In this document: positions 1 to 64,000 of the stretch, in pieces
How the letters are laid out: each line of letters opens with the position of its first letter
Position numbering within the stretch: position 1 is the first letter of the stretch
DNA from: an uncultured Planctomycetia bacterium
GTDB lineage: Bacteria > Omnitrophota > Gorgyraeia > Tantalellales > Tantalellaceae
NCBI GenBank assembly: GCA_964572255.1
Contig: CAZNEE010000003.1
Coordinates: 182,539 to 246,538, forward strand
Direction of reading: 5' to 3'
DNA length: 64,000 bases
Program-made: the position numbers and the translations under genes
Notes under the pieces: generated by a model
The model's database searches: none
What the model saw: only the letters and a program-made list of their open reading frames with translations
What the model was told of the DNA's origin: nothing

Positions 1-3000
1 CTTCACTTATATTAAAAAACGGATCGGCAGGTGTAACAGCCTTATTGACAACTTCCATGACGTCGGCATTGATGCCGAAGAAATCCACATCCATCTCGCC
101 GTCCGCAAGTTTTTCGGTATAGAGAAGGTCCCCCGTCTGGTCTCTGTGGTAAGTAACATCCATGAACTCGGGATTCGTGGCTGCCTCGTAATCCTTGACT
201 CCTGTCGCGACGATACCGCGTACATTATTGATCTCCGCCAAAGCCTGGATTGCCGTGGCATACGCCACTGAAAGTGCATTTCTTGCATCTATCACCAGAT
301 CCAAAAGATCGGGTTCCTCTCCGTCGATCTGATCCCATTGATCCAAAGCATCCTGAATGTCGCTTACAGCATCTGCGGTCTTTTGTTTTAAGGCGATATA
401 TGCGGGGTTGGAAGGATCCCTGTTAAGAATCTCCTGTGCCTTTTGATCGGCTGTCTGTGCTTTTGTTAAAGCTGCTGATAAAACATTTATTATCTGCCAG
501 GCTAACTGCTGCCCTTCGTTGGTTTCATACGTAATTTTGATACCAAAAGGACCGGTTATAGTGTGAGTTGTGCCATACCAGCCGTTATATGTCCCATAAT
601 CATTAATCCACTCTATGATCTCGTCGGCGGCCTCAATAACATCATAATAATACCAAGTGCCTGTAAAAATATCTCCCCAGAAATACGAAACTGTCTCCGA
701 TTCAAAATACGTGTTAACGACGCTTGATAAATTGATCAGCGCATCAGCATCAAGATCATTATTGTCTATATAAACTTCGCTCTGCAGAAGTTCGTTGATC
801 GTCTGAGTATCACCGCTTAAGACTGATCCTCCGACTTTTTCTATATGTTCGGCCGCTATCTCGTAGCGTATATCATATTCTTCCGGATCATAGGCATCCG
901 CATCTGTTGCCGGCGGATATGAATCATAGGTGTATGTATGTACTTCCGTGGATTCGACGGAATTATCGCTATCGGTAAGATATTCCGTTATCGTGGTCGA
1001 TTCTATCTGAAGCGGAGCATGAGCCGGATTAGATATATCAGTATCGCTGATATTAAAGACATTGACAGTGGTTGTTTTTCTCACGGCATCGCCGTCAATT
1101 ATGCCGTCATTATTTTGATCCGCGTCCCCATAATAATCTTCAGTGGTTCTTTCACTAAGGACTTTCGTCATGGACGGATAAGCCAGGCTGTAACCTTCCT
1201 CTTGAGACTGCCTGCTTGAAAGAGGATCCTCAAAAGTACTGGTCATCCTTCTGGTTGTGTGTATTATCTCTTCTTCGGTGGTTTCGCCAAAATCCCTGAC
1301 ATTGCCGGACTCAATAACTTGACTTACGAGATTGCCTCTCTCGTCATATTCCTCGGCCAACGTGCGTGAAAAGTCTATTGAACCGACATTTACGCCATAA
1401 TTTATTCCTGTATCAGTATTCAAAATGCCAACATGGTAGTAATTTCCCACAAGCCGGTCTATCCATCCCCAGTCTCCTGCGCCGGCAATAAGCGCATCGT
1501 ATTCAGTTTCATATCCCTGATGATCATGGTAGTTCATGATCAGATGCTTCAAATTAAAAGCCTCTCCACCGCCCTCGACCAGATGATAATTGTATGTTTC
1601 CCCTTCTATAAATGTCGGGTTCACCAGAGATTCGCCTACCTTGTCGTATTTTATGCTGGAAGTCGTTTTGGTGACCATGCCGGGCTGAGAAATACCCTGC
1701 GTGACACTGTTTATGTACGCGACATCCCCTCCGGCCTCAGTTGTATAGACAGTTGTAACTTCGGTCATGAGCATCTTATCCAAAGACATTTCTGAACCCT
1801 GAAGAAAGAGGAGATAGTCATCTTCATGCGTGTTATAAAGGTTGACGACCTGATCATAAATACCTTCAACTTCAGGTATAACAAGATCGATCTGATCTTC
1901 CAGTTCCTGTAACCTGGGTGAAATGTCCGCTATAACAGCGCTGTCAAGCGGCCATGGTGTGATCCAATAACTGAGTATCACATTGCATTCATCTGCCATG
2001 CTTTCAACTGCATCTATAGCATCCTGTAAAGTTTGAACAAAATCAGACGAAGGATCCAGCTGAGCAATTTCCTGCGCCAAAGGAAGTCTGTTTGTTAACA
2101 TGGTTGAAATGTTCGAAAGAAAATTCAATGCATTATTAATATCATTCATCATCCTCAAGAACTCTTGTTCCTTATTTTCCCAATTTCTATTTATAGCGCT
2201 AACTATCTGATCGTGCGCTGTATCTAAATAAGGTAAAACACCGGCTTCCATGGGAGGATCCATCGGAACAACATAAAATAACGCGTCCCGTATTTCTCTG
2301 CTGTTAACAGCTATTTGATAACTTGCCTCAAGCGCGGCTTCATCAAATTCTTCATATTCTATTCTTCTTGAGAATATGTTGCGGTCTTTTTCGTCATATT
2401 CCATATCATGCATCTCGAAATGATATGTCTGGTCGCCGCGTCTTCCGGATTCCTCGTAACTGGCGATATTGCCGTCTTCGTTATAGGTGATATTTTCCCT
2501 GGTAAATTCGTAATACATGCCGGTAGAAGTCCTGCCCTCTTCGCTGAACTGCATCATCTTGCCGTCAGCGTCATAATAGATATCCGATCTCACGCTCTGG
2601 AAATACCTGAGGTCGCCTTCAAAGGTCCTTATGGTCTGTACGTCCGTATAATCGGTACCGGCTTCGTGAGCTCTCTTGTAGCCCGTCTCGGTGCCGGGAT
2701 CGAACCATCCGTCACCGTTAAGGTCATCGTAATACAGATATATGGCGGTATTGGAAACATAATCCATCCCGTTCTCGTCATGAGTGTAATACGCTATCAT
2801 GTCGGTGGATTCTTCTCCCACCCCGCCCTTATAGTATGTTTCACTCGATAGGACCACGCCGTAAGTCTGTCCGAAAATAACCAGTTCTATAGCTCTTGAT
2901 ATCTGCCCCAAATGATATTCGCCGTAAGTTTGCCCCGGCAAAAGAACTCTGGCGTTGTCCAGAGCTTGAAGCAATGGATCAAGAAAATCCCGGTCCGCTT

Positions 3001-6000
3001 CGCCCCTGTCATGAAGATCGGTCACCCATGCTATAGCCTGATCAAGGGCATTTTCGCCCTGGTTATAGTCTTCGTCCTCAAAATAGGTATATGCGTCTTC
3101 AAGTGTTGTTCTGATAAGATCCAATTCGCTTGAAATTTCGTCAGCTGCAAAGCGCGATACGACCTTGGCCATGTAATCGCTCCTTGAGGCGTTCGAGGCT
3201 GTCGTGTAATCTGCCGCGTACAAATACTGGTTGATGTGGAGCTTGTTCACCGGATCACCCGATGTGTAGATCCAGGCATAATCGGATATTTCCTCGTTGT
3301 AATCTCCAATAAAGAAGGTCTTTGACCTTCTGCCTGTCGTGTAATCGCTGTGGACGAGAGGCACAATATCGGTTATCAGATCGCCTTCCAATAGTTTCTC
3401 TGTATTAAAAGTGGTCGAACTTACCTTCGGCGTTTCAAATACGGTATCGGAAGCCCTCTGTTGACCGTCCCCGTAGAAATTGACAGTGATCTGAGTATTG
3501 TCAAATTCATCCGGCCCGGGGGCCCCGCGGCCTTCCTTGCTGTAACTGATGGTGTAGTCGGCTATCTCATAACTCAAGGCTCCAACAAACCATGTTTCGG
3601 TCCTTCTTAAAGCGGGCGGTTCATTAACCGCATTAATAACGCCGTTATCCTCATCTATATCCAGGCCCTCTTTCTTGTTATATGTAACTGTGTGGGTCAA
3701 AGCGCCTGTAGCGGCATCATCATAGTAATAAATGGTCGTATTTCTGATGTTCGTCCCGTCCGTCCTGTACGCGTAAATCCAGAGAACCTGTTCCTCTCCT
3801 CTTTCCTCGTTCCTGTAATACGTAGCCTGCTGGAGGGTGTCGGCAATATCGGTGCCCCTTCTGGTCTCGCTCTTTGTCATGAACGACTCTTCGCTGACGC
3901 CTTCTTCATCCGCCAAGCTGTATCTTCCTTTTAGAGGATCGAAATTGAAATAATAATACCAGGTGCGGTTATCGATGGTCTCACCGTCGCGCTTATAATT
4001 GTCCGTATAATGTGATAATTCCGCGCCCGCATAACCGTGATAATAAGTCTCGCTTATCTTCATGACCGCATCCGGATCGGCTATACTAAAAGTGCCCAGG
4101 TCAGTATCTACGCTTAATCCCAGTTCCTTCCTGTAGACCGTACTTATCTCCATGCTACCGTCAGGCCTGTAGGTGTATTTACTTGTCGTCTTCACGGTAG
4201 TGCCGTCATACCTGTATTCCTGGCTCCAGTTCAGCCTTTCCTCGCCTTTTTCCTCGCCCTCGTAATAAGAGATCTGTTTTACAGCTAAGGGATCGGTGCC
4301 TCTGACCGTTATCGACCTGGTCATGTAAGAATCGGACCTTATGTCGGGAGCAGTGGCTTCGGTGTATCTTCCGGCATCAGTATAATAATAGTACCAGGTA
4401 CGGGTGAATACTGATTCATCCGGCAGGAATACATCGGTATAATCCGTTATTTCATCGCCCTTGCCGCCTGAATACCATGTCTGGCTTCTCTTCGCGCCAA
4501 GCGCCGCGGACGGCGGTATGGTATGCGGGTTATCACTGTCAGGAGTCCTTACAACATCGTCTTTATATATCGTAGTGTACTTAAGGCTGTTATCGTTCGC
4601 GGGATCATAGACATACAGAGTCGTAGTCCTGACCTCTTCACTGGCATTGTAATCCTGGCTGAATGAGATCCTCTCTTCGCCTTTTTCATCGCCCTCGTAA
4701 TAAGAGATCTGTTTTACGGGTGAAGTAAGTTCATCATCGCCTCTTGTAGTTATAGTCCTTGTCAGATACGATGCAGGCCCTATTCCCGGCGTGCTCGCGC
4801 GGGCGTACTTATGATCATCATCCGAATCATTGATAAAGTAATAGTACCATGTGCGCGTGGTAAGAGCGTTATTGCGGAAGCTGTCGGTGTAATCGATGAT
4901 CTCTTCGCCCCTATCGCCGTGATAGACCGTTTCACTCTTCTTGTCCAAAGTGAATACTTCAGCTTCCGGGCCCAGTTCAGGCGGTTCGACCCCCAGATCC
5001 TGGAACCGTTCTTCACCGTCAATATATATCGTGCTCTTCTGGAGGCTGTCATCAGGATTGTAGGTATAAACCGTAGTAGTCCTAACCTGCGTGCCGTTAA
5101 AGCTGTATTCCTGGCTCCAGGAGATCTGCTCTTCACCTTTTTCGGCGTTCTTGTAATAAGAGACCTGCGAGGTATACTGGCCGCTTTGCCTTATCCTTAC
5201 GTTTATGGTCCGGGTGATATATGAATACACCTCAGCATCCGCGGCCTGTGTGTACCTGTCCGAATCCGTATTATAATAATAAGTGATCTTACTATCCTCT
5301 ATATCGTTCTTGTAGTTGATGACATAGTCTATTATTTCCTCGCCTCTTTCCAGCTGATAAAAAGTGCGGCTTTCTTTTTCGAGGCTAAGCGCAACAGGAT
5401 CGGGGGCAGGTGCGGGATCGCCCGGCGCTGCCGGACCCCTTTCCGTATCGTCCTTGTAGACCGTTGTCCGCACTAATCTGTCATCAATGTTGCCGTATTC
5501 ATATATGGTCGTTGTCTTCACGTTTTCGTTGAAATTGTATTCCTGGGTCCAGCGGATCTGTTCTTCGCCTTTTTCCGTGCCTATGTAATAAGCTGCCTGC
5601 TTTAATTTATTAACACCCGCGGGATCTCTTCTTGAGATGGTCTTCGTCATGTAGGAATCTACATTGATCTGCGTATCAGACGCTTCGGCGTACCTATTTG
5701 CATCGCTGGCAAAGTAATAATATTTAGTGCGTACCGATTCTATTCCGTTAGTGTAGCTGCTTGCGTAATCGGCGATTTCTTCTCCTTTATCGCCTACAAA
5801 AACCGTCATGTTTCTTCTTACGGCATCGTCATCGCCCAGGCCGTCTTCATCTATCGCTACAGTGCCTGAAGTGTAGTCCGCGACTATGCCAATTTCGTCC
5901 CTATACACTACGGTTGATACTAGCGCATCTTCCGCGTCATAATTATAATTAGTCGTTGTCTTGATGGCTGTCGCGAGGTAATTATATTCCTGGCTCCAGG

Positions 6001-9000
6001 AGATCAGTTCCTCGCCCTTGACGGGGTTCTTGTAATATGTCTCCTGTTTAATGAGCGCATCTGGTGCCTGACCTCTTCTTGTCACGGTCCTGGTTATGTA
6101 AGAGTCGGGCCTTATGTCGCTGTCCGTCGCATAGGCGTATCTTTCAGCATCCGTGTGGTACTGGTACCATGTACGGGTATCAAAATTGCCGCTGAGCTTA
6201 TAATTGTCCGTGTAATTTGAGATCTCTTCGCCCTTGCCTCCTACAAACCATGTCTGGCTCTTTATTGCCCCCAGATCCGCAGACGGCGGTATAGTGCGCG
6301 GATAATCACTTTCGGGAGTTCTTTCAACGGTATCTTTATAAACCGTGCTGGATTTCATGCTTCCGTCAGTCGCGTCGTTATAATCAAAAATAGTCGTCGT
6401 TTTTACGGTTAAACCGTCATATTTATAATCCTGCGAGAAGTCCACCTGTTCTTCGCCTTTCACATCGCCGCGATAATATGAGACCTGTTTCATCCTGGGA
6501 TCAGCCCCCAAAGGATCCCTTATTATGACCGATTTTGTCATGTAGGAATCAGGATTAACACGGCTATCTGTAGCTCTGATATATTTATCCGTGTTATCCA
6601 CAAAATAATAGAAATACGTACGGGTATCTGTTGTTGTGCCGTCGCCCTTATAGTTATCGGTATAATTAGCTATCTCCTCGTTCTTGTCCCCGACGAACCA
6701 TGTCTGGCTCTTGAGAACGCCAAGCGGCGGTACAGGTACAACCGGAGGATCGACCTTAGGATTCTTGGATTCCGGCGTTCTTACTTCGTCATCTTTATAA
6801 ACTGAAGTGAACTTGAGGTTCCGGTCATCCGGATCATACGTATAAATAGTGGTCGTTATGACATTACTGCCCGTGTAATCGTATTCCTGGGTCCAGGAAA
6901 CCTGTTCTTCGCCTTTTTCCTCGTTCTCATAGTAGCTTATTTGTTTTAAAGCGCCTGCGGGATCAGTGCCTCTTCTCACTTCGCTCATCGTCATGAATGA
7001 ATCGGGGCTTACGCCGGTTTCCGTGGCGCGGGCGTATCTGTCTGCGGGACTGTAATAGAAATATCTTGTGCGGGTGTAAACATCTTCGCTGGCTGTGAAA
7101 CTGTCAGTATAATCGGCGATCTCCTCTCCCTTGTATCCGGCAAATACTGTTCTGCTTAGCTTTATGCCAAGATCGGCCGGGTCGGGCCTTGGAGCGGGAT
7201 CAAGAACTCCCGGAGGACCTCTCTCGGTATCATCTTTATACACTGTGCTTGACTGCATACTGCCGTCAGAATTATAAGCATAAAGCGTGGTCGTTCTTAC
7301 TTCATCCCCCATGTAGTTGTATTCCTGGCTCCATGCCGTCTGCTCTTCGCCTCTTTCCTCGTTCTCATAATAAGAGATCTGCCTTAATCTCTGGGTGCCA
7401 AGAGGATCCCTCACGGCCCGTGACTTTGTCATGTAAGAGTTGGGATCCAATGAGGCCAAGGCAGCGCCTTCATACCTGTTGGAATCCGTCCTGTAAAAAT
7501 AGGTTGTTCTTACATCGATCTCTGTGCCGTCCTCTTTGAACATATCAGTATAATCAGCAATTTCATCACCCTTATCTCCCTGGAACCATGTCTCGCTCTT
7601 TTTCACAAGACCAAGCGTTCCCGGATCCGGAGCGAGATAATCCGGCGCCGAGGGTATTCTCACCGTATCGTCTTTATACACGGTAGAGCGTTTCATGCTG
7701 TCATCCGTATTATATTCATATATAGTAGTAGTTATTACTTCCTCTATATGGTATTTGTATTCCTGGCTCCAGGCGATCTGTTCTTCGCCCTTTTCATCGC
7801 CTCGGAAATAAGCTACCTGTTTTAAAGAGGAAGTCGTGAAAGCCCCTCTTCTGGCTTCAGTCATTGTCATGTAAGAGTCGATCGTCACGCCGGCATCACT
7901 TGCTCTTGCAAAATTATCGGCATCGGTGTGATAAAAATATGTGGTGCGTGAAGTAACGATAGTGTTCTTGTAGTTAAATGAATAATCCGCTATTTCATCG
8001 CCCTTGCCGAGGTGTATATCAAAGAAGGTGGAACTCTTGATATTGGCCGGGTCTATATGATCCACCGCATCTTCGCCTGTGAACCCGGCTGTTGCTTTGT
8101 AGGTGTCCTGCCGGATCATCGCGTCATCCGCTTCCGCCGCACTTGCCCGTTTCTCACCAACGTAATAGAAAATACTGACTTCCGCGACGGTCGTGCCGTT
8201 CGCCGCGTAATTATAGGTGAAATCGGTTATCTCATTCCCCTTCCCTATATGTATATCAAAATAGGTCGAACTTCTGCGGTTACTGATAGCCACTTCGCCT
8301 ATTGAAAATGCTTTATGCGTATCCTGGCGCACCATGGCGTCTTCCGTTCCCGCCAGAGACGCCCTTACCTCGCCCTGATAGTAGAAAATACTTATAGTCC
8401 TTACGGTAGTTCCGCCTTTCTTGTAGCCGTATGAATAGTCCGCTATTTCATCGCCCTTGCCGAAACGCGTATCAAAGAAAGTAGAACTTGTGCGGGTTGT
8501 CTTATTCTCCTCATCGATAAACTGTATAGCATCATCCCCCTCATGGCCTTCCACGGCTTTATATGAATCCTGTTGGATCATTGCGTCTTCCGATTCCGCA
8601 AGGCTGGCTCTTTTGCCTCCCCAGTAATACGAAATTGACACTGACCTCACGGTCGTACCATCGGACCTGTAGCCGTATGAATAATCGACTATTTCATCGC
8701 CTTTGCCCAAATGTATGTCGAAGAATGTCGTGCTCTTGCGGTTGGTATCGGCTACCAGTAAAATCGAAGTTGTCTCATAAGTATGCTGTTTTATCATGGC
8801 GTCTTCTGTTCCCGCTTCGCTTGCCCTCACGCCGCCCTGATAGAAGAAAATATTAACCGTCCTTGCGGTCGTGCCGTCGGACCTGTAGCTGTATGAATAA
8901 TCGGCTATTTCATCGCCCTTGCCGAGAACGGTACTGAAGAATGTCGAACTTCTGCGGTTGGTATCTGCTATTGTATTTATGGAGTTTGTTACATGCGTGT

Positions 9001-12000
9001 CCTGGCGGACCATGACATCTTCCGCCTCGACAAGGGATGCCCTCTTAGCATCCGCGCTGTAATAGAACACTCCTACTGTTCTTACGCTTATACCGTCGCC
9101 TCCATAGTTATAAGTATAATCGACTATTTCGTTGCCTTTACCCAGGTGAATATCGAATATGCTTGAACTCTTGCGGTTGGTCTTATTTTCCTCATCGATG
9201 TAGTTGATAGCGTCCTCTCCCGTGAACCCGACAACGGTCTTATAGGTATCCTGCTGCACCATCGCGTCTTCCGTCGATGCCAGGCTTGCCCTTACCTGTG
9301 TAGTATCCTGATAGTAGAATATACCGACCGTTCTGACGGTAGCACCGTCACCGCCGTAAGTATAGGTATAATCTGATATCTCCTCGCCCTTGCCGAGGCC
9401 TGTGTAGAAGAAGGTTGAACTCTTGCGGTTGGAAACTGCTGCCGCGAAAATAGAATCTGCTTTGTGAGTATCCTGCTGTATCATCGCATCAGAAGTATTT
9501 GCTTCACTTGCCCTCTTGTCGCCTTGATAGAAGAAGACACCCACGGTTCTTACGGTTGTCCCGTCAGCGGCATAGTTATACGTATAGTCAGAAACTTCAT
9601 CTCCCTTGCCGAGATGTGTGTCAAAGAAGGTGGAGCTTCTGCGAGTCGTGATACTTATATTAAGGATCGAATCGGTTTTGTGCGTATCCTGGCGGATCAT
9701 CGCGTCTTCTATGCCTGCCGCGCTTGCCCTTACGCCGCCCTCATAGAAGAAAACTCCCACCGTAATTACTGTTGTTCCGTCACTTGCATAAGTATAGGTA
9801 TAATCCGCTATCTCATCGCCCTTACCGAGATTGGCATCAAAGAACGTTGAGCTCTTACGGTTGTCCTCGCTTATCTCTCCGATAGAAGTCGCTACGTGCG
9901 TGTCCTGACGCACCATTACATCTTCAACCCCTGATTCGCTTGCTCTTTTTTCGCCCAAATAATAGAAAACACCTACTGTTCGCGCGGTCGATCCATCGCC
10001 GCCGTAATTATAGGTATAATCGACTATCTCATCGCCCTTGCCGAGATGTGCGTCGAAGAAACTTGAACTCTTGCGGTTTATGATAGCTATATTATCGATC
10101 GAATCCGTGATATGAGTATCCTGGCGGATAAGTACATCCTCCGACTCTGCCAGAAAAGCTCTCTTTTCGCCGTAATAATAAAATACGCCTACCGATCTGA
10201 TGCTTGTCCCGTCACTACCGTAGTTGTATATGTAATCGGCTATTTCCCCGCCTTTACCGAAATGAATATCAAAGAAGGTAGAACTCCTGCGTTCTTTCTT
10301 AGTGGCAATATCGATGTGATCCACCGCGTCCTGGTCCGTAAAACCTTCGGCTGCCTTATATGAATCCTGCTGGATCATGGCGTCTTCCGTTCCCGCTTCG
10401 CTTGCTCTTCTTTCTCCCTGATAATAGAATATCCCGATCGTTCTCACGGTCGTTCCGTCGCTGGCATAGTTGTACGTGTAATCCGCGATCTCATCGCCCT
10501 TGCCGAGACGTACATCAAAGAAGGTCGTGCTCCTTCGGGTGGTATCAGTTATTGAAAGGATCGAATCCGCCCTGTGGGAATCCTGTTTCATCAGCGCGTC
10601 TTCCGAACTCGCTTCGCCCGCCCTCTTATTATCATCATAGAAGAAAACGCCTACTGTCTTTACTATAGTGCCGCCTAAAGCATAGCTGTAAGTGTAGTCC
10701 GCGATCTCATCGCCTTTCCCGTAAGTTATATCGAAGAATGTAGAACTCTTTCTGTTTTCTTTGGTTGTATCATTTACCTCTCCTATACCGCCGACTTCAT
10801 ATGTATCCTGCTGTATAAGAGAGTCTTCATCAGACGCAAGGGAAGCTCTCTTGTTCCCTTCATAATAAAATACTCCTACAGTTTTAACTGTTGTACCGTC
10901 ATTGCCGTAACTATAAGTATAGTCGGCTATTTCATCGCCTTTGCCTATATGAGCATCGAAGAATGTCGAACTCTTGCGATTGGCATTCTCCGCCAGATCA
11001 ACAGAAGCGGCAACATGCGTGTCCTGCCTTATGAGCACATCATCCGCTTCTGCCGTATTTGCCCTCTTTTCGCCCTGATAGTAGAAAACCCCTACGCTTC
11101 TTACGCTTGTACCGTCGCCTCCGTAGTTATAGGTATAATCGACTATTTCGCTGCCTTTGCCGAGATGAATATCGAAGAAGGTCGAATTCTTTCTGTACTC
11201 TTTAGTCGCATCATTTACCTGCGTTATGTGTGATACCTTATATGTATCCTGCCGGATGAGTGCATCCTGCGAACCTGCTACGCTTGCCCTGTTGTCCCCC
11301 TGATAATAGAAAACTCCCACCGTTCTTACCACCGTTCCGCCGACACCATAGTTATACGTATAATCTGATATCTCATCGCCCTTGCCCAGATGTATATCAA
11401 AAAAGGTTGAATTTCTGCGGTTAGACAATGATACGTTGAGGATCGAATCCGTCTTGTGTGTATCCTGGCGAACCATGGCGTCTTCTGAGCTGGCTTCATT
11501 TGCTCTCTTTATGCCCTGATAATAGAATATCCCTACTGTCTTTACTATCGTGCCGCCCGAAGCATAACTGTATGTGTAATCGGACACTTCATCACCTTTA
11601 CCGAATCTAATGCTGAAGAAGGTCGAGCTTTTTCTGCCTTCTTTTGTTCCGGTATCAATAAAATCTATTGCGTCATCGCCTCTTTCGCCCTCTTCGGTCT
11701 GATATGAATCCTGCTGGATCATGGCGTCCTCCGAACCGGCTGAAATTGCTCTCTTGTCCCCTTCATAATAGAAAATGCCTACTGTCTTTACTGTAGTTCC
11801 GTCGGAAGCATAATTATACGTAAAATCTGCGATCTCATCGCCCTTGCCGAGATGTGTATCAAAGAAGGTCGAGCTCTTGCGGTTACCCTCGGCAATAAGA
11901 TCAACTGAACTTGCATTATGAGAATCCTGTCTGATAAGAAGATCTTCAGCTTCAGCAAGTGATGCTCTTTTTTCTCCGCTATAGTAGAAAACCCCTACTG

Positions 12001-15000
12001 ACCTTACCGAAACTCCGTCACCGCCGTAGTTATAGGTATGGTCTGATATTTCGTTGCCTTTACCGAGATGTATATCGAAGAAAGTCGAACTCTTGCGGTT
12101 AGTCTTATTCACTTCATCTATAAAGAGGATCGCGTCCGATCCGGTATGGCCTTCCGTGGTCTTATATGTATCCTGCTGTACCATAGCGTCTTCCGTTGAC
12201 GCCAGAGATGCCCTCAACGCGGTAGTATCTTTATAATAGAATATCCCTATACTTCTGACTGTCTCACCGTCATAACCGTAATTATAAGTATAATCGGCTA
12301 TTTCATCGCCTTTACCGAGGTGGATATCAAAGAATGTTGAATTCTTACGGTTAGAAAGTGCTACATTGAGAATTGAATCTGTCTTGTGGGTATCCTGCTG
12401 GATGAGCGCGTCTTCTATTTCGGCTTCGCTCGCCCTCTTCGCTCCTTGATAGAACATTATACCTACCGTTCTTACCGTAGTTCCGTCACCGGCATAAGTA
12501 TAGGTATAATCCACTATCTCATCGCCTTTACCGAAACGGTGATCAAAGAAGGTTGAACTCTTTCGGTTAGTATTAGCGATCTTTAAAATTGAATCTGTCT
12601 TGTGTGTATCCTGCTGGATAAGCGCATCCTCTGTGCTTGCAAGAGACGCTCTCTTGCCGTCCTGGTAGAACATCACACTTACGTTCCTTACCGTCGCGCC
12701 GTCGGAAGCATAGCTGTATGAATAATCAGCTATTTCATCGCCCTTACCGAAACGCGTGTTGAAGAATGTTGAGCTCTTCCGGTTGCTTTGGGCGACTTCC
12801 CATATTGAAGTGGCTATGTGAGTATCCTGTCTTATCAGGGCGCCTTCGGGGTCGGACAAGCTTGCCCGTTTTTCGCCTGTATAATAAAAAACGCTCACGG
12901 TCCTTACGGTCGAACCGTCATAACCGTAATTATATGAGTAGTCTGCCGTTTCTTCGCCTTTGCCGTGAGTCGTATCGAAGAAAGTCGAACTCTTTCGATT
13001 GGCATTTTCTACTAGATCAATAGACCCGGCTTTATGCGTGTCCTGGCGAACAAGGGCATCTTCCACGCTGGCGAGACTGGCTCTTACAGGATCTGGTTCT
13101 CCCTCATAATAGAATACTCCCACGGTCCTTACAAATTCTCCGTCACCGCCGTAGGAGTAATTATAATCTGCTATCTCATCGCCTTTCCCTAAATGAATAT
13201 CAAAGAAAGTCGAACTTCTGCGGGTTGTGGTGGTTACATTATAGATCGAATCTATCTTGTGGGTATCTTGCTGGACCATTGCGTCTTCAACATTGGCAAG
13301 ATCGGCTCTTACAGGATCTGTTTCTCCCTCATAATAAAAAACGGCAACTGTTCTCACGGTGGTCCCGTCACCGGCATAGTTGTAGCTATAATCCGCTATC
13401 TCGTCGCCTTTGCCGAGATGTGTGTCAAAGAATGTTGAACTCTTGCGGTTGGTATCAGCAATATTAAAAATAGAATCTATCTTGTGGGTGTCCTGCCGAA
13501 TAAGCGGATCATCCGCTTCCGCAAGGGTCGCTCTTTTGCCTCCATGGTAATAGAAAACACCCACTATTCTTACGGTCGTTCCGTCAAGCCCGTAGGTATA
13601 TGAATAGTCCGCTATTTCTTCGCCCTTGCCGAGCTGTGTAGCGAAGAAAGTTGTATTTTTGCGGTTGGTTTGGGCAATATCGTAGATTGAATCCGCTTTA
13701 TGAGTATCCTGCTGTTCCATAGCATCTTCAATAGCTGCCCCGCTTGCTCTATTCCCGCCCTCGTAATATAGAACCGCTACCGTTCTCACGGTCGTTCCGT
13801 CGCCTGCATAGTTATAACTGAAATCTGCGATCTCATCGCCTTTACCGAAACGCGTATTGAAAAAGGTTGAACTCTTGCGGTTTGCATATTTGATCTTATC
13901 GATCGCGGAAGTTTTATGAAGGTCTTGCCTTATCAGGGCGTCTTCCGTTTCCGCCTCGCTTGCTCTTATATCACCCTGGTAATAGAAAACACTCACTGTT
14001 CTTACAGTTATTCCGTCGCCGCCGTAACTGTATAGGTAGTCCGCGATCTCATTGCCTTTGCCATGATCTACATCAAAAAATGTTGAGGACCTGCGGGTAG
14101 TAAGGGTTACACTGTAAATTGAATTTGTCTTGTGCGTGTCCTGTCGGATCATCGCATCCTGCGAACTCGCTTCGCTGGCCCGCTTGAAAGCTTCATAATA
14201 GAAAACACCAACAGTCCTTACGGTTGTTCCATTGGAAGAATAATTATAGCTGTAATCCGCGATCTCATCGCCTTTGCCGAGATGTATATCAAAAAATGTT
14301 GAGTTTCTCCGGTTAGTTTCAGCAACTTTATAAATTGAATCTACTTTATGTGTATCCTGCTGTATGAGCTCATCTTCCGATTCAGCCAAAGTAGCTCTTT
14401 TACCTCCAACATAATAAAAAACTCCCACTGTCCTTACGGTCGTGCCGTCACTGCCATAAGAGTAACTGTAATCTGTTATTTCCTCGCCTTTTCCGTGTTG
14501 TACAGCAAAGAACGTGGAACTCTTCCGGTTGGTTTCGGCAATATCGTAGATCGACCCGGCTCTATGCGTATCCTGCTGTACCATCGCGTCTTCCGAACTT
14601 GCTTCGCTTGCCCTCTTGCCCCCCTGATAATAGAAAACACCAATTGTTCTCACGGTTGTTCCGTCAGAAGCGTAGGTATACGTGTAATCGGCCACCTCAT
14701 CTCCCTTGCCGAGATGTATGTCAAAGAATGTTGTATTGATACGGTTATCTAACGCAACATTGCCGATCGAATTCGTTTTATGGCTGTCTTGATAGATAAG
14801 GGCGTCTTCCGGTCCGGCTACGCTTGCCCGCTTATCTCCCTCGTAATACATAACGCCCACTGTCCTTACCGTTGTACCGTCTCCGGCATAACTATACGTG
14901 TAATCGGCTATTTCCGATCCTTTACCGAGATGCGTATTGAAGAAAGTCGAGCTCTTGCGGTTGGTATCGGCTATTTTTAAAATTGAATCCGTCTTATGTG

Positions 15001-18000
15001 TATCCTGCCGGATCAAAGCATCCTCTACGCTGGCCAGAGATGCCCTCTTTTCGCCCTGGTAATAGAAAACGCCTATTGATCTCACTGACACCCCGTCGCT
15101 GCCATAGGTGTAAGAGAAGTCCGCTATTTCGTCTCCCTTGCCGAGATGAATATCAAAGAAGGTCGAACTCTTGCGGTTGGTTTGGGCGACCTTGAAAATT
15201 GAATCTGTCTTGTGTGTATCCTGCTGGATCATCGCGTCTTCTACGCCTGCTTCGCTTGCCCTCTTGCCGCCCTGATAGAAGAAAATACCTACGTTTCTTA
15301 CTGTAGTTCCACCTCCCGCATAATTATAGCTATAGTCTACTATTTCTTCACCCTTGCCGAGATGTATATCAAAGAACATTGAGCTCTTGCGGTTGGTATC
15401 AGCTATTTTAAAAATTGAATCCGTCTTATGTGTATCCTGCTGTACTAATGCGTCTTCTGTCCCCGCTTCACTTGCCCTCTTTATGCCCTGATAATAGAAA
15501 ACACCCACACTTCTTACGGTCGTTCCGTCCAAGCTATAGGTGTAGGTATAATCCGCTATCTCGTCGCCTTTGCCATACGTCGTATCAAAGAAAGTTGAAC
15601 TTATACGGTTAGAAACGGCACCCTGAAAAATAGAATCTGTCTTGTGTGTATCCTGCCGGATCATCGCGTCTTCTGACTCCGCTACGCTTGCTCTCTTGTC
15701 TCCTTCATAATAGAACACTCCCACTGTCCTTACCGTTGTCCCGTCACCTGCATAGTTATAGCTGTAATCGGCTATTTCGTCGCCTTTCCCGAGATGTATA
15801 TCAAAAAAGGTTGAACTCTTGCGGTTAGTATCAGCGATCTTGTATATTGAATCCGCCTTATGTGTATCCTGCTGAACCATCGCGTCTTCCGATCCGGCAA
15901 GAGATGCCCTATTATCATCCTCGTAATAAAAGACATTAACCGTTCTTACGGTCGTACCGTTAGAAGCATAGGTATAGGAATAATCCGCTATTTCGCCGCC
16001 TTTGCCGTGAGTTATATCGAAGAAAGTCGAACTTCTTCGGTTCTCCTTGCTTGCCTCATTAATAAAGGAAATAGCATCCGATCCGGCATGACCTTCTGTA
16101 GCCTTATATGTGTCCTGCTGGATCATCGCGTCTTCCGTTCCGGCAAGAGATGCCCTATTCCCTCCCTCGTAATAGAAAATACCTACGTTTCTTACTGTAG
16201 TTCCATTGCCCGCATAATTATAGGTATAGTCTGCTATCTCTTCGCCTTTACCGTGATGTATATCAAAAAAGGTTGAACTCTTGCGGTTAGTATCAGCGAC
16301 CTGAAAAATAGAAGCTATCTTGTGGGTATCCTGCTGGATCATCGCGTCTTCTACGCCCGCTAAAGACGCTCTCTTTGCGCCCTGATAATATAGAACACTC
16401 ACGGTTCTTACTGTAGTACCGTCGCCGCCGTAATTATAGGTATAGTCCGCTATCTCATCGCCTTTTCCGAGATGTGTTTCAAAGAAGGTAGAACTCCTGC
16501 GGTTAGCCAAAGCTGCATTGCTGATCAGACCTGTTTTATGCGTATCCTGGCGGCTGAGAGCATCTTCCACTTCTGCCAGAGACGCTCGTTTATCCCCTTG
16601 ATAATAAAATACGCCTACTGTTCTTACGGTAGTTCCGTCGCCCGCATAATTATAAGTATAATCGGCAACTTCCTCGCCTTTACCTAAATGTATATCGAAA
16701 AAGGTCGAACTTACCCGGTTAGTATCGGCGACTTTGTAAATTGAATCTGTTTTATGGGTATCCTGTCGGATCATCGCATCTTCCGGTCTTGCCAAAGATG
16801 CCCTTCTTTCCCCTTCAAAGAAGAAGATGTTTACAGTCCTTACGGTTGTTCCGTCACCGCCGTAATTATAGGTATAATCTGTTATTTCTTCGCCTTTGCC
16901 GAGATGTATGTCAAAGAAAGTGGAGCTCTTGCGGTTGGCATCGGCTATTTTGAGGATAGAATCGGTTTTGTGCGTATCCTGGCGGATCATCGCGTCTTCC
17001 GATCCCGCAAGATTGGCTCTATTGTCTCCCTCGTAATATAAGACAAGAACATTTCTGACCGTTGTGCCGTCACCGGCATAGCTATAAGTATAATCCGCTA
17101 TTTCGTCACCTTTACCCAGGTGGATATCAAAGAAAGTGGAGCTTTTGCGGTTGGTATCGGCAATATTGTAGATCGAATCTGCTTTATGCGTATCCTGACG
17201 AACAAGAGCATCTTGCGAACCTACTTCGCTTGCCCTCTTTTCGCCTTCGTAATATAGAACAGATACCGTCCTGACCGTTGTTCCGTCACTTGCGTAACTG
17301 TAAGTATAATCCGCGACTTCGTCTCCCTTACCCAAATGGATCTCAAAGAAAGTGGAACTTTTGCGATTAGTTTTATTGACTTCATCTACATAATCGATCG
17401 CATCCTGATCCGTGTGATCTTTGTCTGCCGCATACGTATCCTGCTGGATCATCGCGTCTTCCGCTTCCGCAAGATCAGCTCTCTCGCCTCCCTCGTAATA
17501 CATTATTCCTATAGTCCTTACCGTGGTACCGTTAGACGCATAGCTATATGTATAATCCGCTATTTCTTCGCCTTTACCGAGATGAGGATCAAAAAATGTA
17601 GAGTTTACCCTATTATCCAGCGCTATTGTTCCTATTGAATCTGTCCTGTGCATATCCTGACGAACAAGGGCATCTTCATGCTCCGCCAAACTTGCTCTTA
17701 CATCTCCCTGATAATAAAAAACTCCCACAGTTTTTACAGTTGTTCCGTTGGAAGTGTAATTGTAGATGTAATCCGCTATTTCTTCGCCTTTACCGAGATG
17801 TATATCAAAGAAGGTTGAACTTGTACGGTTATCTAAAGCGACATTCGAAATTGAATCCGTTTTATGGGTATCCTGCTGGATCATTGCGTCTTCCGAACTG
17901 GCTTCGCTTGCCTTCACATTGCCCTGGTAGAAGAAAATACCGACCGTTCTTACGCTTGTTCCGTCGGACGCATAGCCATAGTTATAATTTGCGATCTCAT

Positions 18001-21000
18001 CGCCTTTGCCGAGATGTATATCAAAAAAGGTTGAACTTGTGCGGTTCTCATCCTTTACATTGTCGATCGAATCCGTCCTATGTGAATCCTGCTGGATGAG
18101 GGCGTCTGTTACTTCCGCTAAACTTGCTCTTACATCATCCTGATAATAGAAAACCCCCACTGTTCTTACAACCGTACCGGTACTGTCATAATTGTAAGTG
18201 TAATCCGCGACTTCATCTCCCTTGCCGAGATGTACATCAAAGAAAGTCGAACTTCTGCGGTTATCTAAAGCGACTTTTGAAATTGAATCTGTTTTATGAG
18301 TATCCTGCTGTACCATCGCGTCTTCCACTTTTGCAAGAGACGCTCTTACATCCCCCTCATAATACATAACACCAACAGTTCTCACTGTAATGCCATCACT
18401 TGCATAATTATAGGTATAATCCGCTACTTCCTCACCCTTGCCGTGATGTATATCAAAGAATGTTGAGTTTGTTCGATTGGCATCTTCTACTGCACTGATC
18501 GAGGTAATGTTATGAGTATCTTGTCTGATCAAAGCATCATCTGTTCCTGCCAGAGATGCCCTATTGTTACCTTCATAATACATAACACTTACTGTTCTTA
18601 CGGTCGTTCCGTCACCTGCATAATTATAGGTATAGTCGACTATCTCGTCTCCCTTGCCGTGATGGATATCAAAGAAAGTGGAATTTTTACGATTGGTATC
18701 CGCAATTTCGTAAATCGAATCTGCTTTGTGGGTGTCCTGCTGGACCATCGCGTCTTCCAAGCCCGCTTCACTCGCCCTTACACCGCCCTGATAGTAGAAA
18801 ATACCTACCGATCTTACGGTCGTTCCGTCATTCGCGTAGGTATAAGTATAGTCTGATATCTCATCGCCCTTACCGAGATGTATATCAAAGAAGGTCGAAC
18901 TCTTTCGGTTTTCCTCGGCAATACTGTTAATTGAGTCCGTCTTATGCGTATCCTGCTGGATCATCGCGTCTTCCGCTACCGCAAGAGACGCTCTTACATT
19001 CCCTTCATATAAGAAAACGCCCACGGTTCTTACTGTTGTGCCGTTAGATGCGTAACTATAGGAGTAATCTGCTACCTCATCGCCTTTACCGAGATGAATA
19101 TCATAATATGTTGAACTTCTGCGGTTATCTAAAGCGACATTGCCGATCGAATCTGTTTTATGGCTATCCTGGCGTATCATCGCGTCAGCAGCTCTTGCAA
19201 CGCTTGCTCTTCTTTCCCCTTCATAATAGAAAACACCTACTGATTTCACATTTACACCGTCAGAATAACTATAGGTATAATCCGCTATTTCCTCGCCTTT
19301 CCCGAGATGTATGTCAAAGAAAGTCGACGCCTTACGGTTTGAATTGTTTACGTCTCCAATAGTGTCTGCCTTGTGTGTATCCTGCTGAATAAGCGCATCG
19401 TCCGCTCCTGCAAGATCCGCTCTATTCCCTCCCTCGTAATAGAAAACCCCTATTGACCTTACTACTGTTCCGCCCGCTCCATAAGTATAGGTATAATCCG
19501 TTATTTCATCGCCCTTACCAAGATGAGTGTCAAAGAAAGTCGAACTTACGCGGTTATCATTCTCTACTAAGTCGATTGATATGGTTCTGTGGGTATCCTG
19601 CTGGACCAATGGATCATCCACTCCGGCCAGGCTTGCCCTTACGCCTCCATCGTAGAAGAAAACACCTACGGTTCTTACGGTCGTCCCATTAGAAGCATAG
19701 CTATAAACATAATCCGCTATTTCATCGCCTTTACCTAAATGTATATCAAAGTATGTAGAACTTTTCCTGTCTTCAAAAGTCGTGTCGTCAACTTCATCTA
19801 TAGACGATTTCCGGTAGCTATCCTGACGGACCATTTCATCGTTCGTACTGGCCAGACTTGCCCTTATCTCGCCGTTATAATAGAACACGTTCACTGTTCT
19901 TACATCCGTTCCATTACCCGCATAGTTATAAGAATAATCCGCTATTTCCTCGCCCTTGCCGTTATGAATATCGAAAAAGGTGGAGGATCTTCTTGTTTCA
20001 ATGTCATCTAACGCATTCTGCAGTGAATCCGCCCTGTGTGTATCCTGCTGGATCATCGCATCTGCCAGAAAAGCTGCACTTGCCCTTTTGTCCCCTTCAT
20101 AATAGAAAATCCCGACGCTTGTAACGGTCGTGCCGTTAGAAGCGTAACTATACGTATAATCAGAAACTTCCGAACCCTTCCCTAAATGTGTATCAAAACG
20201 TGTCGTGGATATTCTCGTATCGATATTATTGACAGCTTCAGTTATTGATGCGGCATCATGTGAATCCTGTTTAGATAGCGGGAAATAACTTTCAGAAACG
20301 GAAGCCCGGTCGTCATTATCCCCGTAATAAAGGATGTTCACGGTTTTTACCGTCACGCCGTCCGGTTTATAGCTGTAGGTAAAATCCCCGATCTCTTCAC
20401 CCTTGCCGAGATGGATATCAAAAAAGGTGGACGATTTTCTTGTAGTAATATCGGCCAACGCGGATGCCAGTGAATCTGTTCTATGAGAATCCTGCTGGAT
20501 CATCGCATCTTCCGGAGTTGCATCTACGGCCCGCTTATCACCTTCGTAATAATATATACTCACGTTCTTGACCACAGTCCCGGTTTTATCATAATTGTAA
20601 GTATAATCCAGGACCTCTTCACCTTTTAGCCTTGTCGCAAAATCGAAAAATGAAACACTGTCGAGCTGGCTTACATGCGCATCGATCACGCCGTCAGGTT
20701 CGGTATCCGGGTTTAGCGGATCGATCTGGCCTCGATACGTTACCTGTCTGCTCATGCGGTCACCCGTATCGGAACCGGCTGCTCTTTGAAGGCCGGCTTC
20801 GTATAAATACACTACCGTTCTCGAAACCTCCTGGTCGGCATTATATCTTTCGGTATAGTCGTTAATTTCCTCGCCCTTGATCCTTCCTTCATAATGCATG
20901 TAATTCATGCTTGAGAGCTGTTCTTCCGCGCCGACCAAGATGCCTCTTGCGTCCGTAGCGGCCTGGATATCGGCAATTTCTCCGGAATAAACTACATTGA

Positions 21001-23524
21001 GGCTATTCCTGTCAGTCACTGAAGCTCCGGCGGCTCTTAGGCCCTCCTCATAATAATGAATAGTTGTGGTGGCAATATCCTGAAGAGAATTAAAGGTAAG
21101 GGTATAGTCGGCGACTTCTTCGCCTTTTTGCCTGGTTTCGTAATCAAACCATGTCAAACTTGAGCGTTTAGTGTCGTCAAGAGGATCTGTGATACCGCCG
21201 TTATACACAACATTCTGGCTCATCTTATCCAGAACGCCGGCGTCTTCCGCCCTTACTCCATTGGGTCCGTATAAATAAACTGTCGTGGATTTCACATCCC
21301 CGTTACGGGTATATCTTTCACTGTAATCCACTACCTCTTCGCCTTTAAGACGGCCGTCAAAATCATAATAGGTGATAGAATCAACTTTATCTTCAAATCC
21401 GACTAAAGTGCCGTCGGGATTAACTGCCGCATCCATATCTACCGGATCGGGGCCCCGGTATGTGACAACGAGGCTTAATCTGCTCTCGACATCGACATCG
21501 GGCGAAGAAGCTTTATAATGATCTGCCTCATAAAGATATACCGTGGTCGAGACAAGGTCCTGTCGCGAGTTATATTTTTCAGTATGGCTTCTTACCTCTT
21601 CCCCTTTATCCCTGTTCTCATGATCAAAATATGTTATGCTCACCAGGTCCTCTTCATACCCGTCCAGCTTGCCGTCGGCAGGAGCCGCATCTGCCGTATC
21701 CGGAGGGATCTCCCCGCGGTACTGAACGGTCTTGGCCATCTTATCATCGGGCTCGGCAAATTCCGCTCTTATCACATTGCCGGTCAAATCTCCCGTAGTA
21801 AGATCCCGTTCAGCGTAGTAATAAAATGTCGTATCTGTCGGGATGCCGCCTGTTGTGTACTGGATAGTATAATCCGCGGTCTCCTCACCTTTAAGCCTGC
21901 CGATAAAATAATAAAAAGTGGCCGATTTCATTTTCGCGTCAGGATCGATATTGCTATCCTCATCCACGGCATCACCCCAATAAGTGATCGACTTCGACAT
22001 GGGCATATAGGGAGGCGCATCGGCGGCGCGCAGCTCCTCTTCACCATAAAAATAAACTGTCTCTTCTACCACTTCGCCATGCGAATAAGTCTCGGTATGG
22101 TCAAGCACTTGCTCATCCGCAAGGCGGTTCTCGGTATGATAATATGCTATATTCATGATCCTGTCTAAGTATTCATCATCGATCTGGCCGTCGCCGTCTT
22201 TATCAATATCGTCAGGGTCGACTTCCCCCTCAAAGGTAACGACTTTCTCCTGCGGATCGCTCGGATCCGCATCTTCTGCGCGTTTTCCGCCGAGATAAAA
22301 GGTGACCATCGTACGGGCGACTTCGCCGTTTTCTCTGAATGTCTGCGTATAGTCCTGCATTTCTTTATCTACTTCACCGGTATAATACGTTATGCTTGTC
22401 AGGACACCTGTACCATCCAGTAAAGCGTCCGCGTCACTAACATCTCTTGTTGAGTAAGTCCTTACCTCCCTTAATATCCTTTCCTCATCCCCCTCATCAT
22501 ATGGGTCGCCGTTCTCGTCCACGTAAACAAATTCCTGTCTGGTGGTTATCTTGCCCGTTATCTTATCGCGGGTTATGCGCATGGCGATCCTGTTCATATC
22601 GCCGTCCCCGTCAAAGAACGACTCTTCAATAAGTATCCAGCCGTCCTTACTTTCATCTTCGGGATCTTTCCCTCTTATGTAATATTTAAGGGTTTTTGAT
22701 ATATCATCGCCGTCGTACTCATAATCCGTGCGGTAAACCGGCTCGTATTCTTCAGCGCCTTCAGTATCCGGGTGCAGGTCCAGCGCATATCCGGAAAGGA
22801 TATGATCTATCTTCTCCTCATCCAGCATGCCTACATAGACAGTCTCTCTGATCTTGTGCTCATCTTCCGGATTATCAACATCGCGATACCCTATCCAGTA
22901 TTCCTCCCCTGTTTCCTCGTTTATTGTCTTTGTCGCGCCTGGCTCCCATCTTCTCCAGTCCTGAAGTGACTGGCGCGTAATATCGAAGGTCTCTATTTTT
23001 GAAAGGGTTTTCTGGTCTTCTAAATACTGCAGGTCGTTAAAAAGGTGCATATCCTCAATGGGGTCCTGCCCTGTCATGGTATATTCCGGTGAACCGACCC
23101 CGCCCGAAGAACCCTGTTTTTTCTTAAGGGGCACCGCTTCTTCCCCTTCTTGAACAGGTCTATCGAGAAGCTCCATCAGATCTTCCTTGCCCATTCTCTG
23201 ACGGATGATATCTTCGTGTCTTCTCTGCTGGCGTTTTAAATGAGACGGTGAGAAACGGTTTGTCTTGTCATATTCTTCCGGGGTAGGCAGGAGTTCTTCC
23301 GCAACACCGCTTTTTCTCTGATACCTATAAACATCTGAGAAACCTGTCTGCTGGATAAAAAATATAAATGCAACAAAAAAGGATATGGTTCTTAACCATA
23401 TCCTTTTTCTTCGAGCGGTTTGAACCTCGATAAAACCGCCTGTATATAAAGAATCATACCCGGTATCTCCGGTCATATGATCCGCTGAATAGACACTATT
23501 CTTTTTATCACCATTATTCTTCAT
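1..23524 (-). CDS. Giant repeat-rich protein with an N-terminal signal-anchor. Partial: the C-terminal end lies beyond the left window edge.
   Basis: I translated the minus strand by hand from the ATG (complement of 23522-23524) to position 1. It is one uninterrupted frame of 7,841 codons with no stop. An in-frame TAA lies 9 codons upstream of the ATG. The SD-like AGGTG (complement of 23529-23533) sits 4 nt upstream of the ATG. Protein-like periodic sequence is conserved through ~57 tandem copies. The gene is absent from the supplied ORF track only because it has no stop inside the window. Confidence 0.85.
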   Translation of the reverse strand, partial: MKNNGDKKNSVYSADHMTGDTGYDSLYTGGFIEVQTARRKRIWLRTISFFVAFIFFIQQTGFSDVYRYQRKSGVAEELLPTPEEYDKTNRFSPSHLKRQQRRHEDIIRQRMGKEDLMELLDRPVQEGEEAVPLKKKQGSSGGVGSPEYTMTGQDPIEDMHLFNDLQYLEDQKTLSKIETFDITRQSLQDWRRWEPGATKTINEETGEEYWIGYRDVDNPEDEHKIRETVYVGMLDEEKIDHILSGYALDLHPDTEGAEEYEPVYRTDYEYDGDDISKTLKYYIRGKDPEDESKDGWILIEESFFDGDGDMNRIAMRITRDKITGKITTRQEFVYVDENGDPYDEGDEERILREVRTYSTRDVSDADALLDGTGVLTSITYYTGEVDKEMQDYTQTFRENGEVARTMVTFYLGGKRAEDADPSDPQEKVVTFEGEVDPDDIDKDGDGQIDDEYLDRIMNIAYYHTENRLADEQVLDHTETYSHGEVVEETVYFYGEEELRAADAPPYMPMSKSITYWGDAVDEDSNIDPDAKMKSATFYYFIGRLKGEETADYTIQYTTGGIPTDTTFYYYAERDLTTGDLTGNVIRAEFAEPDDKMAKTVQYRGEIPPDTADAAPADGKLDGYEEDLVSITYFDHENRDKGEEVRSHTEKYNSRQDLVSTTVYLYEADHYKASSPDVDVESRLSLVVTYRGPDPVDMDAAVNPDGTLVGFEDKVDSITYYDFDGRLKGEEVVDYSERYTRNGDVKSTTVYLYGPNGVRAEDAGVLDKMSQNVVYNGGITDPLDDTKRSSLTWFDYETRQKGEEVADYTLTFNSLQDIATTTIHYYEEGLRAAGASVTDRNSLNVVYSGEIADIQAATDARGILVGAEEQLSSMNYMHYEGRIKGEEINDYTERYNADQEVSRTVVYLYEAGLQRAAGSDTGDRMSRQVTYRGQIDPLNPDTEPDGVIDAHVSQLDSVSFFDFATRLKGEEVLDYTYNYDKTGTVVKNVSIYYYEGDKRAVDATPEDAMIQQDSHRTDSLASALADITTRKSSTFFDIHLGKGEEIGDFTYSYKPDGVTVKTVNILYYGDNDDRASVSESYFPLSKQDSHDAASITEAVNNIDTRISTTRFDTHLGKGSEVSDYTYSYASNGTTVTSVGIFYYEGDKRASAAFLADAMIQQDTHRADSLQNALDDIETRRSSTFFDIHNGKGEEIADYSYNYAGNGTDVRTVNVFYYNGEIRASLASTNDEMVRQDSYRKSSIDEVDDTTFEDRKSSTYFDIHLGKGDEIADYVYSYASNGTTVRTVGVFFYDGGVRASLAGVDDPLVQQDTHRTISIDLVENDNRVSSTFFDTHLGKGDEITDYTYTYGAGGTVVRSIGVFYYEGGNRADLAGADDALIQQDTHKADTIGDVNNSNRKASTFFDIHLGKGEEIADYTYSYSDGVNVKSVGVFYYEGERRASVARAADAMIRQDSHKTDSIGNVALDNRRSSTYYDIHLGKGDEVADYSYSYASNGTTVRTVGVFLYEGNVRASLAVAEDAMIQQDTHKTDSINSIAEENRKSSTFFDIHLGKGDEISDYTYTYANDGTTVRSVGIFYYQGGVRASEAGLEDAMVQQDTHKADSIYEIADTNRKNSTFFDIHHGKGDEIVDYTYNYAGDGTTVRTVSVMYYEGNNRASLAGTDDALIRQDTHNITSISAVEDANRTNSTFFDIHHGKGEEVADYTYNYASDGITVRTVGVMYYEGDVRASLAKVEDAMVQQDTHKTDSISKVALDNRRSSTFFDVHLGKGDEVADYTYNYDSTGTVVRTVGVFYYQDDVRASLAEVTDALIQQDSHRTDSIDNVKDENRTSSTFFDIHLGKGDEIANYNYGYASDGTSVRTVGIFFYQGNVKASEASSEDAMIQQDTHKTDSISNVALDNRTSSTFFDIHLGKGEEIADYIYNYTSNGTTVKTVGVFYYQGDVRASLAEHEDALVRQDMHRTDSIGTIALDNRVNSTFFDPHLGKGEEIADYTYSYASNGTTVRTIGIMYYEGGERADLAEAEDAMIQQDTYAADKDHTDQDAIDYVDEVNKTNRKSSTFFEIHLGKGDEVADYTYSYASDGTTVRTVSVLYYEGEKRASEVGSQDALVRQDTHKADSIYNIADTNRKSSTFFDIHLGKGDEIADYTYSYAGDGTTVRNVLVLYYEGDNRANLAGSEDAMIRQDTHKTDSILKIADANRKSSTFFDIHLGKGEEITDYTYNYGGDGTTVRTVNIFFFEGERRASLARPEDAMIRQDTHKTDSIYKVADTNRVSSTFFDIHLGKGEEVADYTYNYAGDGTTVRTVGVFYYQGDKRASLAEVEDALSRQDTHKTGLISNAALANRRSSTFFETHLGKGDEIADYTYNYGGDGTTVRTVSVLYYQGAKRASLAGVEDAMIQQDTHKIASIFQVADTNRKSSTFFDIHHGKGEEIADYTYNYAGNGTTVRNVGIFYYEGGNRASLAGTEDAMIQQDTYKATEGHAGSDAISFINEASKENRRSSTFFDITHGKGGEIADYSYTYASNGTTVRTVNVFYYEDDNRASLAGSEDAMVQQDTHKADSIYKIADTNRKSSTFFDIHLGKGDEIADYSYNYAGDGTTVRTVGVFYYEGDKRASVAESEDAMIRQDTHKTDSIFQGAVSNRISSTFFDTTYGKGDEIADYTYTYSLDGTTVRSVGVFYYQGIKRASEAGTEDALVQQDTHKTDSIFKIADTNRKSSMFFDIHLGKGEEIVDYSYNYAGGGTTVRNVGIFFYQGGKRASEAGVEDAMIQQDTHKTDSIFKVAQTNRKSSTFFDIHLGKGDEIADFSYTYGSDGVSVRSIGVFYYQGEKRASLASVEDALIRQDTHKTDSILKIADTNRKSSTFFNTHLGKGSEIADYTYSYAGDGTTVRTVGVMYYEGDKRASVAGPEDALIYQDSHKTNSIGNVALDNRINTTFFDIHLGKGDEVADYTYTYASDGTTVRTIGVFYYQGGKRASEASSEDAMVQQDTHRAGSIYDIAETNRKSSTFFAVQHGKGEEITDYSYSYGSDGTTVRTVGVFYYVGGKRATLAESEDELIQQDTHKVDSIYKVAETNRRNSTFFDIHLGKGDEIADYSYNYSSNGTTVRTVGVFYYEAFKRASEASSQDAMIRQDTHKTNSIYSVTLTTRRSSTFFDVDHGKGNEIADYLYSYGGDGITVRTVSVFYYQGDIRASEAETEDALIRQDLHKTSAIDKIKYANRKSSTFFNTRFGKGDEIADFSYNYAGDGTTVRTVAVLYYEGGNRASGAAIEDAMEQQDTHKADSIYDIAQTNRKNTTFFATQLGKGEEIADYSYTYGLDGTTVRIVGVFYYHGGKRATLAEADDPLIRQDTHKIDSIFNIADTNRKSSTFFDTHLGKGDEIADYSYNYAGDGTTVRTVAVFYYEGETDPVRADLANVEDAMVQQDTHKIDSIYNVTTTTRRSSTFFDIHLGKGDEIADYNYSYGGDGEFVRTVGVFYYEGEPDPVRASLASVEDALVRQDTHKAGSIDLVENANRKSSTFFDTTHGKGEETADYSYNYGYDGSTVRTVSVFYYTGEKRASLSDPEGALIRQDTHIATSIWEVAQSNRKSSTFFNTRFGKGDEIADYSYSYASDGATVRNVSVMFYQDGKRASLASTEDALIQQDTHKTDSILKIANTNRKSSTFFDHRFGKGDEIVDYTYTYAGDGTTVRTVGIMFYQGAKRASEAEIEDALIQQDTHKTDSILNVALSNRKNSTFFDIHLGKGDEIADYTYNYGYDGETVRSIGIFYYKDTTALRASLASTEDAMVQQDTYKTTEGHTGSDAILFIDEVNKTNRKSSTFFDIHLGKGNEISDHTYNYGGDGVSVRSVGVFYYSGEKRASLAEAEDLLIRQDSHNASSVDLIAEGNRKSSTFFDTHLGKGDEIADFTYNYASDGTTVKTVGIFYYEGDKRAISAGSEDAMIQQDSYQTEEGERGDDAIDFIDTGTKEGRKSSTFFSIRFGKGDEVSDYTYSYASGGTIVKTVGIFYYQGIKRANEASSEDAMVRQDTHKTDSILNVSLSNRRNSTFFDIHLGKGDEISDYTYNYGVGGTVVRTVGVFYYQGDNRASVAGSQDALIRQDTYKVSHITQVNDATKEYRKNSTFFDIHLGKGSEIVDYTYNYGGDGTSVRSVGVFYYQGEKRANTAEADDVLIRQDTHVAASVDLAENANRKSSTFFDAHIGKGDEIADYTYSYGNDGTTVKTVGVFYYEGNKRASLASDEDSLIQQDTYEVGGIGEVNDTTKENRKSSTFFDITYGKGDEIADYTYSYALGGTIVKTVGVFFYDDNKRAGEASSEDALMKQDSHRADSILSITDTTRRSTTFFDVRLGKGDEIADYTYNYASDGTTVRTIGIFYYQGERRASEAGTEDAMIQQDSYKAAEGFTDQDAVDHIDIATKKERRSSTFFDIHFGKGGEIADYIYNYGSDGTSIRSVGVFYYYGEKRAFLAESEDVLIRQDTHITDSIDNIAIINRKSSSFFDAHLGKGDEIVDYTYNYGGDGSTARTVGVFYYLGEKRASESGVEDVMVRQDTHVATSIGEISEDNRKSSTFFDANLGKGDEIADYTYTYASDGTTVITVGVFFYEGGVRASAAGIEDAMIRQDTHKTDSILNISITTRRSSTFFDTHLGKGDEVSDYTYNYAADGTTVRTVGVFFYQGDKRASEANTSDAMIQQDTHKADSIFAAAVSNRKSSTFFYTGLGKGEEISDYTYTYGGDGATVRTVGIFYYQDTTQVRASLASTEDAMVQQDTYKTVVGFTGEDAINYIDEENKTNRKSSSIFDIHLGKGNEIVDYTYNYGGDGISVRTVGVFYYSADAKRASLVEAEDVMVRQDTHVTNSINTIADTNRRSSTFFSTVLGKGDEIADYSYSYRSDGTTARTVNIFFYQGGVRASEAGTEDAMIKQHTYETTSILLVADTNRKSTTFFDIHLGKGDEIVDYSYGYRSDGTTVRSVSISYYWGGKRASLAESEDAMIQQDSYKAVEGHEGDDAIQFIDEENKTTRTSSTFFDTRFGKGDEIADYSYGYKKGGTTVRTISIFYYQGEVRASLAGTEDAMVRQDTHKAFSIGEVAISNRRSSTYFDIHIGKGNEITDFTYNYAANGTTVAEVSIFYYVGEKRASAAEADDAMIRQDTYKATAGFTGEDAVDHIDPANIKSSTFFDIHLGKGDEIADYSFNYKNTIVTSRTTYFYHTDADNFARASDAGVTIDSYMTMTEARRGAFTTSSLKQVAYFRGDEKGEEQIAWSQEYKYHIEEVITTTIYEYNTDDSMKRSTVYKDDTVRIPSAPDYLAPDPGTLGLVKKSETWFQGDKGDEIADYTDMFKEDGTEIDVRTTYFYRTDSNRYEGAALASLDPNSYMTKSRAVRDPLGTQRLRQISYYENEERGEEQTAWSQEYNYMGDEVRTTTLYAYNSDGSMQSSTVYKDDTERGPPGVLDPAPRPDPADLGIKLSRTVFAGYKGEEIADYTDSFTASEDVYTRTRYFYYSPADRYARATETGVSPDSFMTMSEVRRGTDPAGALKQISYYENEEKGEEQVSWTQEYDYTGSNVITTTIYTYDPDDRNLKFTSVYKDDEVRTPESKNPKVDPPVVPVPPLGVLKSQTWFVGDKNEEIANYTDNYKGDGTTTDTRTYFYYFVDNTDKYIRATDSRVNPDSYMTKSVIIRDPLGADPRMKQVSYYRGDVKGEEQVDFSQDYKYDGLTVKTTTIFDYNDATDGSMKSSTVYKDTVERTPESDYPRTIPPSADLGAIKSQTWFVGGKGEEISNYTDNYKLSGNFDTRTWYQYHTDAERYAYATDSDIRPDSYITRTVTRRGQAPDALIKQETYYKNPVKGEELISWSQEYNYLATAIKTTTNYNYDAEDALVSTVVYRDEIGIVADYTSGTVAIDEDGLGDDDAVRRNMTVFVGDKGEEIADYASSYTNGIESVRTKYYYFASDANRYAEASDTQINVDSYMTKTISRRDPAGVNKLKQAAYYIGTEKGEEQIRWTQEYNFNENVKTTTIYEYGNIDDRLVRTTVYKDDTERGPAAPGDPAPAPDPVALSLEKESRTFYQLERGEEIIDYVINYKNDIEDSKITYYYNTDSDRYTQAADAEVYSYITRTINVRIRQSGQYTSQVSYYKNAEKGEEQISWSQEYSFNGTQVRTTTVYTYNPDDSLQKSTIYIDGEERFQDLGVEPPELGPEAEVFTLDKKSETVYHGDRGEEIIDYTDSFRNNALTTRTWYYYFINDSDDDHKYARASTPGIGPASYLTRTITTRGDDELTSPVKQISYYEGDEKGEERISFSQDYNASEEVRTTTLYVYDPANDNSLKYTTIYKDDVVRTPDSDNPHTIPPSAALGAKRSQTWYSGGKGDEITDYTDVFLPDESVFTRTWYYYYTDAGRYTEATAPDIRSDSYMTRSITVRGTDPLAVKQISYYEGEEKGEERLNWSQEYRYDGTTVKTTSKYTYRPDGSMEISTVYRKELGLSVDTDLGTFSIADPDAVMKISETYYHGYAGAELSHYTDNYKRDGETIDNRTWYYYFNFDPLKGRYSLADEEGVSEESFMTKSETRRGTDIADTLQQATYYRNEERGEEQVLWIYAYRTDGTNIRNTTIYYYDDAATGALTHTVTYNKKEGLDIDEDNGVINAVNEPPALRRTETWFVGALSYEIADYTISYSKEGRGAPGPDEFDNTQITVNFYGDGQQRASDTVFETPKVSSTTFNTEKLLEGDLITDIVPLVHSDYTTGRRSKTFFIGDYNEEISDYAWIYTSGDPVNKLHINQYLYAADYTTASNASRSDYMAKVVSRFAADEISSELDLIRTTLEDAYTYFEDEDYNQGENALDQAIAWVTDLHDRGEADRDFLDPLLQALDNARVLLPGQTYGEYHLGQISRAIELVIFGQTYGVVLSSETYYKGGVGEESTDMIAYYTHDENGMDYVSNTAIYLYYDDLNGDGWFDPGTETGYKRAHEAGTDYTDVQTIRTFEGDLRYFQSVRSDIYYDADGKMMQFSEEGRTSTGMYYEFTRENITYNEDGNIASYEESGRRGDQTYHFEMHDMEYDEKDRNIFSRRIEYEEFDEAALEASYQIAVNSREIRDALFYVVPMDPPMEAGVLPYLDTAHDQIVSAINRNWENKEQEFLRMMNDINNALNFLSNISTMLTNRLPLAQEIAQLDPSSDFVQTLQDAIDAVESMADECNVILSYWITPWPLDSAVIADISPRLQELEDQIDLVIPEVEGIYDQVVNLYNTHEDDYLLFLQGSEMSLDKMLMTEVTTVYTTEAGGDVAYINSVTQGISQPGMVTKTTSSIKYDKVGESLVNPTFIEGETYNYHLVEGGGEAFNLKHLIMNYHDHQGYETEYDALIAGAGDWGWIDRLVGNYYHVGILNTDTGINYGVNVGSIDFSRTLAEEYDERGNLVSQVIESGNVRDFGETTEEEIIHTTRRMTSTFEDPLSSRQSQEEGYSLAYPSMTKVLSERTTEDYYGDADQNNDGIIDGDAVRKTTTVNVFNISDTDISNPAHAPLQIESTTITEYLTDSDNSVESTEVHTYTYDSYPPATDADAYDPEEYDIRYEIAAEHIEKVGGSVLSGDTQTINELLQSEVYIDNNDLDADALINLSSVVNTYFESETVSYFWGDIFTGTWYYYDVIEAADEIIEWINDYGTYNGWYGTTHTITGPFGIKITYETNEGQQLAWQIINVLSAALTKAQTADQKAQEILNRDPSNPAYIALKQKTADAVSDIQDALDQWDQIDGEEPDLLDLVIDARNALSVAYATAIQALAEINNVRGIVATGVKDYEAATNPEFMDVTYHRDQTGDLLYTEKLADGEMDVDFFGINADVMEVVNKAVTPADPFFNISE
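3550..7940 (-). repeat. About 10 in-frame tandem coding repeats of ~440 bp (~146 aa) inside gene A.
   Basis: The unit recurs 10 times with consensus (T)RT[WY][YF]YY..D..RY..A.D....PDSYMT[KR][ST]...R....A....KQ[IV]SYY.N.EKGEEQ[IV]SWSQEY.Y.G..V.TTT.Y.Y..DDS...[ST]TVYKDD..R.P, followed by a Pro-rich linker and ..SQTWF.G.KGEEI.[DN]YTD.[FY]. Modules start RTTYFYHTDADNF, RTTYFYRTDSNRY, TRTRYFYYSPADRY, TRTYFYYFVDNTDKY, TRTWYQYHTDAERY, RTKYYYFASDANRY, KITYYYNTDSDRY, TRTWYYYFINDSDDDHKY, TRTWYYYYTDAGRY and NRTWYYYFNFDPLKGRY. Confidence 0.75.
7940..20640 (-). repeat. About 57 in-frame tandem coding repeats of 216 bp (~72 aa) inside gene A.
   Basis: Translation gives a repeated unit with consensus ~TVRTVGVFYYQGDKRAS[EL]AGxEDAMIQQDTHKTDSIxxIADTNRKSSTFFDIHLGKGDEIADYTYNYAGDG. 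I counted 57 occurrences of the FFDxHLGKGxEIADY[TS]YxY core. Antisense shadow ORFs across 8-20 kb show the same periodicity. Copies are ~70% identical at the DNA level but strongly conserved at the protein level. Confidence 0.85.
20640..22000 (-). repeat. Degenerate, longer (~100 aa) relatives of the 72-aa module at the N-terminal side of gene A.
   Basis: Segments such as VDSITYYDFDGRLKGEEVVDYSERYTRNGDVKSTTVYLYG, SSMNYMHYEGRIKGEEINDYTERYNADQEVSRTVVYLYEAG and DSVSFFDFATRLKGEEVLDYTYNYDKTGTVVKNVSIYYYEG share the core [FY][FY]D...R.KGEE[IV].DYT..Y.....V..T.VY.Y. Confidence 0.45.
23338..23407 (-). other. N-terminal signal-anchor / transmembrane helix of gene A.
   Basis: Residues ~40-62 read RRKRIWLRTISFFVAFIFFIQQTGF. 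A basic stretch is followed by an ~20-aa hydrophobic segment after a ~40-aa N-terminal tail. Confidence 0.5.
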
Positions 23525-23912
23525 TTCACACCTACTAGCTTCCAGCACTTATTTATATCAAAGTTAAATACTTTTATTAATACTTTATAAAAAACTTAAA
23601 TAACATGCATAAAAAAAAGAGATTTCCACATCTCTCCCCTTTTTCCTGATACAGTATAATTATATCATATATATAGGTGAAATGCCTAAGAAAAAAATGC
23701 TAACTTTTTTTTACCTTACAAGACAGAGCTTAATAAGTATCCTTTTCCGGGATTATGAGTTATAAGTCCTTAAAAATGAAGAATTTAAGCAGCTAAATGT
23801 ACCTTTTTGTTGTTTTGCTTTTGCAATGAAAATTATTATCTTTCTCTAATACAGCTCGATCGTACCATAATATTTCTTGTTCTTCCGATAAACTTTAGCT
23901 ATACTTTATGCG
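23525..23912. promoter_or_regulatory. AT-rich divergent intergenic region between gene A (minus) and the glycosyltransferase gene (plus). It probably holds both promoters.
   Basis: 388 bp, very AT-rich, non-coding in all frames. On the minus strand an extended -10-like TGATATAAA (complement of 23551-23560) lies ~27 nt upstream of the gene A ATG. TATAAT-like motifs occur on the plus strand (for example cagTATAATtat near 23653-23658). A short AT-rich hairpin AGAGAT-ttccac-ATCTCT at 23618-23635 is followed by a T8 run on the minus strand. Confidence 0.35.
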
Positions 23913-25976
23913 ATGAAAAAAGACAATAAAACAATATTACTGCTTAGTATTTTACTTGTGATGATCGGATTCGGTGTTTACGCAAACTCGCTTCCCAATC
24001 AATTTGTTTGGGACGATATACACCTTATCAAGAACAATCAAGATATAAAAAGCATCTCTTTGGCAAATCTTAAAACGATATTCACTCATGACATAATGTA
24101 CTTCCTCGAACGCAGTAATTTCTACCGCCCTCTTCAATCCCTCTCGTACATGCTTGATTATAAACTTTGGGGAGAAAACGCTTACGGCTTCCGTCTCATC
24201 AATATACTGATCCATTGCATAAATAGCATTATTATTTTCCTGCTTCTATATCGTCTCTGGCGTAACATGGCTGCTTGCTTTTTAAGCTCACTCTTTTTTC
24301 TGGTGCATCCTTTAAATGTTTCCGCAGTTTCCTACATTGCCGGAAGAGCTGATCTACTGGCCCTCATGTTTTTATTGCTTTCAACAGTATTTCTTTTTAG
24401 ATTCAAAGGATCGGAAACGTTTTTTAATGGCGCGGTCAGCATCCTTTTTTTTATTTTCTCTCTACTTTTAAAAGAGATATGCATTATTTTCCCTGTTTTT
24501 ATTTTTGTTTTTCTATATTTTTCAAAAGAAAATTCCAAAAATTTTACGAAAAATGAGAAATTGTTTATTTCTGTATATCTTTTAATTACAGTAACTTATG
24601 TAATTTTAAGGTTGACTTTATTGAAGTTTACATCCCTGTCCGCTCAGGCCATAAATGCTCCGGATCTTTATTCGCGTCTTTTATCCGCCGCTCCATTTAT
24701 CATTACATATTTGAGACTCATCATACTACCATATGATCTCAGGATGGACAGAGATTTTCAAATACCGACAACAATAATGGACTGGCGCGTGATCGGTGCG
24801 GTGCTCTTGCTTGCCGGAATTATTTATTTTTTCATAACATACGTCAAAAAAGAAAAAACTATCGCTTTGGGAGCAGCCTGGTTCTTTGTATTGCTTTTCC
24901 CTTCGTTGAATATAATCATTCCTTTGAACGCGCCTGTATCAGAGCATTGGCTGTACATACCGTTCTTCGGGATAACGGTGATCCTGGCGTACTTGATCTC
25001 TTTAGTATTCAGGAAAGTACAACTGCCAAAAAACCTTATCTATCTTGGCTTTACATTGATACTTTCGGTTTATGCCGGAACAACGGTACACCTCAATAGG
25101 CAATGGCGAAACGCAGAAACGCTTTTTTCCTACATCACAAAATTCCAACAGGTCCACTGGCGTTCCTACTACAATCTCGGCAGACAGTATTATGAAAACG
25201 GTAAATATCAAGAAGCTATAGAAGAGCTCCAAAAAGCTATTGATGCTAATCCGGAATATTATGAAGCCCTTGTATATATGTTTCTGTCATATGCGAATAT
25301 CGGAGATATCGATCAGGCATCTGAATATTTTACCAAAGCCATAAAAGTAAAACCCAAATCCAGCATAACCTATACCATTTTCGCGCAAGCACTTAAAAAA
25401 GCAAAAAAATCAGATGATGCCGCTAAGATGTACGAAACAGCTATCCGGCTGGATGAAAAAAATATCGATGCCTATAATGCCCTGGGAATAATTTATGCGG
25501 AAAAAGGCCAATATGAAAAGGCCGAAGATATATGGAGCAAGGCCTCTAAAATAGATCCTGATTCTAAAGAAATAAATGCGAATTTAGAAAGACTTTCCAA
25601 AGTAAAAAGTGCACTTCTGACCGAACATATCAAAAAAGGAGATAAATATGCATCCGAGGGTAAATACATTTCGGCGATAAAAGAATATGAAAAGGCCCTG
25701 GAAATTGATGATAAAAATACTTCGATCCATAACAATTTAGGAGTTTTATACGGACTGACCGGAAAAGATGATGCGGCAATAGCTGAATTCGAAAAAGTCA
25801 TTGATATAAATCCAAATAACGCAGGCAGTTACAAGAACATTGCCATAATATATGCCAAATACCCCGAAAAACATGATAAAGCAATAAAATACCTCCGGCT
25901 GTATCTTGAGTTTCCCCTTCCGGATACCGAGCGAAAAAAAGTTGAAGAATCTATAGAAAAGCTGAGAGAGCAATAA
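23913..25976 (+). CDS. GT-C fold glycosyltransferase, protein O-mannosyltransferase-like (PMT_2 / TMTC type), with C-terminal TPR repeats.
   Basis: The ORF encodes 687 aa. The N-terminal ~400 aa are polytopic, with about 10 hydrophobic helices. The first-loop motif VWDDIHLIKNN and YRPLQSLSYMLDYKLWG are typical of PMT_2/TMTC-type O-mannosyltransferases. The C-terminal ~260 aa (about 25150-25976) contain at least 5 TPR-like 34-aa repeats, for example YYNLGRQYYENGKYQEAIEELQKAIDANPEY, AYNALGIIYAEKGQYEKAEDIWSKASKIDPD and IHNNLGVLYGLTGKDDAAIAEFEKVIDINPNN. Confidence 0.75.
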   Translation: MKKDNKTILLLSILLVMIGFGVYANSLPNQFVWDDIHLIKNNQDIKSISLANLKTIFTHDIMYFLERSNFYRPLQSLSYMLDYKLWGENAYGFRLINILIHCINSIIIFLLLYRLWRNMAACFLSSLFFLVHPLNVSAVSYIAGRADLLALMFLLLSTVFLFRFKGSETFFNGAVSILFFIFSLLLKEICIIFPVFIFVFLYFSKENSKNFTKNEKLFISVYLLITVTYVILRLTLLKFTSLSAQAINAPDLYSRLLSAAPFIITYLRLIILPYDLRMDRDFQIPTTIMDWRVIGAVLLLAGIIYFFITYVKKEKTIALGAAWFFVLLFPSLNIIIPLNAPVSEHWLYIPFFGITVILAYLISLVFRKVQLPKNLIYLGFTLILSVYAGTTVHLNRQWRNAETLFSYITKFQQVHWRSYYNLGRQYYENGKYQEAIEELQKAIDANPEYYEALVYMFLSYANIGDIDQASEYFTKAIKVKPKSSITYTIFAQALKKAKKSDDAAKMYETAIRLDEKNIDAYNALGIIYAEKGQYEKAEDIWSKASKIDPDSKEINANLERLSKVKSALLTEHIKKGDKYASEGKYISAIKEYEKALEIDDKNTSIHNNLGVLYGLTGKDDAAIAEFEKVIDINPNNAGSYKNIAIIYAKYPEKHDKAIKYLRLYLEFPLPDTERKKVEESIEKLREQ

Positions 25977-26078
25977 CCTCTTCTTAACAATAACTTCTTC
26001 TTTTAAAAAACCAAAATAAATGCAATTAGCTGTCTAGCTTTTTATTGCCTTAATTAGAAAAAAGTTCTATTATTTTTC

Positions 26079-26107
26079 TTGAACTAATGTGTTAAGAGGA
26101 TTAAAAT
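26079..26107 (+). promoter_or_regulatory. Candidate sigma70-like promoter for the HEAT-repeat gene.
   Basis: TTGAAC (26079-26084), a 17-nt spacer, then TAAAAT (26102-26107). It lies ~95 nt upstream of the ATG at 26201 in an AT-rich 224-bp intergenic region. Confidence 0.3.
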
Positions 26108-26200
26108 ATAGCTAGTTAAAGAACAAAAAGTGTTCTCTCATATAAAATATCAATATATTTAATATTGTTCATTATTAATATAAAAACGAAAGAGAGTAAT

Positions 26201-29200
26201 ATGAATACGTCGAAAAAAGTCCACCCTATCATCAAGACGATCTCCACAATATTAATAATCACTTTTATTAACCTTAATATCTCCTGGGCATATCCTGCTG
26301 ACCCGGCCGTAAGAAGTACAGTTGCTACTCCCCGGATATTCCAATTGCCTCAATATCTATCCTCCGAATTTCAAAGGGATCAGTTGGAAGCTTTCAGGGA
26401 TATAAAATTACTTTCTTCGGTTTTTAACATAACAAAATACCTGTTGGAAGTCCCGGATAAGGATGCGCGAAAGAAACGTTTGAATTCTCTTGAGACTTTA
26501 ATGCGTAAAGAATTGGGGGACTTCACTCAAAATATAGACCTTGAGCATGTTCACATCACGGGGATCGATATATCCATTGACCTTTTCAGTGACGGGACCG
26601 TCATCATCCCCTATACCAAGGATAATAAAAAATATATCATCGCGGTATCAGAGAAAAGCGCTATTCCCGAAAAATACGTGCGGGAGTATCCTTTAACGAT
26701 CGCTGAAAATTACATAGCTATACTATTGCCTGAAGATTATGAAGAGATCATGGCTTATCGAAAATCCGCCCTCCCCGCCCAAAAGAAAGAAGAAATACAG
26801 GCAAGCATATCCGAGCAAATTACTAACGTCACTATTGATACTATCGAAGTGGAAAACAATGACACTGTCATAAAAAGTAAAAGTGCAATAAATATAAGAA
26901 CTTACATCAAAGCTCTTTCACTTCTGTTATTCCTTTTTCTTGCATGCTTCCAACTCGCCTGCGGGAAAAAAGCGGACAAAACGCCCGGGCAGGAAAAAGA
27001 ATCCAGGGAGATCACCGAAACCGAAACCCCCGAACCGCAAGAAGAAGTCAAGCCCGAATCACCGGAAGAAAAGATCCGCAAGCTGATTAAACTGCTTCCT
27101 CATGACGGAAAAGAAATAGAAATAAGCCAAGGCGCCACTATGCAGATAAATTCTGTTGAAAGCCTGATAAAAATAGGAAAACCCGCCGTACCGTTTTTAA
27201 TAGAAGCTTACAAGGAAGAGGCTGATCTTGAAACGCGTATAAAAATAATTTCAGTTTTAAGGCAAATACATGACGAGAAAAGCATACCTGTATTTATAAA
27301 AGCCTCTAAAGACAATAACGCCCGTATCCGTGAAGAAGCCGTGGGAGCTTTGTGTAAATTTCCAAAAGATGAAAGAGTGCTTCCTGCCCTTACAGAAGCA
27401 CTGAAAGATCCTGAAAAAAATGTGCGTTCACGCGCTTTAGATGCGCTGGTTGAGACCGGCGATAAAACAGCCGCCCCGGCCATTATGGAACTGTTGAAGG
27501 ATGAAAATCCCTTCATTCGTGAAAACGCAGTGACGGCTCTGGAAAAACTCGGCGTCAAAGAAGCCCTGCCGGCACTTATTGAAGCTTCGCGAACCGACAA
27601 AGACAAGGATGTCAGAAAAGCCATAGTGTCATTTTTGGAAAAACTCGGCACCAAAGAAGCCTTAGCGGTTTTAATTGAGCTTTCTGAAATCGATAAAGAC
27701 TCCTCTGTACGTAAGGCCGCTAAAGGAGCTTTGGAAGAATTTGATAAAGACGTTATCTTTCTCGGTTTTGTTGAAGCGCTGAAAAATGAAAGCTATTATG
27801 TCCGGCGCCCTGCCGTTCGATCACTGGGTGAAATGAAAGATAAAAAAGCCGTACCGGCTCTTATGGAAGTACTACTTAAGGACAGTGATGATGCTATCCG
27901 CAGAGAGGCCGCATGGTCTCTTGGCAATATCGGCGATAAAAAAGCTGTTCCGGCGCTTATCGAAACGCTTAAAGATACGGAACATGATGTACGTTCAGGC
28001 GCCGCAAAAGCTCTGGGTGAACTTAAAGCTCAAGAGGCAGTCCCGGCTCTTATTGAAGCTTTGAAAGATAAAAATAAAAGCTTGCGTTCAAACGCAGCCG
28101 AAGCTTTGGGTAAAATTGGCAATAAAGATGCTATTTCTGCTTTAATTGAAATTGCCCTTAAAGATGAATACGATATTGCGCGTAATTTTGCTACATATGC
28201 ATTGGGTAAAATTGGCATTAAAGATGCCCTCCCGGGCCTTACGCAGGCTTTACTTAAAGATAAAGACCGATTTATACGCGAAAAAACCGCAAAGGTTTTG
28301 GGTGAGATCGGAGATGAAAGCGCGCTCTCTGCTCTTACAGAAGCTTCAAAAGACGAAAGTTGGGATGTACGTGAAGCAGCTAAAAAAGCTATTGAAGAAA
28401 TAAAACAAAGGGCGAAAGCAAAAAAAGACCAGGCTCAAAAGAACATCCTGCCCCTCCACCCGTTGTCATTGGTCCTGGGTGTATCGATCGCCGCTAATCT
28501 TGCGCCCGGAACAGGAATTTTATCATCCATATACCCTTTTATTGCCATAGGAGCGATCTTGGCGACCAGCATGTGGGTGGTATCAACAATAAAACCAAAA
28601 ATCAAACCCGAACTTACAGGCGCTAAAAAAGACCAAACCGCAATAAGGCCTGTCCGCGCTATTATCTCACTCCTGCTGTTATTGGCCCTTGTAGTCTCCA
28701 CGGCTTCTTGTAAAAAAGCGGATAAGGACACTGCAGCCAAAGATGAGCCTGTTAAAGTCGTTCAATTATCACAGGCTGAAGTTGAAAAAATGGAAAAAGC
28801 CATTCAGGACTTAAAAAGCGAAACCTGGGAAACCCGGGAAGCTGCAATTGTAGTTCTGAGTGAAATAGCCTCTGAAAAAGCTATCCCCGCTCTTATTGAA
28901 GCGGTAAAGAAAGAAGAGTCACCGGGACGAAAACGAGATTATCTTAAAGTTTTAATAAAAACGGGCAAACCTTCACTCCAGCCTCTCATTAAAGTCCTGC
29001 GAAATAAAGATGAAAACGCCTGGACGCGTAAATATGTAATTAAAGCTTTAGGTGAAATGGGGTATGAAGAAGCAATACCGGAACTTATTAAAGCACTGAA
29101 AGGCACTAATTCAAATGTAAAGGGAGATGAGGCAACTTATGAAAGACATTCAGCCAGAGATGCTTTAATAAAAATAGGAAAACCCGCTATCCCAGCTTTA

Positions 29201-30829
29201 ATGACTGTTTTAGACCATGAAAATAAATATGTCCGCTCTAATGCCACCGATGCCTTGATCGGAATAGGAGGAAAAGAAGCTGTCCCGGGACTTATAAAAA
29301 TGCTAAAGGATGAAGTTGACTTTATACGCACCGATGCAGTTGTTGCTTTGGGCAATATAGGGGATAAAAGTGCCGTCGATGGCCTTATCGAAACACTTGA
29401 AGATGAAGATTATGACATCCGAATGAAAGCTGCGGAAGCTCTTGGTAAAATCGGAGATGAAAGAGCCGTTCCTGCACTTACTAAAGCAAAAAGAGATTTT
29501 GAAAAACCAGTACGTGACGCTGCTAAAGAGGCATTAAAGAAAATAGAAAATAGATCCGAGCCTGAGGTAAAAACAAAACAGAGCAATATCTTGCCCCTTC
29601 ATCCTTTGAGCATGGTATTAACTCTCCCTGTGGCAAATTTGCTTTTTCCGGGACAAAATATTTTAACCTTTATATATCCCCTACTCGCCATAGGAACGAT
29701 CTTAACGACCGGCATGTGGGTAGTATCCGCAATAAGATCAAAGCCGGAGAAGTCTGAATTAAAAGATACTGAAAAAGCGTCGCAAACCGCAGAAGAAAGG
29801 TCCCCGGCAAAAGATCAGCCTGTGCGAACTCAAAACTTAGATCAAAAATCTCTTATCGCGTCCGGGTTTGATGTTTCCGGAATATTTGAATCGGTAGAGG
29901 CTTCGGTAAATAACACCAGAACGGAATTGGTGAATTCAGGAGAAATCCTACTGGATTTTTTAACTGAAAGAACGGATATTTTGACTGAAGACATATTCGT
30001 CTCGCCTGAAATGAACAGGGACAATTTAACTCCCCTCTTAAAAGCCCAATTGGAACTCTTATTAAAGAAGATGGACCAGCTTCAAGAATTATCCGCTGAT
30101 GGTAATATCGAAGCTGTAGAATTTCCCGATTCGATTGATCTTGCGGAAAGAACGATCAGAGCAAATATAAACAATCTTGGGGCGAACAGTGTGATCTCAA
30201 ACTTAATAGTGCTTGCCAGGCGCGCGAAAAGAGATGATCAAAACCTTATAATAGGCCTTGATACCAGCTGGATACCAGCATACAAAAAGGGCAAGCTGCA
30301 GCATAATGCCATAAACCCTCTCATAAACGTGGTTAAATCTTTGGGAGACACGCTCAAGAGTATAGGGATAGATAACGTAACTATAATTTCGGGCGAAGGT
30401 TCCGACCTGGCGAATAAACTGATCGCGGAAAAAGATGAGACATCCAATAAACTTTCAAATATTATAGCTCTTGCATCAGCTGATACTATAAATTCCAACA
30501 GCTTTACGCCGCTTCGAAGCACACAGACTGACAAAAGAGCGTTCCTTGCCGCTGTTGACCCGACAGAACTCAATGAATTTTACGAAAAACACAAGGAATC
30601 CTTGAACAAGCAGATTAGTATAAAGATCATTGAGATGCTGTCAATAGCAATGGAATTGGCATCAAAAAGCGATCACTCCGTTGCCCTTCCCAGGATCGTC
30701 GGGACCATTGAACTTGATTACAACGAATCGCTGAGAATGGTAATATTTCTGCCTAAAGCGGGCCCTCACAAATACAAAGATATCCAAGATAAATACAAAA
30801 ATGAACGAACCGCTCTTCTTTCCATGTAA
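26201..30829 (+). CDS. Large HEAT-repeat (PBS-lyase HEAT_2-like) membrane or lipoprotein-like protein with an internal duplication.
   Basis: The ORF track starts at the TTG at 26165. I prefer the ATG at 26201 (MNTSKKVHP...), which is preceded by the purine-rich GAAAGAGAG. The protein has an N-terminal hydrophobic signal, IIKTISTILIITFINLNISWA. There are two arrays of canonical ~31-aa HEAT_2 repeats, for example D.VR..AA.ALG.IGDKKAVPALIE.LKD. A conserved TM hairpin follows each array: NILPLHPLSLVLGVSIAANL...SMWVVSTIKPK and SNILPLHPLSMVLTLPVANL...GMWVVSAIRSKPEKS. Two internal hydrophobic segments end in lipobox-like Cys-KKADK: LLLFLFLACFQLACGKKADK and LLLLLALVVSTASCKKADKD. Confidence 0.8.
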   Translation: MNTSKKVHPIIKTISTILIITFINLNISWAYPADPAVRSTVATPRIFQLPQYLSSEFQRDQLEAFRDIKLLSSVFNITKYLLEVPDKDARKKRLNSLETLMRKELGDFTQNIDLEHVHITGIDISIDLFSDGTVIIPYTKDNKKYIIAVSEKSAIPEKYVREYPLTIAENYIAILLPEDYEEIMAYRKSALPAQKKEEIQASISEQITNVTIDTIEVENNDTVIKSKSAINIRTYIKALSLLLFLFLACFQLACGKKADKTPGQEKESREITETETPEPQEEVKPESPEEKIRKLIKLLPHDGKEIEISQGATMQINSVESLIKIGKPAVPFLIEAYKEEADLETRIKIISVLRQIHDEKSIPVFIKASKDNNARIREEAVGALCKFPKDERVLPALTEALKDPEKNVRSRALDALVETGDKTAAPAIMELLKDENPFIRENAVTALEKLGVKEALPALIEASRTDKDKDVRKAIVSFLEKLGTKEALAVLIELSEIDKDSSVRKAAKGALEEFDKDVIFLGFVEALKNESYYVRRPAVRSLGEMKDKKAVPALMEVLLKDSDDAIRREAAWSLGNIGDKKAVPALIETLKDTEHDVRSGAAKALGELKAQEAVPALIEALKDKNKSLRSNAAEALGKIGNKDAISALIEIALKDEYDIARNFATYALGKIGIKDALPGLTQALLKDKDRFIREKTAKVLGEIGDESALSALTEASKDESWDVREAAKKAIEEIKQRAKAKKDQAQKNILPLHPLSLVLGVSIAANLAPGTGILSSIYPFIAIGAILATSMWVVSTIKPKIKPELTGAKKDQTAIRPVRAIISLLLLLALVVSTASCKKADKDTAAKDEPVKVVQLSQAEVEKMEKAIQDLKSETWETREAAIVVLSEIASEKAIPALIEAVKKEESPGRKRDYLKVLIKTGKPSLQPLIKVLRNKDENAWTRKYVIKALGEMGYEEAIPELIKALKGTNSNVKGDEATYERHSARDALIKIGKPAIPALMTVLDHENKYVRSNATDALIGIGGKEAVPGLIKMLKDEVDFIRTDAVVALGNIGDKSAVDGLIETLEDEDYDIRMKAAEALGKIGDERAVPALTKAKRDFEKPVRDAAKEALKKIENRSEPEVKTKQSNILPLHPLSMVLTLPVANLLFPGQNILTFIYPLLAIGTILTTGMWVVSAIRSKPEKSELKDTEKASQTAEERSPAKDQPVRTQNLDQKSLIASGFDVSGIFESVEASVNNTRTELVNSGEILLDFLTERTDILTEDIFVSPEMNRDNLTPLLKAQLELLLKKMDQLQELSADGNIEAVEFPDSIDLAERTIRANINNLGANSVISNLIVLARRAKRDDQNLIIGLDTSWIPAYKKGKLQHNAINPLINVVKSLGDTLKSIGIDNVTIISGEGSDLANKLIAEKDETSNKLSNIIALASADTINSNSFTPLRSTQTDKRAFLAAVDPTELNEFYEKHKESLNKQISIKIIEMLSIAMELASKSDHSVALPRIVGTIELDYNESLRMVIFLPKAGPHKYKDIQDKYKNERTALLSM
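27050..29530 (+). repeat. Two arrays of HEAT_2 / PBS-lyase-type repeats (protein-level) within the 26201..30829 gene.
   Basis: Array 1 spans about 27050-28400 with more than 12 repeats, for example VRREAAWSLGNIGDKKAVPALIETLKDTEHD, VRSGAAKALGELKAQEAVPALIEALKDKNKS and LRSNAAEALGKIGNKDAISALIEIALKDEYD. Array 2 spans about 28790-29530, for example VRSNATDALIGIGGKEAVPGLIKMLKDEVDF and IRTDAVVALGNIGDKSAVDGLIETLEDEDYD. Confidence 0.7.
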
Positions 30830-30854
30830 GAAATTATCCCTGGGTGGGAATGAC

Positions 30855-30887
30855 ATAAAAAACCAGGCTGCTCAAAAGAGCAGCCTG
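30855..30887 (-). terminator. Rho-independent terminator for giant gene D. It may also act in the other direction.
   Basis: A perfect 11-bp GC-rich stem, CCAGGCTGCTC (30862-30872) / GAGCAGCCTGG (30877-30887), with a 4-nt loop AAAA. On the minus strand the stem is followed by U6 (complement of the A-run 30855-30860). It lies 133 nt downstream of the gene D stop (31020) and 26 nt downstream of the 26201..30829 stop. Confidence 0.55.
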
Positions 30888-30895
30888 GTCCGTAT

Positions 30896-30974
30896 CGGAA
30901 GCCGGTAGGTGTAAGTGGCTTCCTTTCGCTAGTATTGCATCCCCCGGATGCGGAGGGGGATAACCTCCGCATCC
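30896..30974 (+). terminator. Two additional stem-loops in the convergent intergenic region. A weak terminator candidate for the plus-strand gene.
   Basis: GGAAGCC (30896-30902) / GGCTTCC (30917-30923) with a 13-nt loop, followed by TTTCGCT. GGATGCGGAGG (30946-30956) / CCTCCGCATCC (30964-30974) is an 11-bp stem with a 7-nt loop and no U-tract. Confidence 0.3.
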
Positions 30975-31019
30975 AAGGCTGGAAGCTGGTAGGTGTCTAG
31001 CAACTTCCATAAAATTCTG

Positions 31020-34000
31020 TTAAAGAGCAATAGCTGTCTTTGTAATCGAGTTAATAAACTCCATTATATTTTTCATAATATCAATGGCGCTTATCGGCAT
31101 TAAATTGAACTTACCTCCAAGCATGCTTCTGATAAGATCCATATCCTTACACGCCAGCGCAAGGCCGGCCGGCTTTTCATTTACCCTGTCCTTGGTGGCC
31201 ATCCTTACCATGACGCTCATGATAGGCATCGCCGCCAAGAGAGCATTCTTACCCTTCAGGTTTTCATCTTCTGTATTCGCTATCAGCATATTAAAGAGCT
31301 CTGATGCTTTTGTCACCTTATTACTATGGTCACGGATCGCTTCCAGGTCTTCTGTATTCTCAGCAACGGCTATTGCCACGTAAGCCGCATCTGAATCGAA
31401 TCTGAGATCAGGCCGCACTTTCATCTCTTCGATACACTCGTTAACTGCCCCAACTATAGTCGACCCTTCTTCAAACTCGACTATTTCGACCTCACTTACC
31501 GGGATCTCCGCCTCGGTAATGATCCTTTCAACCTCGCCTGTCATGCCTTTATCAACCACTATGACAGGTCTTATAAACTCTATTCCATGCGCCTGTTTGG
31601 CAATATGTCTTATCATATCCTCATTGAACAAACGATCGCCCCTGGCATCAAACGCAGGAACTACTGTCTTCTCGAACAGCCCTGCTTTGTTAAAGAGTTC
31701 TGCAAGCGAAATTATGAGTTCCACCGGACTCTTCGCTTCGGTCATTTTGCGCCTGAATTCTTCTATGTCGATCTTTCCGTCCTCGATGGCTTCAGTGATC
31801 TCAGGCCTGGTCAATGCCATGGCCATTCCGTCAATAAATTCACGCGGCAGGCCTGTATCGGACATGATCTCAGGTATAAGCGTCCCCAAAGCAGCCGGTG
31901 AGACAAATCCCGGCACTTCAACAGGAGCTTCTTCAACGGCCTTTTTGATCACCGCAGGTATATGTTTCTCAAGTTCGGCTTTCTTGGCCGCTATACGTGC
32001 CGCACGATCTGCTACATCTTTTGATACTCCCGTGATCTGCATGACCCTGCTTGCGACCGCACCATCTCTGACGATCGCATCTATCTTAAACCTCAACTGG
32101 TTGATCTGTGCGGAACTGAGAGTATCCACAGAACCGGATAAGAATATTTCAAGCGCGCTGCTCAGGCCAAATCCGGCTTCACTATACCTTGCGCTCTCAA
32201 CAGCTATCATCGCCAGCACATCAAGGTCGGAACCATCCATCTCTCTTATAAGCGATAATTCTCTTGCGTCAAAATCCCCTCTGGCCTCATCGGGTATAAA
32301 CAGCTGCAGTTCGCCGCTTTCCGTCTTACGTACTTTTACAAGATCCAGATTAAACAGCTCCTGTTCGATATTAAATTTACTTGTCGGAACCTTGCCGGTC
32401 TGATACGCTACAGCAGCATCTACTGCTCTGTCACCCGACAGTTCGATCTCGACATCTTCAACCTCAAGAAGTTTTTCAAGGTTTGTTCTTACAGCATTGG
32501 GCATCTTATCTAGATCAACGGAAACTAACCTAGCACGGTCTTCTCTGAACCTTACAGCCCCACTTAACTGTTTACCTTTCTCCAATGCGGTACCCAGGAA
32601 CTGCTGAGCAAAGAATGCATGACCAACCGGCCTTACACCCGCCTTGATGCTTTCTGAAGCGATTTGTACGCCCTTTAAAAGAACCGGTACAGCTACCGCA
32701 GTTCCTAATGCAATAAGAGCGACTAATGCAACATTTAATCCTGCAGCCAATGCTGTTAAGCTTAACACAGAAACCGCGCTAAATGTCATGAGTCCTCCGA
32801 TCTGAGCAAATCCTGCCTCAGCCGACGGAACCTCAGCCGCTACAGCTGGCGAAACTTTAGCTGCTACAGCTAGTGCTTTGGTTAATTTCTCTATTGTGTC
32901 ATCTATCTTTGTCATTTGCTGTCTGATACTGCCAATTTCCTTCGTGATGTTGCCCTGTAAATCCTTAAGATCCTGCTTGGCTTTCTCTGATAGCCCACTT
33001 AACTCTTTTACTAATTCATCTAGATTACTTTGCATTTTTTCGATTTTTGGCTTTTCAGTTGCGAGAAAAGCTTTTAATTCTTCAAGCTTATCCATCTGAT
33101 CTTTTGGTACTGCCATGTTATCTCTGGCGTAGCGCTCCATTATGCCCTGCAGTTGATTAAATTCTCCTACCTTAAGGTTATAAGATCGTATCTCTTGATC
33201 AAGCATGATTTCATCGACTTGTATATTGCTTCTCAATTCTTTTTCCGCTGCTCTGGCTTCGTCTATTAACGCGCTCCGTTGATCGCTAAGCTGGTTCTCC
33301 AGCCCTTGGATCTTGTTCTTTAGTTCTTGACGTTCCCCTTCCAATAAGCGGATTCTGTTCTCCAGCTGCTGGACCTCTTTTGTCTTCGGAGCCTTTGCCT
33401 CAGCTAATTCAATGCGTTCGTAAAGATTTACCGCCTGATCCATTTGTCTGCCAAGCGTTCCGCTCCTCATGCCAAGTACTACTTCTGCATCCTGCAAAGC
33501 TCTCAGCTTATCCGACATAAGAACATCTCTGCTTAACCAATCTGCTATCTTTCCTTCTTCGGAATATTCAGATTCTAATTTCCTGATCGCGGAAATGGTT
33601 CTCTCTATATCCATTCTTTCAGCTGCCTCTCCCATTCCTTCTGAAAGCCCTTTATACGCATCCGCAACTTTTTGGATTATTTCAAAATCCGTACCCACTA
33701 ATGAAGAGAGAATAATCTCAAGCTTGACATCATATTTACCGGCTATCCTCTTAGCCTGTCTCATAGTCTTGTTCTCGATCGACACAAACTCATTAATTGC
33801 TTCTCTTCTAGTGCGAATCTTTTGTCTCTCAGGATCAAGCTCGTTAACCTTATCAGTTAACTTATCTGCTAACTCAATATTTTCTTTTAATCTTGCTTCT
33901 TTAGCCGTTTCCTGATAATACCTCAAGAGAACATCCTTTAATGCCATCTCTTGGGCCTTCTCTGCGCCAACCTTATAGTTCATCGCAAACAGAATTGAAG

Positions 34001-37000
34001 ACATAACGGCCATGAATTTTTTCATGTTCTTCTCTTCAAGCTGCATTATGTTTTCAATCGTAAATGCCTCGCCCGGCATTAAATCATTAAGGGCGATTTC
34101 AAGAGCTTCTCTTATGGTAAGCTGCCTGGATTCTTTCTTTGCTTCTTCCATTTTATCAAGCAGGCTCTGCATTCTTTCCTGAACCTGAGTGTCTGTAGTG
34201 TTCTTTATTACATACTTAATAAACACTGTATTATCTTCATCGACCTGATCAATCCTAATAGGCCTTGCATCCGTAAATCCGAGATCTGATAGAGAGATCT
34301 CTCTTGCCAGTAAAGGATCGATTGCTGATAGGGCTCCGTAGAGAGCTAGCGCTTTATTTAATAAGTCCATCACTGCTTCTCTGGTGGCTTCTTTGCCGAC
34401 AACAAATTGCCCTGTCAGACGTCTTACATTAATTAGGTCAGTTAAAAGAACCAGATTTATAAATAGAGGTGAGCCAACTTTAATATTGAAATTCCTGGCC
34501 GTCTGTATAAGATCATAAATCGTTAGTCTCTCGTATTCTTTTTCCGTCATCTTCTCTTTTAATGCACTGGCAGCAGCGGAAAGATTTTCCATCTCTTGAA
34601 CACTTAGAGAATCAACCTCGGCTCCCATCTCATCCACTTCTTTAGTTCTTAATCCATCTTCGCGCTGTACTCTTCCATCTTCAGTGATTGTTTCTTTTCC
34701 TTCAATAAGTGAACTTGCCAGGTCAGCTTTTAGTTTTGAAGCTGCCTCTACCAAAAGCTCTGTATCGACATTATAGTCCGTTGCCACTTTAACTACAGAA
34801 GCAAACGTTCTCTTATCTTCAGGCATTGCTTCAAGTTTCTGTAATGCTAAGAGTAAGGGTTTGCTGGAATCTAGAACTGAATTATATGTAATATTTGCTG
34901 ATACACCGCTGTAAGCTTTACCAAATATCTTACCCATTAACATTAACATGCTTCCTGCTATAGCTACATACCAGCTGCTTGTAAGTACCGATGCTGCTAT
35001 CATAAGTTTCGTCACATTGGATTGCGAGAACTTACTTAGAGGTCCTAAGTATTTCTTAAATTTTGAACCTTTAGATTGAACGCCTTTAAATCTATCCATG
35101 GCCTTTGATGATAGAAGCATTGAAGCTAAGATAGCTCCCTTATATAATGTTATAGTAATACCTACATAAGGAGCTAACGCAATTACTCCGGCTACTGCCC
35201 CCGCCTTAATAATCAATCTTCTAAATGGCGTATCTTTTGCCCATGCATCTTTAATGCTATCTATTCTGTCTCCTACAACAAGCTTTACCCTCTCAGTTAT
35301 CGCATCGGCGATAGTTCTTCTTGCGTTCATGTTCTTCAAGGCAAGAGTTGTAGATTCGTCAATCATTCCCATAGTCTTAAGCTCATCCGGCGTAAGGCCT
35401 GTCAATTTAACTAAATTAAGTCCCTTGAGCAGCTTTTCAATAAATACGCCTCTTAAGCTATCTGTCTTTAATCCGCCTCGTTCAATAATATCTGCTGCTT
35501 TTACATCTATCTGATTCGCAAGCTCGGCAGCTTCAGTGAGGATGCTTTCCCTTGCGTCTTTTGCTTCTGTAAGATCTGCCGCTTTTCTTAAGGTAGCTAC
35601 TGCCGGCAGCTTGTTAGCATCTCCTGCTTTTGCAAGACCGACAAGTATTAGCTCTTCCGCGGATTCACCGCGCTTATCACGCAATAGATGGCCTATTCTT
35701 GATATCAGTAAACGGGTGTGGTCTCCTATGGCCTCTCCTTTATCAAGTTCCTGGGCGGCATTATACGCTTTTACTGCATAGCGTAAATCGCCATTCGATA
35801 AAATTGTATTTAGCGTGTAAAGTGCAAAGGCCTTTTCGAATTCTCCGTTAGCAACAGCTGCTTCAGCAAGTTCTGAATAATGCGTAATATCACGTGCTGC
35901 AAAATCCACTACAATGTCAAAAACTTCGCTGGCTGCAATAAACTCACCGTCCGATCTGCGCCACCTCTGCAAGCGAGCATCAAAATCTTTTAGACCCATT
36001 ACTTCAGCTGGTATCATAAGCGCGACCATCAGTTGGCTCATGGCTTTTTGTGTTTCTTCTGCGGTTCTGTCAAATGAGAAGAACCTCTTTATTGCATTCA
36101 TTATCTTCATCCACGGCGAATAAAGCGCGAATATTTCATCAGGCTTATATAGACCGTTCCTTTCCATTAACTTGTATAATAGATCCGCATTTAGCCCGGC
36201 TTCACCAAATATAACTGAACCGTAATTACTCATATTGACAAGATTGTTATTGTACAGATTTAGAAGTGTCTTGAACTCGCTATCTTTCATCAGTGCTTCA
36301 TATTTATGCGGGTTAGTTACTTTTAATAAGCTCAATCCAGCCGGATCAGATATAAGTTCGAGATGCCTCAATGCTCTTCTTTCCGCTTCACTGATTTTGG
36401 CTGCGCTGGTTATAACTTTCCTGCCATCCTGTGAAGTGGTAAGCTTAAATTCGTTGCCAAAGACAAAGAATGTACCGAAATCCCGAACCCTCATGTTTCT
36501 GGCAAATATCTCGTCGGCATCAGTAACGTCCAGTACATTACTGTTTGTTAAGTTGAGATGAGTAGCCGCTATTACCCTGGCTTCGGATTCACTAAACATA
36601 AAAGTAGTATTATGAGCTAAAGACGCAACCATAATCTTGCCTTTTTCTGGAGCAAATTCAGCTATCATCTTTTCTGCAGCCTGCTCGGCTTCCTCTTTAG
36701 TTACATCAGGCGGTATGAATACTATACTGCCAGGAACTTTACCCTTTGAATCCATTGTTGAGGTTATTGCTTTTGCGGCAGCTACAAGAGCGGATTTTTC
36801 TCCGGTTTCCGATCTTACTAGTGTTACTTCTCTTCCGGCTATATTAGCAGTGCCGATCACTTCTGTAGACTCTCTGACTTCACTAGTCTTAGATTGATTT
36901 ATAACAGCCTCAATATCAGCTTCCAGTTCCGCGGCCGCTTGCTGCATCTGGGCTAACTGAGGTGCGGCAGACTGAAGTTCAACGCCCATTCCTATGCCTA

Positions 37001-40000
37001 ATCCTCTGATAGCAGCACCCATTCTCTGGAAGATGTTAAGCCCCTTGACTTTCTCTTTCTGACCAAATATATCAACTGCCTGCATTCCTTCAAATCTCTC
37101 CGCTCTTCTAATAGCTTCTTCTTCTGATTTTTCAGTTGCCGCTTTTGCAAGTTCCGCTATCTCCGCATCTATGCTGCTAAGCAGCTCTTGTGCTTCTACA
37201 TTGTCTCTCTGGATCTCCTGTGCCTGCAGGACAAACCCTCTTGCCAATTCCAGGTCTTGTGACCTCATCTCTTGAGCTTTTTGTAATAGATCTTTAACTT
37301 CGGCCATATTCTCTTCATGCTGCTTGATCTGATACTGCACAAACTGGTTAAGGTTAAGTTCATTTATTCCCTGGAGTTCTCTGCCTTCAATAACAAGCAC
37401 TTCATTGACAATATTCGCACTTGCCTGCTCAAAGAAACCCTGCGCCTCTTTTATCTTATCGGATGAACTATCAAGGCTCTCGTAGAACTGCCCTTTAGCA
37501 TCAGCGCTTATCTCTTCTATCATGCGCTGCGTGAAGTAGCCCGTTAATATTTTTCCGAGGGCGACCTTTATCTCGTCAACTGTATTTTTCCTTATAACAG
37601 ATTCTATATTAGAAAGCTTGAGCTCTATTCCAAAGGTATCCTTTATGTCCCGTAAAATGCTCTGGAAGCCTGCACTTGTTACCTCTTCGGACATATACTT
37701 ATCAACCATCTGGCTTACTCTATGATCTAAGTACTCAGGTGTCCCGAGATCATAGCTTATACCGCTTCTTGAATCTATAAGACTTATGAGCCTGTTAGCA
37801 AGCTCAAATATAATGGTCTCTTCCCTGGCCTGATGCCTTATGCTTCTTACCTGCATATTAACTATGTTCTTTTGCGCCTGGGTAAATGCGGTCTTAAGTA
37901 CGTTCTTATCAGCTTCTGAAAGTTTTTCTCCTCTTTCAAGCATTTCCTGCGCCTGTTTGAGCAGATCTCCTCCCTTCAGGAACCCTCTCTTGAGGAATTC
38001 CATTTGCGCCTCAAGACATATCAAGTTAGTTGTGATACCGATTACGCCCTGACGTCCTGACCTTCCTCTGACCTGATCATCAACTCTTACTGAATCATAA
38101 AATCCCATGCTGACCTGCTGGAGACCCCATTCTCTGGCAGCCTTGGAAACTTTAATATCCGTTCCTCTTCCGCTAATAGGTGTTGATATGGTTATCATCC
38201 CTCCTAAGCCGGCCCTATCAACAATTACATCTTCTTCGCTTTCGTTCGAGGCATCAAGCATCTGAAAATACGGAACGCCTTTCTTCTCGTCAGTTCCTCT
38301 CATCTCAGTTTCAATGAGTTCCAAAGATTCTTTCGGTGAAAGTTTTTGTCCGTCAATTTCTCTCTTCGCAGTCGCAAGTAACTGAGCAAAATTTTCTTTT
38401 TGAAGTATTCCTTTAACTCTTAGAGCATCATTCACGCCAAGTGTATGGATAACTAAAGGCTTGCCTTCCCTCACAGCGTCATGAACAAGTTGCAATAGAA
38501 AAGCTGTTCTTTCAGCTTCCGTTAAGAAGTATTGCTCAGGCATATCCTCTCTGCGCATAATACTGTGCCTTGCAACCTTAAATATATTCATTCCATACAG
38601 CTCTCTCATCATACCCATCTCTGCCATGCTGGAAGCAATAGTTCCTGTCATACCTGATACATCGCCAAAAAGTGATATAAGGTCTTTTGCGGTTATCCTT
38701 GAAGTGGTCCTGCTCTTGCTTCTTATGCTTAAATCTTCTTTTGCTTCTATAAGCTGATGTAACTCACCCTGCAGTCTCTGGCCTGTTTGCGTTCTTCCGG
38801 TATCTTTACCTATAAGAAGTATCTGGTTTTCACGTTTAACATAATCACGGCCTTCAACATATGTATGCTGGGCTTGCAGGGCCTGTCTTACATAGTTAGT
38901 CCATTCCTCTCTAGCTTCTTTGTCCCATTTTTCTTTTGCTTCTTGTAAAACCTGATCAAGAACATCTCTATCCAATTCCTGTTTAGAGTAATTTCTTAGA
39001 CTGTTAAGCCCGCTAACCACAGCCTTCTGAAGCTTTTTCCTGCCTGCTTCAGTGAAACCAACCTCCTTGGTAACTTCGTTATACCAAGCATCATATTCGC
39101 CTTCTCTGTCTATTGCCTCGACAATATCTCCTGTTCGTTTCACACTAGAAGCATCTATCTCTGTCTCTTTACCTGTAAGTCTCATTGCGAACATGTTAAG
39201 ACTTGCAACATTAAAGTTCTCAAGAACTGCCCTTGCAGCACCTCTTAATCTGATCTGGTCATACATGTTCAGCGGTCCCGTGCGTCCTGACATGATAAAC
39301 TGTGTCTTAGCCTGGTCTATCAATAAGCTATCGACTTCATCAAGACAAGCGGACATTTTCTTAAGATGGTCGTAGTATCCCTCGCCCTGGAATATATATC
39401 GTTCACTTCTTCTTATGTCAGGCGTGTCTCTATCATGAAGAACATCAAATGCCCAAGTATCTATTGCTACATACGTAACATCTTTAGCATAGGCGGCTCT
39501 TCTTGCCTGATCCCTTTCTGCCTGAGTTGCTCCTTCCATATCGCGCTGCACAAGACCGACCTCTAAACCAAGTAAGTCCTGCAGAATAGGTACTGCTTCT
39601 TTTTCATAAGCCACTCTGGCGTAATAATCAGCCTGAACCGCAACTAATGATCCTGTACCTTCTATACCCTTTAGATATGCCCTTAAGACACCGACTATAG
39701 TTTTACCTTCACCTGTAGCAAGTTCCGCGATCCATCTTGAATTTCTTCTTGAGACTACAAGTGCCGCTTTTATTTGTTCGACATGCGGCGTGTATCCATT
39801 TTGTGCTAGTATAGCCATTGATGCGACAGCCAGCATTTCTCGCTTCATCCCGCGAGTAATGCGATCACGCTTACTCTTAAATTCTTTCGTTTTTTCCTTA
39901 CCTACTTCTTCGACTATTTCTTTTAACTTATCTTGAAGATTTGTGCCTACACTCACAGCTAGTAAAAGCTTTACTTCTTCGCTTGCCAAAGCCCTGATAT

Positions 40001-43000
40001 TTATCTCTCTTCCCAGAACAGCTATAATATTTTTAGAAAGATCGCTGGATAACTCGTTATATGAAGTCCTATTAGTTCTTACTCCTAAGATCCTCATGGC
40101 ATTAGCAAAATCTTTTTCACTGAGAGTTTTTATCCTATCAACGATCACATCTAAGTTAGTCCTACCCTCTGCAACCGTAGCTTCATAGTTTAATATAACA
40201 TTTTCCTCTACGCCTAGAAGCTGGGCAAGTCTCTTTCTCTGCATCTCACGCATTGATGTTTCCTTGACGGCATTACTTATTGCCACCATACCGGCTCTGT
40301 CACTAACTGCATCTTTAAGGTTATTTCTCTCTTCCTCGCTAAGTTGAGTCAGGAATTTATTGCCTATATTCATGGCATATTTATCTACAAGATTCATTGT
40401 AAGTCCTGCCATAAATGCATCTCTCGCACTGAAAAGCGCGATCGCTTGTGCTCTATCGGTAAGGTAATCTGTAATCCTCTGCAAGATACTTCCTGCTTTA
40501 AATCTGTCGGAAATAGCAGCAAGCTTCGTTCTTACAACTTCTGACCAGAAGGTTGCCCATCCGGCTTGAATCCTTCCCCTAACAGCTGCTTGTCTGGAAG
40601 TGATCCAATTTATCACGGCATTCCCTTTAAGAACTTTTACAGCATCTATGTCGGACGGCCTTAATCTTTCTACGCCTTCAATGTCCTGATTTATCTTCTC
40701 AACAGCTTCTTGTTCCTTAACCTGCTCTAACTTATAACCTTCATTAATATAATCTCTGAGCTGTTCTTTCTTCTTGATGGTTAAATCATTAATTCTTGTC
40801 AGAACACCGGTGCTGGCAGCAATAGTGGAAGTTTCTCTTGCTAATGTATAAAGCAAGTTTTGTCCGACTTCGTATTCAAATACGCCTTCTTCGATAAGGT
40901 CCTTCGTGATCCTTGATATTCTATCAACCGCCGCAGATCTTTCATTTAATACTTCAATAACCTGCCTTAAGTCAGCTCCCTCGAAAACCTGGATGCCTAA
41001 CAGCCGCATTGCCCTGACCATATTCTCAGCGGCTTTTTCATCAACAAAACTCTTTGTATCCACCGTCTTTCTGGCAACTTCTTGTGCGATAGCATCAACC
41101 GTAGTAAGCTTACTTATCGTATTTTCACTAATACCCATATCTTTTAATGCTTCGACTTGATCATTCGTAAGAACAGCCTTGCCGTCCACTGTCCTAATAG
41201 TCTCCTCAAGCATCTTCTTGACTGTTGCAGCAGCCATGGGAGCTACTCCATAAACCGAGAATATAGCAAGTTGTTCCGGGCCCATGGCAGGTAAAACCTC
41301 AGCAAGCGCTTGTATTGCCAATAATGAATCGGCATTTAAGCTCCTCAATAATATACTTGGTCTTGATGTGAGGACATCCTCCATAAGCGTATAATCCGAA
41401 GTTAAGGCCATGACCAGATCACCCATTGTCCTCATAAGCTCAGCTGATTCCATTCTGGCAAGCGCATCAACCTGATAATACTGCATAACCTGTCCGGCAA
41501 GGTTAAACTGTTCTCTGTTTTCTTCGGTTAGCTTAGCCAATACAGGATCGGTAACTTCAATGCCGAGCTCTCTGACAACTTGCATATTAGGCGCGCTTAT
41601 AATTAATGCATTTCTGAACAGGTTATTCATGTCCACCTTTACGCCAATAGCAGCGAAACCGGCACCTAATAAGTATTCGCCCAAATTATTGGCCAGCTGC
41701 AACTTTTCTTTAGCTGTAAGATTGCCAAAGTTATATGCTGACAGGTCTATATTTAAATCTCTGAGTTCTGATTCGATGGAACTTATATCTCCGTTGCTGT
41801 TTGCCAGTAATGATCCTATAACGATCCTATCAATATGGAATGCAACATCCTGTTCTCTTAAAGTACCTAAGTTCTGTATAAAAGCGCGGGCAATATCAGC
41901 TCTTGCATTTTGCTTTGTAGTGCTACCTAGGGATTCAAGTTCTGATTCTAATCCCTCTTTTTGATCGATCAGTCTTTCAGTATTTACTATATTCGCCGAT
42001 ATCTTCACATCCATCATCCAGCCTTCAACTATGCCGGCTCTTCTGTTGCTGATGAACTCACCAACGGTATGCTCTCTGTTCCTATCTACGAACTTGGCTT
42101 CCCTTTCTCTTATTTCCGCATCTAAGCTCGCTATCTTTGAACGATATTCAGAAAGTATCTCTGCGGAAACTTCTCTGACCGCGGCAGTTTTCTCAACACT
42201 ATTTATCACGTGATCGATGGTGGATTGTTTCCAACCAAGTGCCTCATTGAGCTGGTTCACGATAGCCCTTAGATCACGCGCATACTGGATAACTGCACCC
42301 AGAACTACCTGTGTAAAATTCCTGCCTATTCCCATATTGTTGGCGACCTCACGCATGATCAAAGTCTTGGCCGCATCAGTTGATTGTGAGACTGAACGTA
42401 ACAGAGCGGCTTCATTTTTCTGCATGCCGAGTGAAACAAGAATATCCATATGTTCACCCGTTATATTGCCGCCTGAGAGATTAATTATGATGGACCCGGC
42501 TTCCCTGCTAAGGTCTTGAGTTAAATTAGTGACTTCACCTATCTTCTTGGACACATTGTTCAATGCCAAGTAAGCTGTCCCGGAAGTTCCCTGCTGCTGA
42601 TCAAAGCTGTTAAGTCTGTCAACTATGTTTATAAAGCTCTGTGCGTCCGCCTTAGTCATTCCGATCTTCTCAAAGAGTTTTTCTCTTGCTGAAATATTAG
42701 CGGTATCAACCCGGGCCAATGAAAGAGCTGCCATCATGACCACATTGCCTTCATTTACAGAGCCTTCCGCCATTCTCTGGCCTATCTGCCTCAGGACAAG
42801 ATCGCCTACTTGAGCGTCCCGGCTGAACGCCTGATAAACTCCGAATATTCTAGGTGTAGAGTCTTTAGTGATGCCGAACTCTTTCAGGAGGTTAGCATTA
42901 AGCTCAGTGGCAAAAGCCTGCATGCCGAATGTTTCTATCATGGCACCGGCAAAAACTCCTCTTAAGGCTGACTCGTTAACAACAGGTTTTTGTGAAGCGT

Positions 43001-46000
43001 TGTCCAGAGTTATAAAATTAAATTCTCCTGTATTTCTCATGATGTTTGCCCCGGCTATTGTCAGTACCTCGTTTACATGTTCTCTAGACATATCACTGTT
43101 AACCAGAGCAAGAGCAAAGCCGGTTACTGTATTATCAATGCCCATCTCATCAAAGGTGTCGGCTATCTGTTGTGCCTCTTCTTTAGTTGAAGCCTGGCCT
43201 ATATGGCTTATTACAGCACCGCCAATTGCTTGACTTAACTGGACTCTTAGATCTTTAGCTGCGCTTGCTCCCAGCCGGCTAAGAAGTGCCTGACCCGCCT
43301 GAGATAGTACGCTTCCCATCTTTGACTTTTCCATATCCTTCAGAATACTTGTATCTGCATCCGTAAGGCCTAAGTCTTTGAGCATGGCCGCATCACCCAA
43401 TGATCCGCTCATCATCCTTGCGGCAAGATCGATCGTTCCAAATGTTGATGAGAAGTTTCCTTCTGAGATGACACCGTTTAGAGTAAGATATGATATAACA
43501 TCCAAGAGTTTCTGAGATTTACTGTCTTCCCCAATATCAGCTTCCGCCATCCTGCCGATCGCTTCAAAATCTTTGTTAGCTACTGCCGCGAGAATCGCTT
43601 TGTTCTGATTAGCAAAACCCTGTATCTGTGTTGCAGCTTCCAATAACCCTGCCTCTGAAAGCTGTTCCCTAACGTTTGCATCAGTAAGATCGCTCTTTGC
43701 AAGGTCATTTGTTAAGTCATTTAATTTTTCTTGAGTAACAAGCCCTGATTGTGCATCATGGATTATCCGTGGTGCATTTTCTCCGAAAGCCTGAATAAGC
43801 GCTTCTCTCTGCTGGGTGTTAGATAGATCAATATTGTCCACCGCGACTCCAAGAGCGCCTCTTACTAAGTCTCTCTTTATCGCGCTTAAGTTCACCCCGC
43901 CGTCAACATCGAAAAATTCGACCAAGATCTCGCGCAAATTTTCATCCGGTACCCAGAAAAGAAGTACATTGGCCAGTATCGGTTCTTTGATCGCCTCTTC
44001 CCAGAAACCGGATTTAGTCATTGCATCTCCTATTCCTTTACCGAATTTTCTGATCCATCCGCCGACTGTTTTACCAAAACTCAAGGTCCAGCTATAAACT
44101 CCGGTTGTTATGCTGCCGGTAAGAGCTGTAAGTCCTATTGATCTGCCAATCGCACCTAACAATTGGCCTGTATAAGCAGGAACTATTCCGAGGAAATTAA
44201 ACACGCCCATAAATATCATGTGGCCGGTAAATCTCTGTGCGGAAGTAAATATCTCTACTATTCCTGCAACACCTTCGCGCTGTTTCATGCTGTAGATCAT
44301 CATACCGATATCACGGCCTATGGTCCTTATAATGTTCCTGCTCTTTGTAATGCTCCACAAGGCTATAGTATCCGCACTTGCACCGCTAATTGGAAGTACT
44401 GTCGCAAAAGCATGCAAAGTAAACTGCAATGTAAAGGTAAGTCTTAAAAATTCACCCGCCATATGGGCCGGATGGAAACCCTTCATTGAGTGCATCAGAA
44501 CAGCTTTAAAACCTTTTACTGTTACTTGTTTCCCAAGTGCATCTGTGTAGCTTATCTTAAGCACAAAATCCCACCTGGAAGCTATGGCTTTAGCAGCCAT
44601 GGTTATGCCTCTTGCTATAACTCTTGTAAGCGCCCTGACAGGCCAGGTAACTACCTTCAAAATAGCCTGTCCCACGGTCCCCATAGCCTGCCACATAATC
44701 TGAACTCCGCTCCACCAGGCTTGTGCAAGAGGAACGATCGCATACTTCCAAGTTACAGTTGTTATTGCTTTGATAGCTGTTACCCACATTGCAATTTGTA
44801 TTTTCGCGCCTGTCCACATTAACTTCGCTATAAAGTTTATTCCGGTATATTTTCCAACCGCCATTAGAAACTTACCGACCGCTACAGCTGTATTAACTAC
44901 CGCTGTTCTAATAGCATAAAATGCACCTTGCTGGATCAGGTATTTTGCGGCCCATCTTTCAGCGGCTACTACGCCTATATTCTGCAAGACCCTGCCAATA
45001 CCTGAAGTGCCGGCTATAAAGACGATATCGGCCAGTAAACTTAATGCTCCTTTTATAATAGTATGTTTTTCAAAGAACACATTTAATTCTTCATAGGTTC
45101 TTGCCTCGGCAAAATATTGAACTGTTGCAACGGCAAGAGTAAATGCCGCGGCTGCGACTAATGTAAAAGCTGCCGCTGAAGACGAGATGATAGTACCTGC
45201 GCCGACTGAAAGGGTCATACCTAATATTGTTGCTGTAGCTGTTGCTGCTGATGTTGCCGCTGATGCCGCTACAGCTGCAGCAACTGCAATATAAGCGCCG
45301 ACAACTGCAAGAATAGCTACTACAACAACTGCTGCCTTGCCCAAGAAACCAGAATTCCAAGTATCACTTACAAACATCACGGTAGAATTAATTCCAACAT
45401 TATTCATATAGAACTTAAATGCTTCAGCGCCTGCATCGGTATGTTCAAGTATGCTGCTGCCATTGACCATATCGTAATGACTTGTTCTTGAAACATCGGC
45501 ATTAGCCGCGCCAAATATTGCGGTATTCCAGAATGTGTCGTGATAATCACCATGAAATAGTACAGTGTTGCGTCCGGTAACCATAGTTGATCCATGAGCG
45601 GCGCCAAGAGCATACACATTGCCTTTTTCTTCATTAAAATGCATATAAGCCCTTGCTACTCTGCCTGAGAGAGATTCCTGGCCGAATACCATGAGATGCG
45701 CAACATCTAAAAGATCGCCTTCAACATTATATTTTGCCATCATGCTGACTTCATAATCGTTCCAGATTATGTCATCCTCGAACATCGTTTCGACTCTTAT
45801 AAATGCTACTTCGCCCATGTTGCTCTGCGTATCAACAGCGCCTTCCTTGGCAGAAACTACAGCATTCATATTTCCTTCATTCATTCCGGTCGGAGTATAA
45901 AGAGTAAGGTTTACGACCGTATCATCCGCAAGATAACAATTTTCACCTATAGTACCTTGAGCTTCCAGCTTGTCCGTAAGCCGGTTGATTATGCTGTCGA

Positions 46001-49000
46001 CTTTGCCTTCAAGACCAAGTCCCCAGGCCTTATCTACTGCACCCCTCACTTCACCTTCTGACAGCCCGGTTATGCTTACCAGATCACTGACCATCTTATC
46101 TTCATTCTTAAATGCCGCAATCATTCCGCCAAGACCTGAACTTTTTACTTTATTGCCGTAATCTTCAAGCGCTCCTATCTCTCCGAACTTAACATATGTA
46201 TCAGCTATAACCTCTTTCTGTTTTTCATCCAGGTTGCCGTAATTGATCTTAGCTGATACATTGAAGGTATCCTTGAGCGAATGCGTGCCGGCCGGATTGA
46301 ACGTAACAACAAAGCCCTCAACGTTATCGATCCCTATACTATGCTCATCACTAATCTGATCCAAAAGTTCATCCATGGTACATGCTGAAACTTCACCTGC
46401 GCCGAAAATATCCATATTGGCGATAGCTACAACAACATTTGCTCCGACCTCACCGCCAACCGCGACATTAAAACCACAGCTTGCTTTGTAAGTAAAGTAC
46501 TCTTGTTTTTCGCCCCTGCTATCTATATACTGCTCCTTTTCCCCGAGACTGATGCTTATCCACCCTTTAACGTCGTCTTTACCCAGACCCACAAATTTAT
46601 CTCCCATCCCAAAATCGATCCTGGCATCGTAATCATTACTGGACCTTGAATATAATATCGAGACCTGATCGTCTTTACTTAAGATGCCCCCCTCCAATAA
46701 TGGAAAGAGATCCATGCTGCCGCCGTAGGATTTACCTTCAGAATCTGTATAATCTATGGCCAAGCTGGACCTGCCGATGCTTTCTACAGTCGTAAAACCT
46801 ACCAGGTGACCGTCTTCTCCCATCTTCAAGACAACTTTTGACTTATCGATGTTCATGCCTTCTCTGCCTAAAAGATCTGCCGCAAAGGACCTTCCGGTCC
46901 CCCCTTCAAATAATTCCGCAGTTAATTGAGAGAGGCTTTCTTCAACGCTTTCAGTGCTGGTAAGTTTTTCCGCTAGACTATTTACCGCTTCGTACTGTTC
47001 CTTGTTGCCGGGCGCAAAATAAGTCTCTTCATCTATCCCAAGTATATCCATTGCAACGCTGCTACGGATATAATAATCGCTCTCCGTAATTATGACCTCG
47101 CCTTTTTGAAGTTCGCCTTTACCATTAAAAGTAAATTCACCTTTTCTGCCGTTATATTCCCCTGTTAAACTGATCTTGGCATCATCGGTAGCTTCGAAGT
47201 CAGATAATACTTTCTTCAAAGTATCTTCAGTATAACTGCCGGATAACTGGGCAAAAGTCAGCAACTCGCCATCTTCAAAAACAAAATTGCCTTGCACGCC
47301 TTTATATTCACCTACGTACATATCCATCAACTTGCTGCCGGCCTCGTTAAGGAAGTGATATTCGCCTTTTTTCTCATCGCCGTAACCGATAAGTTTTCCA
47401 TCTTCAACTACACCTTTATATTCATTGGTTATTGTTCTTCCGTCTTCGGTCTTCTCTGCCACAACTACTGTAAATCCTACAACCTCTCCTTTTTCGCCCA
47501 ATGCCTTCTTGCCGGCGGCAACATCCGCTAGTGTAGCAGGACCTTTACCATCAAAGCTAAAGTTGTTTGTTCTTACGCTTATTTCTTTCTCTTCTGAAAC
47601 CTCATTCATAACCTTAGTATCAGTTCTTGAAATCATTGTAGAGCCTTCCGCCTTGATGCCTCTAAATTGAAACTCGCCTTCAGGATCCGGCATAAGCATT
47701 GCCAGCGAACCGTCTTCTTTCTGGAGGATAAAAGTGATTCTTTTGGTCGCTTTATCTTCATCTACATAGCCACTTCCTACTTCTTCCCCGTCAGCTGTTA
47801 ATGTGAACGTGTGTCTACCGATCGCAACGCCAAAGGAACCAAGGAGCTGTTCAAGGCCTTTGGCCGTCTCTTCGGTGAAGGCATCCCTATTGGCCAGTAT
47901 GTTTCCCGCAATAATATTTATATCAGATGACTTTCCTTTATAGACTGCCTTATCGTATATTTCGCCGAGTTCGGCTGCCTCTTCCTTGCCTTTACCCATC
48001 TCGACCTTGACCAAAGTGCCGTCCTTACCTTTAAATATCAGTTCATTCTTGGAGTCATAGAACTTATCGTTCGAAACCAGCATCATGGCCAGATTAAAAT
48101 CGGTTAATTCCGCCCATTTTTCACTGCTGGTCGTATCTCTTATAGCAGACCCTAAAGCTCCTACCCATTCTTTTGAAGTATTGTTAAGTCTTGAAACTAT
48201 CTTCTGGAACTGGCCTGCAAATAAGTTGTCTTTATCGCCAAATAAAGTATCCATGCTGACTACCATGAACGCAGCATTAAGCTTATTAAGTTCCCTGCCG
48301 GTAGCATGCTCTATCGCGCTGGCCATACTTTTAACCATATCCTCTGATAAGTTGTTTAATCTTGTTACTATTGACTTAAACTTATCGCCATTAAATGACA
48401 AGGCCTCTTTGCCCTCTACCATCTTGGAGATAAAGAAGCTGTCCATGCCTGCCATCATCACCGCTGCACTTACTACGCCTACCTTTTCGCCTGTTGCTTT
48501 CTCTATGGCGGATGCGAAAGATTTAGTGTTATCTGATGAAAGCATATTAAGTCTTTCTACTGTTGACTGGAACTCTGTTCCATTGAATGAATCTAATGCC
48601 TTTTCGCCTTTTACCGTCTTAAAGTTAAAGAAACTGTCCATGCCGGCCATCATAACTGCTGCGCCTATTGCACTCATCTCTTCGCCTGTTGCTGTCTTGA
48701 TGGCGGCTGCGAACGCTTTAGTATCATCTCCGGTCATCATGTTAAGTCTTGCTACAGTAGACTTAAACTCTGTTCCATTAAATGACAGGACTTCTTTGCC
48801 TTCTACCATCTCGGAGCTGAAGAAATCCTTAAGACCGGCCATCATTACTGCTGCGCTTATTGCACCCATCTCTTCGCCTGTTGCTGTCTTGATGGCGGCT
48901 GCGAATGCTTTAGTACTATCTTCAGTAATCACATTAAGTCTTGCTACTGTTGACTTAAATTGATCACCATTAAATGAATCTAATACTTTCTTGCCTTCTA

Positions 49001-52000
49001 CTGTCTTAAAGTTAAAGAAACTATCCATGCCGGCCATCATTACCGCTGCGCTAATTGCGCTCATCTCTTCGCCCGTTGCTGTCTTAATAGCGGAAGCGAA
49101 AGTTTCAGTATTATCTTTAGTCATCACATTAAGCCTTGCTACCGTTGACTGGAACTTATCGCCATTAAATGACAATACCTCCTTGCCCTCTACCGTCTTG
49201 GAAATAAAGAAGCTGTCCATACCGGCCATCATTACCGCTGCGCTAATTGCGCTCATCTCTTCGCCTGTTGCTTTGTTGATGGCGGCTGCGAATGCTTTAG
49301 TGTTATCCGCTGAAAGCATATTAAGTTTTGCTACTGTGGCTTTAAAGCTTGTTCCGTCAAATGAGTCTAATACTTTTTTGCCTTCTACTGTCTTAAAACT
49401 GAAGAATTTATCTATACCTGACATCATAATTGCTGCACTTACTGTGTCTATCTTATCGCCTGTTGCCGTCTTGATGGCAGAAGCAAATGCTTTGGTATCA
49501 TCTCCAGTCAACATGTTAAGTCTTGCTACTGTGTCCTTGAAGCTTGTTCCGTCAAATGATGTTATTTCTTGATTGAAGAATTTTTTCATACCGGAGATTA
49601 TGATAGCTGCCTGCACAGCGCCGACTTCCTTGCCTGTAGCTTTGCCTAATGCACCTTTAAATGAGGCGACATCATCTTTAGTAAGTAAATTGAGGGCTTT
49701 TACGGTAGAGGTAAATGTATCTGCGTCAAAAGAAGAAAGGTCCTCGCTGAACAATTTACTCATGCTTGCCATAATAAGAGCGGCGTTAATCAGGTTCATT
49801 TCCTTGCCGGTTGCATGCTGCATAGCGTCTTTAAACGAGGTAACATTATCTTCAGTCAAAAGACCGAGTGCCTTGATGGTAGAATCAAATGCTTCAGAAT
49901 TAAATGACTCAAGACGCTTGCTAACCGCACCTGTTCTTTCATCTTTCACTTCTTTAAAATTGAAGAACTGTTCCATCCCAGCTAGCATGTCTGCCGCGGC
50001 AGTCTTATCTATTTCGATGCCGGTAGCTTCTGTTAAAACTTTCGCAAATGCTGAAACTGTCTTTTCATCAAGCATATTAAGTGCTCCGACAACTTTTTGG
50101 TTATCAAAGGACGCTACAACCTTCTTGCCATCAACTTCCTTGAAAGTGAAGAATTTATCCATACCCTGGAGCATAACTACAGCATTTAATGCAGGTAGGA
50201 GATCTCCTGTAGCGTTACTCATGGCGCCTGCATAGTTTGCGACATCATCTCGAGAAACCATACCGAACCTTGCAAGATCGAATAATAATGCCCTGCGTTC
50301 CTTGCTCATGCCGGCTATAATATTTATGACATTACCTATTTGCTGAGGACCGAATTTAGCACCGGTTGTTCTTTCAAAATGGCTGATCACCATGCTGAGC
50401 TTTTTAGCGCCTTCTTCTGTGGCCATTTCTTTAAACGCTTCTATTCTTGAAGCAAAGGCTCCCTTTATCAGGTTTCCATCGGCATCAAACTGATCTTTTG
50501 ACCTTACCATTGCCATCATCACATCGCCCAGCCTGATCTCGCCAAGACCTTGAGATTTACGTACTGCATTAAGCGCACCGGCGAAACTTTCCGAGATAGC
50601 TCTTCCCGCACCTGTGGCAAGACTTTCTAATCTATTAAAATCGAATGTCAAATTGCCGGAACTGAAGAAAGTAAAAGTAAATTCGGTATTAAACATCTTG
50701 CCGACAACTATTACATCTTTGACTGAGATGCCTTGTTCGGCCGCGGCGCTCAGGGCGGAAGATTTTAGGGAAGCTTCATCAGGATAAGTCCCGCCGGATA
50801 TGATAAGGGTCTTTTCGCCGGTGATCATGTCAGCTCTTATCGTGAATGTCTCTCCGGTGACCCTTACTTCTTGTGTTATCTTGGTAAGAACTATCTGCGG
50901 TTTGGCAAAAGGTTCTATTGCCACTGCGCCTTGTCCGAATGACTGCAGTGCATCCGTCCTGAACATGCCTACCTGAGCTACGGGGGCTATGCTTGCCATT
51001 TCTGTCCGGCCGACGGAAGTGATCCTTACATCTTCTTCGGCCTTCCCGCCTTCTACCATCTCGACTTTCATGATCTCTGAGCCCTTAGCAAAGAACATGA
51101 TCGTCTCCAGGCCGCCTCTTGCCAATTCCTGCATCGCACCTGCTACTGTTTCTCTTGCGGCAGCTGCAATGATAGGCTCAAATCTCGCAACAACCGGAAT
51201 AAAGATTAATTCTGCCATGAGAGCTTCTGCTCTTTGCGCGATTGTCTCTTTAACATTAGCTCCTCTGAGCCCGCCTATCACCTCTGCAACCTTGGCCATT
51301 TCTGTTTGCGGAATAATATCTATAGGCATGATGTCCAGGATCCTGCCGTCAGCGAGTTTCAGTGCCAATGCCTGGATACCGGTTATCGTCTGTCCTTCCA
51401 CTTTGGAGAATAACAAGACATTATCTACCCATCCTTTTATGCCGGTCCTTAATTCTTTAGCTATAAGGCTTGCCAACGCCATGAATTCCGCAAGAGAAGT
51501 TGCTTTCACTTCGGTAAGTGCAAGGAACTGGGCGACTTTGGCTTCCGCTTGTTCAATATCAAGCATGAACTCGCCTTCCTTAGCCTTCATGAGCTCGATC
51601 TTTGTATCAAGCTCTATTTCGGTGCTTACTCTTCCCAAAAGACCGAAACTTTCAAGCTGGCCTTCTCTATATTCGGAGGCGAATACTGAGTCAGAAGCTG
51701 TGAACTGTATGCCTGTTATGCCTGTACCGGCCGCAACTGCTTCAAATTCTTTGGATATATCAAGAAGTAGCTCTAATCCTGTGCGTTCCTGGATGTCAAC
51801 ATCAGCAAGGCTTATTGTTATACCGGCACCGATCCTTCCCAGCGCCTCAAAAGCTTCCTGGGTGAACGGTATACCGACCGAGCCGCCTTCACCCGCCAAC
51901 CTTATAACATCCCCGGAAACTGTCCTTATGCCTTGTATTACTTTCTCGTCGCTGGCTAATGTTTGCGTGATAACCCCGGCTCCGGTTTCAGCTGAAATTA

Positions 52001-55000
52001 CGTTAGGATCAGCCGCCTTCCGGGCAATGTCTATTTCCACGCCTGCCACGGTCAGCCTGCCTGCTTGCACCCCGGCAGCTCCGAAAACAAGCCCGATCAC
52101 TGCATCGAACACATCCTCAGGCCTTACCCCCGCCAGAATGCCCGCAGTTGTCTCAATGCCTATCTTTCTAAGCTGTTCTTCTGATAAGCCGGTCAACCCG
52201 CCGATATCGATAGTCCCGGCTTCAACATCAACGAACTTTGAAATGTCCATTCTGGTGAGAGCCATTATGGCTTTTGTGGCGGCTCTTTCATCTTCTTTTC
52301 CGGCAACGGATATTGAGACAGTTTTAAGGTCTTCTCCGAGCTTGACTTGAGTGGTATATCTTACGCTTTGAAGCTGTCCGTCTACATAAACCTCGGTCCT
52401 GACTACCTGGACTTTCTTGGTCTCGATCTTCCCCGAACTTGGGTCTCTTACCTGCACCGACCTTTCCGCGAGAACCATATCCCTTCTTTGTACAACCCGT
52501 TTCCTGCCTGTCTCGGGATCTTCGACTATCTCCGTTCCCGGCGGGAGCTTATCTTCAGCCCTTTCGACTACCACCTGAGGCAGCAAGACAACCCTGCCCG
52601 AGATAACCGCTGTTGTGAATACCGTGACTTTCGGCTCCTTGCCTACCTGCTGTCCTGTCGGGTCAAAATCAAACCTCTTCTGTATCCATACCTCGCCGCG
52701 TTTTTCCCATTTGATCATAGTGTAGCCAATGAACCTGCCCTCGAGATCGTAGCTGAAAGTAAAATCTATAAGATCTTTGCCTCCGGTAACGGTAAACTGG
52801 TACCCGACAACCTTATCTTCATCATCTTCACTGGTCACACCAGTAACCATTACTATGCGCCTGCGGTCTTCGAAGATCTGGCCGATCGTTATCTCTTTTT
52901 CCTGCTCCTTTCCCGTATCGTCTTTTTCCTTATATGTCAACTTTTTGTCCTTACCCTCTATCTTCAGGATAAGTTCTATGGCGAGATCGCTTATCTCGAT
53001 CGTCATCTTATCGATCATCGCGGCCGCCTCATCAAGCGTTTTAACTCCGAAAACCTGTGTTAAATATTTCTCATCTGCCCCAAGTCCGGTCCTTATAATT
53101 TCACGGGGATTACTCTGCGCCCTTTTCCATTCATCAGCAATGGTCATTAAACTATCCCGGATAGTATCAAACCTTTCTTCCCTGTCACGGAAATATACCC
53201 ACGCTGCAGCGCCGGCAGTCGCATCATAATCAACAGAGTTAGCTACAGTAGAATAGTCTCCAACCAGCTCATTGCCCGCCAGGAGGGCTTTATTCAGAGC
53301 TACATCCACTGCATCTTCAATAACATCCCGCCCGGTTAACATATCCTTACCAAGCGCGATTTTGAGTATATCTGAAGCCGGGAACATTTTCTCGGCCAGA
53401 TCGTCCTCCTCAACAGCATTAAAATCATCAAGCAGATTAAACACGCCGTCATTGATTATATCGTTGTATTGATTAATGAGGTCCGTCTTTTTCTGATCGA
53501 GTTTCGCTTTATTTAAGTTATAAAGTGCGTCTTCCGCCAGAGAAAGTGCGGCACATTTACTGTCTATCGCCTTTTTCATCTCTTCCCAATTCTCTCTGGC
53601 TGTCCTGCGCTGATCAGCGATCTCATCAAGGGATTCGTCGGTTCGCCGTTTGCTTTCCTTAAACGAATCCATCATCCGTTCGATGGCTCTGTCATGTGCT
53701 GCACCCAGACCCTGTGAGTGGTCTTTTATAACCGTCTCCACCGGTTGAAGCGTGTTTGGATCGGTAAGATACTTGGCTGAAAGGATCAGATCAATAAAAT
53801 CCTTAATATATTTATCTAAAATCTGTCTGCTGGCGGCATCAAAACCGGTATTAAAGCTTTCAACATCCTTTTCGATCAAATCTACTATAGCGCTGTCAAG
53901 CTGGTAAGTCGGATCTACCTGCTTCATTACCTCTTCAAGCGACCTATAACACTGCTTTGCCATAGATTGAAGCTGTGTGATATACCCGCGCTTGATGTTA
54001 GCTTCGGCCCTGTTAAGCTCCCGCCTTGTCTTGTAATATGCTTCATCATTTTCGGCATGTAAATCAGCTTTCCAGGCATTTATGCGGGCTTTTCTTGCGT
54101 CTCTTACAGCCATAAGGTCATCGTTTATATTGTTATACGTCTCATTGATCAAAGCTTCTTTTAATTCAACATTGTAGAAATCCTTGATGTTATCAAACCT
54201 GGCTTCATCCGCTTCCTCAAGCTTTTCTGCAACAAGTTGATCCAGCCAAATTTTCCTAATAAGAAATTCATCGCTAAGATCCACCGAGATCAGATCGGTG
54301 CCTGTATCCGCTCCCTCTATCAATTCAATCGTAGTATACGAACCCAAAATATACGGATCCAGCTCAATAATGCCCACTTCAGTGGTATAGTCCCCGACCG
54401 TGAAGTTGCCCTCTTTATCAACCAAATAATCTGCATCCCCATTACCGGTTAGATCAAATCCGTAGGGATTATATATATAGGAAGACCTGTAATAAACCGG
54501 ATCGGATTCGTCTTCAGGAGCGATATACTTACCTACATGATGCCATGATTCTTCAAGAGCTTGCCAGTAGAACCATTGACGTGCGGTCGGATAATGATGC
54601 ACGAGGCGCTTATCATTAATAGTTGTATAGTCTCCTGTAGGCATGCCAGCCGATGTATAATCCCCGTTTCTTTCCGTGGGCAATTTACCGTAGCTTTCTT
54701 CCTGGAGATCGGATCCAAATCCCCATGAAGTCGAGTATTCATTACTAATAGCGGCTCTGGCAGAATTATTAAGCTGAAAACCAAGGCCATAATAACGCCA
54801 GTATTTTTCCATAAGAGTTTTTATCTCGTTGTTCCGGCTTGTTCCACTTGACCATTTCACGTGCTCATTATCAGCTATGCCTCCTCCATTAGCATTTGTA
54901 GTATATGAACCTGCCACCGCAGGAGTTGCGCCCTCTCCTGCCGGAAATGGTGCGGCTTGTAATGCCGCGTCAACCATAAGGTCTGAAAGTTTCCAGAGAT

Positions 55001-58000
55001 CAGCCATGATGCCCTTGGTTTCATCATCCCGGACATCGGGATTATACTGGTTGCCCTCACCGCTTATAGCATGGAAATCGAACACAACACCCAGATCATC
55101 ATGTCCCAATTCATATAATATCCCGCCCATCGGGTCCAGTATACTTAGATATCCCCCGCCCTGACCCTTTATGTCATTGCGCTTGAAACAGCTATCAGCA
55201 AGATCATCCGCCCCCTTCAGCAGACCAAGCACGGTTGTATCATCACCTGTTGCGCTGATAGCGAGTCTTTCATCCAAGATCGCTGCTACAGTTGAATAGG
55301 CTCCCGTTAAATACCCATTATTGCCAAGCCTATTTTCTCTTTCCTGATTTGTAAACCCTGCACTGAAATTGCTGTTCGGGGAACCGTCACTCGCCGCCTG
55401 TGCGGCACTATCGATCTCATCGAGCATATCGCTTTGGATGGCACGTTCTTCAGCCAAACTGTCTTTTGTTTCGCGCAGCCATTTTCTGGCATCTAAGTAT
55501 GACCACGTCAGGTTGGTTTTGGCGGCCGCTATCTTTTCCCTCGCTTCTCTTTCTATATCAGCAGCCTCCTTAAGCTTATCTGCCGCGCCTATTACTATTT
55601 CTTCATATTTTTCGGTAATAACATCGAAGTTCTCCGTTAGATCAAGTTTAGCTTTAACAGTTTTACTTGTACCGTCGCGGGCTGTAATTTCAACTCCCTC
55701 AAAACCCTGATAAAGCTTCTTAAAATCTGTACTGCTTAAGGGGTTCTTCTTATATCTTGGATCGTCAGGTCCGCCGGAACCGCTATCCTCGTCGCCTTCA
55801 CCGCTAAGACCCAAGCCGTCCCCAAACGTCGCATTCCACCACTCTTGCATATTAACCCAGGCTATCCATGTCTGTGTATCTACAACACCTGTGGGTGGCG
55901 CGCAACTGCCCGTCGCTATTCCTCCTATTGGTTGTTCATAAGGTCCGGTGCTAATGCCTATAAATCCTCCCCATTCGCAATAAACGTTCCACAATGCACC
56001 TATATCAAAGTCAGCATCAGGAAGTTGTCCCCATAGATTTGCAAGCATATCAAGAAGCGACTGGGGCTGATCTTTCTCCCTATCTTCAATAAAGAGAAAA
56101 TCGGGTTTTGCTGAACCATCACCATATTTTCTGCCATCGTTAAATGTTTCACCATTAAGATACTCGCCCAATTCATAAGCTTTATCAAGGAATCCAAGCA
56201 TTTCTTCGCGTTTCTCATGCATTGTATCCAGGATCTCTTCAAAAGCGTCATACACCATGTCCCTCGCTTCGGTGAGAAGACGCTCTACTTCAGTCTGCAT
56301 TGTCACGACAGCGGTCTTAAGAATATCGATCTCACTGTTCATGTTCTCTAAGGCCCCTTTAGCATTTTCAAGTGACGTCCTGATATTATTAAGAGATTCC
56401 TGGTAAGCGCTTAATTGCTGTGAATCGGGAACTGTCAACCAGCCGGCATTAAGCATCTCTTCTATTTCATTTACGCTTAACTGCACTTTATCTGAATATA
56501 TCCCTTGTACACGGGATGTATATTCACCGGTTACCTGCAACAATTCATTTATCTTCTCCGTAAATGCGGTGGTATATTCACCTTGCTTTTGGGCGATCTC
56601 GCTCCCGTCTCCCGTATCAAGCATTTCAGTGATATTAGACCTTAGACCATAACCGTCTTCCCATGGTGTCCTGAAATCATGTATATCTAACCCTTTTAAT
56701 TCCCCGTCAGCATGCCAAAGTTCTTTTAAACATTTATCAAAAAACTTCTCACCCTCTCCAAGCGTGTAGTTGTATACATCAAGCGCCCCGGCTTCATCTG
56801 AATTTGTGTACAGGTTCTTCCATATCGGAACCAACTCGTCCAGATAATCCTGGAGATTACCCTTCTGATCGTTCCAGTAATCCTCCACCTCAATCCTGAT
56901 ATTGCCGTAAGCTCCTGCCAGATCGTCGCTGTATAAACTTAAATAGCCGTCTTCTGCAGGGTTGACGAGCCTGTCCCGGATCACCGTGTCATATTCAGCG
57001 AGGGCTTCAAGATACTCGCTCATCGAAGCGGGCACTGTATAAGAAACGCCTCCCGTGCTTGAAGAGCCGGAGTCTCCCGCGCGCAAAGTAGCATAGGTTC
57101 TTTCGAGCACGCTTTCATTTATCGGGATAGGTATCATGCTGCCGTCCGGACCTATTTGAAATAGATCTATATTGGTCTTTCTTCTTGTGCCGGTCTCTGA
57201 ATTAGAGGAATCCGTACCATAGTCAAACCTTGGCCACCATAACCTTTCAAGAGGATACCCCTGATAAGAAGAGCCGTACTCTATGATCAAGCCCGGTTCG
57301 TTGATCCCTCCGTCATCGCCTCTCGTGAAGTAAGTGATCTCCCATCCGCCTCCGGCAAGATTTTTTACCTGTTTACGCCATGTGCGGTTATCTCTAGGCG
57401 GCTGTATATTCAGCTCGCCGAGGAACTGTCCGTATTTATTGTTAAGTTCATTTTCCTTAGGCCCGTAATATTGAAGTGATGTTAATGTCCCTTTCCAGTC
57501 GTAACTTTCAATTGACATGCTTACGCCAAATGGCTCATAAAGATCGACGCCTGCCATGGTGTAATTGTAAAGATCTTCAGGGAAAGGTATCGAGCCGTAC
57601 CAGTATCCATCATGAGAAGAAACGCCCTGGCCGCTTGTAATACCAAAGAAACCGCCGCTTGAGGTGCTGCCACCGGCAAAACTTGACCTGCCTGCGCCTT
57701 TGATCTCTTTTGCTTTTTCGTCTTCAACTTCTTCTCTTTCCGGTATATTCGTAAATGTAACAACATAACCGGACCATTCTCTCATGAAACTGTTCTTAGA
57801 AACCGTCAGCTCCTGGCCATCCTCGATTATCGTGAGTATGTCGTCTGCATCTATATCTGTAACCGTAAGATAATGGTTCGATCCTATATACGCAAGAACC
57901 GTCGCACCGCTCTGAATAAGCGCTTTAAGAGCACCGAACCCGTGTCTTCTGCTGTTATAAGCGGAGTATTCATACACATCAGGCGTGCCGTCTTCGTCAA

Positions 58001-61000
58001 AATCAATAGCAATAAGATCATTGATATCCTGCGGGCTGAGGTCGGAAGAGATAAGCACCTCCATCATATCGGGTATACTGTCAGAATCTTTATCATCGAA
58101 ACCGGCGGCATCAAGATCGGCATAGATCGCATATTCATAAACATCCGGCACAAGGTCAAGATCAACATCCTGAGCGAACAGACTGTTAACATCCGTGATC
58201 GTTATAAGGTCTCCCGCAAGAAGAATCTCAAGCTCATCAGGTATGTCATCTGTATCAGTATCAAGCGGTACTTCAAGATCATAGGCATAAGCTTGCTGAC
58301 CGGTCTGGTCAAACGCGGTCTGTTTAAGTCCGAGAAGTGATAACTCAAGCTCGTCCCCCTCACTCGGAGCATCAGGTATAACTTCAAAGATAATATCGTT
58401 TATTATCGCCTGCGCGGCCATTGCCGCAAAATCCGTAACAGCAGCAACAGGATCGATGAATGCTTTAAGTGCCGTAAAAGCGCTCATGCCGAAATGTTCA
58501 GATTGTCCGTTGAGCCAATCGAGTATGTTGCTGATAGCTTCCTGTGTCTTGCCGCTTACGTTCTCAAGCCAATCTGAAACAAAATTAATCACGTTCTCTC
58601 TTACAAACTCATCGATCACGCTGATCCCGGAGAATATTATGCTTGCCGATCCGGCGATTTCTTCGCCTTCAGAAATATTCGCCTCAAAGTGAACGGCATC
58701 TTCCCCGGTTATCCTATCGGCCAGATCATCCAGAGTCATTGGCGTTGAGTCTATATCGGTTAACATGGTGGTCCCGTCGATACCTATCTCAAAACCTCCG
58801 ACTATTACGAATGAATCGAGAGAGGAAAGATCAAAGTCCACCAGATCCGGCTCAGCCATATCAACTTCTTTAACGATCAGCTCTTCAGCTATCCAGCCCG
58901 TCTGATCCTTTTCTACTTCAGCTTCAACAAAAATGTTATCCTTCTTTTCTTTTACTTCCAGCTTTATCGCTGTACCGTTATCATCAGTGACTTTCACGTA
59001 AGTGGAGAGTCCGTTTCTTTCATTGGTATTAAATATATCAACAAGTTCCCACCATGCTATACTTTCACCGAACGAATCCAGTATCTCAACAGCTTCAGGA
59101 TATACAGCGAATTCGACTATATCTTCAACGGTATCAAGATCCGTATCTTCCATTAAACTCGACATAGTATCAAGATCTCCAAAAAGCAAAAATTCCAGTA
59201 TGTCATAAACGCCGTCTGTGTCCGTATCACCGATAATCCATTCATCGCTGTCAATATCAATAAGGTTGCCGTATATGATATATTCGATTATGTCCGCCAC
59301 ACCATCCGCATCAGAGTCATGCAGTATGGTATCTCCCGGGTTCATTACACCGAGATCACCGTAAAGCGCAAGTTCAAGACTGTCATAAATATCGTCCGCA
59401 TCTGTGTCTGTATAACCAGAGGCGTCTCTGTAAAGGCTGTCGGCAAGTACATAGCCCACGCCGTTTACAGTTATCGTCCTTGCTATATAATCTACGCCGT
59501 TTACCAGGTAGTCAGGGTTATCCTTTATAAGATCGAAAAGGTCCTGAACAGTAAGAGGCGTTCCTTCTTCGGAGAACATAACAGTTTCACCGGTTATACT
59601 AACAGTCTTCTCGCCTACATCGATGGTGCTTGCGGCCGTGTTCACATCGTTCAGTTTTCCGTTTATAACAGTGGATAAGACAGTTGGGATCTTTATCTTC
59701 TCAGCCTGCCACGGGTTTTCCTCCGACTGCGTTACCCATGCATATGTGTCAATTCCGAAAAATGAGTTGCTATCATAGATCCTTTCAAGGTCCTCCCAGT
59801 TGAAATGCGCACCGGATATATCCTCTACATAAAAATCCGGAGCCGGTGAAAGCGTAAAATCAACTCCGCCAAGAGTGAACATATCACCGGAAGCATCAAG
59901 ATTATCCAGCACACCGCTGATCATTGGAACATCAATAGCTGAAATAGCTTCAAGAATGTTGTCGTACATATCCGTTATAAGATCTATTCTCTTTATAAGC
60001 CACTCGCCTTCTTCCCACACAAGGTTTGCTTGTACATAAATAGCTGCCGACATGTCTCCGGTGATCAAATTGACCAGATCGTCAAGGCCCTGTAAATCTA
60101 TAGGCTCTCCCCTGTCATCATAAAACGCATAATTTTCGGCAAGCTCATACGGAGTACCGCCTAATGTGACGGTGGTATCCGTACCTATATCCACCGATTC
60201 GATCAGCTCCGTGATATCGCGCGTGTAATCAATCGGTTTGGTGCGAACATGTAACTCAAAGGCCCGCATTGTTCCGTCCGGACGATATGAAGATCCAACA
60301 TCCACGAAAGTATCTATATTCTCTAAAGCGTTATCCTGCATTATCTGGTCCAATTGATCTAGACTTATGGAATTGCCGTTAAAATCTGTGATCTTTGTAA
60401 GCGGTGTTATATCAAAAACCAGGCCCTTTATGTCGATTGTCCCATCAACCGGATCCAGACTGTTTATCACAATGCTGTTAATCTTGCCCGTGGCATCCGT
60501 TGAACCGGAAAGATCCGTGAGAAGATCCACCCTGGTGACATAAAATACATCGTTTACCCTGCTGGTTTCCACCCTTAGATACATGCTTCCGGCTATTAGA
60601 TCATACAAATATTTAAACTCGCCAAAGGAAATGCTGCTTCCATCAATATCGTAAAAATGAGTTCTTTCATCTATCTCATAGGTATTATTATCATAAATAA
60701 TTTCCCCTTTATTCTCATCGGACTGATTTACATTAACCGACAAGCTGCTAGCCAATATATGATCGAATGTAAAGCCAAGTTCAGCGGTAAAAGTTCTTAC
60801 TAGTTGAATTTCAGCCGCTTCCCATTCATTGCTGCTTACTTCGAAGATCTTTAGGGTAACAACATCCTGAAGACCTTCTTCAGCGCTTGATCTCAATCTT
60901 TCCATCAAGTTATCTAAACTAGTAACATCTCCGGTAATTAAGGTGCTGCCGGTGATCCTTACCCGGGTCGTACCGTTGATTTCTATAAGCTCATAATCAG

Positions 61001-64000: not shown

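Follow-up and report, generated by a model that had tools for sequence, protein, structure and literature searches.

Gene Content of the Locus

The window, by which we mean the whole stretch of 64,000 nucleotides that was analyzed, carries two giant genes on its minus strand, here called giantA and giantB. Their features are as follows.

2..23524, minus strand: giantA, whole visible part, 7,841 codons with 0 stops; the C-terminal end lies beyond the window
23529..23533, minus strand: Shine-Dalgarno-like motif AGGTG, read from the sequence, 4 nt before the ATG
23522..23524, minus strand: ATG start codon, read from the sequence; translation may alternatively start at an in-frame GTG at 23548
23402..23524, minus strand: basic N-terminal tail, residues 1-41, predicted to be cytoplasmic and ending in the family motif FIEVQT-x-RRKR
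23339..23401, minus strand: sole hydrophobic helix IWLRTISFFVAFIFFIQQT, residues 42-62, located by Kyte-Doolittle hydropathy; candidate signal anchor or cleavable Sec signal (G-F-S/D, the slash marking the potential cleavage site)
22325..23338, minus strand: conserved family head, residues 63-400, delimited by alignment, with LLPT..E, QQRRHEDIIRQ, a PLKKK-Gly-rich segment, YTMT, YW(I/V)GY and the first YD-like hairpins
20432..22324, minus strand: about 8 degenerate hairpin units with Asp-rich (EF-hand/TSP3-like) linkers, residues 401-1031, from repeat-HMM matches
8033..20431, minus strand: 56 canonical tandem repeats, residues 1032-5164, of 72 residues each, some of 75, 82 or 84
3155..8032, minus strand: about 11 modules of about 148 residues, residues 5165-6790, with two diverged hairpin units each (21 units)
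2..3154, minus strand: mixed region, residues 6791-7841, with helical inserts and the YD motifs YDADGKM and YDERGNL; cut by the window edge
31020..63998, minus strand: giantB, the second giant gene, at least 10,992 codons (31023-63998), open to the right edge
about 38145-39941, minus strand: SecA_DEAD (E 2.5e-39), PP-bind and P-loop domains of giantB

The first-pass annotation had described the left 23.5 kb as a single minus-strand frame that escapes the open reading frame listing because it leaves the window, and both statements are borne out by the translation of complement(2..23524). The other five frames of this stretch contain 186-626 stops, with longest open runs of 65-229 codons, and the base composition of the strand gives a chance of about 1e-204 for 7,841 codons free of stops. 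As the frame runs off position 1, giantA is cut by the window; giantB, whose frame reaches the right edge without a stop, is probably truncated too. The ATG and the AGGTG that had been named as start and ribosome-binding site are both present. The frame remains open for 8 further codons upstream of the ATG, back to the GTG, so that an alternative start is possible; in the N-terminal alignment, the tails of homologues are similar to that of giantA in length and composition. A promoter scan returned no more sites than it did in shuffled sequence. The two genes account for 56.5 of the 64 kb, in agreement with the earlier estimate of at least 56 kb for two proteins, but the 10,940 codons then given for the neighbor result from calling the gene mechanically from a GTG at 63842.

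What is visible of giantA corresponds to a protein of about 880 kDa with a pI of 4.5 and a net charge of -593, in which Asp (10.2%), Thr (9.8%) and Tyr (7.6%) are abundant and a single Cys occurs. Its helix has a Kyte-Doolittle value of 1.43, against at most 1.2 for every other segment, and consists of a hydrophobic stretch of 19-21 residues preceded by RRKR. A cytoplasmic N-tail followed by one signal-anchor helix had been proposed from the sequence; the tail is indeed basic, and residues 42-60 form the only hydrophobic helix, but whether the helix persists as an anchor is less certain. Behind it lies a conserved small-x-small motif, with Asp as the next residue in giantA (G-F-S/D in giantA; G-I-A/D, A-Y-A/A, and V-W-A/A in homologues), and signal-peptidase cleavage is therefore possible. 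Rather than a permanent anchor, it may thus represent a signal peptide that has a long n-region and is cleaved off. A type IV pilin-like reading of the preceding FIEVQ was rejected, as the Glu occupies position +3 instead of +5, charged residues stand ahead of the helix, and conservation is lacking for the preceding Gly.

Beyond the helix, nearly all of visible giantA consists of related beta-hairpin units, of which about 85 were counted, among them the 56 canonical repeats, which gives substance to the earlier description of tens of Tyr/Asp-rich beta modules; AlphaFold2 likewise models the repeats as antiparallel beta strands. The consensus of the 72-residue repeat is STFFDIHLGKGDEIADYTYNYAGDGTTVRTVGVFYYEGDKRASLAGSEDAMIQQDTHKTDSIxxIADTNRKS. 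In the degenerate region ahead of the canonical repeats (residues 401-1031), an EF-hand match stayed below the threshold.

Integrity and Selection of the Reading Frame

A stop-free frame over tandem repeats could arise from a misassembled array (in copy number or order), a chimera, or an unexpressed pseudogene that has merely been left open. Three of three independent metagenome assemblies (JGI, ENA, Logan) are 99.985-100% identical to the window over positions 18429-31416 and reproduce the first 1,525-1,698 codons of giantA at 99.98-100% identity; the samples in which the locus occurs are JGI 3300018080, ENA ERZ27256796 and SRR14699969. This agreement does not reach positions 1-18428, each of the three short-read assemblies ends within the array, between 18429 and 18948, and errors by whole 216-nt units would leave the frame open; frameshifts also occur in related metagenome assemblies, of which at least one contig (L026) looks chimeric. 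Against such an origin, the nucleotide identity between repeats is only 47-78% (mean 64%), the longest exact repeat in giantA measures 45 nt, and no 55-mer recurs, which leaves an assembler few opportunities for confusion.

The pattern of divergence points the same way. Between repeats, differences per site amount to 0.57 at the third codon position as compared to 0.26 and 0.24 at the first two, and residues that are identical are encoded by different codons in half of the cases. This third-position bias, together with a frame that is free of stops over 23.5 kb, implies continuing selection, and repeats that are both old and selected are not assembly noise. In addition, other organisms have homologues of the head, of the repeats and of the C-terminal region, arranged in this same order. 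Given the agreement of three assemblies, the age and divergence of the repeats and the homologues of the head, giantA is a real coding sequence under purifying selection, and an artefact or dead gene is extremely unlikely.

Family Members, Probable Phylum and the Neighboring Giant Gene

A search of 1.84 billion proteins with a profile of the repeat retrieved 205 cluster representatives, and among the 150 matches listed the N-terminal head is common to at least 24 representatives. Scanning genome contigs with the head alignment yielded 18 GTDB species or loci with head identities of 28-49%. Thirteen of these species are labeled Omnitrophota, including Tantalella and Makaraimicrobium, which NCBI also places in this phylum, and the other five "uncultured Planctomycetia"; two protein matches bear the NCBI names Candidatus Omnitrophica/Omnitrophota. 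The window contains no marker gene, and it is by these labels of homologues that giantA is almost certainly assigned to a Candidatus Omnitrophota genome.

Each of the 18 genome copies of the head family is either cut by the end of its contig or interrupted by frameshifts, and because no complete large family member was recovered, the downstream architecture had to be pieced together from fragments. In one homologous protein (P0015), in one genomic locus (L022) and weakly in another (L024), giantA-like repeats are followed by giantB-like modules within one reading frame. In a further homologue (P0036, encoded in L008), a head resembling that of giantA (46% identity) is linked, with a junction at about position 7523 of L008, to a C-terminal domain of the giantB type (30% identity, E 5e-46), and another head comes next in tandem; this protein could be an assembly collapse rather than a true short paralogue. 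Heads, repeat arrays and tails thus combine modularly and occur in tandem. Residues 6791-7841 of giantA are homologous to two other proteins (P0089 and P0113), the first of which continues with YDSLGRII- and YDIEGRQL-type motifs. Pfam searches of P0089, P0002, P0015, P0036, P0069 and two long homologous frames returned only ILEI, DUF5666 and noise. Since homologues join the head to giantB-like modules and the C-terminal domain, the full giantA gene is probably much longer than its visible part. A search for a leftward extension with the last 600 residues of giantA found no relative in genome or metagenome contigs. A word-indexed protein search with residues 6650-7841 gave no match, not even the query itself, nor did one with the giant frame of L022, and the head profile gave 4 matches only; this type of search seems to be blind to giant proteins of the giantA type.

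The last 527 residues of giantB constitute the C-terminal domain of the family. About 10 segments of giantB pass a crude hydropathy threshold, not all of which are convincing helices. A direct comparison of giantA and giantB found no similarity, and the idea that they are simple aligned duplicates was rejected on this ground. In the window, giantA is adjoined by TPR/PMT and HEAT genes, and upstream of its homologues lie RND efflux or cation-efflux genes, so that the gene neighborhood is not conserved. The adjacent PMT-like glycosyltransferase was dropped as a dedicated partner of giantA, as the TPR/PMT and HEAT genes are not found beside the homologues.

Fold of the Repeats and Comparison With Rhs/YD-Repeat Proteins

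Over all 7,841 residues of giantA, Pfam gave 0 families at E <= 0.1, and short segments run at E <= 10 gave noise; NCBIfam returned nothing significant for the visible part, and profile and sequence searches against PDB sequences found no match. No catalytic or binding domain was detected by Pfam/NCBIfam in visible giantA or in the homologues, and the same two databases gave no match to Big/Ig-like domains, to RTX repeats or to a signal for type I secretion in visible giantA.

An AlphaFold2 model of four repeats, which was built on a pseudo-alignment of giantA's own repeats, reached a pLDDT of 94.4 and a pTM of 0.85 with 16 strands, and each 72-residue repeat is modeled as four antiparallel strands with short helical turns that join one continuous sheet over the four repeats. 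A model of eight repeats, which was meant to give the overall shape, had a pLDDT of 50.5 and was discarded, and a twelve-repeat pseudo-alignment was out of register and was not used. Rhs and teneurin proteins account for every one of the best eight Foldseek matches of the four-repeat model, with E between 3e-6 and 2e-4. As TM-scores to Rhs shells are 0.13-0.19, this resemblance is only local: giantA has in common with Rhs and teneurin proteins the hairpin geometry, motifs of the Tyr-x-Tyr-x-x-Asp-Gly type and a continuous antiparallel sheet, but it differs in its low global TM-score, its far greater length and the lack of a core or autoprotease motif in the visible part.

These matches raise the question of whether giantA is itself an Rhs/YD-repeat polymorphic toxin, in which one or more closed beta-cocoons surround a C-terminal toxin destined for a target cell, as in the Rhs effectors of the T6SS or the BC subunits of Tc toxins. 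The YxYxxDGxxV motif in each repeat recalls YxYDxxGRL, classical YD motifs lie near the visible end of giantA and in the homologue P0089 mentioned above, and there is one sub-threshold RHS_repeat match (E 0.071, 14 bits versus a cut-off of 22). However, no significant RHS_repeat (PF05593) or YD_repeat was found by Pfam/NCBIfam in the 7,841 residues of giantA, nor in the homologues, and the core motif DPxGL/PxxxxDPxG is absent from visible giantA, whose C-terminus lies beyond the window. The array is about 6 times as long as a typical Rhs shell, its strict 72-residue period with helical turns contrasts with the irregular YD repeats, and the N-terminus carries a Sec-type helix rather than a PAAR/VgrG-binding or TcB-type region. 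Together with the low TM-scores, these features make an Rhs toxin quite improbable.

Proposed Role in the Cell Envelope

Omnitrophota, as members of the PVC group, presumably possess two membranes. With a confidence that is a little better than even, we regard giantA as the intact 5' portion, no fewer than 7,841 codons long, of a gene for a giant stalk or scaffold protein of the cell envelope with a putative role in host contact. The N-terminal helix would send the polypeptide across the inner membrane and would then be kept as an anchor or cleaved. The very acidic repeat array may fold into a long and stiff beta-sheet ribbon or into a hollow "antiparallel beta-helix" tubule; with about 4.8 Å for each strand, the extended array could reach a length of more than 100 nm. 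Such an array could serve as a stalk or scaffold that keeps the downstream parts at a distance from the cell, where they would touch a host or prey cell. These parts, which lie beyond the window, probably include giantB-like modules and the shared C-terminal domain, judging from the homologues. The window would accordingly present the tail of one family member (giantB) and then the head of the next (giantA), and the same tail-then-head tandem order is found in another Omnitrophota genome.

The host-contact part of this proposal for giantA is taken entirely from the literature. Peptides of the giant protein of V. archaeovorus are up 3-fold in attached cells, and adhesion roles are proposed for Omnitrophota giant proteins (Seymour 2023, PMC10066038; West-Roberts 2023, bioRxiv 10.1101/2023.11.21.568195).

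Alternatively, giantA could be the scaffold of a coat or sheath on the surface of its own cell, comparable to the proposed "coat" of Velamenicoccus, instead of a projecting stalk. The protein is extremely acidic and repetitive, lacks a recognizable binding or catalytic domain and has a single visible membrane segment, and the window gives no sign of a passage through the outer membrane, all of which would suit a coat. On the other hand, varied modules are appended after the repeats in homologues, an arrangement that looks less like a pure coat than like a means of carrying functional ends. The present data do not separate coat from stalk, and we consider the coat unlikely. Still less likely, and somewhat more doubtful even than an Rhs toxin, is that the array of about 85 units (about 6,400 residues) forms a hollow beta-helical nanotube of more than 100 nm that acts together with the SecA-like motor of the family tails as a conduit or harpoon for exchanging material with host or prey. 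If true, this would be a secretion or feeding tube made of a single polypeptide in an ultra-small Omnitrophota cell, unlike any known secretion system.

Functional parallels to the stalk or scaffold reading exist in RTX adhesins such as LapA, SiiE and the ice-binding adhesin of Marinomonas, which have Ig-like (Big) domains and C-terminal RTX repeats and are exported by type I secretion. In giant RTX adhesins, very long, acidic and Cys-poor tandem-repeat extensions put terminal binding modules far from the cell. The likeness to giantA is one of function only, as Big domains, RTX repeats and a type I signal were undetected in its visible part.

Relation to Other Giant Proteins of Omnitrophota

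Giant genes are a hallmark of Omnitrophota, bacteria that are tiny and depend on hosts, and most of these genes are unannotated and broken up in assemblies. Genes of the same sort as giantA are already well documented in this phylum, and the overall picture is unchanged. In West-Roberts (2023), proteins of more than 10,000 aa are termed "large" and those of at least 30,000 aa "giant"; the protein of V. archaeovorus has 39,678 aa, as cited in Seymour (2023). With the Archaeovorin- and Dockerin-type giants of Omnitrophota, giantA shares the phylum, according to the labels of its homologues, as well as frames of several tens of kb that fragment in short-read assemblies, thousands of N-terminal residues without recognizable domains, N-terminal membrane targeting and old, diverged tandem repeats, and its neighbor giantB has the divergent SecA DEAD domain that is typical of them. 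However, these giants have numerous transmembrane helices as compared to one hydrophobic segment in visible giantA, and most have a SecA DEAD/preprotein-binding domain, which is present in giantB but not in visible giantA. Unlike the Archaeovorin type, visible giantA is devoid of glycosyl transferase or hydrolase, methyltransferase, NUDIX and peptidase (C39, S8) domains, and unlike the Dockerin type, it has no dockerin or TSP3 in Pfam. It would sit in the "Pfam-dark" 15% of the long-protein catalogue of Nielsen and Lui (2026, bioRxiv).

A further parallel is found in section 10 and Fig. 5 of West-Roberts (2023), where hollow tubules of antiparallel beta-helix type, bearing helices on their exterior and termed "similar to Rhs", are predicted in Omnitrophota giants. 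As described there, these tubules resemble the modeled repeats of giantA in their antiparallel strands, their regular short exterior helices, their resemblance to Rhs and their location in unannotated stretches of giants. The tubule regions of that study comprise about 1,500 residues, whereas the array of giantA, with about 6,400, is about four times longer; the two are compared by description, and the confident model of giantA is limited to four repeats. Neither the head family nor the 72-residue unit is named in those parts of the Omnitrophota giant-protein papers that were searched.

The window offers an unbroken 23.5-kb view of the head and repeat array of one family. The defining traits of this family, which occurs in at least 18 species and can now be searched for, are a conserved head at the N-terminus and a YD-like unit of 72 residues. 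For the repeats of giantA, a confident predicted local fold is available. A four-repeat construct and peptides of giantA are targets for testing for surface filaments in host contact. Regarding the two peptides that the first-pass annotation had quoted for searches of metaproteomes, FFDIHLGKGDEIADYTYNYAGDGTTVR has no exact match in giantA but only close variants, and DAMIQQDTHKTDSI is present three times.

Reading frame and assembly

The minus-strand gene at the left of the window, giantA (complement(2..23524)), contains no stop over 7,841 codons on translation and leaves the window at position 1, in agreement with the first-pass annotation. The five other frames of the same stretch contain 186-626 stops, with longest open runs of 65-229 codons, and base composition gives a probability of ~1e-204 for such a stop-free run by chance. 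The proposed ATG start and the AGGTG ahead of it were read at 23524-23522 and 23533-23529, and an in-frame GTG at 23548, eight codons upstream, is a possible alternative start. The neighbouring minus-strand giant, giantB (31020-63998), had been assigned 10,940 codons, which is merely the call from the first GTG and hence a minimum; no stop interrupts its frame between 31023 and the right edge at 63998 (10,992 codons), so giantB is probably truncated too. That two giant frames fill most of the window stands (56.5 of 64 kb). By eye, the 52 codons ahead of the called GTG look like the final part of a folded domain.

Three contigs from independent short-read assemblies (JGI, ENA and Logan) are 99.985-100% identical to window 18429-31416, encode the neighbouring gene's 687-residue protein without a difference and confirm the start region and first 1,525-1,698 codons of giantA; independent assembly support is confined to this interval, and all three contigs end within the repeat array. 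Their left ends fall within ~500 bp (18429-18948) and their right ends within ~200 bp (31204-31416), each inside a giant gene, where sequence differences among co-existing strains might cause the common breaks. Mean identity among the 56 canonical repeats is 61% for amino acids and 64% for nucleotides (nucleotide maximum 78%); exact repeats in giantA reach at most 45 nt and no 55-mer occurs twice, which leaves little for an assembler to confuse. Differences between repeats amount to 0.57 per site at third codon positions versus 0.26 and 0.24 at the other two, and half of the same-residue codons compared differ, which is the signature of old duplications with selection maintaining the protein sequence. 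Homologues of every part of giantA also occur elsewhere and keep its order. Because of the independent contigs, the diverged repeats, the third-position bias and this conserved order, we treat giantA as a real, intact coding sequence, with independent support for the repeat count reaching codon 1,698, and consider an assembly artefact or dead gene very improbable.

Anatomy and fold of the visible protein

The visible giantA protein (~880 kDa, pI 4.5, net charge -593, one Cys) is divided as follows.

Regions of giantA (residues)
1-41: basic tail, ending FIEVQTARRKR
42-62: sole hydrophobic helix in the 7,841 residues
63-400: conserved head
401-1031: ~8 degenerate hairpin units
1032-5164: 56 canonical 72-residue repeats (a few of 75, 82 or 84)
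5165-6790: ~11 modules of ~148 residues, two diverged units apiece
6791-7841: mixed region with helical inserts and classical YD motifs (YDADGKM, YDERGNL)

The single N-terminal helix and the tens of beta-type modules proposed from sequence alone are thus both recovered, with 85 units counted by a repeat hidden Markov model in giantA against zero in giantB; of the two peptides quoted with them, one is absent as an exact match. Since G-F-S↓D directly follows the helix, with G-I-A↓D, A-Y-A↓A or V-W-A↓A at this point in homologues, the helix could belong to a signal peptide that has a long n-region and is cleaved off, rather than serve as a permanent anchor. Pfam and NCBIfam gave no significant match anywhere in giantA, short segments at E <= 10 included; the lone hint was one RHS_repeat match (E 0.07).

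An AlphaFold2 model of four consecutive repeats, for which the alignment consisted of giantA's own 53 overlapping four-repeat windows, reached pLDDT 94.4 and pTM 0.85, with four antiparallel strands and short helical turns per repeat; an eight-repeat model (13-row alignment) reached pLDDT 50.5. The top eight Foldseek matches of the four-repeat model in the PDB are Rhs or teneurin YD-repeat proteins (E 3e-6 to 2e-4), followed by engineered OspA single-layer sheets, but TM-scores to the former are only 0.13-0.19, so the modelled hairpin geometry is YD-like at the local level only. These structural hints would suit a true Rhs toxin cocoon, but giantA has neither sequence membership nor, in its visible part, the core motif, and we regard this reading as improbable. 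A preprint predicts 'antiparallel beta-helix' tubules, ~1,500 residues long and with exterior helices at regular intervals, in both of its Omnitrophota giant-protein types and likens them to Rhs repeats (West-Roberts, 2023, bioRxiv 10.1101/2023.11.21.568195). The repeat model fits that description, a likeness by description that concerns the four-repeat model only, and related units span ~6,400 residues in giantA versus ~1,500 in those tubules.

Relatives and modular architecture

Among 1.84 billion cluster representatives, a four-repeat profile matched 205 proteins (49 at E below 1e-30), nearly all of them fragments (longest 3,898 residues). The head is present in at least 24 among the matches listed, where the closest head-bearing relative (P0005) has 58% identity over giantA residues 31-1214. 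When an alignment of ten heads (A2) was scanned against one genome per species, 18 loci were found, 13 titled Candidatus Omnitrophota (among them Tantalella remota and Makaraimicrobium thalassicum; phylum placement per NCBI) and five 'uncultured Planctomycetia'; the best identity to giantA is below 50%, so none of these species is the source organism. At all 18 the gene reaches the contig end, in some cases after being split by a frameshift, as commonly happens to giant genes in short-read assemblies. GiantB shares with Omnitrophota giant proteins the SecA-type domains reported as their hallmark in the same preprint (West-Roberts, 2023).

Regions of giantB
38145-39941 (-): SecA_DEAD, SecA preprotein-binding and SecA P-loop domains
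31020-32600 (-): conserved C-terminal domain, last ~527 residues (also L008:7529-9115; P0036 residues 727-1255)

Residues 6891-7831 of giantA are homologous to two proteins (P0089 and P0113), the former extending ~1,200 residues further with more YD-type motifs. In protein P0015, metagenome locus L022 and, weakly, locus L024, giantA-like repeats are followed in one reading frame by modules resembling the visible start of giantB; in L022 one open frame fills the entire 11-kb stretch taken from the end of a 168-kb contig. In the 1,255-residue protein P0036, encoded in Omnitrophota contig L008, a head and five units resembling those of giantA (46% identity) are followed by a counterpart of giantB's C-terminal 527 residues (E 5e-46), a domain for which Pfam gave no match. 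P0036 could be either a true short paralogue or the assembly collapse of a giant gene; a second family head follows ~900 bp later on the same strand. No mutual similarity was found between the visible parts of giantA and giantB. The simplest reading, pieced together from fragments, makes head, repeat array, middle modules and tail components of a single modular architecture; the window would then hold one family member's tail and the next one's head, separated by two opposite-strand genes, and giantA would run well past 7,841 residues.

Gene neighbourhood

Genes between giantA and giantB
23913-25976 (+): membrane protein, weak PMT_2 (GT39-like glycosyltransferase) N-terminal half and strong TPR repeats
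26165-30829 (+): HEAT-repeat protein, 1,554 residues

A spacer of 388 bp separates the first gene from giantA, and the two are transcribed divergently; a part for this gene in glycosylating the Ser/Thr-rich giantA protein was considered and dropped, the gene being absent beside homologues. The HEAT-repeat protein seems internally duplicated, with two repeated 'NILPLHPLS' membrane segments; lipobox-like Cys motifs (…LACFQLACGKKADK… and …VVSTASCKKADKD…) come after two hydrophobic stretches in its interior, and two or three lipoprotein-like units may have fused to form it. Neither gene is conserved beside giantA homologues, which RND or cation-efflux genes precede, so gene context is uninformative on giantA function. 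RND efflux genes lie directly upstream on the same strand in four Omnitrophota genomes: Pfam finds a full HlyD-type adaptor and two AcrB-type pumps at L010:1592-9525 and one AcrB in L008, while the assignment in L013 and L015 rests only on similar reading-frame sizes. In L012 and L021 a cation-diffusion facilitator takes their place. The RND association may be either meaningful or mere local synteny. Across window 1-64000 no tRNA gene and no Rfam family at gathering threshold was found.

Proposed function and novelty

We propose that the Sec-type helix would export the chain, that the acidic, Cys-poor array would form a long, stiff beta ribbon or tubule (more than 100 nm if extended, at 4.8 Å per strand), and that this could serve as a stalk or scaffold carrying downstream modules for contact with host or prey cells. 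Such a function would be consistent with the roles proposed for Omnitrophota giant proteins (West-Roberts, 2023; Seymour, 2023, PMC10066038). That giantA is instead a self-coat seems unlikely.

GiantA is not a new sort of gene, because frames above 20 kb are commonplace in Omnitrophota, and it adds to giant genes already known: earlier reports give such frames in 77 of 116 Velamenicoccia genomes (Seymour, 2023), proteins of up to 85,804 aa (West-Roberts, 2023) and of up to 147,155 aa, with 'tandem-repeat scaffold' and 'Pfam-dark' classes (Nielsen & Lui, 2026, bioRxiv). What is new is a family defined by a conserved head, a YD-like unit of 72 residues that is confidently modelled at the local level, the unusual length of the array, and the modular use of heads and tails together with their tandem order.

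Further observations on arrays

An open frame on a metagenome contig (L026:2-3910, Ga0209253_10011490) starts with 67 residues of giantA-like repeat (69% identity) and switches mid-unit to an unrelated protein with, by eye, a HEIGH zinc-metalloprotease motif, a vWA-like region and a T9SS-type C-terminal sorting signal; the contig is probably chimeric. In giantB a crude hydropathy scan flags ~10 segments, some of them unconvincing as helices, and there is one tandem array:

48356-49559 (-): 6.2 copies of a 195-nt (65-residue) Ala/Met-rich unit, 76% identity

These units appear helical by eye, and arrays of similar look follow giantA-like heads in two homologues (P0028 and P0052).

Follow-up and report, generated by a model that had tools for sequence, protein, structure and literature searches.

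Ten modules in a giant Omnitrophota protein are tandem doublets of its 72-residue beta-hairpin unit, probably in a surface stalk

We analysed a window (i.e., the whole stretch of DNA studied here, 64,000 nucleotides) from an uncultured Omnitrophota bacterium. It contains most of gene A, which encodes a giant protein with two classes of tandem repeat: a long array of 72-aa beta-hairpin units followed by ten modules of about 146 aa. Each module is two 72-aa units in tandem (an A-B doublet), not one enlarged unit. The reading we favour, and consider somewhat probable, is that these doublets make up a distal stretch of a beta-ribbon stalk, and that the stalk belongs to a giant surface protein that is anchored to the cell and probably serves in cell contact.

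Gene A and all of its features below are on the minus strand and are given in window coordinates. Its frame is stop-free from 23548 to 2 (7,849 codons) and is still open where the window ends on the left, and the region holds no other long stop-free frame. An N-terminal alignment with seven relatives backs ATG 23524 as the start, so the partial gene (2..23524) encodes at least 7,841 aa, with its C-terminus beyond the left window edge. The protein is very acidic (net charge about -595) and rich in Tyr and Thr, with no Cys in its repeat regions and one or two in its C-terminal region. More than 300 strands occur in this single polypeptide, from 56-57 single units, ten A-B doublets and degenerate copies at both ends. 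Neither Pfam (five segments covering nearly 6,500 of the 7,849 aa, E<=1) nor NCBIfam (all scanned segments, E<=0.1) produced a match to gene A. The adjoining gene B carries SecA_DEAD (E 1.8e-42), SecA_PP_bind and P-loop_SecA.

The original prediction, made by reading the sequence, proposed ten tandem modules of about 146 aa. Using one module as a phmmer seed, we found ten consecutive full-length copies at residues 5170-6647 (domain E 1.8e-22 to 8.3e-42), which match one another at E 1e-22 to 1e-42. In register, modules M1-M10 are 146, 147, 149, 150, 149, 147, 145, 150, 144 and 151 aa (i.e., 144-151 aa) and span 3608-8041; the prediction gave 3550-7940 because its register begins about 30 residues inside the module as defined here. 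Its proposed consensus (RT.YFYY ... DSYMTKS ... ISYYENEEKGEEQ.SWSQEY ... TTT.Y.Y ... TVYKDD) was also correct. Across the ten-module alignment, mean pairwise identity is 43% (31-54%) and 17 columns are invariant.

M1 (residues 5170-5315, 7604..8041) comprises half A (5171-5239) and half B (5242-5313), and its opening strands still resemble the 72-aa unit (STFFDIHLGKGDEIADY). It is followed by M2 (5316-5462, 7163..7603; linker DDTERGPPGVLDPAPRPDPADLGI), M3 (5463-5611, 6716..7162; linker DDEVRTPESKNPKVDPPVVPVPPLGV) and M4 (5612-5761, 6266..6715), the last two being the first and second modules of our structure model. M5 (5762-5910, 5819..6265) has an acidic linker with zero proline, and M6 (5911-6057, 5378..5818) has the linker DDTERGPAAPGDPAPAPDPVALSLE. 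The series ends with M7 (6058-6202, 4943..5377), M8 (6203-6352, 4493..4942), M9 (6353-6496, 4061..4492; a single proline in its linker) and M10 (6497-6647, 3608..4060), the most diverged copy, with 31% identity to M1.

Profile comparisons establish what a module is made of. When the 72-aa and 146-aa profiles were compared with hhalign, as the original prediction had suggested, one whole module aligned to two consecutive 72-aa units (98.1%, E 6.9e-14, 121 columns). Half A aligned to the 72-aa profile at 98.2% (E 3.7e-14) and half B, the more diverged, linker-bearing half, at 94.7% (E 5.8e-8), bearing out the idea that the modules share a Tyr-rich hairpin theme with the 72-aa array. Halves A and B follow one another in strict alternation through all ten modules, with every half matching at E 1e-27 to 1e-37. 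We detected no sub-repeat inside the 72-aa unit itself (hhalign 0.1-0.3%).

The preceding array, defined by profile searches, DNA periods and AlphaFold2, contains 56 of the 72-aa units (residues 1037-5169, 8042..20440). Of these, 39 are exactly 72 aa and the rest are 71-84 aa, with a mean identity of 62%. It is preceded, at residues ~385-1036 (20441..22396), by degenerate and irregular versions of the unit whose loops are acidic; the 72-aa profile and those of halves A and B detected them in hmmsearch (domain E 7e-3 to 1e-26). Tandem Repeats Finder reports only the 72-aa array (periods 216 and 432) and not the ten modules, whose copies are too diverged as DNA for this tool. Recent duplication, or duplication during assembly, is therefore not their origin. 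Every short-read assembly of this organism does break within the 72-aa array, as might be expected if the region were a chimeric or collapsed assembly, or a non-coding repeat that is in frame by chance. However, the frame stays free of stops for 23.5 kb, the module copies are only 31-54% identical as protein, modules in this arrangement recur in independent MAGs, and window 18429-31416 is reproduced at 99.985-100% identity in three independent assemblies, making an artefact of this kind extremely improbable.

AlphaFold2 was run on spans of ~300 aa each. The input alignments were shallow, and three of the five models were poor (pLDDT 40-60). The model of M3-M4 has eight strands per module (pLDDT 79.4, pTM 0.74), with pLDDT <50 only at linker residues 132-141, a short loop at 190-197 and the chain end. 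A model of four 72-aa units has four strands in each (pLDDT 68, pTM 0.61), from an alignment drawn wholly from paralogues. The 72-aa unit is predicted to comprise four strands in two beta-hairpins, with a short excursion following strand 3. In the doublet, unit B would drop this excursion, which in the single unit is a short helical turn, and would end after its fourth strand, from which a poorly ordered and often Pro-rich loop of 23-27 residues would lead to the next module. Each hairpin is predicted to connect with the next in a single continuous antiparallel beta structure, not in separate globular domains; for continuity of the sheet across the linker, the evidence is solely the pTM of 0.74.

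The linkers also bear on whether each 146-aa module could instead be an independent small beta domain, with flexible or stiff Pro-rich spacers between domains as in many bacterial fibrillar adhesins. Pro-rich spacers are common in surface proteins, the modelled linkers have pLDDT <50, and a linker segment of conserved length (23-27 aa) is present in all ten modules, with up to 27% proline against 1.9% in the module bodies. But the proline content is uneven: 17-27% in M1-M4, M6 and M8, 12% in M7, and 0-9% in M5, M9 and M10, where acidic or Gly-rich sequence takes its place. Pro-containing linkers in the closest relative, P0003, are limited to its first two modules, and most of its doublets are joined by short, Pro-poor connections. 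The claim that each module ends in a Pro-rich linker therefore needs narrowing: the quoted linkers exist and proline is clearly enriched in six or seven of ten, while the others, like most of those in P0003, are Pro-poor. Moreover, such linkers are missing from the homologous 72-aa array, whose strand pattern is nonetheless the same, and a two-module pTM of 0.74, which scores the pair as one rigid body, would be unexpected for freely jointed domains. We therefore consider independent domains on spacers unlikely, and favour the continuous ribbon.

Structure searches place this ribbon in a broad neighbourhood. The best Foldseek hits in the PDB and viral libraries are all beta-hairpin ribbon proteins: Rhs, teneurin, Tc toxin, SGS1, OspA and MORN. 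The 18 best PDB hits are of RHS type (Rhs cores, teneurin YD shells, Tc toxin BC components and SGS1; E 2e-6 to 5e-4), at TMq 0.11-0.34 and rmsd 11-23 A. MORN and OspA proteins match equally well, ranking top in the viral library and recurring in the PDB. All fold hits have TM <=0.34, and the resemblance is therefore to beta-hairpin ribbons in general. Like MORN repeats and the OspA single-layer beta-sheet, gene A is predicted to consist of hairpin repeats forming an elongated, solvent-exposed antiparallel sheet. The MORN period is about 23 aa, whereas the gene A unit has a 72-aa period, no internal sub-repeat and low TM-scores to MORN proteins, and no MORN model in Pfam matched the scanned segments.

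The RHS-type hits, together with Tyr-rich hairpins containing 'Y.Y..DG', raise the question of whether gene A is a genuine RHS/YD-repeat protein, whose repeats form a shell around a C-terminal toxin and deliver it. Like the known shells (T6SS Rhs effectors, TcB-TcC, teneurins and mosquito SGS1), it is predicted to build one antiparallel sheet from long runs of Tyr-rich hairpins. The YD hairpin, however, is a two-strand unit of ~21 aa, compared with 72 aa and four strands in gene A, whose array is far longer and more regular and which has a putative N-terminal membrane anchor; an anchor followed by 77 near-regular units is ill-suited to a closed cocoon. In the scanned segments, Pfam RHS_repeat (PF05593), RHS and DUF6531 were absent at E<=1, as was the NCBIfam YD repeat (TIGR01643) at E<=0.1, while E. 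coli RhsA as a positive control gave RHS_repeat at E 3.2e-69 in 10 stretches. Against RhsA, the module profile A1 reached 0.2% probability in hhalign, and four profiles scored at most 2.8 bits in hmmsearch --max. In the 1,201 C-terminal residues inside the window (the true C-terminus is outside), Pfam, NCBIfam and PDB sequence searches found neither an Rhs core (PF03527/DPxGL autoproteolysis site) nor a toxin. With the sequence and profile tests having failed, RHS/YD membership is largely refuted, and we regard a toxin-delivering shell as very improbable.

A second comparison is with the hollow, tubule-like antiparallel beta helices of West-Roberts et al. 2023, which are long RHS-like structures predicted in unannotated parts of Omnitrophota giant proteins (bioRxiv 10.1101/2023.11.21.568195). 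If gene A formed such a tubule, with the doublet as its structural period, this would be a specific version of the ribbon stalk and would not compete with it. Both come from Omnitrophota, and the gene A sequence is likewise unannotated and predicted to be all-beta and antiparallel with small helices between strands (a short helix once per unit). The tubules are predicted to run on without a break for about 1,500 aa, with small external helices; at 1,478 aa the doublet zone is of similar length, and both give Rhs-like Foldseek hits. These tubules are a structural description and not a sequence family, and the comparison with gene A is by description. Their hosts are SecA- and TM-rich 'Archaeovorins' or dockerin-type proteins, whereas gene A is in neither class: Pfam (scanned segments) and hydropathy revealed no SecA domain, TM-helix cluster or dockerin/TSP3 repeats. 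Flat-sheet OspA and MORN proteins also score level with curved ones. We consider a hollow tubule possible, but less likely than not.

The unit defines a family, which numbers 209 cluster representatives with a cut-off of E<=1e-3 and 104 with one of E<=1e-10, and every named representative is from Omnitrophota. Gene A belongs to it by 56 single units, 20 half-units and degenerate copies, as detected with the 72-aa, half-A and half-B profiles. The A-B alternation also occurs in P0001, P0002, P0003, P0011 and other Omnitrophota proteins, and P0003 is collinear with gene A residues 5242-6798 (32% identity). In another relative, P0036, a subtilase domain lies between units, which fits an extracellular setting.

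Gene A and its relatives also share a conserved N-terminal leader (residues 9-130, 23159..23524), recognised by hydropathy and alignment. Residues 9-130 align with P0006, P0010, P0018, P0036, P0082, P0092 and P0115 (seven relatives with intact N-termini), giving the family consensus FIEVQT-RKR-WLKxISFFVAFIFLFQQxG[IF][AS]D ... KHExIxRQ. Four features make up the leader: an RRKR basic patch, one hydrophobic helix, the motif QQxGF(S/A)D and a membrane-proximal segment that is also conserved. Its helix (IWLRTISFFVAFIFFI, about 17 aa, residues 50-65, ~23354-23401) is the only hydrophobic helix in gene A, and the leader's hydropathy peak of 2.03 (15-aa window) is the maximum across the protein. We propose that this leader anchors the protein in the cell membrane, though the helix is short enough that it could be a cleaved signal peptide instead.

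At the other end, the doublets give way to a transition zone (2723..3607), in which degenerate half-A-like units at residues 6649-6718, 6740-6799 and 6901-6942 (hmmsearch domain E 1e-7 to 3e-4) lie amid non-repeat sequence. The unit at 6740-6799 is also kept in P0003. Beyond it is the C-terminal region (2..2722), cut by the window edge. The original prediction had drawn a non-repetitive, alpha-helical C-terminal part at 1-3100. Its non-repetitive character stands for 2..2722 but not above it, as degenerate units run down to ~2723, and its alpha-helical character is tentative. Pfam, NCBIfam and PDB sequence searches of 2..2722 found no homologues or domains, and a protein search with the C-terminal part returned P0003 alone, matching via a repeat remnant.

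These features suggest an overall layout. A stalk or fibre with two periodicities, as originally proposed, is plausible given all-beta and fairly confident models (pTM 0.74 and 0.61) and a conserved N-terminal anchor. Gene A is very acidic, Tyr- and Thr-rich and lacks Cys in its repeats, so the array most likely forms a stalk outside the cell. Within this stalk, the outermost ~1,480 residues would be the doublet zone, which would carry the non-repetitive C-terminal part away from the cell. On this layout, giant surface adhesins (e.g., SiiE and the RTX ice-binding and biofilm adhesins) are similar in being anchored giants in which tens of tandem repeats extend a distal functional region. They differ in having Ig-like (BIg) beads, type I secretion via a C-terminal signal and Ca2+ binding, whereas gene A has a hairpin unit, a putative N-terminal anchor and no Ig or RTX domains (Pfam, scanned segments). 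A bolder version is that the unit and its doublet are an undescribed, Omnitrophota-specific building block that has a conserved N-terminal anchor of its own and assembles into a tube or rod of >100 nm. This would be a beta-solenoid of a new type, distinct from RHS and, if a tube, hollow, and its distal doublet zone, as a section of different structure, would present or conduct a C-terminal effector to host or prey; we consider this quite unlikely.

Giant ORFs are common in Omnitrophota, have few annotated domains and have been proposed to act in adhesion or predation (PMC10066038). Giant proteins make up a large share of these small genomes and are thought to serve attachment or predation, yet most of their sequence is unannotated (PMC10066038; bioRxiv 10.1101/2023.11.21.568195; 10.64898/2026.06.07.730766). 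Given the ultra-small size and the host-dependent or predatory life of Omnitrophota, gene A would probably serve in contact with, or adhesion to, another cell. The finding alone does not reveal a new mechanism. What it does is turn about 5,600 residues of one giant protein into a defined repeat family, with a unit, a doubled variant, a predicted strand layout, a conserved putative anchor and ~200 relatives. On this basis a family model can be built, many 'hypothetical, partial' fragments can be annotated, and expressible two-module constructs can be designed for structure determination.

Gene A is encoded on the minus strand in an open frame of 7,849 codons that runs from 23548 to 2, off the left edge of the window, and residue i is taken to start at window position 23548-3(i-1). 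Using a single module as the seed, phmmer found ten consecutive full-length matches in gene A at residues 5170-6647, with domain E-values of 1.8e-22 to 8.3e-42. In a common register, these modules (M1 to M10) are 146, 147, 149, 150, 149, 147, 145, 150, 144 and 151 aa long, and together they occupy window positions 3608-8041. Their pairwise identity averages 43% (31-54%), and 17 columns are invariant, mostly Tyr, Thr and a GEE motif. The ten matches and this level of identity confirm the array of ten ~146-aa modules in the original prediction, the consensus and example linkers of which were also accurate; the array holds, and its earlier coordinates (3550-7940) are offset solely due to a register that starts ~30 residues later. 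Tandem Repeats Finder reported only the 72-aa array and detected no module copies at the DNA level, so the duplication is old and not a product of assembly.

The same phmmer seed also gave weaker matches (1e-8 to 1e-13) throughout the upstream array. The module alignment was divided at its LKQ motif, and the resulting halves, A and B, were each compared with a profile built from the 56 72-aa units that lie upstream. Both halves matched the unit (half A with an hhalign probability of 98.2%, E 3.7e-14; half B with 94.7%, E 5.8e-8), and they matched each other at 75.7%. The 72-aa and 146-aa profiles, a comparison which the original prediction had proposed, also align significantly: one module matched two consecutive 72-aa units over 121 columns (98.1%, E 6.9e-14). 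A scan of gene A with all three profiles gave 56 single units at residues 1037-5169, then halves A and B in strict alternation, ten times over (E 1e-27 to 1e-37 for each half), with degenerate unit copies at residues 385-1036, 6649-6799 and 6901-6942. The last of these copies extends to window ~2723, inside the stretch at 1-3100 that the original prediction took for a non-repetitive alpha-helical C-terminal region. By profile comparison, a module consists of two 72-aa units and is not one enlarged unit. The unit itself does not divide further by this method, i.e., no 36-aa hairpin sub-repeat was detectable within the 72-aa unit or half B (hhalign 0.1-0.3%).

Structure prediction bears on the same question. 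The AlphaFold2 input for M3-M4 consisted of non-overlapping module pairs plus two homologues; a register-shifted three-module alignment was dropped because MAFFT matched identical overlapping modules. The resulting model (pLDDT 79.4, pTM 0.74) has eight strands per module, with strands 3 and 4 separated by a short helix, and pLDDT falls below 50 only in the Pro-rich stretch at 132-141, a short loop at 190-197 and the chain end. Four 72-aa units modelled together (pLDDT 68.3, pTM 0.61) have four strands per unit plus short helical turns. Half B lacks the segment that holds the helix after strand 3 in the single unit, and it has a long loop after its fourth strand. With eight strands per module and four per unit, the strand counts agree with the doublet model. 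The original prediction was therefore right that both repeat classes share one theme, which hhalign and the strand counts narrow to one four-strand unit used as a doublet. Judging by the pTM of 0.74, the two modules may be held in a fixed arrangement, though three of the five models were poor, and the reading of gene A as a stalk or fibre is plausible on these models. At 4.8 Å per strand, the doublet zone would be up to ~38 nm long and the 72-aa array up to ~108 nm, values which assume a simple ribbon; a coiled one would be shorter.

In all ten modules, the last strand is followed by a segment of 23-27 aa. Proline accounts for 17-27% of this segment in six modules, 12% in one and 0-9% in three (compared to 1.9% of the module bodies), and the three low-proline linkers are acidic instead. 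In P0003, a relative found by profile search, most doublets are connected by short, Pro-poor segments, so the Pro-rich loop is, as judged from these sequences, a lineage-specific feature. The Pro-rich linkers described earlier are present in six to seven of the ten modules; they are variable loops and do not define the module.

Several minor features were seen in the upstream units. Unit similarity in the 72-aa array (window 8042-20440) shows no super-period, with identity essentially flat across lags. Lag 4 is slightly raised (0.656 vs ~0.62-0.64), and Tandem Repeats Finder lists a period of 432 bp (two units) there as well, which may reflect a weak higher-order period. In eight of the 72-aa units (window ~8050-17500, residues ~2030-5165), strand 4 is followed by a recurrent insertion of 7-12 aa with the consensus DTYK..EG..G.DAI.FIDE.NK.NR. 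These units are 79, 82 or 84 aa long and irregularly spaced, occurring every 2-18 units, and the last of them directly adjoins M1 on its upstream side. In the N-terminal third, residues ~385-1036 (window 20441-22396) contain degenerate, longer units between very acidic loops, e.g., DPDDIDKDGDGQIDDEY, which has a sub-threshold EF-hand match (E 0.19); going by their sequence, these loops may bind calcium.

Searched exhaustively with the profile, 1.84 billion cluster representatives yielded 209 relatives at E<=1e-3, 104 at E<=1e-10 and 23 at E<=1e-30. All named matches are "hypothetical protein" entries, mostly partial, from Candidatus Omnitrophota, including Ca. Tantalella remota. The GTDB species genomes added one Omnitrophota MAG and two distant matches (31% and 23% identity) in Planctomycetia-labelled MAGs. 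Going by its relatives, the window itself almost certainly derives from an Omnitrophota genome. The A-B alternation also occurs in ten retrieved proteins, and P0003 runs collinear with residues 5242-6798 of gene A at 32% identity, through the last degenerate unit and into the beginning of the C-terminal region. This recurrence in relatives, the collinear P0003 included, indicates that the doublet is older than gene A. With the C-terminal 1,201 aa as the query of a protein search, P0003 was the sole match, and it matched via the repeat remnant. Among the long relatives, Pfam found no domains in P0004, P0082, P0027, P0127 or P0017, and P0094 has one TSP3 repeat. P0036 (Omnitrophota MAG protein MBI2095508.1, 1,759 aa) has a Peptidase_S8 (subtilase) domain at residues 1048-1323 with hairpin units on both sides, as well as an N-terminal leader like that of gene A, so the units can scaffold an enzyme. 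At two related loci, L008 (JGI 3300041082 contig, 41 kb) and L009 (GCA_028715425.1), small unit-bearing fragments adjoin further giant genes, one of 8,701 aa in which Pfam finds no domain and one of 2,634 aa bearing a TSP3 repeat. Gene calling may have wrongly split some "small" family members off from giant genes.

Membership of the RHS family was examined by fold and by sequence. The top 18 places in a Foldseek search of the PDB went to Rhs cores, teneurin YD shells, Tc-toxin BC components and SGS1 (E 2e-6 to 5e-4), with TM-scores of 0.11-0.34 and rmsd of 11-23 Å. The 72-aa-unit model returned the same families plus OspA single-layer sheets, and MORN-repeat proteins led in the viral library, again with low TM. 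Because a ribbon of beta-hairpins is common to all of these matches, the predicted likeness is generic. In sequence, the RHS_repeat, RHS and YD models of Pfam and NCBIfam matched no scanned gene A segment, while the positive control, E. coli RhsA, gave RHS_repeat at 3e-69; the module profile aligned to RhsA with an hhalign probability of only 0.2%. We therefore reject RHS membership, as the RhsA control, hmmsearch and hhalign are all against it.

Pfam and NCBIfam scans of gene A gave nothing else meaningful, and PDB sequence searches were empty with both the module profile and the C-terminal region. The lone sub-threshold NCBIfam match was to the Leptospira LIC13212_fam (E 2.2e-6, 27 bits vs a cutoff of 250), in one 43-residue stretch within residues 1001-2500 (window 16049-20548); a hairpin motif present in both may account for it.

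A ~120-residue leader is common to gene A and seven relatives whose N-termini are intact; in gene A it spans residues 9-130 (window 23159-23524, minus strand). After a variable start come FIEVQT, a basic patch, a ~17-residue hydrophobic helix, a QQxG[IF][AS]D motif and a conserved segment that ends in KHExIxRQ (consensus: FIEVQT, basic patch, WLKxISFFVAFIFLFQQxG[IF][AS]D, VAExLLP ... KHExIxRQ). The helix is the sole strongly hydrophobic stretch of gene A. The leader has the look of an anchor or sorting signal particular to this family and fits no nameable signal type. The repeat regions are free of cysteine, the net charge of the protein as a whole is ~-595, and 7-10% of residues are Tyr. Together with the leader and the subtilase-bearing relative, these features point to an N-terminally anchored, extracellular, extended protein.

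The window contains four genes in total. Between giant genes A and B are just two ordinary-sized genes, both on the plus strand and divergent from gene A: a 687-aa TPR protein (23913-25976) and a 1,554-aa HEAT-repeat protein (26165-30829), with both repeat types reported as frequent in Omnitrophota giant-gene proteins. Gene B (31020-63842, minus strand, 10,940 aa) has a SecA-like motor at residues ~7950-8700 (SecA_DEAD E 1.8e-42, SecA_PP_bind, P-loop_SecA), a dense hydrophobic cluster at ~6150-6600 and, at ~4560-5230, consecutive helical repeats of ~60 aa, features that match the "Archaeovorin" type of Omnitrophota giant protein. A search of gene B for gene A units found none.

Window positions 18429-31416 are 99.985-100% identical to three short-read assemblies of this organism that are independent of one another (JGI 3300018080, ENA ERZ27256796 and Logan SRR14699969). 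All three end at nearly the same two places: 18429-18948, inside the 72-aa array, and 31204-31416, just within the 3' end of gene B. The missing C-terminus of gene A was sought in metagenome contigs by an exact DNA search and by a protein-guided scan, neither of which found it.

Giant ORFs are common and poorly annotated in Omnitrophota, with a proposed role in adhesion or predation (PMC10066038), and unannotated stretches of ~1,500 aa in their giant proteins have been predicted to form RHS-like antiparallel "beta-helix tubules" (bioRxiv 10.1101/2023.11.21.568195). Gene A may belong to this structural class, but unlike the two protein types of that study, it lacks the SecA, TM-cluster and dockerin hallmarks. 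The gene A repeats are an unannotated, phylum-restricted family of a known general kind, i.e., beta-hairpin tandem repeats in a giant surface protein. The family involves no new mechanism, but it merits a family model and structural follow-up.

Follow-up and report, generated by a model that had tools for sequence, protein, structure and literature searches.

Rhs-like Beta-Hairpin Modules in an Omnitrophota Giant Protein: Repeat Anatomy, Predicted Fold, and Selection

Giant Proteins of Omnitrophota and Their Repeat Scaffolds

The giant proteins of Omnitrophota are thought to mediate how these bacteria attach to other cells and attack them, and most of their sequence is without annotation. Published work connects them with adhesion and with the degradation of cell walls.

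West-Roberts et al. (2023; bioRxiv 10.1101/2023.11.21.568195, Fig. 5) predicted hollow antiparallel beta-helix 'tubules' of ~1,500 aa in such proteins, those of the dockerin type included. The tubules are Rhs-like and carry regularly spaced paired exterior helices. The array described here belongs to the same phylum and likewise lies in a giant, membrane-associated protein with Pfam-dark repeat regions; it was found in a window of 64,000 nucleotides, the whole stretch of DNA that was analysed. The 'paired exterior alpha helices' of the tubules have a counterpart in our model, in which each module contributes two helical turns to a continuous antiparallel sheet, and a homolog of the array occurs in a dockerin-rich protein (L014), the beta-helix having been seen in two protein types, of which the dockerin type is one. 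There are also differences. The proteins of West-Roberts et al. exceed 30,000 aa and have many transmembrane helices, whereas the protein of the array-bearing gene (gene 1) has at least 7,849 aa and a single N-terminal anchor. Their segments of ~1,500 aa compare with a run of ~6,400 aa here, the two being likened by description, not by sequence, and a tube shape being a possibility for the array. The divergent SecA_DEAD domain of their giants is present in the neighbouring giant gene (31020–63842; 10,940 aa), which encodes SecA_DEAD (1.5e-39), PPXD, and P-loop domains. In the visible gene 1 protein, Pfam reveals no SecA match and no dockerin/TSP3, glycosyl-transferase, hydrolase or methyltransferase domains.

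Nielsen and Lui (2026; bioRxiv 10.64898/2026.06.07.730766) reported that repeat scaffolds with dissolved nucleotide tandems are the rule in long proteins of Omnitrophota. In their tandem-repeat scaffolds one unit dominates by copy number, change is synonymous, and the repeats persist at the protein level, which is exactly the pattern of the array. Their class is defined by the dominating Pfam family (TSP3, NHL, ConA-like, and others), whereas gene 1 has no Pfam match, so its protein would join their 137 'Pfam-dark-matter' proteins, whose structure prediction they name as work for the future.

The structure type of the array has thus already been reported for giant proteins of this phylum, and no new principle is revealed. 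The novelty implied by the original prediction holds insofar as the libraries searched contain no model for the repeat family, but it is lower than suggested, since both Rhs-like beta-helices and scaffolds diverged at the DNA level had been described. What the array offers is a high-confidence building block: a four-strand module of 72 aa with a pLDDT of 96, a usable profile and a clear selection signature. With a module so defined, the idea of an 'Rhs-like beta-helix stalk' becomes testable, and with the profile, annotation of this dark-matter repeat could be extended to other genomes.

Organization of the Giant Gene and the Array

The open frame that bears the array runs on the minus strand from 23548 to 2 (7,849 codons) and continues past the window start. 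Translation probably begins at the ATG at 23527, which AGGTG precedes; the gene (2..23527) therefore encodes at least 7,842 aa, both lengths being lower bounds because the 3′ end, and with it the true C-terminus, lies beyond the window. When both halves of the 7,849-aa protein were scanned, no Pfam family appeared at E ≤ 1, and NCBIfam gave nothing above threshold, with two rows far under their own cut-offs.

All features of gene 1 given below are on the minus strand. The N-terminus has a basic tail (RRKR) and a hydrophobic segment, aa 47–73 (23330..23410), the sole strongly hydrophobic one in the visible protein. From the sequence it is interpreted as a signal peptide or a signal anchor, either of which would put the repeats outside the cytoplasm. 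Behind it lies a juxtamembrane motif, FSP..(Q)QQ.RHEDII, which is conserved in homologs. The module HMM then matches about 7–8 looser units at 20525..22366, 85–100 aa each and of the same hairpin family, with long acidic loops such as DKDGDGQIDDEY and TEPDGVIDAH.

The array proper (aa 1009–5213; 7910..20524) comprises 57 head-to-tail modules, counted by the regularly spaced motif GKG.E and agreeing with the ~57 tandem copies of 72 aa noticed originally. The location claimed at that time, 7940–20640, was right with slightly shifted bounds, and the minus strand had been left unstated. The GKG.E spacing is mostly 72 aa, with 82–84 aa in seven modules, 79 aa in the last, and 71–75 aa in a few. Tandem Repeats Finder independently detected periods of 216 and 432 bp with 64–67% matches. 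The module consensus is ASLA..EDAMIRQDTHKTDSI...A..NRKSSTFFD.HLGKGDEIADYTYNYA.DGTTVRTVGVFYY.G.KR. The core had been called almost invariant; it is conserved, with a mean column identity of 75% among the 38 canonical copies, but this wording turned out to be too strong, as 11 of the 72 columns are invariant in those copies. Conserved aromatic residues form ladders (F34, F35, Y48, Y50, Y52, F65, Y66, and Y67), and His, Asp, and Gln residues are conserved as well. Thr, Ser, Tyr, and Asp are abundant in the array, Cys is lacking, and the net charge is −244, a strongly acidic composition that in our reading fits an extracellular location.

About 20 more units of the same family, 72–77 aa each, are matched by the module HMM at 3239..7909. 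They alternate between two subtypes, KSQTWF.GDKGEEIADYTDNY and KQ.SYY..EKGEEQ..WSQEY, which together make a double unit of ~145 aa. Over aa 395–6768 the HMM recognises 83 units in all, and the 57-module array forms the middle of one continuous run of ~83 units and ~6,400 aa built from a single beta-hairpin repeat family. The remaining region (aa ~6771–7849; 2..3238) is non-repeat; a search of 5.8 billion proteins with the last 1,050 aa visible gave no homolog, and Pfam gave no match.

Predicted Structure of the Modules

The modelling of consecutive modules that had been proposed was performed with AlphaFold2 for modules 22–25 (15044..15907), using an alignment of non-overlapping, in-register window blocks and homolog blocks. 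A confident hairpin sheet was obtained (pLDDT 96.4, pTM 0.88), in which every module has four beta-strands belonging to one continuous antiparallel sheet and two short helical turns. A query of 16 modules (1,158 aa), whose overlapping blocks were staggered by MAFFT, gave a pLDDT of 25.

A Foldseek search of the PDB with the four-module model showed that each of the 11 best matches is a shell of the Rhs, teneurin or TcB-TcC kind, including entries 8uxt, 8qjb, 8qjc, 9ifo, 7ban, 8cp6, and 7pq5. These matches are local, with E from 2e-5 to 9e-3 and a global TM of only 0.11–0.24. Rhs/YD shells, as found in TcB-TcC, T6SS Rhs effectors and teneurins, are likewise strips of consecutive hairpins that form one long antiparallel sheet. 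They differ from the window model in their low global superposition, in the unit (profiles of 38 positions for RHS_repeat and 42 for YD_repeat_2x vs. a 72-aa unit with four strands and helical turns), and in size: the matched Rhs/Tc chains have ~660–2,200 residues in total, whole Rhs chains among the PDB matches about 1,000–1,400, and the repeat run here is several times longer. Foldseek matches to MORN repeat proteins in BFVD reflect a fold-level resemblance only: MORN repeats and OspA-type single-layer hairpin sheets have no sequence relationship to the module, another unit length and a low TM. Membership in the MORN family (PF02493) was considered and rejected, as there is no Pfam match. 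Searched against PDB sequences, the module profile yielded only chance nanobody matches (E > 2).

Family Distribution and Homologs

The module family is rare, being present in 167 of 1.84 billion representative proteins. No confident HMM match to a known repeat family was found in Pfam, NCBIfam or PDB sequences, and these libraries contain no model for it. Ten of the 11 genome loci that carry the module belong to Candidatus Omnitrophota MAGs. Together with the neighbouring SecA-bearing giant gene, these related loci indicate that the window protein is Omnitrophota-encoded.

The homologs have in common an N-terminus composed of a basic tail, a transmembrane helix, and a KHEDII motif, and those that share this anchor differ in their extracellular-type C-terminal domains. 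In L014, 34 modules are followed by ten Dockerin_1 domains; its 73-kb metagenome contig is only ~63% identical to the window and is thus a relative, not the same locus. Downstream of the modules, L003 has four Laminin_G_3 lectin domains, L016 has FlgD_ig/Por_Secre_tail, and L001 has genuine RHS repeats (PF05593 5e-20, TIGR01643 9e-8). A further family member, P0039, contains a TSP3_bac repeat. The homolog set combines a conserved N-terminal anchor with interchangeable extracellular heads.

Possible Function of the Array

We consider it reasonably probable (about 0.6) that the array is a stalk- or tube-like extracytoplasmic scaffold in an N-terminally membrane-anchored giant surface protein of Omnitrophota. 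The four antiparallel strands of each module would be MIQQDTH, SSTFFDIH, EIADYTYNY, and TTVRTVGVFYY. They are predicted to join an uninterrupted meander sheet that locally resembles a strip of an Rhs, teneurin or Tc-toxin shell. As a whole, the array may extend as a long ribbon; a coiled and possibly hollow stalk, an 'antiparallel beta-helix', seems more likely. In either form, it would keep the variable C-terminal domains at a distance from the cell and present them to the surface of a host or prey.

A bolder version of this proposal seems doubtful to us. In it, the 72-aa module would define an undescribed repeat family that coils, at four modules or 16 strands per turn, into a hollow nanotube with a length in the tens of nm. 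The nanotube would serve an ultra-small Omnitrophota cell as a conduit or spike for contacting or tapping its host.

The best of the rival explanations, although an unlikely one, is that each module binds a ligand, e.g., a cell-wall glycan, in the manner of choline-binding, YG glucan-binding or MORN repeats, so that the array presents a multivalent surface to the envelope of prey or host. The aromatic ladders and the conserved His, Asp, and Gln would suit this role, as would the structural matches to MORN proteins, the lectin and dockerin partners in homologs, and the adhesion and cell-wall degradation tied to such giant proteins. However, the module shows no sequence or profile similarity to known binding repeats, and its conserved aromatics alternate across both faces of the sheet, as packing predicts. 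Moreover, binding and scaffold roles are compatible with each other.

It is improbable that the protein is a true Rhs/YD polymorphic toxin, whose modules would form one or more closed cocoons, enclosing and delivering a C-terminal toxin that the Rhs aspartyl autoprotease would release. This explanation draws on the Rhs and Tc shells being the best structural matches, on the fusion of the modules to genuine RHS repeats in the close homolog L001, and on the position of the C-terminus outside the window. The profiles argue otherwise: RHS_repeat (PF05593) and YD_repeat_2x (TIGR01643) find nothing in the 7,849 aa, Pfam being searched at E ≤ 1, while the same profiles do recognize the C-terminal part of L001, which served as the positive control. 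The pattern YxYDxxGR[LI] does not occur in the array, two loose YD..G[RNK] matches lying elsewhere in the protein, and the core autoprotease motif PxxxxDPxGL is absent from the visible 7,849 aa, which end short of the C-terminus. The module was also compared by hhalign with the YD units of L001 and rejected as a YD unit (probability 0.8%). In addition, ~6,400 aa of repeats exceed the need of a cocoon several-fold, the global TM is low, and the domains at the end of other homologs are lectins or dockerins, not toxins. The view that the hairpins are reminiscent of Rhs/YD repeats without matching their canonical consensus is borne out by these data.

Divergence and Selection

Pairwise identity between modules averages 0.61 at the amino-acid level (range 0.29–0.85) and 0.64 at the nucleotide level (0.42–0.79). 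Neighbouring copies had been estimated at roughly 70% nucleotide identity; they are diverged indeed, but the measured values are somewhat lower, 0.65 on average (0.51–0.73). Synonymous sites differ at a proportion of 0.76, and 54% of module pairs are saturated. With a pN of 0.25, the per-copy comparison that had been suggested as a check yields a median dN/dS of 0.15. Invariant residues are encoded by many synonymous codons: the conserved Arg uses all six and the glycines of GKG use all four. Synonymous saturation, the low dN/dS, nucleotide identities of at most 79% and codon-diverse invariant residues indicate that the array is old and selected at the protein level. This agrees with the original prediction of an old array held by purifying selection on each module, and the top pairwise identity of 79% speaks, as it had proposed, against a recent slippage expansion or an assembly collapse. 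If the function of the scaffold is architectural, as we propose, this would explain why every module is kept by purifying selection and synonymous sites are randomised.

Repeat arrays are prone to misassembly. An artefact, whether a repeat collapsed or expanded in assembly or a repetitive non-coding stretch open by chance, could be suspected from two database fragments of the family (P0001 and P0002) with four identical tandem modules, but it is effectively refuted by a frame open over 23.5 kb, by the dN/dS and the codon diversity just described, by independent homologs in other metagenomes, and by the divergence of the copies, no two of which exceed 79% nucleotide identity, so that reads are uniquely placeable.

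Long-Loop and Compact Modules

The eight long copies are exactly those named originally, and Tyr replaces the His of QQDTH in all of them. Modules 15 (17234..17479), 21 (15908..16153), 41 (11504..11749), 47 (10160..10405), and 55 (8363..8608) have 82 aa, modules 39 (11966..12217) and 52 (9044..9295) have 84 aa, and module 57 (7910..8146), the last one, has 79 aa and grades into the next repeat type. Modules 4, 43, and 45 have 3-aa insertions plus Tyr, and module 54 has Tyr without an insertion.

The association of insertion and Tyr had been described as an insertion accompanied by a change of the His to Tyr. The association stands, but the direction is probably the reverse. Distant family members commonly have Tyr or Phe together with a longer loop, and His with a compact loop is specific to the subfamily of the window array. 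On this comparison of sequences, the eight long-loop modules probably preserve the family-wide state, and the compact His form looks derived. It may be speculated that the compact His modules and the interspersed long acidic Tyr loops act as metal- or Ca-dependent latches.

A search for higher-order segmental duplications gave weak signals only, namely a resemblance of modules 38–39 to modules 51–52 and a lag-4 period.

Anatomy of the Module Array

The array lies in a minus-strand open frame of 7,849 codons that extends from 23548 to base 2 and runs off the window; the likely start of the gene (giant gene 1) is the ATG at 23527, with AGGTG just 5' of it. A pattern search of the window protein found 57 evenly spaced occurrences of GKG.E, the spacing being mostly 72 aa, 82–84 aa in seven cases, 79 aa in the last and 71–75 aa in a few. 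Modules cut at these anchors occupy 20524–7910 (minus strand; aa 1009–5213). Tandem Repeats Finder, independent of the motif search, gave periods of 216 and 432 bp with 64–67% matches. The about 57 tandem 72-aa modules of the original prediction are thus borne out, and its eight long modules (15, 21, 39, 41, 47, 52, 55 and 57), all with Tyr at the position of the QQDTH His, were recovered exactly after cutting at the anchors. Tyr also occurs together with 3-aa insertions in modules 4, 43 and 45, and without insertion in module 54. A weak, though significant, super-period of four modules (288 aa) across 7910–20524, with lag-4 identity z = 5.9 (nucleotide) and 7.6 (amino acid) vs. permuted module orders, may stem either from old duplications of four-module blocks or from a structural register in which each turn takes four modules.

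An HMM of the module recognizes 83 units of the family between aa 395 and 6768 of the window protein. About seven to eight looser units of 85–100 aa with long acidic loops stand upstream of the 57 compact modules, and about 20 units of 72–77 aa, whose two alternating subtypes form a ~145-aa double repeat, follow downstream. The final ~1,050 visible aa are non-repetitive, and no homologs of them were found among 5.8 billion proteins. The sole clearly hydrophobic segment is aa 47–73, preceded by RRKR. The array itself is Cys-free, has a net charge of −244 and is rich in Asp, Thr, Gly, Ser and Tyr. Two isolated EF-hand- or dockerin-like loops, DIDKDGDGQIDDEY (aa 447–462; ~22165–22210, minus) and DQNNDGIIDGDAVR (aa 7477–7490; ~1081–1120, minus), are below Pfam detection and reminiscent of a dockerin-rich homolog (locus L014).

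Rarity, Homologs and Their Partner Domains

Over the whole 7,849-aa window protein, no Pfam family matched at E ≤ 1 and nothing in NCBIfam came near threshold; a PDB sequence search with the module profile returned chance matches only. A word-indexed search with four modules retrieved only 16 proteins, all fragments, and exhaustive HMM searching across 1.84 billion representatives yielded 167 proteins at E ≤ 1e-3 (27 at E ≤ 1e-30). The module family is rare, and neither Pfam nor NCBIfam includes a model of it.

West-Roberts et al. reported divergent SecA_DEAD domains in most Omnitrophota giant proteins and, from AlphaFold prediction, hollow 'antiparallel beta-helix' tubules of ~1,500 aa with regularly spaced paired helices on the exterior (2023, bioRxiv 10.1101/2023.11.21.568195). 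Nielsen and Lui found that such giant proteins as a rule contain repeat scaffolds and that 137 of 916 long proteins are Pfam-dark, naming structure prediction as future work (2026, bioRxiv 10.64898/2026.06.07.730766). The novelty originally proposed for the module is modest: the array is new and unannotated, but structure prediction had already revealed its kind in Omnitrophota giant proteins.

A module-pattern scan of one genome per species yielded 11 loci, 10 of them in Candidatus Omnitrophota MAGs and one in a genome labelled Planctomycetia; JGI metagenomes added seven, and the best relative locus shares ~63% nucleotide identity with the window. Homologs with a visible N-terminus have in common a basic tail, a TM helix and a juxtamembrane motif ending in KHEDII. 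In a close homolog, the metagenomic locus L001 (JGI 3300041082, Ga0452208_003764, 1718–11557), at least 29 modules, which have Cys within DDCLIQQDTH, are followed by genuine RHS/YD repeats (PF05593 at 5e-20; TIGR01643 at 9e-8). The modules are followed by four Laminin_G_3 lectin-type domains in L003, by FlgD_ig/Por_Secre_tail in L016 and, after 34 modules, by ten Dockerin_1 domains in L014. The distal domains in the four homologs are all of extracellular type and differ between homologs.

Two further observations concern the surroundings of these loci. The L001 contig has upstream frame breaks, with two short ORFs of the module repeat there. Several Omnitrophota relatives carry a pair of AcrB-type RND transporter genes (ACR_tran, E 1e-227 to 1e-237) just upstream of the module protein and on its strand (341–6707 in L009; probably also in L010, L017 and L018); no such gene adjoins the module gene of the window.

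Loop Length and the His/Tyr Position

An alignment of 301 family modules served to compare the residue at the QQDTH His position. In the window protein, the 45 modules with His show no added loop length, and the 13 with Tyr are longer by 6.6 aa on average. His prevails in close homologs (51/53 modules), and Tyr or Phe in distant ones (147/190), where loops are somewhat longer. The N-terminal units of the window protein read ..TYRG.. followed by long acidic loops (e.g., TEPDGVIDAH) that look like those of the long modules (e.g., TGSDAILFIDE). Since Tyr/Phe is prevalent in distant homologs and the N-terminal units are Tyr-like, it is more likely, with moderate confidence, that the long Tyr modules keep the family-wide state and that the compact His module is derived. 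The ~12-aa 'insertion' with His to Tyr, formerly read as a derived change, thus probably has its polarity reversed.

Predicted Structure and Possible Role

AlphaFold2 was run on modules 22–25 with an alignment of 13 non-overlapping window blocks and 30 homolog blocks. A check on three to four modules had been suggested originally, and four gave a confident model (pLDDT 96.4, pTM 0.88); 16 modules gave pLDDT 25 and no usable model. Each module forms four strands, roughly MIQQDTH, SSTFFDIH, EIADYTYNY and TTVRTVGVFYY, with two short helical turns before the second strand and one after the fourth. Rhs effectors, teneurins and TcB-TcC/YenBC shells account for all of the best 11 Foldseek matches in the PDB (E 2e-5 to 9e-3). 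A search of a viral structure library with the model pointed to MORN hairpin-repeat proteins.

We consider it probable (about 0.6) that an Rhs-like beta-sheet stalk has this array as its main body and serves as a scaffold in a giant surface protein that is extracytoplasmic and anchored at its N-terminus. The N-terminal anchor would hold the protein, with the repeats extracytoplasmic, and the stalk, either a ribbon or a coiled, possibly hollow beta-helix, would present variable distal domains to another cell. As a rough estimate from geometry, at four strands per module and about 4.8 Å each, the sheet contour of 57 modules would be ~110 nm; a tube would be ~40 nm long if each turn took four modules at a pitch of ~3 nm.

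That the modules constitute a multivalent glycan- or ligand-binding array is compatible with the scaffold role and seems rather unlikely as the main explanation. A true Rhs toxin cocoon is more doubtful still. The TM-scores of the best Foldseek matches are just 0.11–0.24, so the likeness is local, within the hairpin strip. Motif search detected no YD motif and no Rhs core motif, and profile–profile comparison of the module with real YD units was negative (probability 0.8%). The hairpins are thus Rhs/YD-like yet non-canonical, as first described.

Age and Selection

Codon alignment of all 57 modules, compared pairwise, gave a mean amino-acid identity of 0.61 and a nucleotide identity of 0.64 on average and 0.79 at most. 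The copies are indeed diverged at the DNA level, and the ~70% proposed for adjacent copies was somewhat high (mean 0.65). Synonymous sites differ at a proportion of 0.76, and 54% of module pairs are past Jukes-Cantor saturation; pN stands at 0.25, and dN/dS has a median of 0.15. Residues found in at least 51 of the 57 copies are spelled with many codons: all six for the conserved Arg, all four for the GKG glycines. The saturated synonymous sites, low dN/dS and mixed codons indicate that the copies are old duplicates whose protein sequence has been maintained, in agreement with the original prediction. The same divergence and codon-use data exclude assembly collapse and recent slippage; near-identical copies, the sign of an artefact, are absent from the codon alignment, and an artefactual array is extremely improbable.

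The L001 modules, which show a 2-module period, are far more alike (nucleotide identity 0.73 on average, up to 0.94), and some database fragments of the family contain identical copies. Array turnover therefore differs between lineages, the L001 array being far younger, or more homogenised, than the old array of the window.

Neighbouring Genes

The second giant gene (31020–63842, minus) encodes 10,940 aa. It carries SecA_DEAD (E 1.5e-39), PPXD (SecA preprotein-binding) and SecA P-loop domains at ~38142–39941, which match the picture of SecA-bearing giant proteins drawn by West-Roberts et al.; beyond them there are almost no Pfam matches. This SecA-like module might help the export of the neighbouring repeat protein. 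A long hydrophobic block rich in Ala, Val and Ile spans aa ~6150–6600. A 195-bp (65-aa) tandem repeat at 48356–49559 (minus-strand coding; 6.2 copies at period 195 in Tandem Repeats Finder) has at least six copies, up to about 10 being suggested by translation. Its unit reads ...SFNG..F.STVARLN..T.D.TKAFA.AIK.ATGEEMSAISAAVMMAGMDSFF..., and its copies, with a 76–78% DNA match, resemble one another more closely than the 72-aa modules do.

Divergent from giant gene 1, a plus-strand gene (23913–25976) encodes a 687-aa protein with strong TPR repeats and an N-terminal PMT_2 (protein O-mannosyltransferase-like) match of 25.8 bits against a Pfam cut-off of 26.1; a role in glycosylating the Ser/Thr-rich modules is speculative. 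Between the two giant genes, a 1,554-aa protein (26165–30829, plus) consists almost entirely of HEAT/PBS-lyase repeats (HEAT_2 E 5.6e-125). Long antisense ORFs of 150–450 aa inside both giant genes (17626–18099 and 48085–53229, plus) most likely arise as a side effect of repeat composition, not as genes.

Follow-up and report, generated by a model that had tools for sequence, protein, structure and literature searches.

The locus analyzed here raises the question of what a TPR-bearing GT-C glycosyltransferase modifies, and whether the giant repeat protein encoded beside it is its substrate. An earlier note on this DNA had proposed such a pairing, in which the TPR arm recognizes the repeat modules of the giant protein and the membrane domain glycosylates them. 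The window, meaning the whole 64-kb stretch that was analyzed, contains four ORFs, and its features are as follows.

2..23548, minus strand: giant ORF A, more than 7,849 aa in a stop-free frame, its C-terminus past the window edge
7949..20431, minus strand: array of 72-aa modules in giant A, at least 53 copies (repeat analysis)
23549..23912, no strand: AT-rich intergenic spacer separating the divergent giant A and GT-C genes (sequence reading)
23913..25976, plus strand: TPR-containing GT-C glycosyltransferase ORF, complete, 687 aa, ATG start (ORF list, translation, AF2)
23913..25103, plus strand: predicted GT-C_A membrane domain, aa 1-397, 11 TM helices (PMT_2 27.2 bits; AF2; Foldseek)
24012..24017, plus strand: D34-D35 (FVWDD), acidic pair presumed to serve catalysis or acceptor binding, in the first periplasmic loop (alignments)
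25113..25970, plus strand: predicted periplasmic TPR arm, aa ~401-686, about 7 TPRs (Pfam, AF2, PDB matches)
26165..30829, plus strand: HEAT-repeat membrane protein, 1,554 aa (HEAT_2, E 6e-125)
30860..30891, no strand: terminator-like GC-rich hairpin, 14-bp, between the convergent HEAT-repeat gene and giant B (promoter/terminator scan)
31020..63842, minus strand: giant ORF B, 10,940 aa counted from the first GTG (ORF list)
38142..39941, minus strand: SecA-like module in giant B (SecA_DEAD, SecA_PP_bind, P-loop_SecA; Pfam)

The 687-aa frame was confirmed as intact, with VWDDIHLI at aa 32-39. Two possible starts of giant A, GTG at 23548 and ATG at 23524, place it 365-389 bp from the GT-C gene in divergent orientation. 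Promoter-like sites in the region between them were no commoner than in shuffled sequence and therefore carry no evidential weight. The HEAT-repeat gene lies directly 3' of the GT-C gene, co-oriented across a gap of 188 bp, and a hydropathy scan located hydrophobic segments in its product at aa ~19, 241, 761, 782, 825, and 1166. Giant B, whose frame is open as far as the right window edge, is convergent on it. Neither the HEAT-repeat gene nor this second giant ORF had appeared in the earlier note.

The polytopic GT-C architecture with C-terminal TPRs that had been read from the sequence was borne out by structural modeling. The full-length AF2 model (mean pLDDT 95.4) contained 11 membrane helices, with TPRs from aa ~401 onward, and the hydropathy scan was concordant. 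Because TPR proteins dominated the Foldseek search of the full-length model against the PDB and left the catalytic domain uninformative, the N-domain was re-modeled separately (pLDDT 91.2). This model matched PglB, Pmt4, ArnT, EmbB, DPY19, STT3, and AftA with a probability of 1.0, the top TM-score (0.58) being that of Chaetomium Pmt4; the fold matches were GT-C_A enzymes only, with non-GT-C matches from E>0.6 onward, although such a search cannot separate protein-acting GT-C enzymes from lipid- or glycan-acting ones. The modeled domain is thus assigned to the GT-C_A fold. Its outer loops comprise EL1 (aa 27-89), EL2 (~132-141), EL3 (~185-188), EL4 (236-290), and EL5 (333-350), of which the longest, about 55-60 aa, are helical in the N-domain model; the membrane orientation is inferred because the DD loop must face outward. 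In the TPR arm, two blocks are linked through a long helix (aa 552-581, AF2), and its PDB matches include OGT, SPY, and consensus TPRs.

Profile searches only partly followed the earlier expectation of PMT_2, DUF1736/TMTC, and TPR matches. The TPR assignment was very strong, with TPR_1/2/8/11/16/17/19 matching across aa ~395-680 in Pfam at E-values of 1e-22 to 1e-34 and below. Pfam PMT_2 was borderline against its gathering cut-off of 26.1, with scores of 25.8 bits for the whole protein and, for the N-domain alone, 27.2 bits (E 5e-6, aa 83-227), and was matched by 7 of 23 relatives. TMTC_DUF1736 (PF08409) failed to match the window protein at E<=10, and a single relative among the 23 matched it at E 0.063. 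The PMT (PF02366) and MIR profiles of Pfam were likewise unmatched. As the earlier reading required, no different GT-C family claimed the N-domain: Pfam returned PMT_2 only, with no ArnT, Wzy_C/O-antigen ligase, or other GT-C profile, NCBIfam returned nothing relevant, and sequence and profile searches against PDB chains yielded zero matches. NCBIfam names on the full protein (PilW, MamA, PrsT, and others) were far below cut-off and were discarded as TPR-driven artefacts, as were the 'PilF' and 'TadD' labels given to homologues by JGI. One family member (P0018) carries the JGI label 'protein O-mannosyl-transferase'.

Residue conservation is concentrated in the outer loops and their surroundings. 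D34-D35 is invariant in 63 aligned homologues and in 23 aligned N-domains, at a position equivalent to TMTC motif M1 and to D55/E56 of ArnT, the enzyme on which the TMTC structures were modeled (PMC7801869). Also invariant or near-invariant are Y71, R72, P73, H132, P133, G144, R145, D147, E188, P273, L276, E344, H345, and Y348. Five of the motifs printed for TMTCs (M1, DD; M2, SHKSYRP; M3, Asp before TM4; M4, KE(T/Q)xxT after TM5; M7, ERxxY; PMC7801869) are recognizable by inspection in the window protein, where they take the forms DD, F-Y-R-P, GRAD, S-K-E, and A-E-H-W-L-Y. A pseudo-enzyme serving only as a TPR scaffold was rejected because every family-invariant residue is intact. From the fold and from the conserved phosphate- and metal-ligand equivalents K187/E188 and E344/H345 in the model, we infer a polyprenyl-phosphate-linked donor.

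Taken together, the analysis indicates that the window protein is probably a periplasmic protein O-glycosyltransferase. Its 11 TM helices would expose the invariant DD loop, together with the other conserved loop motifs, to the periplasm, where the sugar would be taken from the lipid-linked donor. A protein acceptor for O-linked transfer would be held on this same side by the superhelix of C-terminal TPRs. Precedents for a protein acceptor are TMTC1-4, TMEM260, and TfpW of Pseudomonas aeruginosa.

The distribution of the family bears directly on whether giant A is that acceptor. Homologues come almost all from Candidatus Omnitrophota, and the searches returned 136,376 cluster representatives at E<=1e-3, of which 62,987 remained at E<=1e-30. 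Several MAGs hold 3-4 separate loci each, and up to 8 tandem copies occur at one locus; the family is very large and massively paralogous in this phylum. The window protein's own clade contributed seven relatives (45-53% identity) in six different contexts, namely EF-Tu/PM0630, the end of the dcw cluster, dinB-addAB (twice), a 1,071-aa ORF without a Pfam match, a sugar-methylation cluster, and GGDEF/recJ. None of the seven lies beside a giant ORF. In 85 other related loci scanned for ORFs, no ORF larger than 2,135 aa was found within 10 kb, a count in which about 27 loci have complete 10-kb flanks on both sides; as metagenome contigs often break within repetitive giant genes, the lack of giants from short contigs counts for less than it might seem. 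Where large neighbors occur, they are unrelated to giant A, giant B, or the HEAT-repeat protein. It is therefore rather likely, in our judgment, that the gene encodes a TMTC/PMT-like GT-C_A enzyme, one of many Omnitrophota paralogues, whose adjacency to a giant gene is most likely incidental.

The alternative that fares best, although unlikely, concerns the acceptor: the enzyme could glycosylate a non-protein molecule, such as lipid A, a lipoglycan, a peptidoglycan-linked polymer, or an exopolysaccharide, with the TPR arm as a scaffold to envelope machinery. ArnT, EmbB, and AftA are fold matches with E-values similar to those of the protein-acting enzymes, one orthologue ends the dcw cell-wall cluster, and another lies in the sugar-modification cluster together with a rhamnosyltransferase and sugar methyltransferases. 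Near paralogues, three kinds of gene also recur at 6 loci each: GT2, GT4, and TPR-less PMT-like genes. However, the characterized GT-C enzymes with a C-terminal TPR arm, namely the three precedents above, are all protein-acting, the motif set is closer by inspection to that of TMTCs than to that of ArnT or Emb, and the N-domain lacks an ArnT or O-antigen-ligase profile match.

A signal-anchor helix near the N-terminus of giant A (aa ~52-70) would place most of the protein in the periplasmic/outer compartment, on the side where the DD loop and the TPR arm are predicted to lie. No Pfam domain, including a SecA module, was found over the 7,849 visible aa of giant A, and an RHS/YD-repeat identity, suspected from a composition rich in D, T, G, S, and Y, found no profile support. 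The short motifs NRKSSTFF and DGTTVRTVG, cited earlier as Ser/Thr-containing beta modules of the divergent giant neighbor, are real, and both fall within the 72-aa module, whose consensus reads NRKSSTFFDIHLGKGDEIADYTYxYAxDGTTVRTVGVFYYxGxKRASLAxxEDALIQQDTHKTDSI. The copies show a mean column identity of 75%, with S6, T7, and S66 near-invariant. A profile of the module had no structure match in the PDB and retrieved only 5 small fragments from 5.8 billion proteins. One of these fragments comes from a contig (L093) that falls within a giant gene and offers no gene context.

The enzyme might be a dedicated partner of giant A, with the TPR arm binding the 72-aa modules and the GT-C domain O-glycosylating their Ser/Thr in the periplasm. 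The divergent spacing of the two genes, the predicted common compartment, and the near-invariant Ser/Thr residues are all consistent with this, as is the precedent of pilA-tfpW, in which a gene for a GT-C-TPR enzyme adjoins that of its substrate. The identical four-gene arrangement also recurs on three metagenome contigs, although the GT-C protein is identical in all three. Nevertheless, the synteny test fails from both sides, leaving the pairing proposed in the earlier note unsupported and its dedicated form quite improbable. From the enzyme side, giant neighbors are absent from the own-clade relatives and from the other scanned loci, as described above. From the giant side, the N-terminal region of giant A has only 5 homologues, and the closest (P0123, 46-48% identity) has RND pumps and no GT-C gene upstream; P0124 and P0125 are also without a GT-C gene. 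Moreover, the enzyme family, with ~136,000 cluster representatives, is far more widespread than a module known from 5 fragments, so the enzyme's clade clearly has other acceptors. A narrower version, in which a TMTC-like enzyme was recruited in this lineage alone to O-glycosylate the 72-aa modules of giant A, and perhaps giant B as well, is compatible with the predicted shared compartment and with the absence of relatives at 53%-100% identity from the searched databases, which leaves nothing to compare; we regard it as very improbable. If true, modification of giant A would mirror, in a bacterium, the glycosylation of cadherins by TMTCs, and it would be the first case of an Omnitrophota giant protein being linked to a glycosylation system. 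The incidental placement of a widespread enzyme remains our preferred reading.

Where paralogues do have a recurring neighbor, it is a gene for a type IV pilin. A PilB/C/M/N/O/Q cluster holds or neighbors a paralogue in 16 of 84 related loci, and in at least 6 loci (L039, L043, L046, L059, L062, and L067) the paralogue lies 7-320 bp 3' of a co-oriented pilin gene encoding an N-terminal methylation motif, which is the arrangement of pilA-tfpW in P. aeruginosa. A TfpW-like role for the window enzyme itself, glycosylating pilins or pseudopilins of type IV pilus or T2SS-like systems, is the least probable of the readings: it would accord with these loci, with an equal build of 11 TM helices, a DDX motif, and a periplasmic TPR domain, and with the T2SS-like genes that West-Roberts et al. 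report near Omnitrophota giant genes (bioRxiv 10.1101/2023.11.21.568195), but the four ORFs of the window include no pilin or pilus-assembly gene, an NJ tree separates the window protein's clade from the pilin-linked paralogues, and pilins occur in none of the seven own-clade contexts.

The window gene, which adds another copy to an already very common bacterial group of TMTC/PMT-like enzymes, is of limited importance, and the family may be of more interest. The number of TPR-bearing GT-C enzymes in Omnitrophota is unusually high, often with tandem copies, and some of their genes immediately follow pilin genes within type IV pilus clusters, as tfpW follows a pilin gene in Pseudomonas. Both observations point to periplasmic protein O-glycosylation as a major, so far undescribed trait of the cell surface in these tiny, putatively predatory bacteria, and the pilin and GT-C pairs offer concrete candidate enzyme-substrate pairs.

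Comparison with known systems places the window protein among the TPR-bearing enzymes. ArnT, EmbABC, and AftA belong to the same fold class and have equivalent catalytic loop positions; however, they lack a TPR arm, act on non-protein acceptors, and show no profile-level match to it. PMT/POMT enzymes (GT39, including actinobacterial Pmt) share the GT-C_A fold and the weak PMT_2 match, whereas the window protein has a TPR arm, carries DD instead of DE, lacks the MIR beta-trefoil, and does not match the PMT (PF02366) profile. The analogy drawn earlier with the accessory Sec system is weak, since the glycosylation of its serine-rich adhesins takes place in the cytoplasm and depends on GT-B enzymes, not on GT-C enzymes of the PMT type.

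The giant proteins differ in their relation to described systems. Giant B, which has multiple TM segments and no other Pfam domain besides its divergent SecA-like module, resembles in both respects the Omnitrophota 'Archaeovorins' (bioRxiv 10.1101/2023.11.21.568195), unlike giant A, in which neither that module nor any other Pfam domain is visible. A GT-C/TPR enzyme is not listed among the conserved giant-gene neighbors in that study or in the 2026 complete-genome survey (bioRxiv 10.64898/2026.06.07.730766).

TfpW, the pilin D-arabinofuranosyl transferase of P. aeruginosa, has 646 aa with 11 predicted TM segments, carries its DDX motif in the first periplasmic loop, and ends in a periplasmic TPR domain; its acceptor is protein Ser/Thr on the pilin, and its gene adjoins the substrate gene (bioRxiv 10.1101/2020.04.19.049825). 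The window protein is like it in architecture, a likeness drawn from this description of TfpW, but the position directly 3' of a pilin gene is common to TfpW and some paralogues, not to the window gene, which lacks a pilin neighbor and belongs to a separate clade. The eukaryotic TMTC1-4 (CAZy GT105), O-mannosyltransferases of cadherins and protocadherins, differ from the window protein in several details: the TM7-TM8 loop has no significant TMTC_DUF1736 match, the phosphate-binding Arg of motif M7 is replaced by His, L-[HR]-M-x-R was seen on inspection of EL4 in place of the 'DW' motif, and the TPR arm, with its seven or so repeats, is shorter. What the two share is the plan of 11 TM helices and C-terminal TPRs; by inspection, the resemblance extends to DD and (S)YRP in EL1, an Asp ahead of TM4, a K-E that follows TM5, and E-x-x-x-Y in EL5. 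Given the bacterial origin of the window protein, its sugar would come from undecaprenyl phosphate or another polyprenyl phosphate, as opposed to the Dol-P-Man of the TMTCs.

Four ORFs were found in the 64-kb window, and they are listed here with their internal and intergenic features:

23548 to the left edge, minus strand: giant A, a stop-free frame of more than 7,849 aa
7949-20431, minus strand: array of the 72-aa module of giant A, at least 53 copies
23913-25976, plus strand: the target GT-C/TPR ORF, 687 aa
26165-30829, plus strand: HEAT-repeat protein, 1,554 aa
30860-30891: perfect GC-rich hairpin of 14 bp with A/T runs on either side, where the HEAT gene and giant B converge
31020-63842, minus strand: giant B, 10,940 aa, its open frame reaching the right edge
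38142-39941, minus strand: SecA-like module in giant B (SecA_DEAD, E 1.7e-39; SecA_PP_bind; P-loop_SecA)

The starts of giant A and the target lie 365-389 bp apart on opposite strands, and the hairpin is probably a bidirectional terminator. The four-gene layout recurs on three metagenome contigs, each encoding a protein identical to the target. GC content is 0.37 over the GT-C gene (24001-26000) versus 0.42-0.48 in the flanking giants, which its Phe/Ile/Leu-rich membrane domain may explain, rather than foreign origin.

In Pfam searches of the target, TPR profiles matched very strongly over approximately aa 395-680 and PMT_2 matched weakly over aa 83-227 (25.8 bits with the full protein, 27.2 bits with the N-domain alone; cut-off, 26.1); DUF1736, PMT (PF02366) and MIR gave no match, nor did any NCBIfam GT-C family. 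The full-length AlphaFold2 model (pLDDT 95.4), built from a 63-sequence alignment, comprises 11 membrane helices followed by about seven TPRs in two blocks. Because a structure search with the whole model returned TPR proteins only, aa 1-412 were modeled alone (pLDDT 91.2); the probability-1.0 matches were exclusively GT-C_A enzymes, namely PglB, Chaetomium Pmt4 (TM-score 0.58), ArnT, EmbB, DPY19, STT3 and AftA, among which no one family stands out. Residues invariant or nearly so in homologs (D34, D35, Y71, R72, P73, H101, H132, P133, G144, R145, D147, E188, P273, L276, E344, H345, Y348 and W398) map to the outward-facing loops EL1-EL5 of the model. Visual comparison with the TMTC motifs listed in PMC7801869 gave these correspondences:

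M1 (DD): D34-D35
M2 (SHKSYRP): SNFYRP
M3 (Asp before TM4): GRAD
M4 (KE after TM5): K187-E188
M7 (ERxxY): EHWLY, in which His takes the place of Arg

On profile, structure and motif evidence, the last from comparison by eye, the target is rightly described as a TMTC-like GT-C with an outward-facing TPR arm. The family assignment of the earlier note, a TMTC/PMT-like GT-C_A plus TPRs, is essentially right, although the target differs from TMTCs in leaving their specific DUF1736 profile unmatched.

The coordinates and peptides in that note were exact: VWDDIHLI is aa 32-39 of the target, and NRKSSTFF and DGTTVRTVG lie in the 72-aa module. The copies of this module show a mean column identity of 75% and 12 invariant positions, among them G-K-G-x-E and Q-D-x-H motifs. 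Pfam identified zero domains in giant A; the module had no match in Pfam or the PDB and only five small fragments among 5.8 billion proteins, and it is an essentially unique orphan. Its composition, rich in D, T, G, S and Y, recalls YD/RHS repeats, an identity that no profile supports. At the N-terminus of giant A, a basic stretch precedes a single hydrophobic helix (aa ~52-70) that looks like a signal anchor. Giant B has no Pfam match outside its SecA-like module and carries several hydrophobic segments; the combination of such an embedded module with hydrophobic segments is a hallmark of Omnitrophota giant proteins (West-Roberts et al., bioRxiv 10.1101/2023.11.21.568195). The HEAT protein, whose gene follows the GT-C gene, has an N-terminus resembling a signal anchor and some five more hydrophobic segments. 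HEAT repeats are the commonest domain reported for 'Archaeovorin' giants, and the protein may be a free-standing relative of their HEAT modules.

The earlier note had proposed that the target glycosylates the modules of giant A and had named conserved synteny as the check. Adjacency to giants is conserved from neither the enzyme side nor the giant side. On the enzyme side, contexts were retrieved for seven own-clade relatives:

P0003: flanked by EF-Tu and a PM0630-family gene
P0009, a 48% identity ortholog (L007:8872-12124): closing a complete dcw cluster, with ftsA as its immediate upstream neighbor and YggS-like, proC and yggT genes downstream
P0004 and P0006: ahead of dinB, a methylase gene and addAB
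P0015: divergently oriented to an ORF of 1,071 aa without Pfam match
P0007 (L094:2158-14384): in a sugar-modification cluster that encodes methyltransferases of the TylF and CmcI types, a radical SAM/SPASM protein, a rhamnosyltransferase and another TPR protein
P0014: between a GGDEF gene and recJ

A giant ORF adjoins none of the seven, and the larger neighbors of relatives show no relationship to either giant or to the HEAT protein. The variety of the seven housekeeping-like contexts suggests that the clade serves the envelope in general and not one particular locus. The slot after ftsA normally holds ftsZ, with YggS-like, proC and yggT as the usual genes downstream; P0009 occupies the ftsZ slot. 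The genes around P0007 could indicate that its genome encodes a pathway for a methylated deoxyhexose glycan. A stop-to-stop ORF scan of 85 other loci (L004-L088, about 27 with complete 10-kb flanks on both sides) revealed no giant ORF within 10 kb of the GT-C gene; the largest ORF was 2,135 aa, and in L021 and L056 ORFs exceeding 1,000 aa, 6-7 kb away from the GT-C gene, continue past the end of the locus.

On the giant side, five homologs of the N-terminal 592 aa of giant A were found. Among those with genomic context the nearest is P0123 (46-48% identity), the start of a truncated gene with two RND pumps upstream instead of a GT-C gene; P0124 and P0125 (31% identity to the N-terminus of giant A) are shorter proteins without a GT-C neighbor. 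The conserved neighbors of giant genes listed by West-Roberts et al. and by a 2026 complete-genome survey (bioRxiv 10.64898/2026.06.07.730766) include no GT-C/TPR enzyme. A recent, lineage-specific pairing is possible, because assemblies break inside the repetitive giant genes and no relatives of the target were found between 53% and 100% identity. The lack of conserved synteny (0/7 own-clade contexts, 0/85 loci, and P0123 without a GT-C) nevertheless speaks against giant A as the glycosylation partner; its adjacency to the target is probably due to chance, and an enzyme-substrate pairing is unsupported.

Paralog expansion and pilin linkage in Omnitrophota are more promising leads than the giant link. 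A word-indexed search with the target N-domain returned 346 matches, the organism-named ones nearly all Candidatus Omnitrophota; besides an identical protein, the nearest relatives share 45-53% identity (P0002-P0015). When 1.84 billion cluster representatives were searched exhaustively with an HMM, 136,376 relatives were recovered at E<=1e-3, and 62,987 remained at E<=1e-30; a one-genome-per-species scan yielded at least 597 stretches, with several MAGs carrying at least 3-4 separate loci each. The GT-C/TPR family is very large and heavily expanded. Tandem duplication proved frequent when the ORFs of 84 loci were clustered. L040, a locus of 21.6 kb, holds eight consecutive paralogs (L040:4501-20937), and further arrays occur in the MAG loci L066, L035, L021, L057, L084 and L030. 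Such arrays imply a large, diversified periplasmic glycosylation repertoire in Omnitrophota. Near paralogs, GT2, GT4 and TPR-less PMT-like genes recur as well, each kind in six loci.

Judging from fold, motifs and characterized relatives, the enzyme would reside in the inner membrane with a cytoplasmic N-terminus. A groove of EL1, EL3, EL4 and EL5 may bind a polyprenyl-phosphate sugar, D34/D35 would position or activate the acceptor hydroxyl, and the periplasmic TPR superhelix would select a protein acceptor. A protein is favored over a lipid or glycan mainly because every characterized GT-C with a TPR arm (TMTC1-4, TMEM260 and TfpW) acts on proteins.

Of 84 loci, 16 have a GT-C paralog within or close to a type IV pilus/T2SS-like cluster. 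In at least six of the loci, a paralog follows, at a distance of 7-320 bp and in the same orientation, one or two pilin genes carrying the N-terminal methylation motif, with PilB, PilC, PilM, PilN, PilO and secretin genes nearby (Pfam-confirmed as N_methyl, PilM_2, PilN, PilO, Secretin, T2SSF and T2SSE):

L062:9020-19272
L059:482-13942
L067:9406-19111
L043:15-13172
L039:970-20413
L046:270-13332

In a neighbor-joining tree, the pilin-linked paralogs fall on several deep branches, and the target belongs to a separate clade with P0002, P0003, P0004, P0006, P0009, P0012 and P0015. Pilin glycosylation in P. aeruginosa requires TfpW, a 646-aa GT-C for which 11 TM segments are predicted and which carries a DDX motif and, in the periplasm, a TPR domain (bioRxiv 10.1101/2020.04.19.049825). 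The Omnitrophota paralogs directly downstream of pilins match P. aeruginosa pilA-tfpW in gene arrangement, which makes them candidate pilin glycosyltransferases.

Follow-up and report, generated by a model that had tools for sequence, protein, structure and literature searches.

The locus analyzed in this study raises the question of where one of its genes begins. The window, a stretch of DNA of 64,000 nt, contains on its minus strand the reading frame of gene D, which the ORF listing gave as 31020..63842 with a GTG start and a product of 10,940 aa. A first-pass annotation had proposed that the gene is larger than this, as its frame is open up to the right edge of the window. Indeed, gene D runs without interruption along the minus strand for at least 15,989 codons (about 48 kb) as a single gene, of which the window contains the C-terminal ~69%. 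Very probably it is a gene cut by the window whose product is a giant membrane protein with a SecA domain, of the kind described for Omnitrophota. The 10,940-aa version with its GTG start is an edge effect of the window cut, for which the ORF listing gave a false start, and any gene length read from such a window is a minimum.

The reading frame at the window edge

Translated from base 63998, from which all residue numbers of gene D in the window are counted, the frame consists of 10,992 sense codons and a single terminal stop codon at 31020-31022 (in-window part: 31020..63998, minus strand). A terminator-like hairpin (30860..30891, minus strand; 14-bp stem with eight G-C pairs and a T-run) sits 129 nt past this stop codon in the convergent intergenic region. 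The 52 codons 5′ of the GTG at 63842 are open as far as 63998, and the GTG is, as the first-pass annotation had stated for both points, picked merely as the first start-like codon (ATG, GTG or TTG) in the frame; the next ones are TTG 63611 and GTG 63515. The probability of such a stop-free stretch arising by chance had been put at about 0.08, a value which equals (61/64)^52 but is higher than all estimates from composition or from the sequence itself: 0.036 from the base composition of the gene D strand, 0.015-0.026 empirically from the two non-coding frames of this strand, and 0.006 under the AT-rich composition of the real intergenic regions of the window. Taken alone, the open frame of 52 codons is evidence of limited weight.

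A start of gene D at GTG 63842, with upstream codons that are non-coding and stop-free by chance, could draw on these probabilities (0.006-0.08 depending on the model, and thus not negligible), on the GTG being the first start-like codon and on a weak terminator-like hairpin at 63883-63862 just 5′ of it (one found versus 0.7 expected). Against this stands the codon usage of the 52 edge codons, which resembles that of gene D: their log-odds score of 18.3 falls within the 21.1 ± 5.7 obtained for random in-frame stretches of 52 gene D codons, whereas intergenic DNA of the window ranges from −33 to +5.6. In addition, they encode the end of a recognisable domain, as described below. No Shine-Dalgarno motif was found before the GTG, and the GC content 5′ of it is 40%, as against 22-27% in the two AT-rich promoter-side intergenic regions. 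A product starting at the GTG would also be devoid of any signal or anchor sequence after this codon, with a maximum hydrophobicity of 0.67, compared with 1.44 for the N-terminal anchor of gene A and 2.0 for that of a 12,792-aa giant encoded at the related locus L008. Gene A, the second giant of the window (2..23524, minus strand), serves as an in-genome example of a real giant-gene N-terminus: its ATG at 23524 is accompanied by an SD-like AGGTG and a 364-nt upstream region with 27% GC, and its product begins with a basic stretch followed by a hydrophobic anchor. The edge codons of gene D exhibit none of these features. As contigs identical to the window moreover call the same gene at 15,982-15,989 aa, a start at GTG 63842 is hardly conceivable.

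Continuation of gene D beyond the window

The exact sequences of the HEAT-repeat and TPR proteins encoded in the window were used as handles for a look-up of contigs in public assemblies. Four contigs (L004-L007) of 217,469, 216,889, 217,475 and 55,273 bp were found; in an order unrelated to these lengths, they are Ga0309772_1000030 (JGI 3300029258), Ga0310068_1000029 (JGI 3300029267), Ga0180431_10000530 (JGI 3300017987) and k141_541867 (ENA ERZ27256770). Their DNA is 100.000% identical, with 0 mismatches, to window positions 16201-40829 (24,629 nt) or 23698-40829 (17,132 nt). This base-for-base agreement spans at least two distinct assembly sources, one ENA k141 assembly and the JGI assemblies. 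The underlying samples appear to be hypersaline lake sediment. An NCBI contig of 261,370 bp also carries the HEAT-repeat protein.

In the four identical contigs the gene with the same stop codon (locus position 14820, corresponding to window position 31020) is called at 15,988, 15,989, 15,989 and 15,982 aa. It follows from these calls that the frame of gene D is open for at least 4,996 codons (~15 kb) past base 64000; this continuity is read from the lengths of the gene calls, with the base-level comparison covering 17-25 kb. It is thus nearly certain that the ORF extends past the window, and the real N-terminus lies outside of it, as the first-pass annotation had expected. By record-coordinate arithmetic, the 5′ end of the gene call lies 2 nt from the contig end in all four contigs, whose long gene D products are flagged as touching the contig end. 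All four contigs break within no more than 21 nt of each other, about 47.96 kb upstream of the stop codon. The true start of gene D therefore lies 15 kb or more past the right edge of the window and out of reach of even the longest contigs inspected, and the total length could be as much as about 30,000 aa.

A stop codon immediately beyond base 64000, the finding that had been named in advance as counting against a longer gene, does not occur according to the product lengths in the identical contigs. The same lengths leave practically no room for an arrangement in which the frame closes just past base 64000, the lectin-like domain described below belongs to another gene upstream and gene D exceeds 10,992 aa by only a little: one product of 15,982-15,989 aa with the same stop in four assemblies is impossible given a stop codon within these 15 kb.

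A probable lectin-like domain at the edge and the N-terminal part

The edge codons had been described as encoding ordinary globular-looking sequence, and in addition to the codon usage a domain match bears this out. Residues 2-53 (63840..63995, minus strand) probably correspond to the C-terminal third of a DUF1080/3-keto-disaccharide-hydrolase (CBM66-like, ConA-type) β-sandwich. They match profile positions 130-186 of 187 of Pfam PF06439 (E = 0.0021; 18.6 bits, cut-off 26.8) and residues 117-167 of 172 of the levanase carbohydrate-binding module in PDB entry 4azz (E = 0.005), a CBM66, so that two separate searches place the 52 edge residues at the very end of the domain, over its last ~55 positions. 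The scores for PF06439 and CBM66 are below the family thresholds because just one third of the domain is present in the window. As the edge peptide is the C-terminal third, the remaining ~115-130 residues must lie beyond base 64000. GTG 63842 encodes a valine inside this lectin-like β-sandwich, in its last strand, and the window edge cuts through the domain. What lies at the edge is thus of the lectin-like type, distinct from the ~95-aa β modules found in gene D.

About 14 of these divergent β-rich modules are arranged in tandem at aa 88-1516 (59451..63737, minus strand), as found by an iterated HMM on the protein itself and by alignment. They share the pattern G.L..V[DN]....[IL].[IL]GG..[IF]..., and an AlphaFold2 model (pLDDT 85.5) exhibits eight strands and one helix, with no fold match in the PDB (best E about 1). 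Two clusters of four EF-hand/dockerin-like Ca-binding loops (57963..59408, minus strand), in which the pattern D-x-[DN]-x-D-x-x-x-[DN]-x-x-[ED] is followed by a helix, start at aa 1531, 1561, 1591 and 1618 and at aa 1913, 1944, 1969 and 1999. These eight loops, detected by regular expression, compare with 0.08 expected from 200 shuffles. Pfam Dockerin_1 (PF00404) and TSP3 (PF18884) did not match at E ≤ 0.01, nor at E ≤ 10 for aa 1701-2100. A Peptidase_C39-like segment (PF03412) at aa 2027-2083 (57750..57920, minus strand) is sub-threshold (E = 0.003-0.004; 17.4-17.8 bits, cut-off 22) and covers the C-terminal half of the profile only.

Twelve tandem repeats of ~64 aa occupy aa 4573-5321 (48036..50282, minus strand), as revealed by self-BLAST, TRF and HMM tiling, with TRF reporting a 195/387-nt array at 48356-49559. 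Each repeat is predicted to form three helices and a β-hairpin that links it to the next repeat (AlphaFold2 pLDDT 90.4); this model has no match in the PDB, and Pfam yielded weak matches to Phage_int_SAM_1 (3.7e-8) and Imm48 (7.6e-7). The N-terminal part of gene D is strongly acidic (D+E 17.9%, K+R 5.0%) and the first 2,000 aa in window numbering contain only two cysteines. Within the window, a Kyte-Doolittle 19-residue scan gave no credible transmembrane (TM) segment N-terminal of aa 6222, and phmmer found no match for aa 1-8000 among the sequences of the PDB.

Membrane segments and the SecA-like motor

The TM map of gene D was drawn from the simple Kyte-Doolittle scan and not from DeepTMHMM. 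The first strongly hydrophobic TM block, with at least three helices, lies at aa 6222-6331 (45006..45335, minus strand; peaks of 2.79, 2.10 and 1.65), and a basic, hydrophobic composition persists past it to about aa 6700. It is followed by a helical region and then, at aa 8020-8663 (38010..39941, minus strand), by a SecA-like ATPase motor which was recognised by Pfam, BLASTP and NCBIfam and comprises NBD1, the preprotein cross-linking domain (PPXD) and NBD2. Pfam E-values are 1.7e-40 for SecA_DEAD (PF07517), 2.4e-13 for SecA_PP_bind (PF01043) and 5e-20 for P-loop_SecA (PF21090), and the motifs GEGKT, DEVD, MTGT, GRGTD and RGRSGRQG are intact. Downstream of the motor, the acidic TM-free part, the TM block and the helical region having preceded it, gene D continues with a conserved region of ~1,400 aa, which contains a TM segment at aa 9596-9614, and ends with the tail. 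A C-terminal pair of TM helices is located at aa 10403-10441 (32676..32792, minus strand; same scan), and the ~550 aa after it have no family match.

The motor is collinear with NBD1, PPXD and NBD2 of canonical SecA and shares with it Walker A, DEVD, TGT, GRGTD and the RGRxGRQG arginine-finger motif. However, canonical SecA is a free-standing protein of ~800-1,100 aa with the full NBD1-PPXD-NBD2-HSD-HWD arrangement, whereas the motor lies at residue ~8,020 (window numbering) inside a chain at least 16,000 aa long, in which no helical scaffold, wing or C-terminal linker could be detected. SecA_SW (scaffold/wing; PF07516) was absent from gene D even at E ≤ 10, and the SecA C-terminal domains were likewise not detected. 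In BLASTP, the motor is 28% identical to residues 28-562 of an 855-aa SecA and the alignment ends at residue 562. Against the NCBIfam SecA equivalogs it scores 245-257 bits, compared with cut-offs of 800-862.

Relatives of gene D

Sequence relatives of gene D are scarce. A search of 5.8 billion proteins returned no homologue of the first 800 aa, the first 500 aa have no related loci in genome, viral or metagenome contigs, and alignment-based scans of genome and metagenome contigs found no gene D relatives. The last 4 kb of the window likewise gave no megablast match to plasmids and phages. With the SecA region as query, matches were dominated by canonical SecA at 28-30% identity. Only aa 8082-10054 (33837..39755, minus strand) has detectable relatives: the post-SecA region retrieved a single one, P0121 (NCBI GCA_041643025.1), and a two-sequence profile searched against 1.84 billion cluster representatives yielded only P0121, the fragment P0127 and a TPR artefact.

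P0121 is encoded at locus L008 (contig JBGGHK010000108.1) and is 44.8% identical to gene D aa 8082-10054; the ORF 5′ of it is 35.6% identical to aa 7498-8072. L008 keeps the order of gene D, with the helical region, the SecA-like motor and the conserved TM-containing region, while the C-terminal tails of both are unrelated and the N-terminal part in L008 is cut off by the contig end. Unlike in gene D, a TAA splits the frame just before the SecA-like domain, which leaves a 3,870-aa product, and a PilZ gene and the 12,792-aa giant follow on the same strand.

The TAA is of interest for a reading in which the ORF of gene D results from a chimeric assembly or belongs to a gene that is decaying or split, with an N-terminal surface protein and a TM- and SecA-like protein of ~3,000-4,000 aa as the real units. 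The break in the homologous frame exactly before the SecA-like domain fits such a division, assemblies of short reads are repeatedly broken within or close to the two giant genes, and the C39-like remnants suggest a possible post-translational cleavage. Nevertheless, at 0.062 stops per codon an uninterrupted frame of 48 kb has a chance probability of about zero, and four long contigs from at least two assembly sources agree base for base over 17-25 kb. Across the TAA the alignment of L008 to gene D continues collinearly with no change of frame (HA*QIKAAL in L008, HVEQIKAAL in gene D), so that a nonsense point mutation or a mistake in the MAG seems a better reading of the TAA than an ancestral gene boundary. 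A chimeric or split gene D is thus improbable. Given the position of the TAA, the SecA module may be viable as a polypeptide of its own, apart from the N-terminal part, and the split offers a natural test of the motor's need for tethering in cis.

Comparison with giant proteins of Omnitrophota

Giant membrane proteins bearing SecA_DEAD are known from Candidatus Omnitrophota (West-Roberts et al., 2023, bioRxiv 10.1101/2023.11.21.568195), and an architecture cluster with PF07517 was described among long Omnitrophota proteins (Nielsen and Lui, 2026, bioRxiv 10.64898/2026.06.07.730766). Gene D resembles the Omnitrophota SecA giants in its single ORF of over 10,000 aa, in a TM-free N-terminal portion that makes up most of the protein, in SecA_DEAD and preprotein-binding domains without scaffold/wing and in adjacent TM helices, as well as in 5′ truncation by assembly breaks and in having almost no sequence relatives. 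Judged from these predicted features, the gene D protein is very probably a giant membrane protein of the described SecA-domain-bearing Omnitrophota kind. Like the "Dockerin-type" class, it has EF-hand-type Ca repeats, together with candidates for a DUF1080-type domain, truncated by the window edge, and for a C39-like segment, both of which score below the family thresholds. Still, Pfam Dockerin_1, TSP3 and discoidin, which belong to that class, are undetected in gene D. As Dockerin_1 and TSP3 do not match, the label "Dockerin-type" formally does not apply. A downstream PilZ gene has been reported for most Omnitrophota giants; it follows the relative of gene D in L008 but not gene D in the window. 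T2SS/type IV pilus and PilZ genes are the neighbours to be expected of such giants. Those of gene D are a HEAT-repeat gene, a TPR/PMT_2 gene and a second giant, and no T2SS, pilus or PilZ gene lies beside it in the window, although with four genes visible this comparison is a weak one.

For such proteins, a SecA-like motor tethered in cis has been proposed to aid translocation of the giant or of its partners (West-Roberts et al., 2023). Applied to gene D, the N-terminal part would be exported and shown as a Ca-stabilised, carbohydrate-binding surface fibre held by the TM block, and the cytoplasmic motor, tethered in cis, would help to translocate the giant itself or partner proteins. We give this reading about an even chance. 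The other way to read an intact gene is that the N-terminal bulk stays in the cytoplasm and that the SecA-like domain serves some purpose other than export of the giant. Of the long Omnitrophota proteins, 46% are predicted to be TM-only with the bulk being cytoplasmic (Nielsen and Lui, 2026), and no signal peptide is seen in gene D, whose N-terminus lies outside the window; a cytoplasmic bulk is a serious though less probable option. The lectin-like CBM-type domain, the Ca loops, the acidity and the low cysteine content are, however, typical of extracellular fibres, and an anchor is present at the N-terminus of the complete giants in the vicinity.

It appears somewhat less probable still that gene D and gene A encode surface giants of a lineage other than the Omnitrophota described so far. 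The observations on which this reading draws are the near-orphan sequence of gene D, the possibly hypersaline source, and two confidently predicted repeat units without PDB match (the ~95-aa β module and the 64-aa unit). If it were true, the SecA-like motor could serve giants of different lineages as a portable device for self-export. With gene D as a giant of the Omnitrophota kind, the locus is a further, well-supported case of the SecA-bearing giant membrane proteins, of which few are known so far, and bears on their export, cleavage and function.

Neighbouring genes

No rRNA or tRNA marker is present in the window. The convergent neighbour of gene D encodes the HEAT-repeat protein (26201..30829, plus strand; 1,542 aa), and next to it lies the gene for the TPR protein (23913..25976, plus strand; 687 aa, or 671 aa from ATG 23961), whose N-terminal region is borderline for PMT_2 (GT-C glycosyltransferase). 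Gene A is missing from the ORF listing because ORFs that run off the source go unlisted, and it runs off the left edge. A phage-like character of the window, suggested by many small plus-strand ORFs in 1-23000, was dropped, as a 7,849-codon minus-strand frame was found there. In the contigs identical to the window gene A is 17,420 aa long; gene A and gene D are not paralogues, with no BLASTP match between them at 1e-3. The locus thereby holds two giants of 17,420 and at least 15,989 codons in a neighbourhood whose sequence is identical in several independent metagenome assemblies, and together their products amount to at least 33,400 aa, or 46% of the 217-kb contig.

Extent of gene D

The apparent length of 10,940 aa and the GTG start of gene D, the giant minus-strand gene ending at window position 31020, are an effect of where the window was cut. 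A mechanical ORF listing of the window gives the gene as 31020..63842 on the minus strand. The first-pass annotation had proposed that it is larger, with a frame open to the window edge and a true N-terminus outside the window. Indeed, GTG 63842 is nothing more than the earliest start-like codon in this frame, the 52 codons 5′ of it contain no stop, and translation from base 63998, from which residues are numbered here, yields 10,992 sense codons and one terminal stop. The chance of such an open stretch had been put at about 0.08, which does follow if three stops per 64 codons are presumed. The value falls, however, to 0.036 with the base composition of the minus strand, to 0.015–0.026 with its two non-coding frames and to 0.006 if base composition is taken from AT-rich intergenic DNA of the window. 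The open frame is real and, taken by itself, no more than suggestive.

Longer contigs were reached through an exact match of the 1,542-aa HEAT-repeat protein (26201..30829), also found on a 261,370-bp NCBI contig, and a 671-aa version of the TPR protein. Both are encoded on four public contigs: ENA ERZ27256770 (217,469 bp), JGI 3300029258 (216,889 bp), JGI 3300029267 (217,475 bp) and JGI 3300017987 (55,273 bp). As these are 100.000% identical to window 16201–40829 or 23698–40829 (0 mismatches, 0 gaps), they represent the same genome population as the window. Their gene D calls (15,988, 15,989, 15,989 and 15,982 aa, respectively) share the stop coinciding with window 31020, and the 5′ end of each lies, by the record coordinates, 2 nt from the contig end, with the products flagged as touching it. 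The frame thus runs at least 4,996 codons (~15 kb) past the window, continuity over this stretch being read from the called product lengths, and gene D is still 5′-truncated in all four contigs. Gene D is one ORF spanning 48 kb or more; its product, at least 15,989 aa, exceeds the 10,940-aa call by ~46%. A stop directly past base 64000, named beforehand as the finding that would speak against a larger gene, is excluded by these products. Both the observation of the open frame and its interpretation are hence borne out by the translation and the identical longer contigs.

The four contigs break within 21 nt of one another (window-equivalent ~78,968–78,989, ~47.96 kb upstream of the gene D stop), suggesting that short-read assembly is interrupted there by a repeat or by a region variable between strains. 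Three 12–13-kb contigs from other samples (JGI 3300018080, ENA ERZ27256796 and Logan SRR14699969) end at window 31204–31416, 60–131 codons into the 3′ end of gene D, and elsewhere match the window at 99.98–100% identity. It may be that strains differ in gene D. The project behind the JGI samples appears to concern hypersaline lake sediment; PMC7449369 confirms the PI name alone.

The edge codons and the missing start

The 52 edge codons are coding and part of a truncated domain. Codon usage was scored as log-odds of an in-frame model, trained on the remaining gene D, against the better of two shifted-frame models. The edge codons reach 18.3, compared with 21.1 ± 5.7 (5th percentile 11.4) for 52-codon windows drawn at random, in frame, from gene D and −33 to +5.6 for windows of three intergenic regions. 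Residues 2–53, DLEVYCKGNFIEVYINDELFIRAYDDFADAFSSGKIALGCWGSTATYFDEVEV, match positions 130–186 of 187 of PF06439 (3-keto-disaccharide hydrolase/DUF1080; E = 0.0021, 18.6 bits) and residues 117–167 of 172 of the levanase carbohydrate-binding module 4azz (E = 0.005). Both scores are under the family thresholds, as expected with just one third of the domain present. Both matches place the fragment at the extreme C-terminal end of a ConA-type beta-sandwich, with the GTG 63842 codon within its final strand, so that the earlier description of this peptide as ordinary globular-looking holds for fold as well as codon usage. Judged by these alignments, the predicted lectin-like domain must have another 115–130 residues or so encoded to the right of base 64000.

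An example of a giant-gene start is provided by gene A, a second minus-strand giant gene, whose frame is open from 23548 to base 2 (7,849 codons) and which is missing from the ORF listing because it runs off the left window edge. Gene calls in the long contigs place its start at ATG 23524, and the gene (17,420 aa) there lies wholly within the contig and reaches ~28.7 kb past that edge in the identical 217-kb contigs. AGGTG and a 364-nt region with 27% GC lie 5′ of the ATG, and the product begins with a basic stretch followed by a hydrophobic segment, IWLRTISFFVAFIFFIQQTGF. A 12,792-aa giant in L008, a locus that also holds a relative of gene D, has an N-terminus of the same type. Gene D read from GTG 63842, in contrast, has no Shine-Dalgarno-like motif in the 25 nt 5′ of the codon (GGCAACGTATTTTGATGAAGTTGAA), no AT-rich 5′ region and no basic stretch with hydrophobic segment. 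Over its first 150 aa, 19-residue hydropathy peaks at 0.67; gene A reaches 1.44 and the L008 giant 2.0.

Domain architecture and relatives

The gene D protein is largely non-repetitive and nearly Pfam-dark. The lectin-like fragment is followed by ~14 divergent beta-rich modules of ~95 aa (aa 88–1516; AF2 pLDDT 85.5, no PDB match), two clusters of four EF-hand/dockerin-like loops (aa 1531–1618 and 1913–1999; 8 observed, 0.08 expected) and a sub-threshold Pfam match to a C39-peptidase segment (aa 2027–2083). Twelve 64-aa repeats (aa 4573–5321, window 48036–50282, minus strand) are modeled by AF2 as three helices per unit with a beta-hairpin as linker (pLDDT 90.4), with no PDB match and weak Pfam matches to Phage_int_SAM_1 (3.7e-8) and Imm48 (7.6e-7). 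By hydropathy, the first strong TM block begins at aa 6222 and further TM helices lie at aa 9596–9614 and 10403–10441. Between them, Pfam, motifs, BLASTP and NCBIfam identify a SecA-like motor (aa 8020–8663; SecA_DEAD 1.7e-40, SecA_PP_bind and P-loop_SecA also matched). All ATPase motifs are retained, no scaffold/wing region was detected by Pfam and BLASTP, and the scores are far under the SecA equivalog cut-offs. Unusually long plus-strand ORFs lie antisense within gene D at window 48085–52350 (50989..52350, 453 aa; 48085..48963, 292 aa), most likely as by-products of sense-strand codon usage.

For the N-terminal 800 aa, no homologue was found in a 5.8-billion-protein index. The post-SecA region has one protein match, P0121 of L008 (3,870 aa; GCA_041643025.1, JBGGHK010000108.1), which is 44.8% identical across aa 8082–10054. 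An ORF upstream of P0121, cut by the contig end, aligns with aa 7498–8072, and one in-frame TAA in place of an E codon (L008:2280–2304; HA*QIKAAL versus HVEQIKAAL in gene D) divides the two directly before the SecA-like domain. This TAA could mark a pseudogene, stem from an error in sequencing or represent a natural version made as two polypeptides. On the same strand, P0121 is followed by a PilZ gene and by the 12,792-aa giant, which has a SecA-like domain of its own (24% identity). A two-sequence profile run against 1.84 billion cluster representatives retrieved P0121, the 1,552-aa fragment P0127 (E = 3.7e-183), one artefact and nothing else, so the family is very rare in public data.

Giant Omnitrophota proteins have been described with many TM regions, divergent SecA DEAD and preprotein-binding domains without scaffold/wing, and C39-like domains; their "Dockerin-type" class has an N-terminal majority without TM helices, EF-hand-based repeats and DUF1080 domains (West-Roberts et al., bioRxiv 10.1101/2023.11.21.568195). 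Among long proteins, a PF07517 architecture cluster, 80% singleton sequence clusters and long ORFs cut at contig boundaries in MAGs have likewise been reported (Nielsen & Lui, bioRxiv 10.64898/2026.06.07.730766). The architecture of gene D agrees with that of the giant Omnitrophota proteins, but Pfam gave no Dockerin or TSP3 match, which a formal assignment to the "Dockerin-type" class would require, and neither T2SS nor PilZ genes were seen next to it within the window. We therefore file it under SecA-bearing giant membrane proteins, not specifically as "Dockerin-type"; within this known kind, it stands out as a striking case.

Residues 1–2000 (window 57999–63998, minus strand) are extremely acidic (D+E 17.9%, K+R 5.0%), which would fit a halophilic extracellular protein, and the whole window part of the protein holds only 15 cysteines. 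The acidic, Ca-loop-bearing, lectin-containing N-terminal part might be exported and form a fibre on the cell surface, with the TM block as its anchor; on the cytoplasmic side, the SecA-like motor would help to translocate its own giant protein or partners, as proposed by West-Roberts et al.; we give this joint reading about an even chance. The main alternative, a TM-only topology with the bulk of the protein in the cytoplasm, appears less likely. Post-translational cleavage is compatible with either topology; the C39-like remnant and the interrupted frame of the L008 relative make it possible.

Gene A and the genes between the giants

Gene A yielded no Pfam family above threshold. A 216-nt (72-aa) unit is repeated in tandem ~26 times within it, at 64% identity (window 13326–18973, also 12267–13496), and three short contigs from other samples end inside this array (window 18429–18948). 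On the plus strand, the ORF listing has ~50 small entries in 1–23000, which are antisense artefacts over gene A. Together, genes A and D occupy 46% of the 217-kb contig.

A strong terminator-like minus-strand hairpin (window 30860–30891; 14-bp stem with 8 G-C pairs, then a T-run) is located in the 190-nt convergent spacer (52% GC) that separates gene D from the HEAT-repeat gene. The latter (26201–30829, plus strand) and a plus-strand gene with TPR repeats and a borderline PMT_2 (GT-C glycosyltransferase) region (23913–25976; 25.8 bits, cut-off 26.1) are placed between the two giant genes. The putative glycosyltransferase could act as a modifier of the predicted giant surface proteins that it adjoins.
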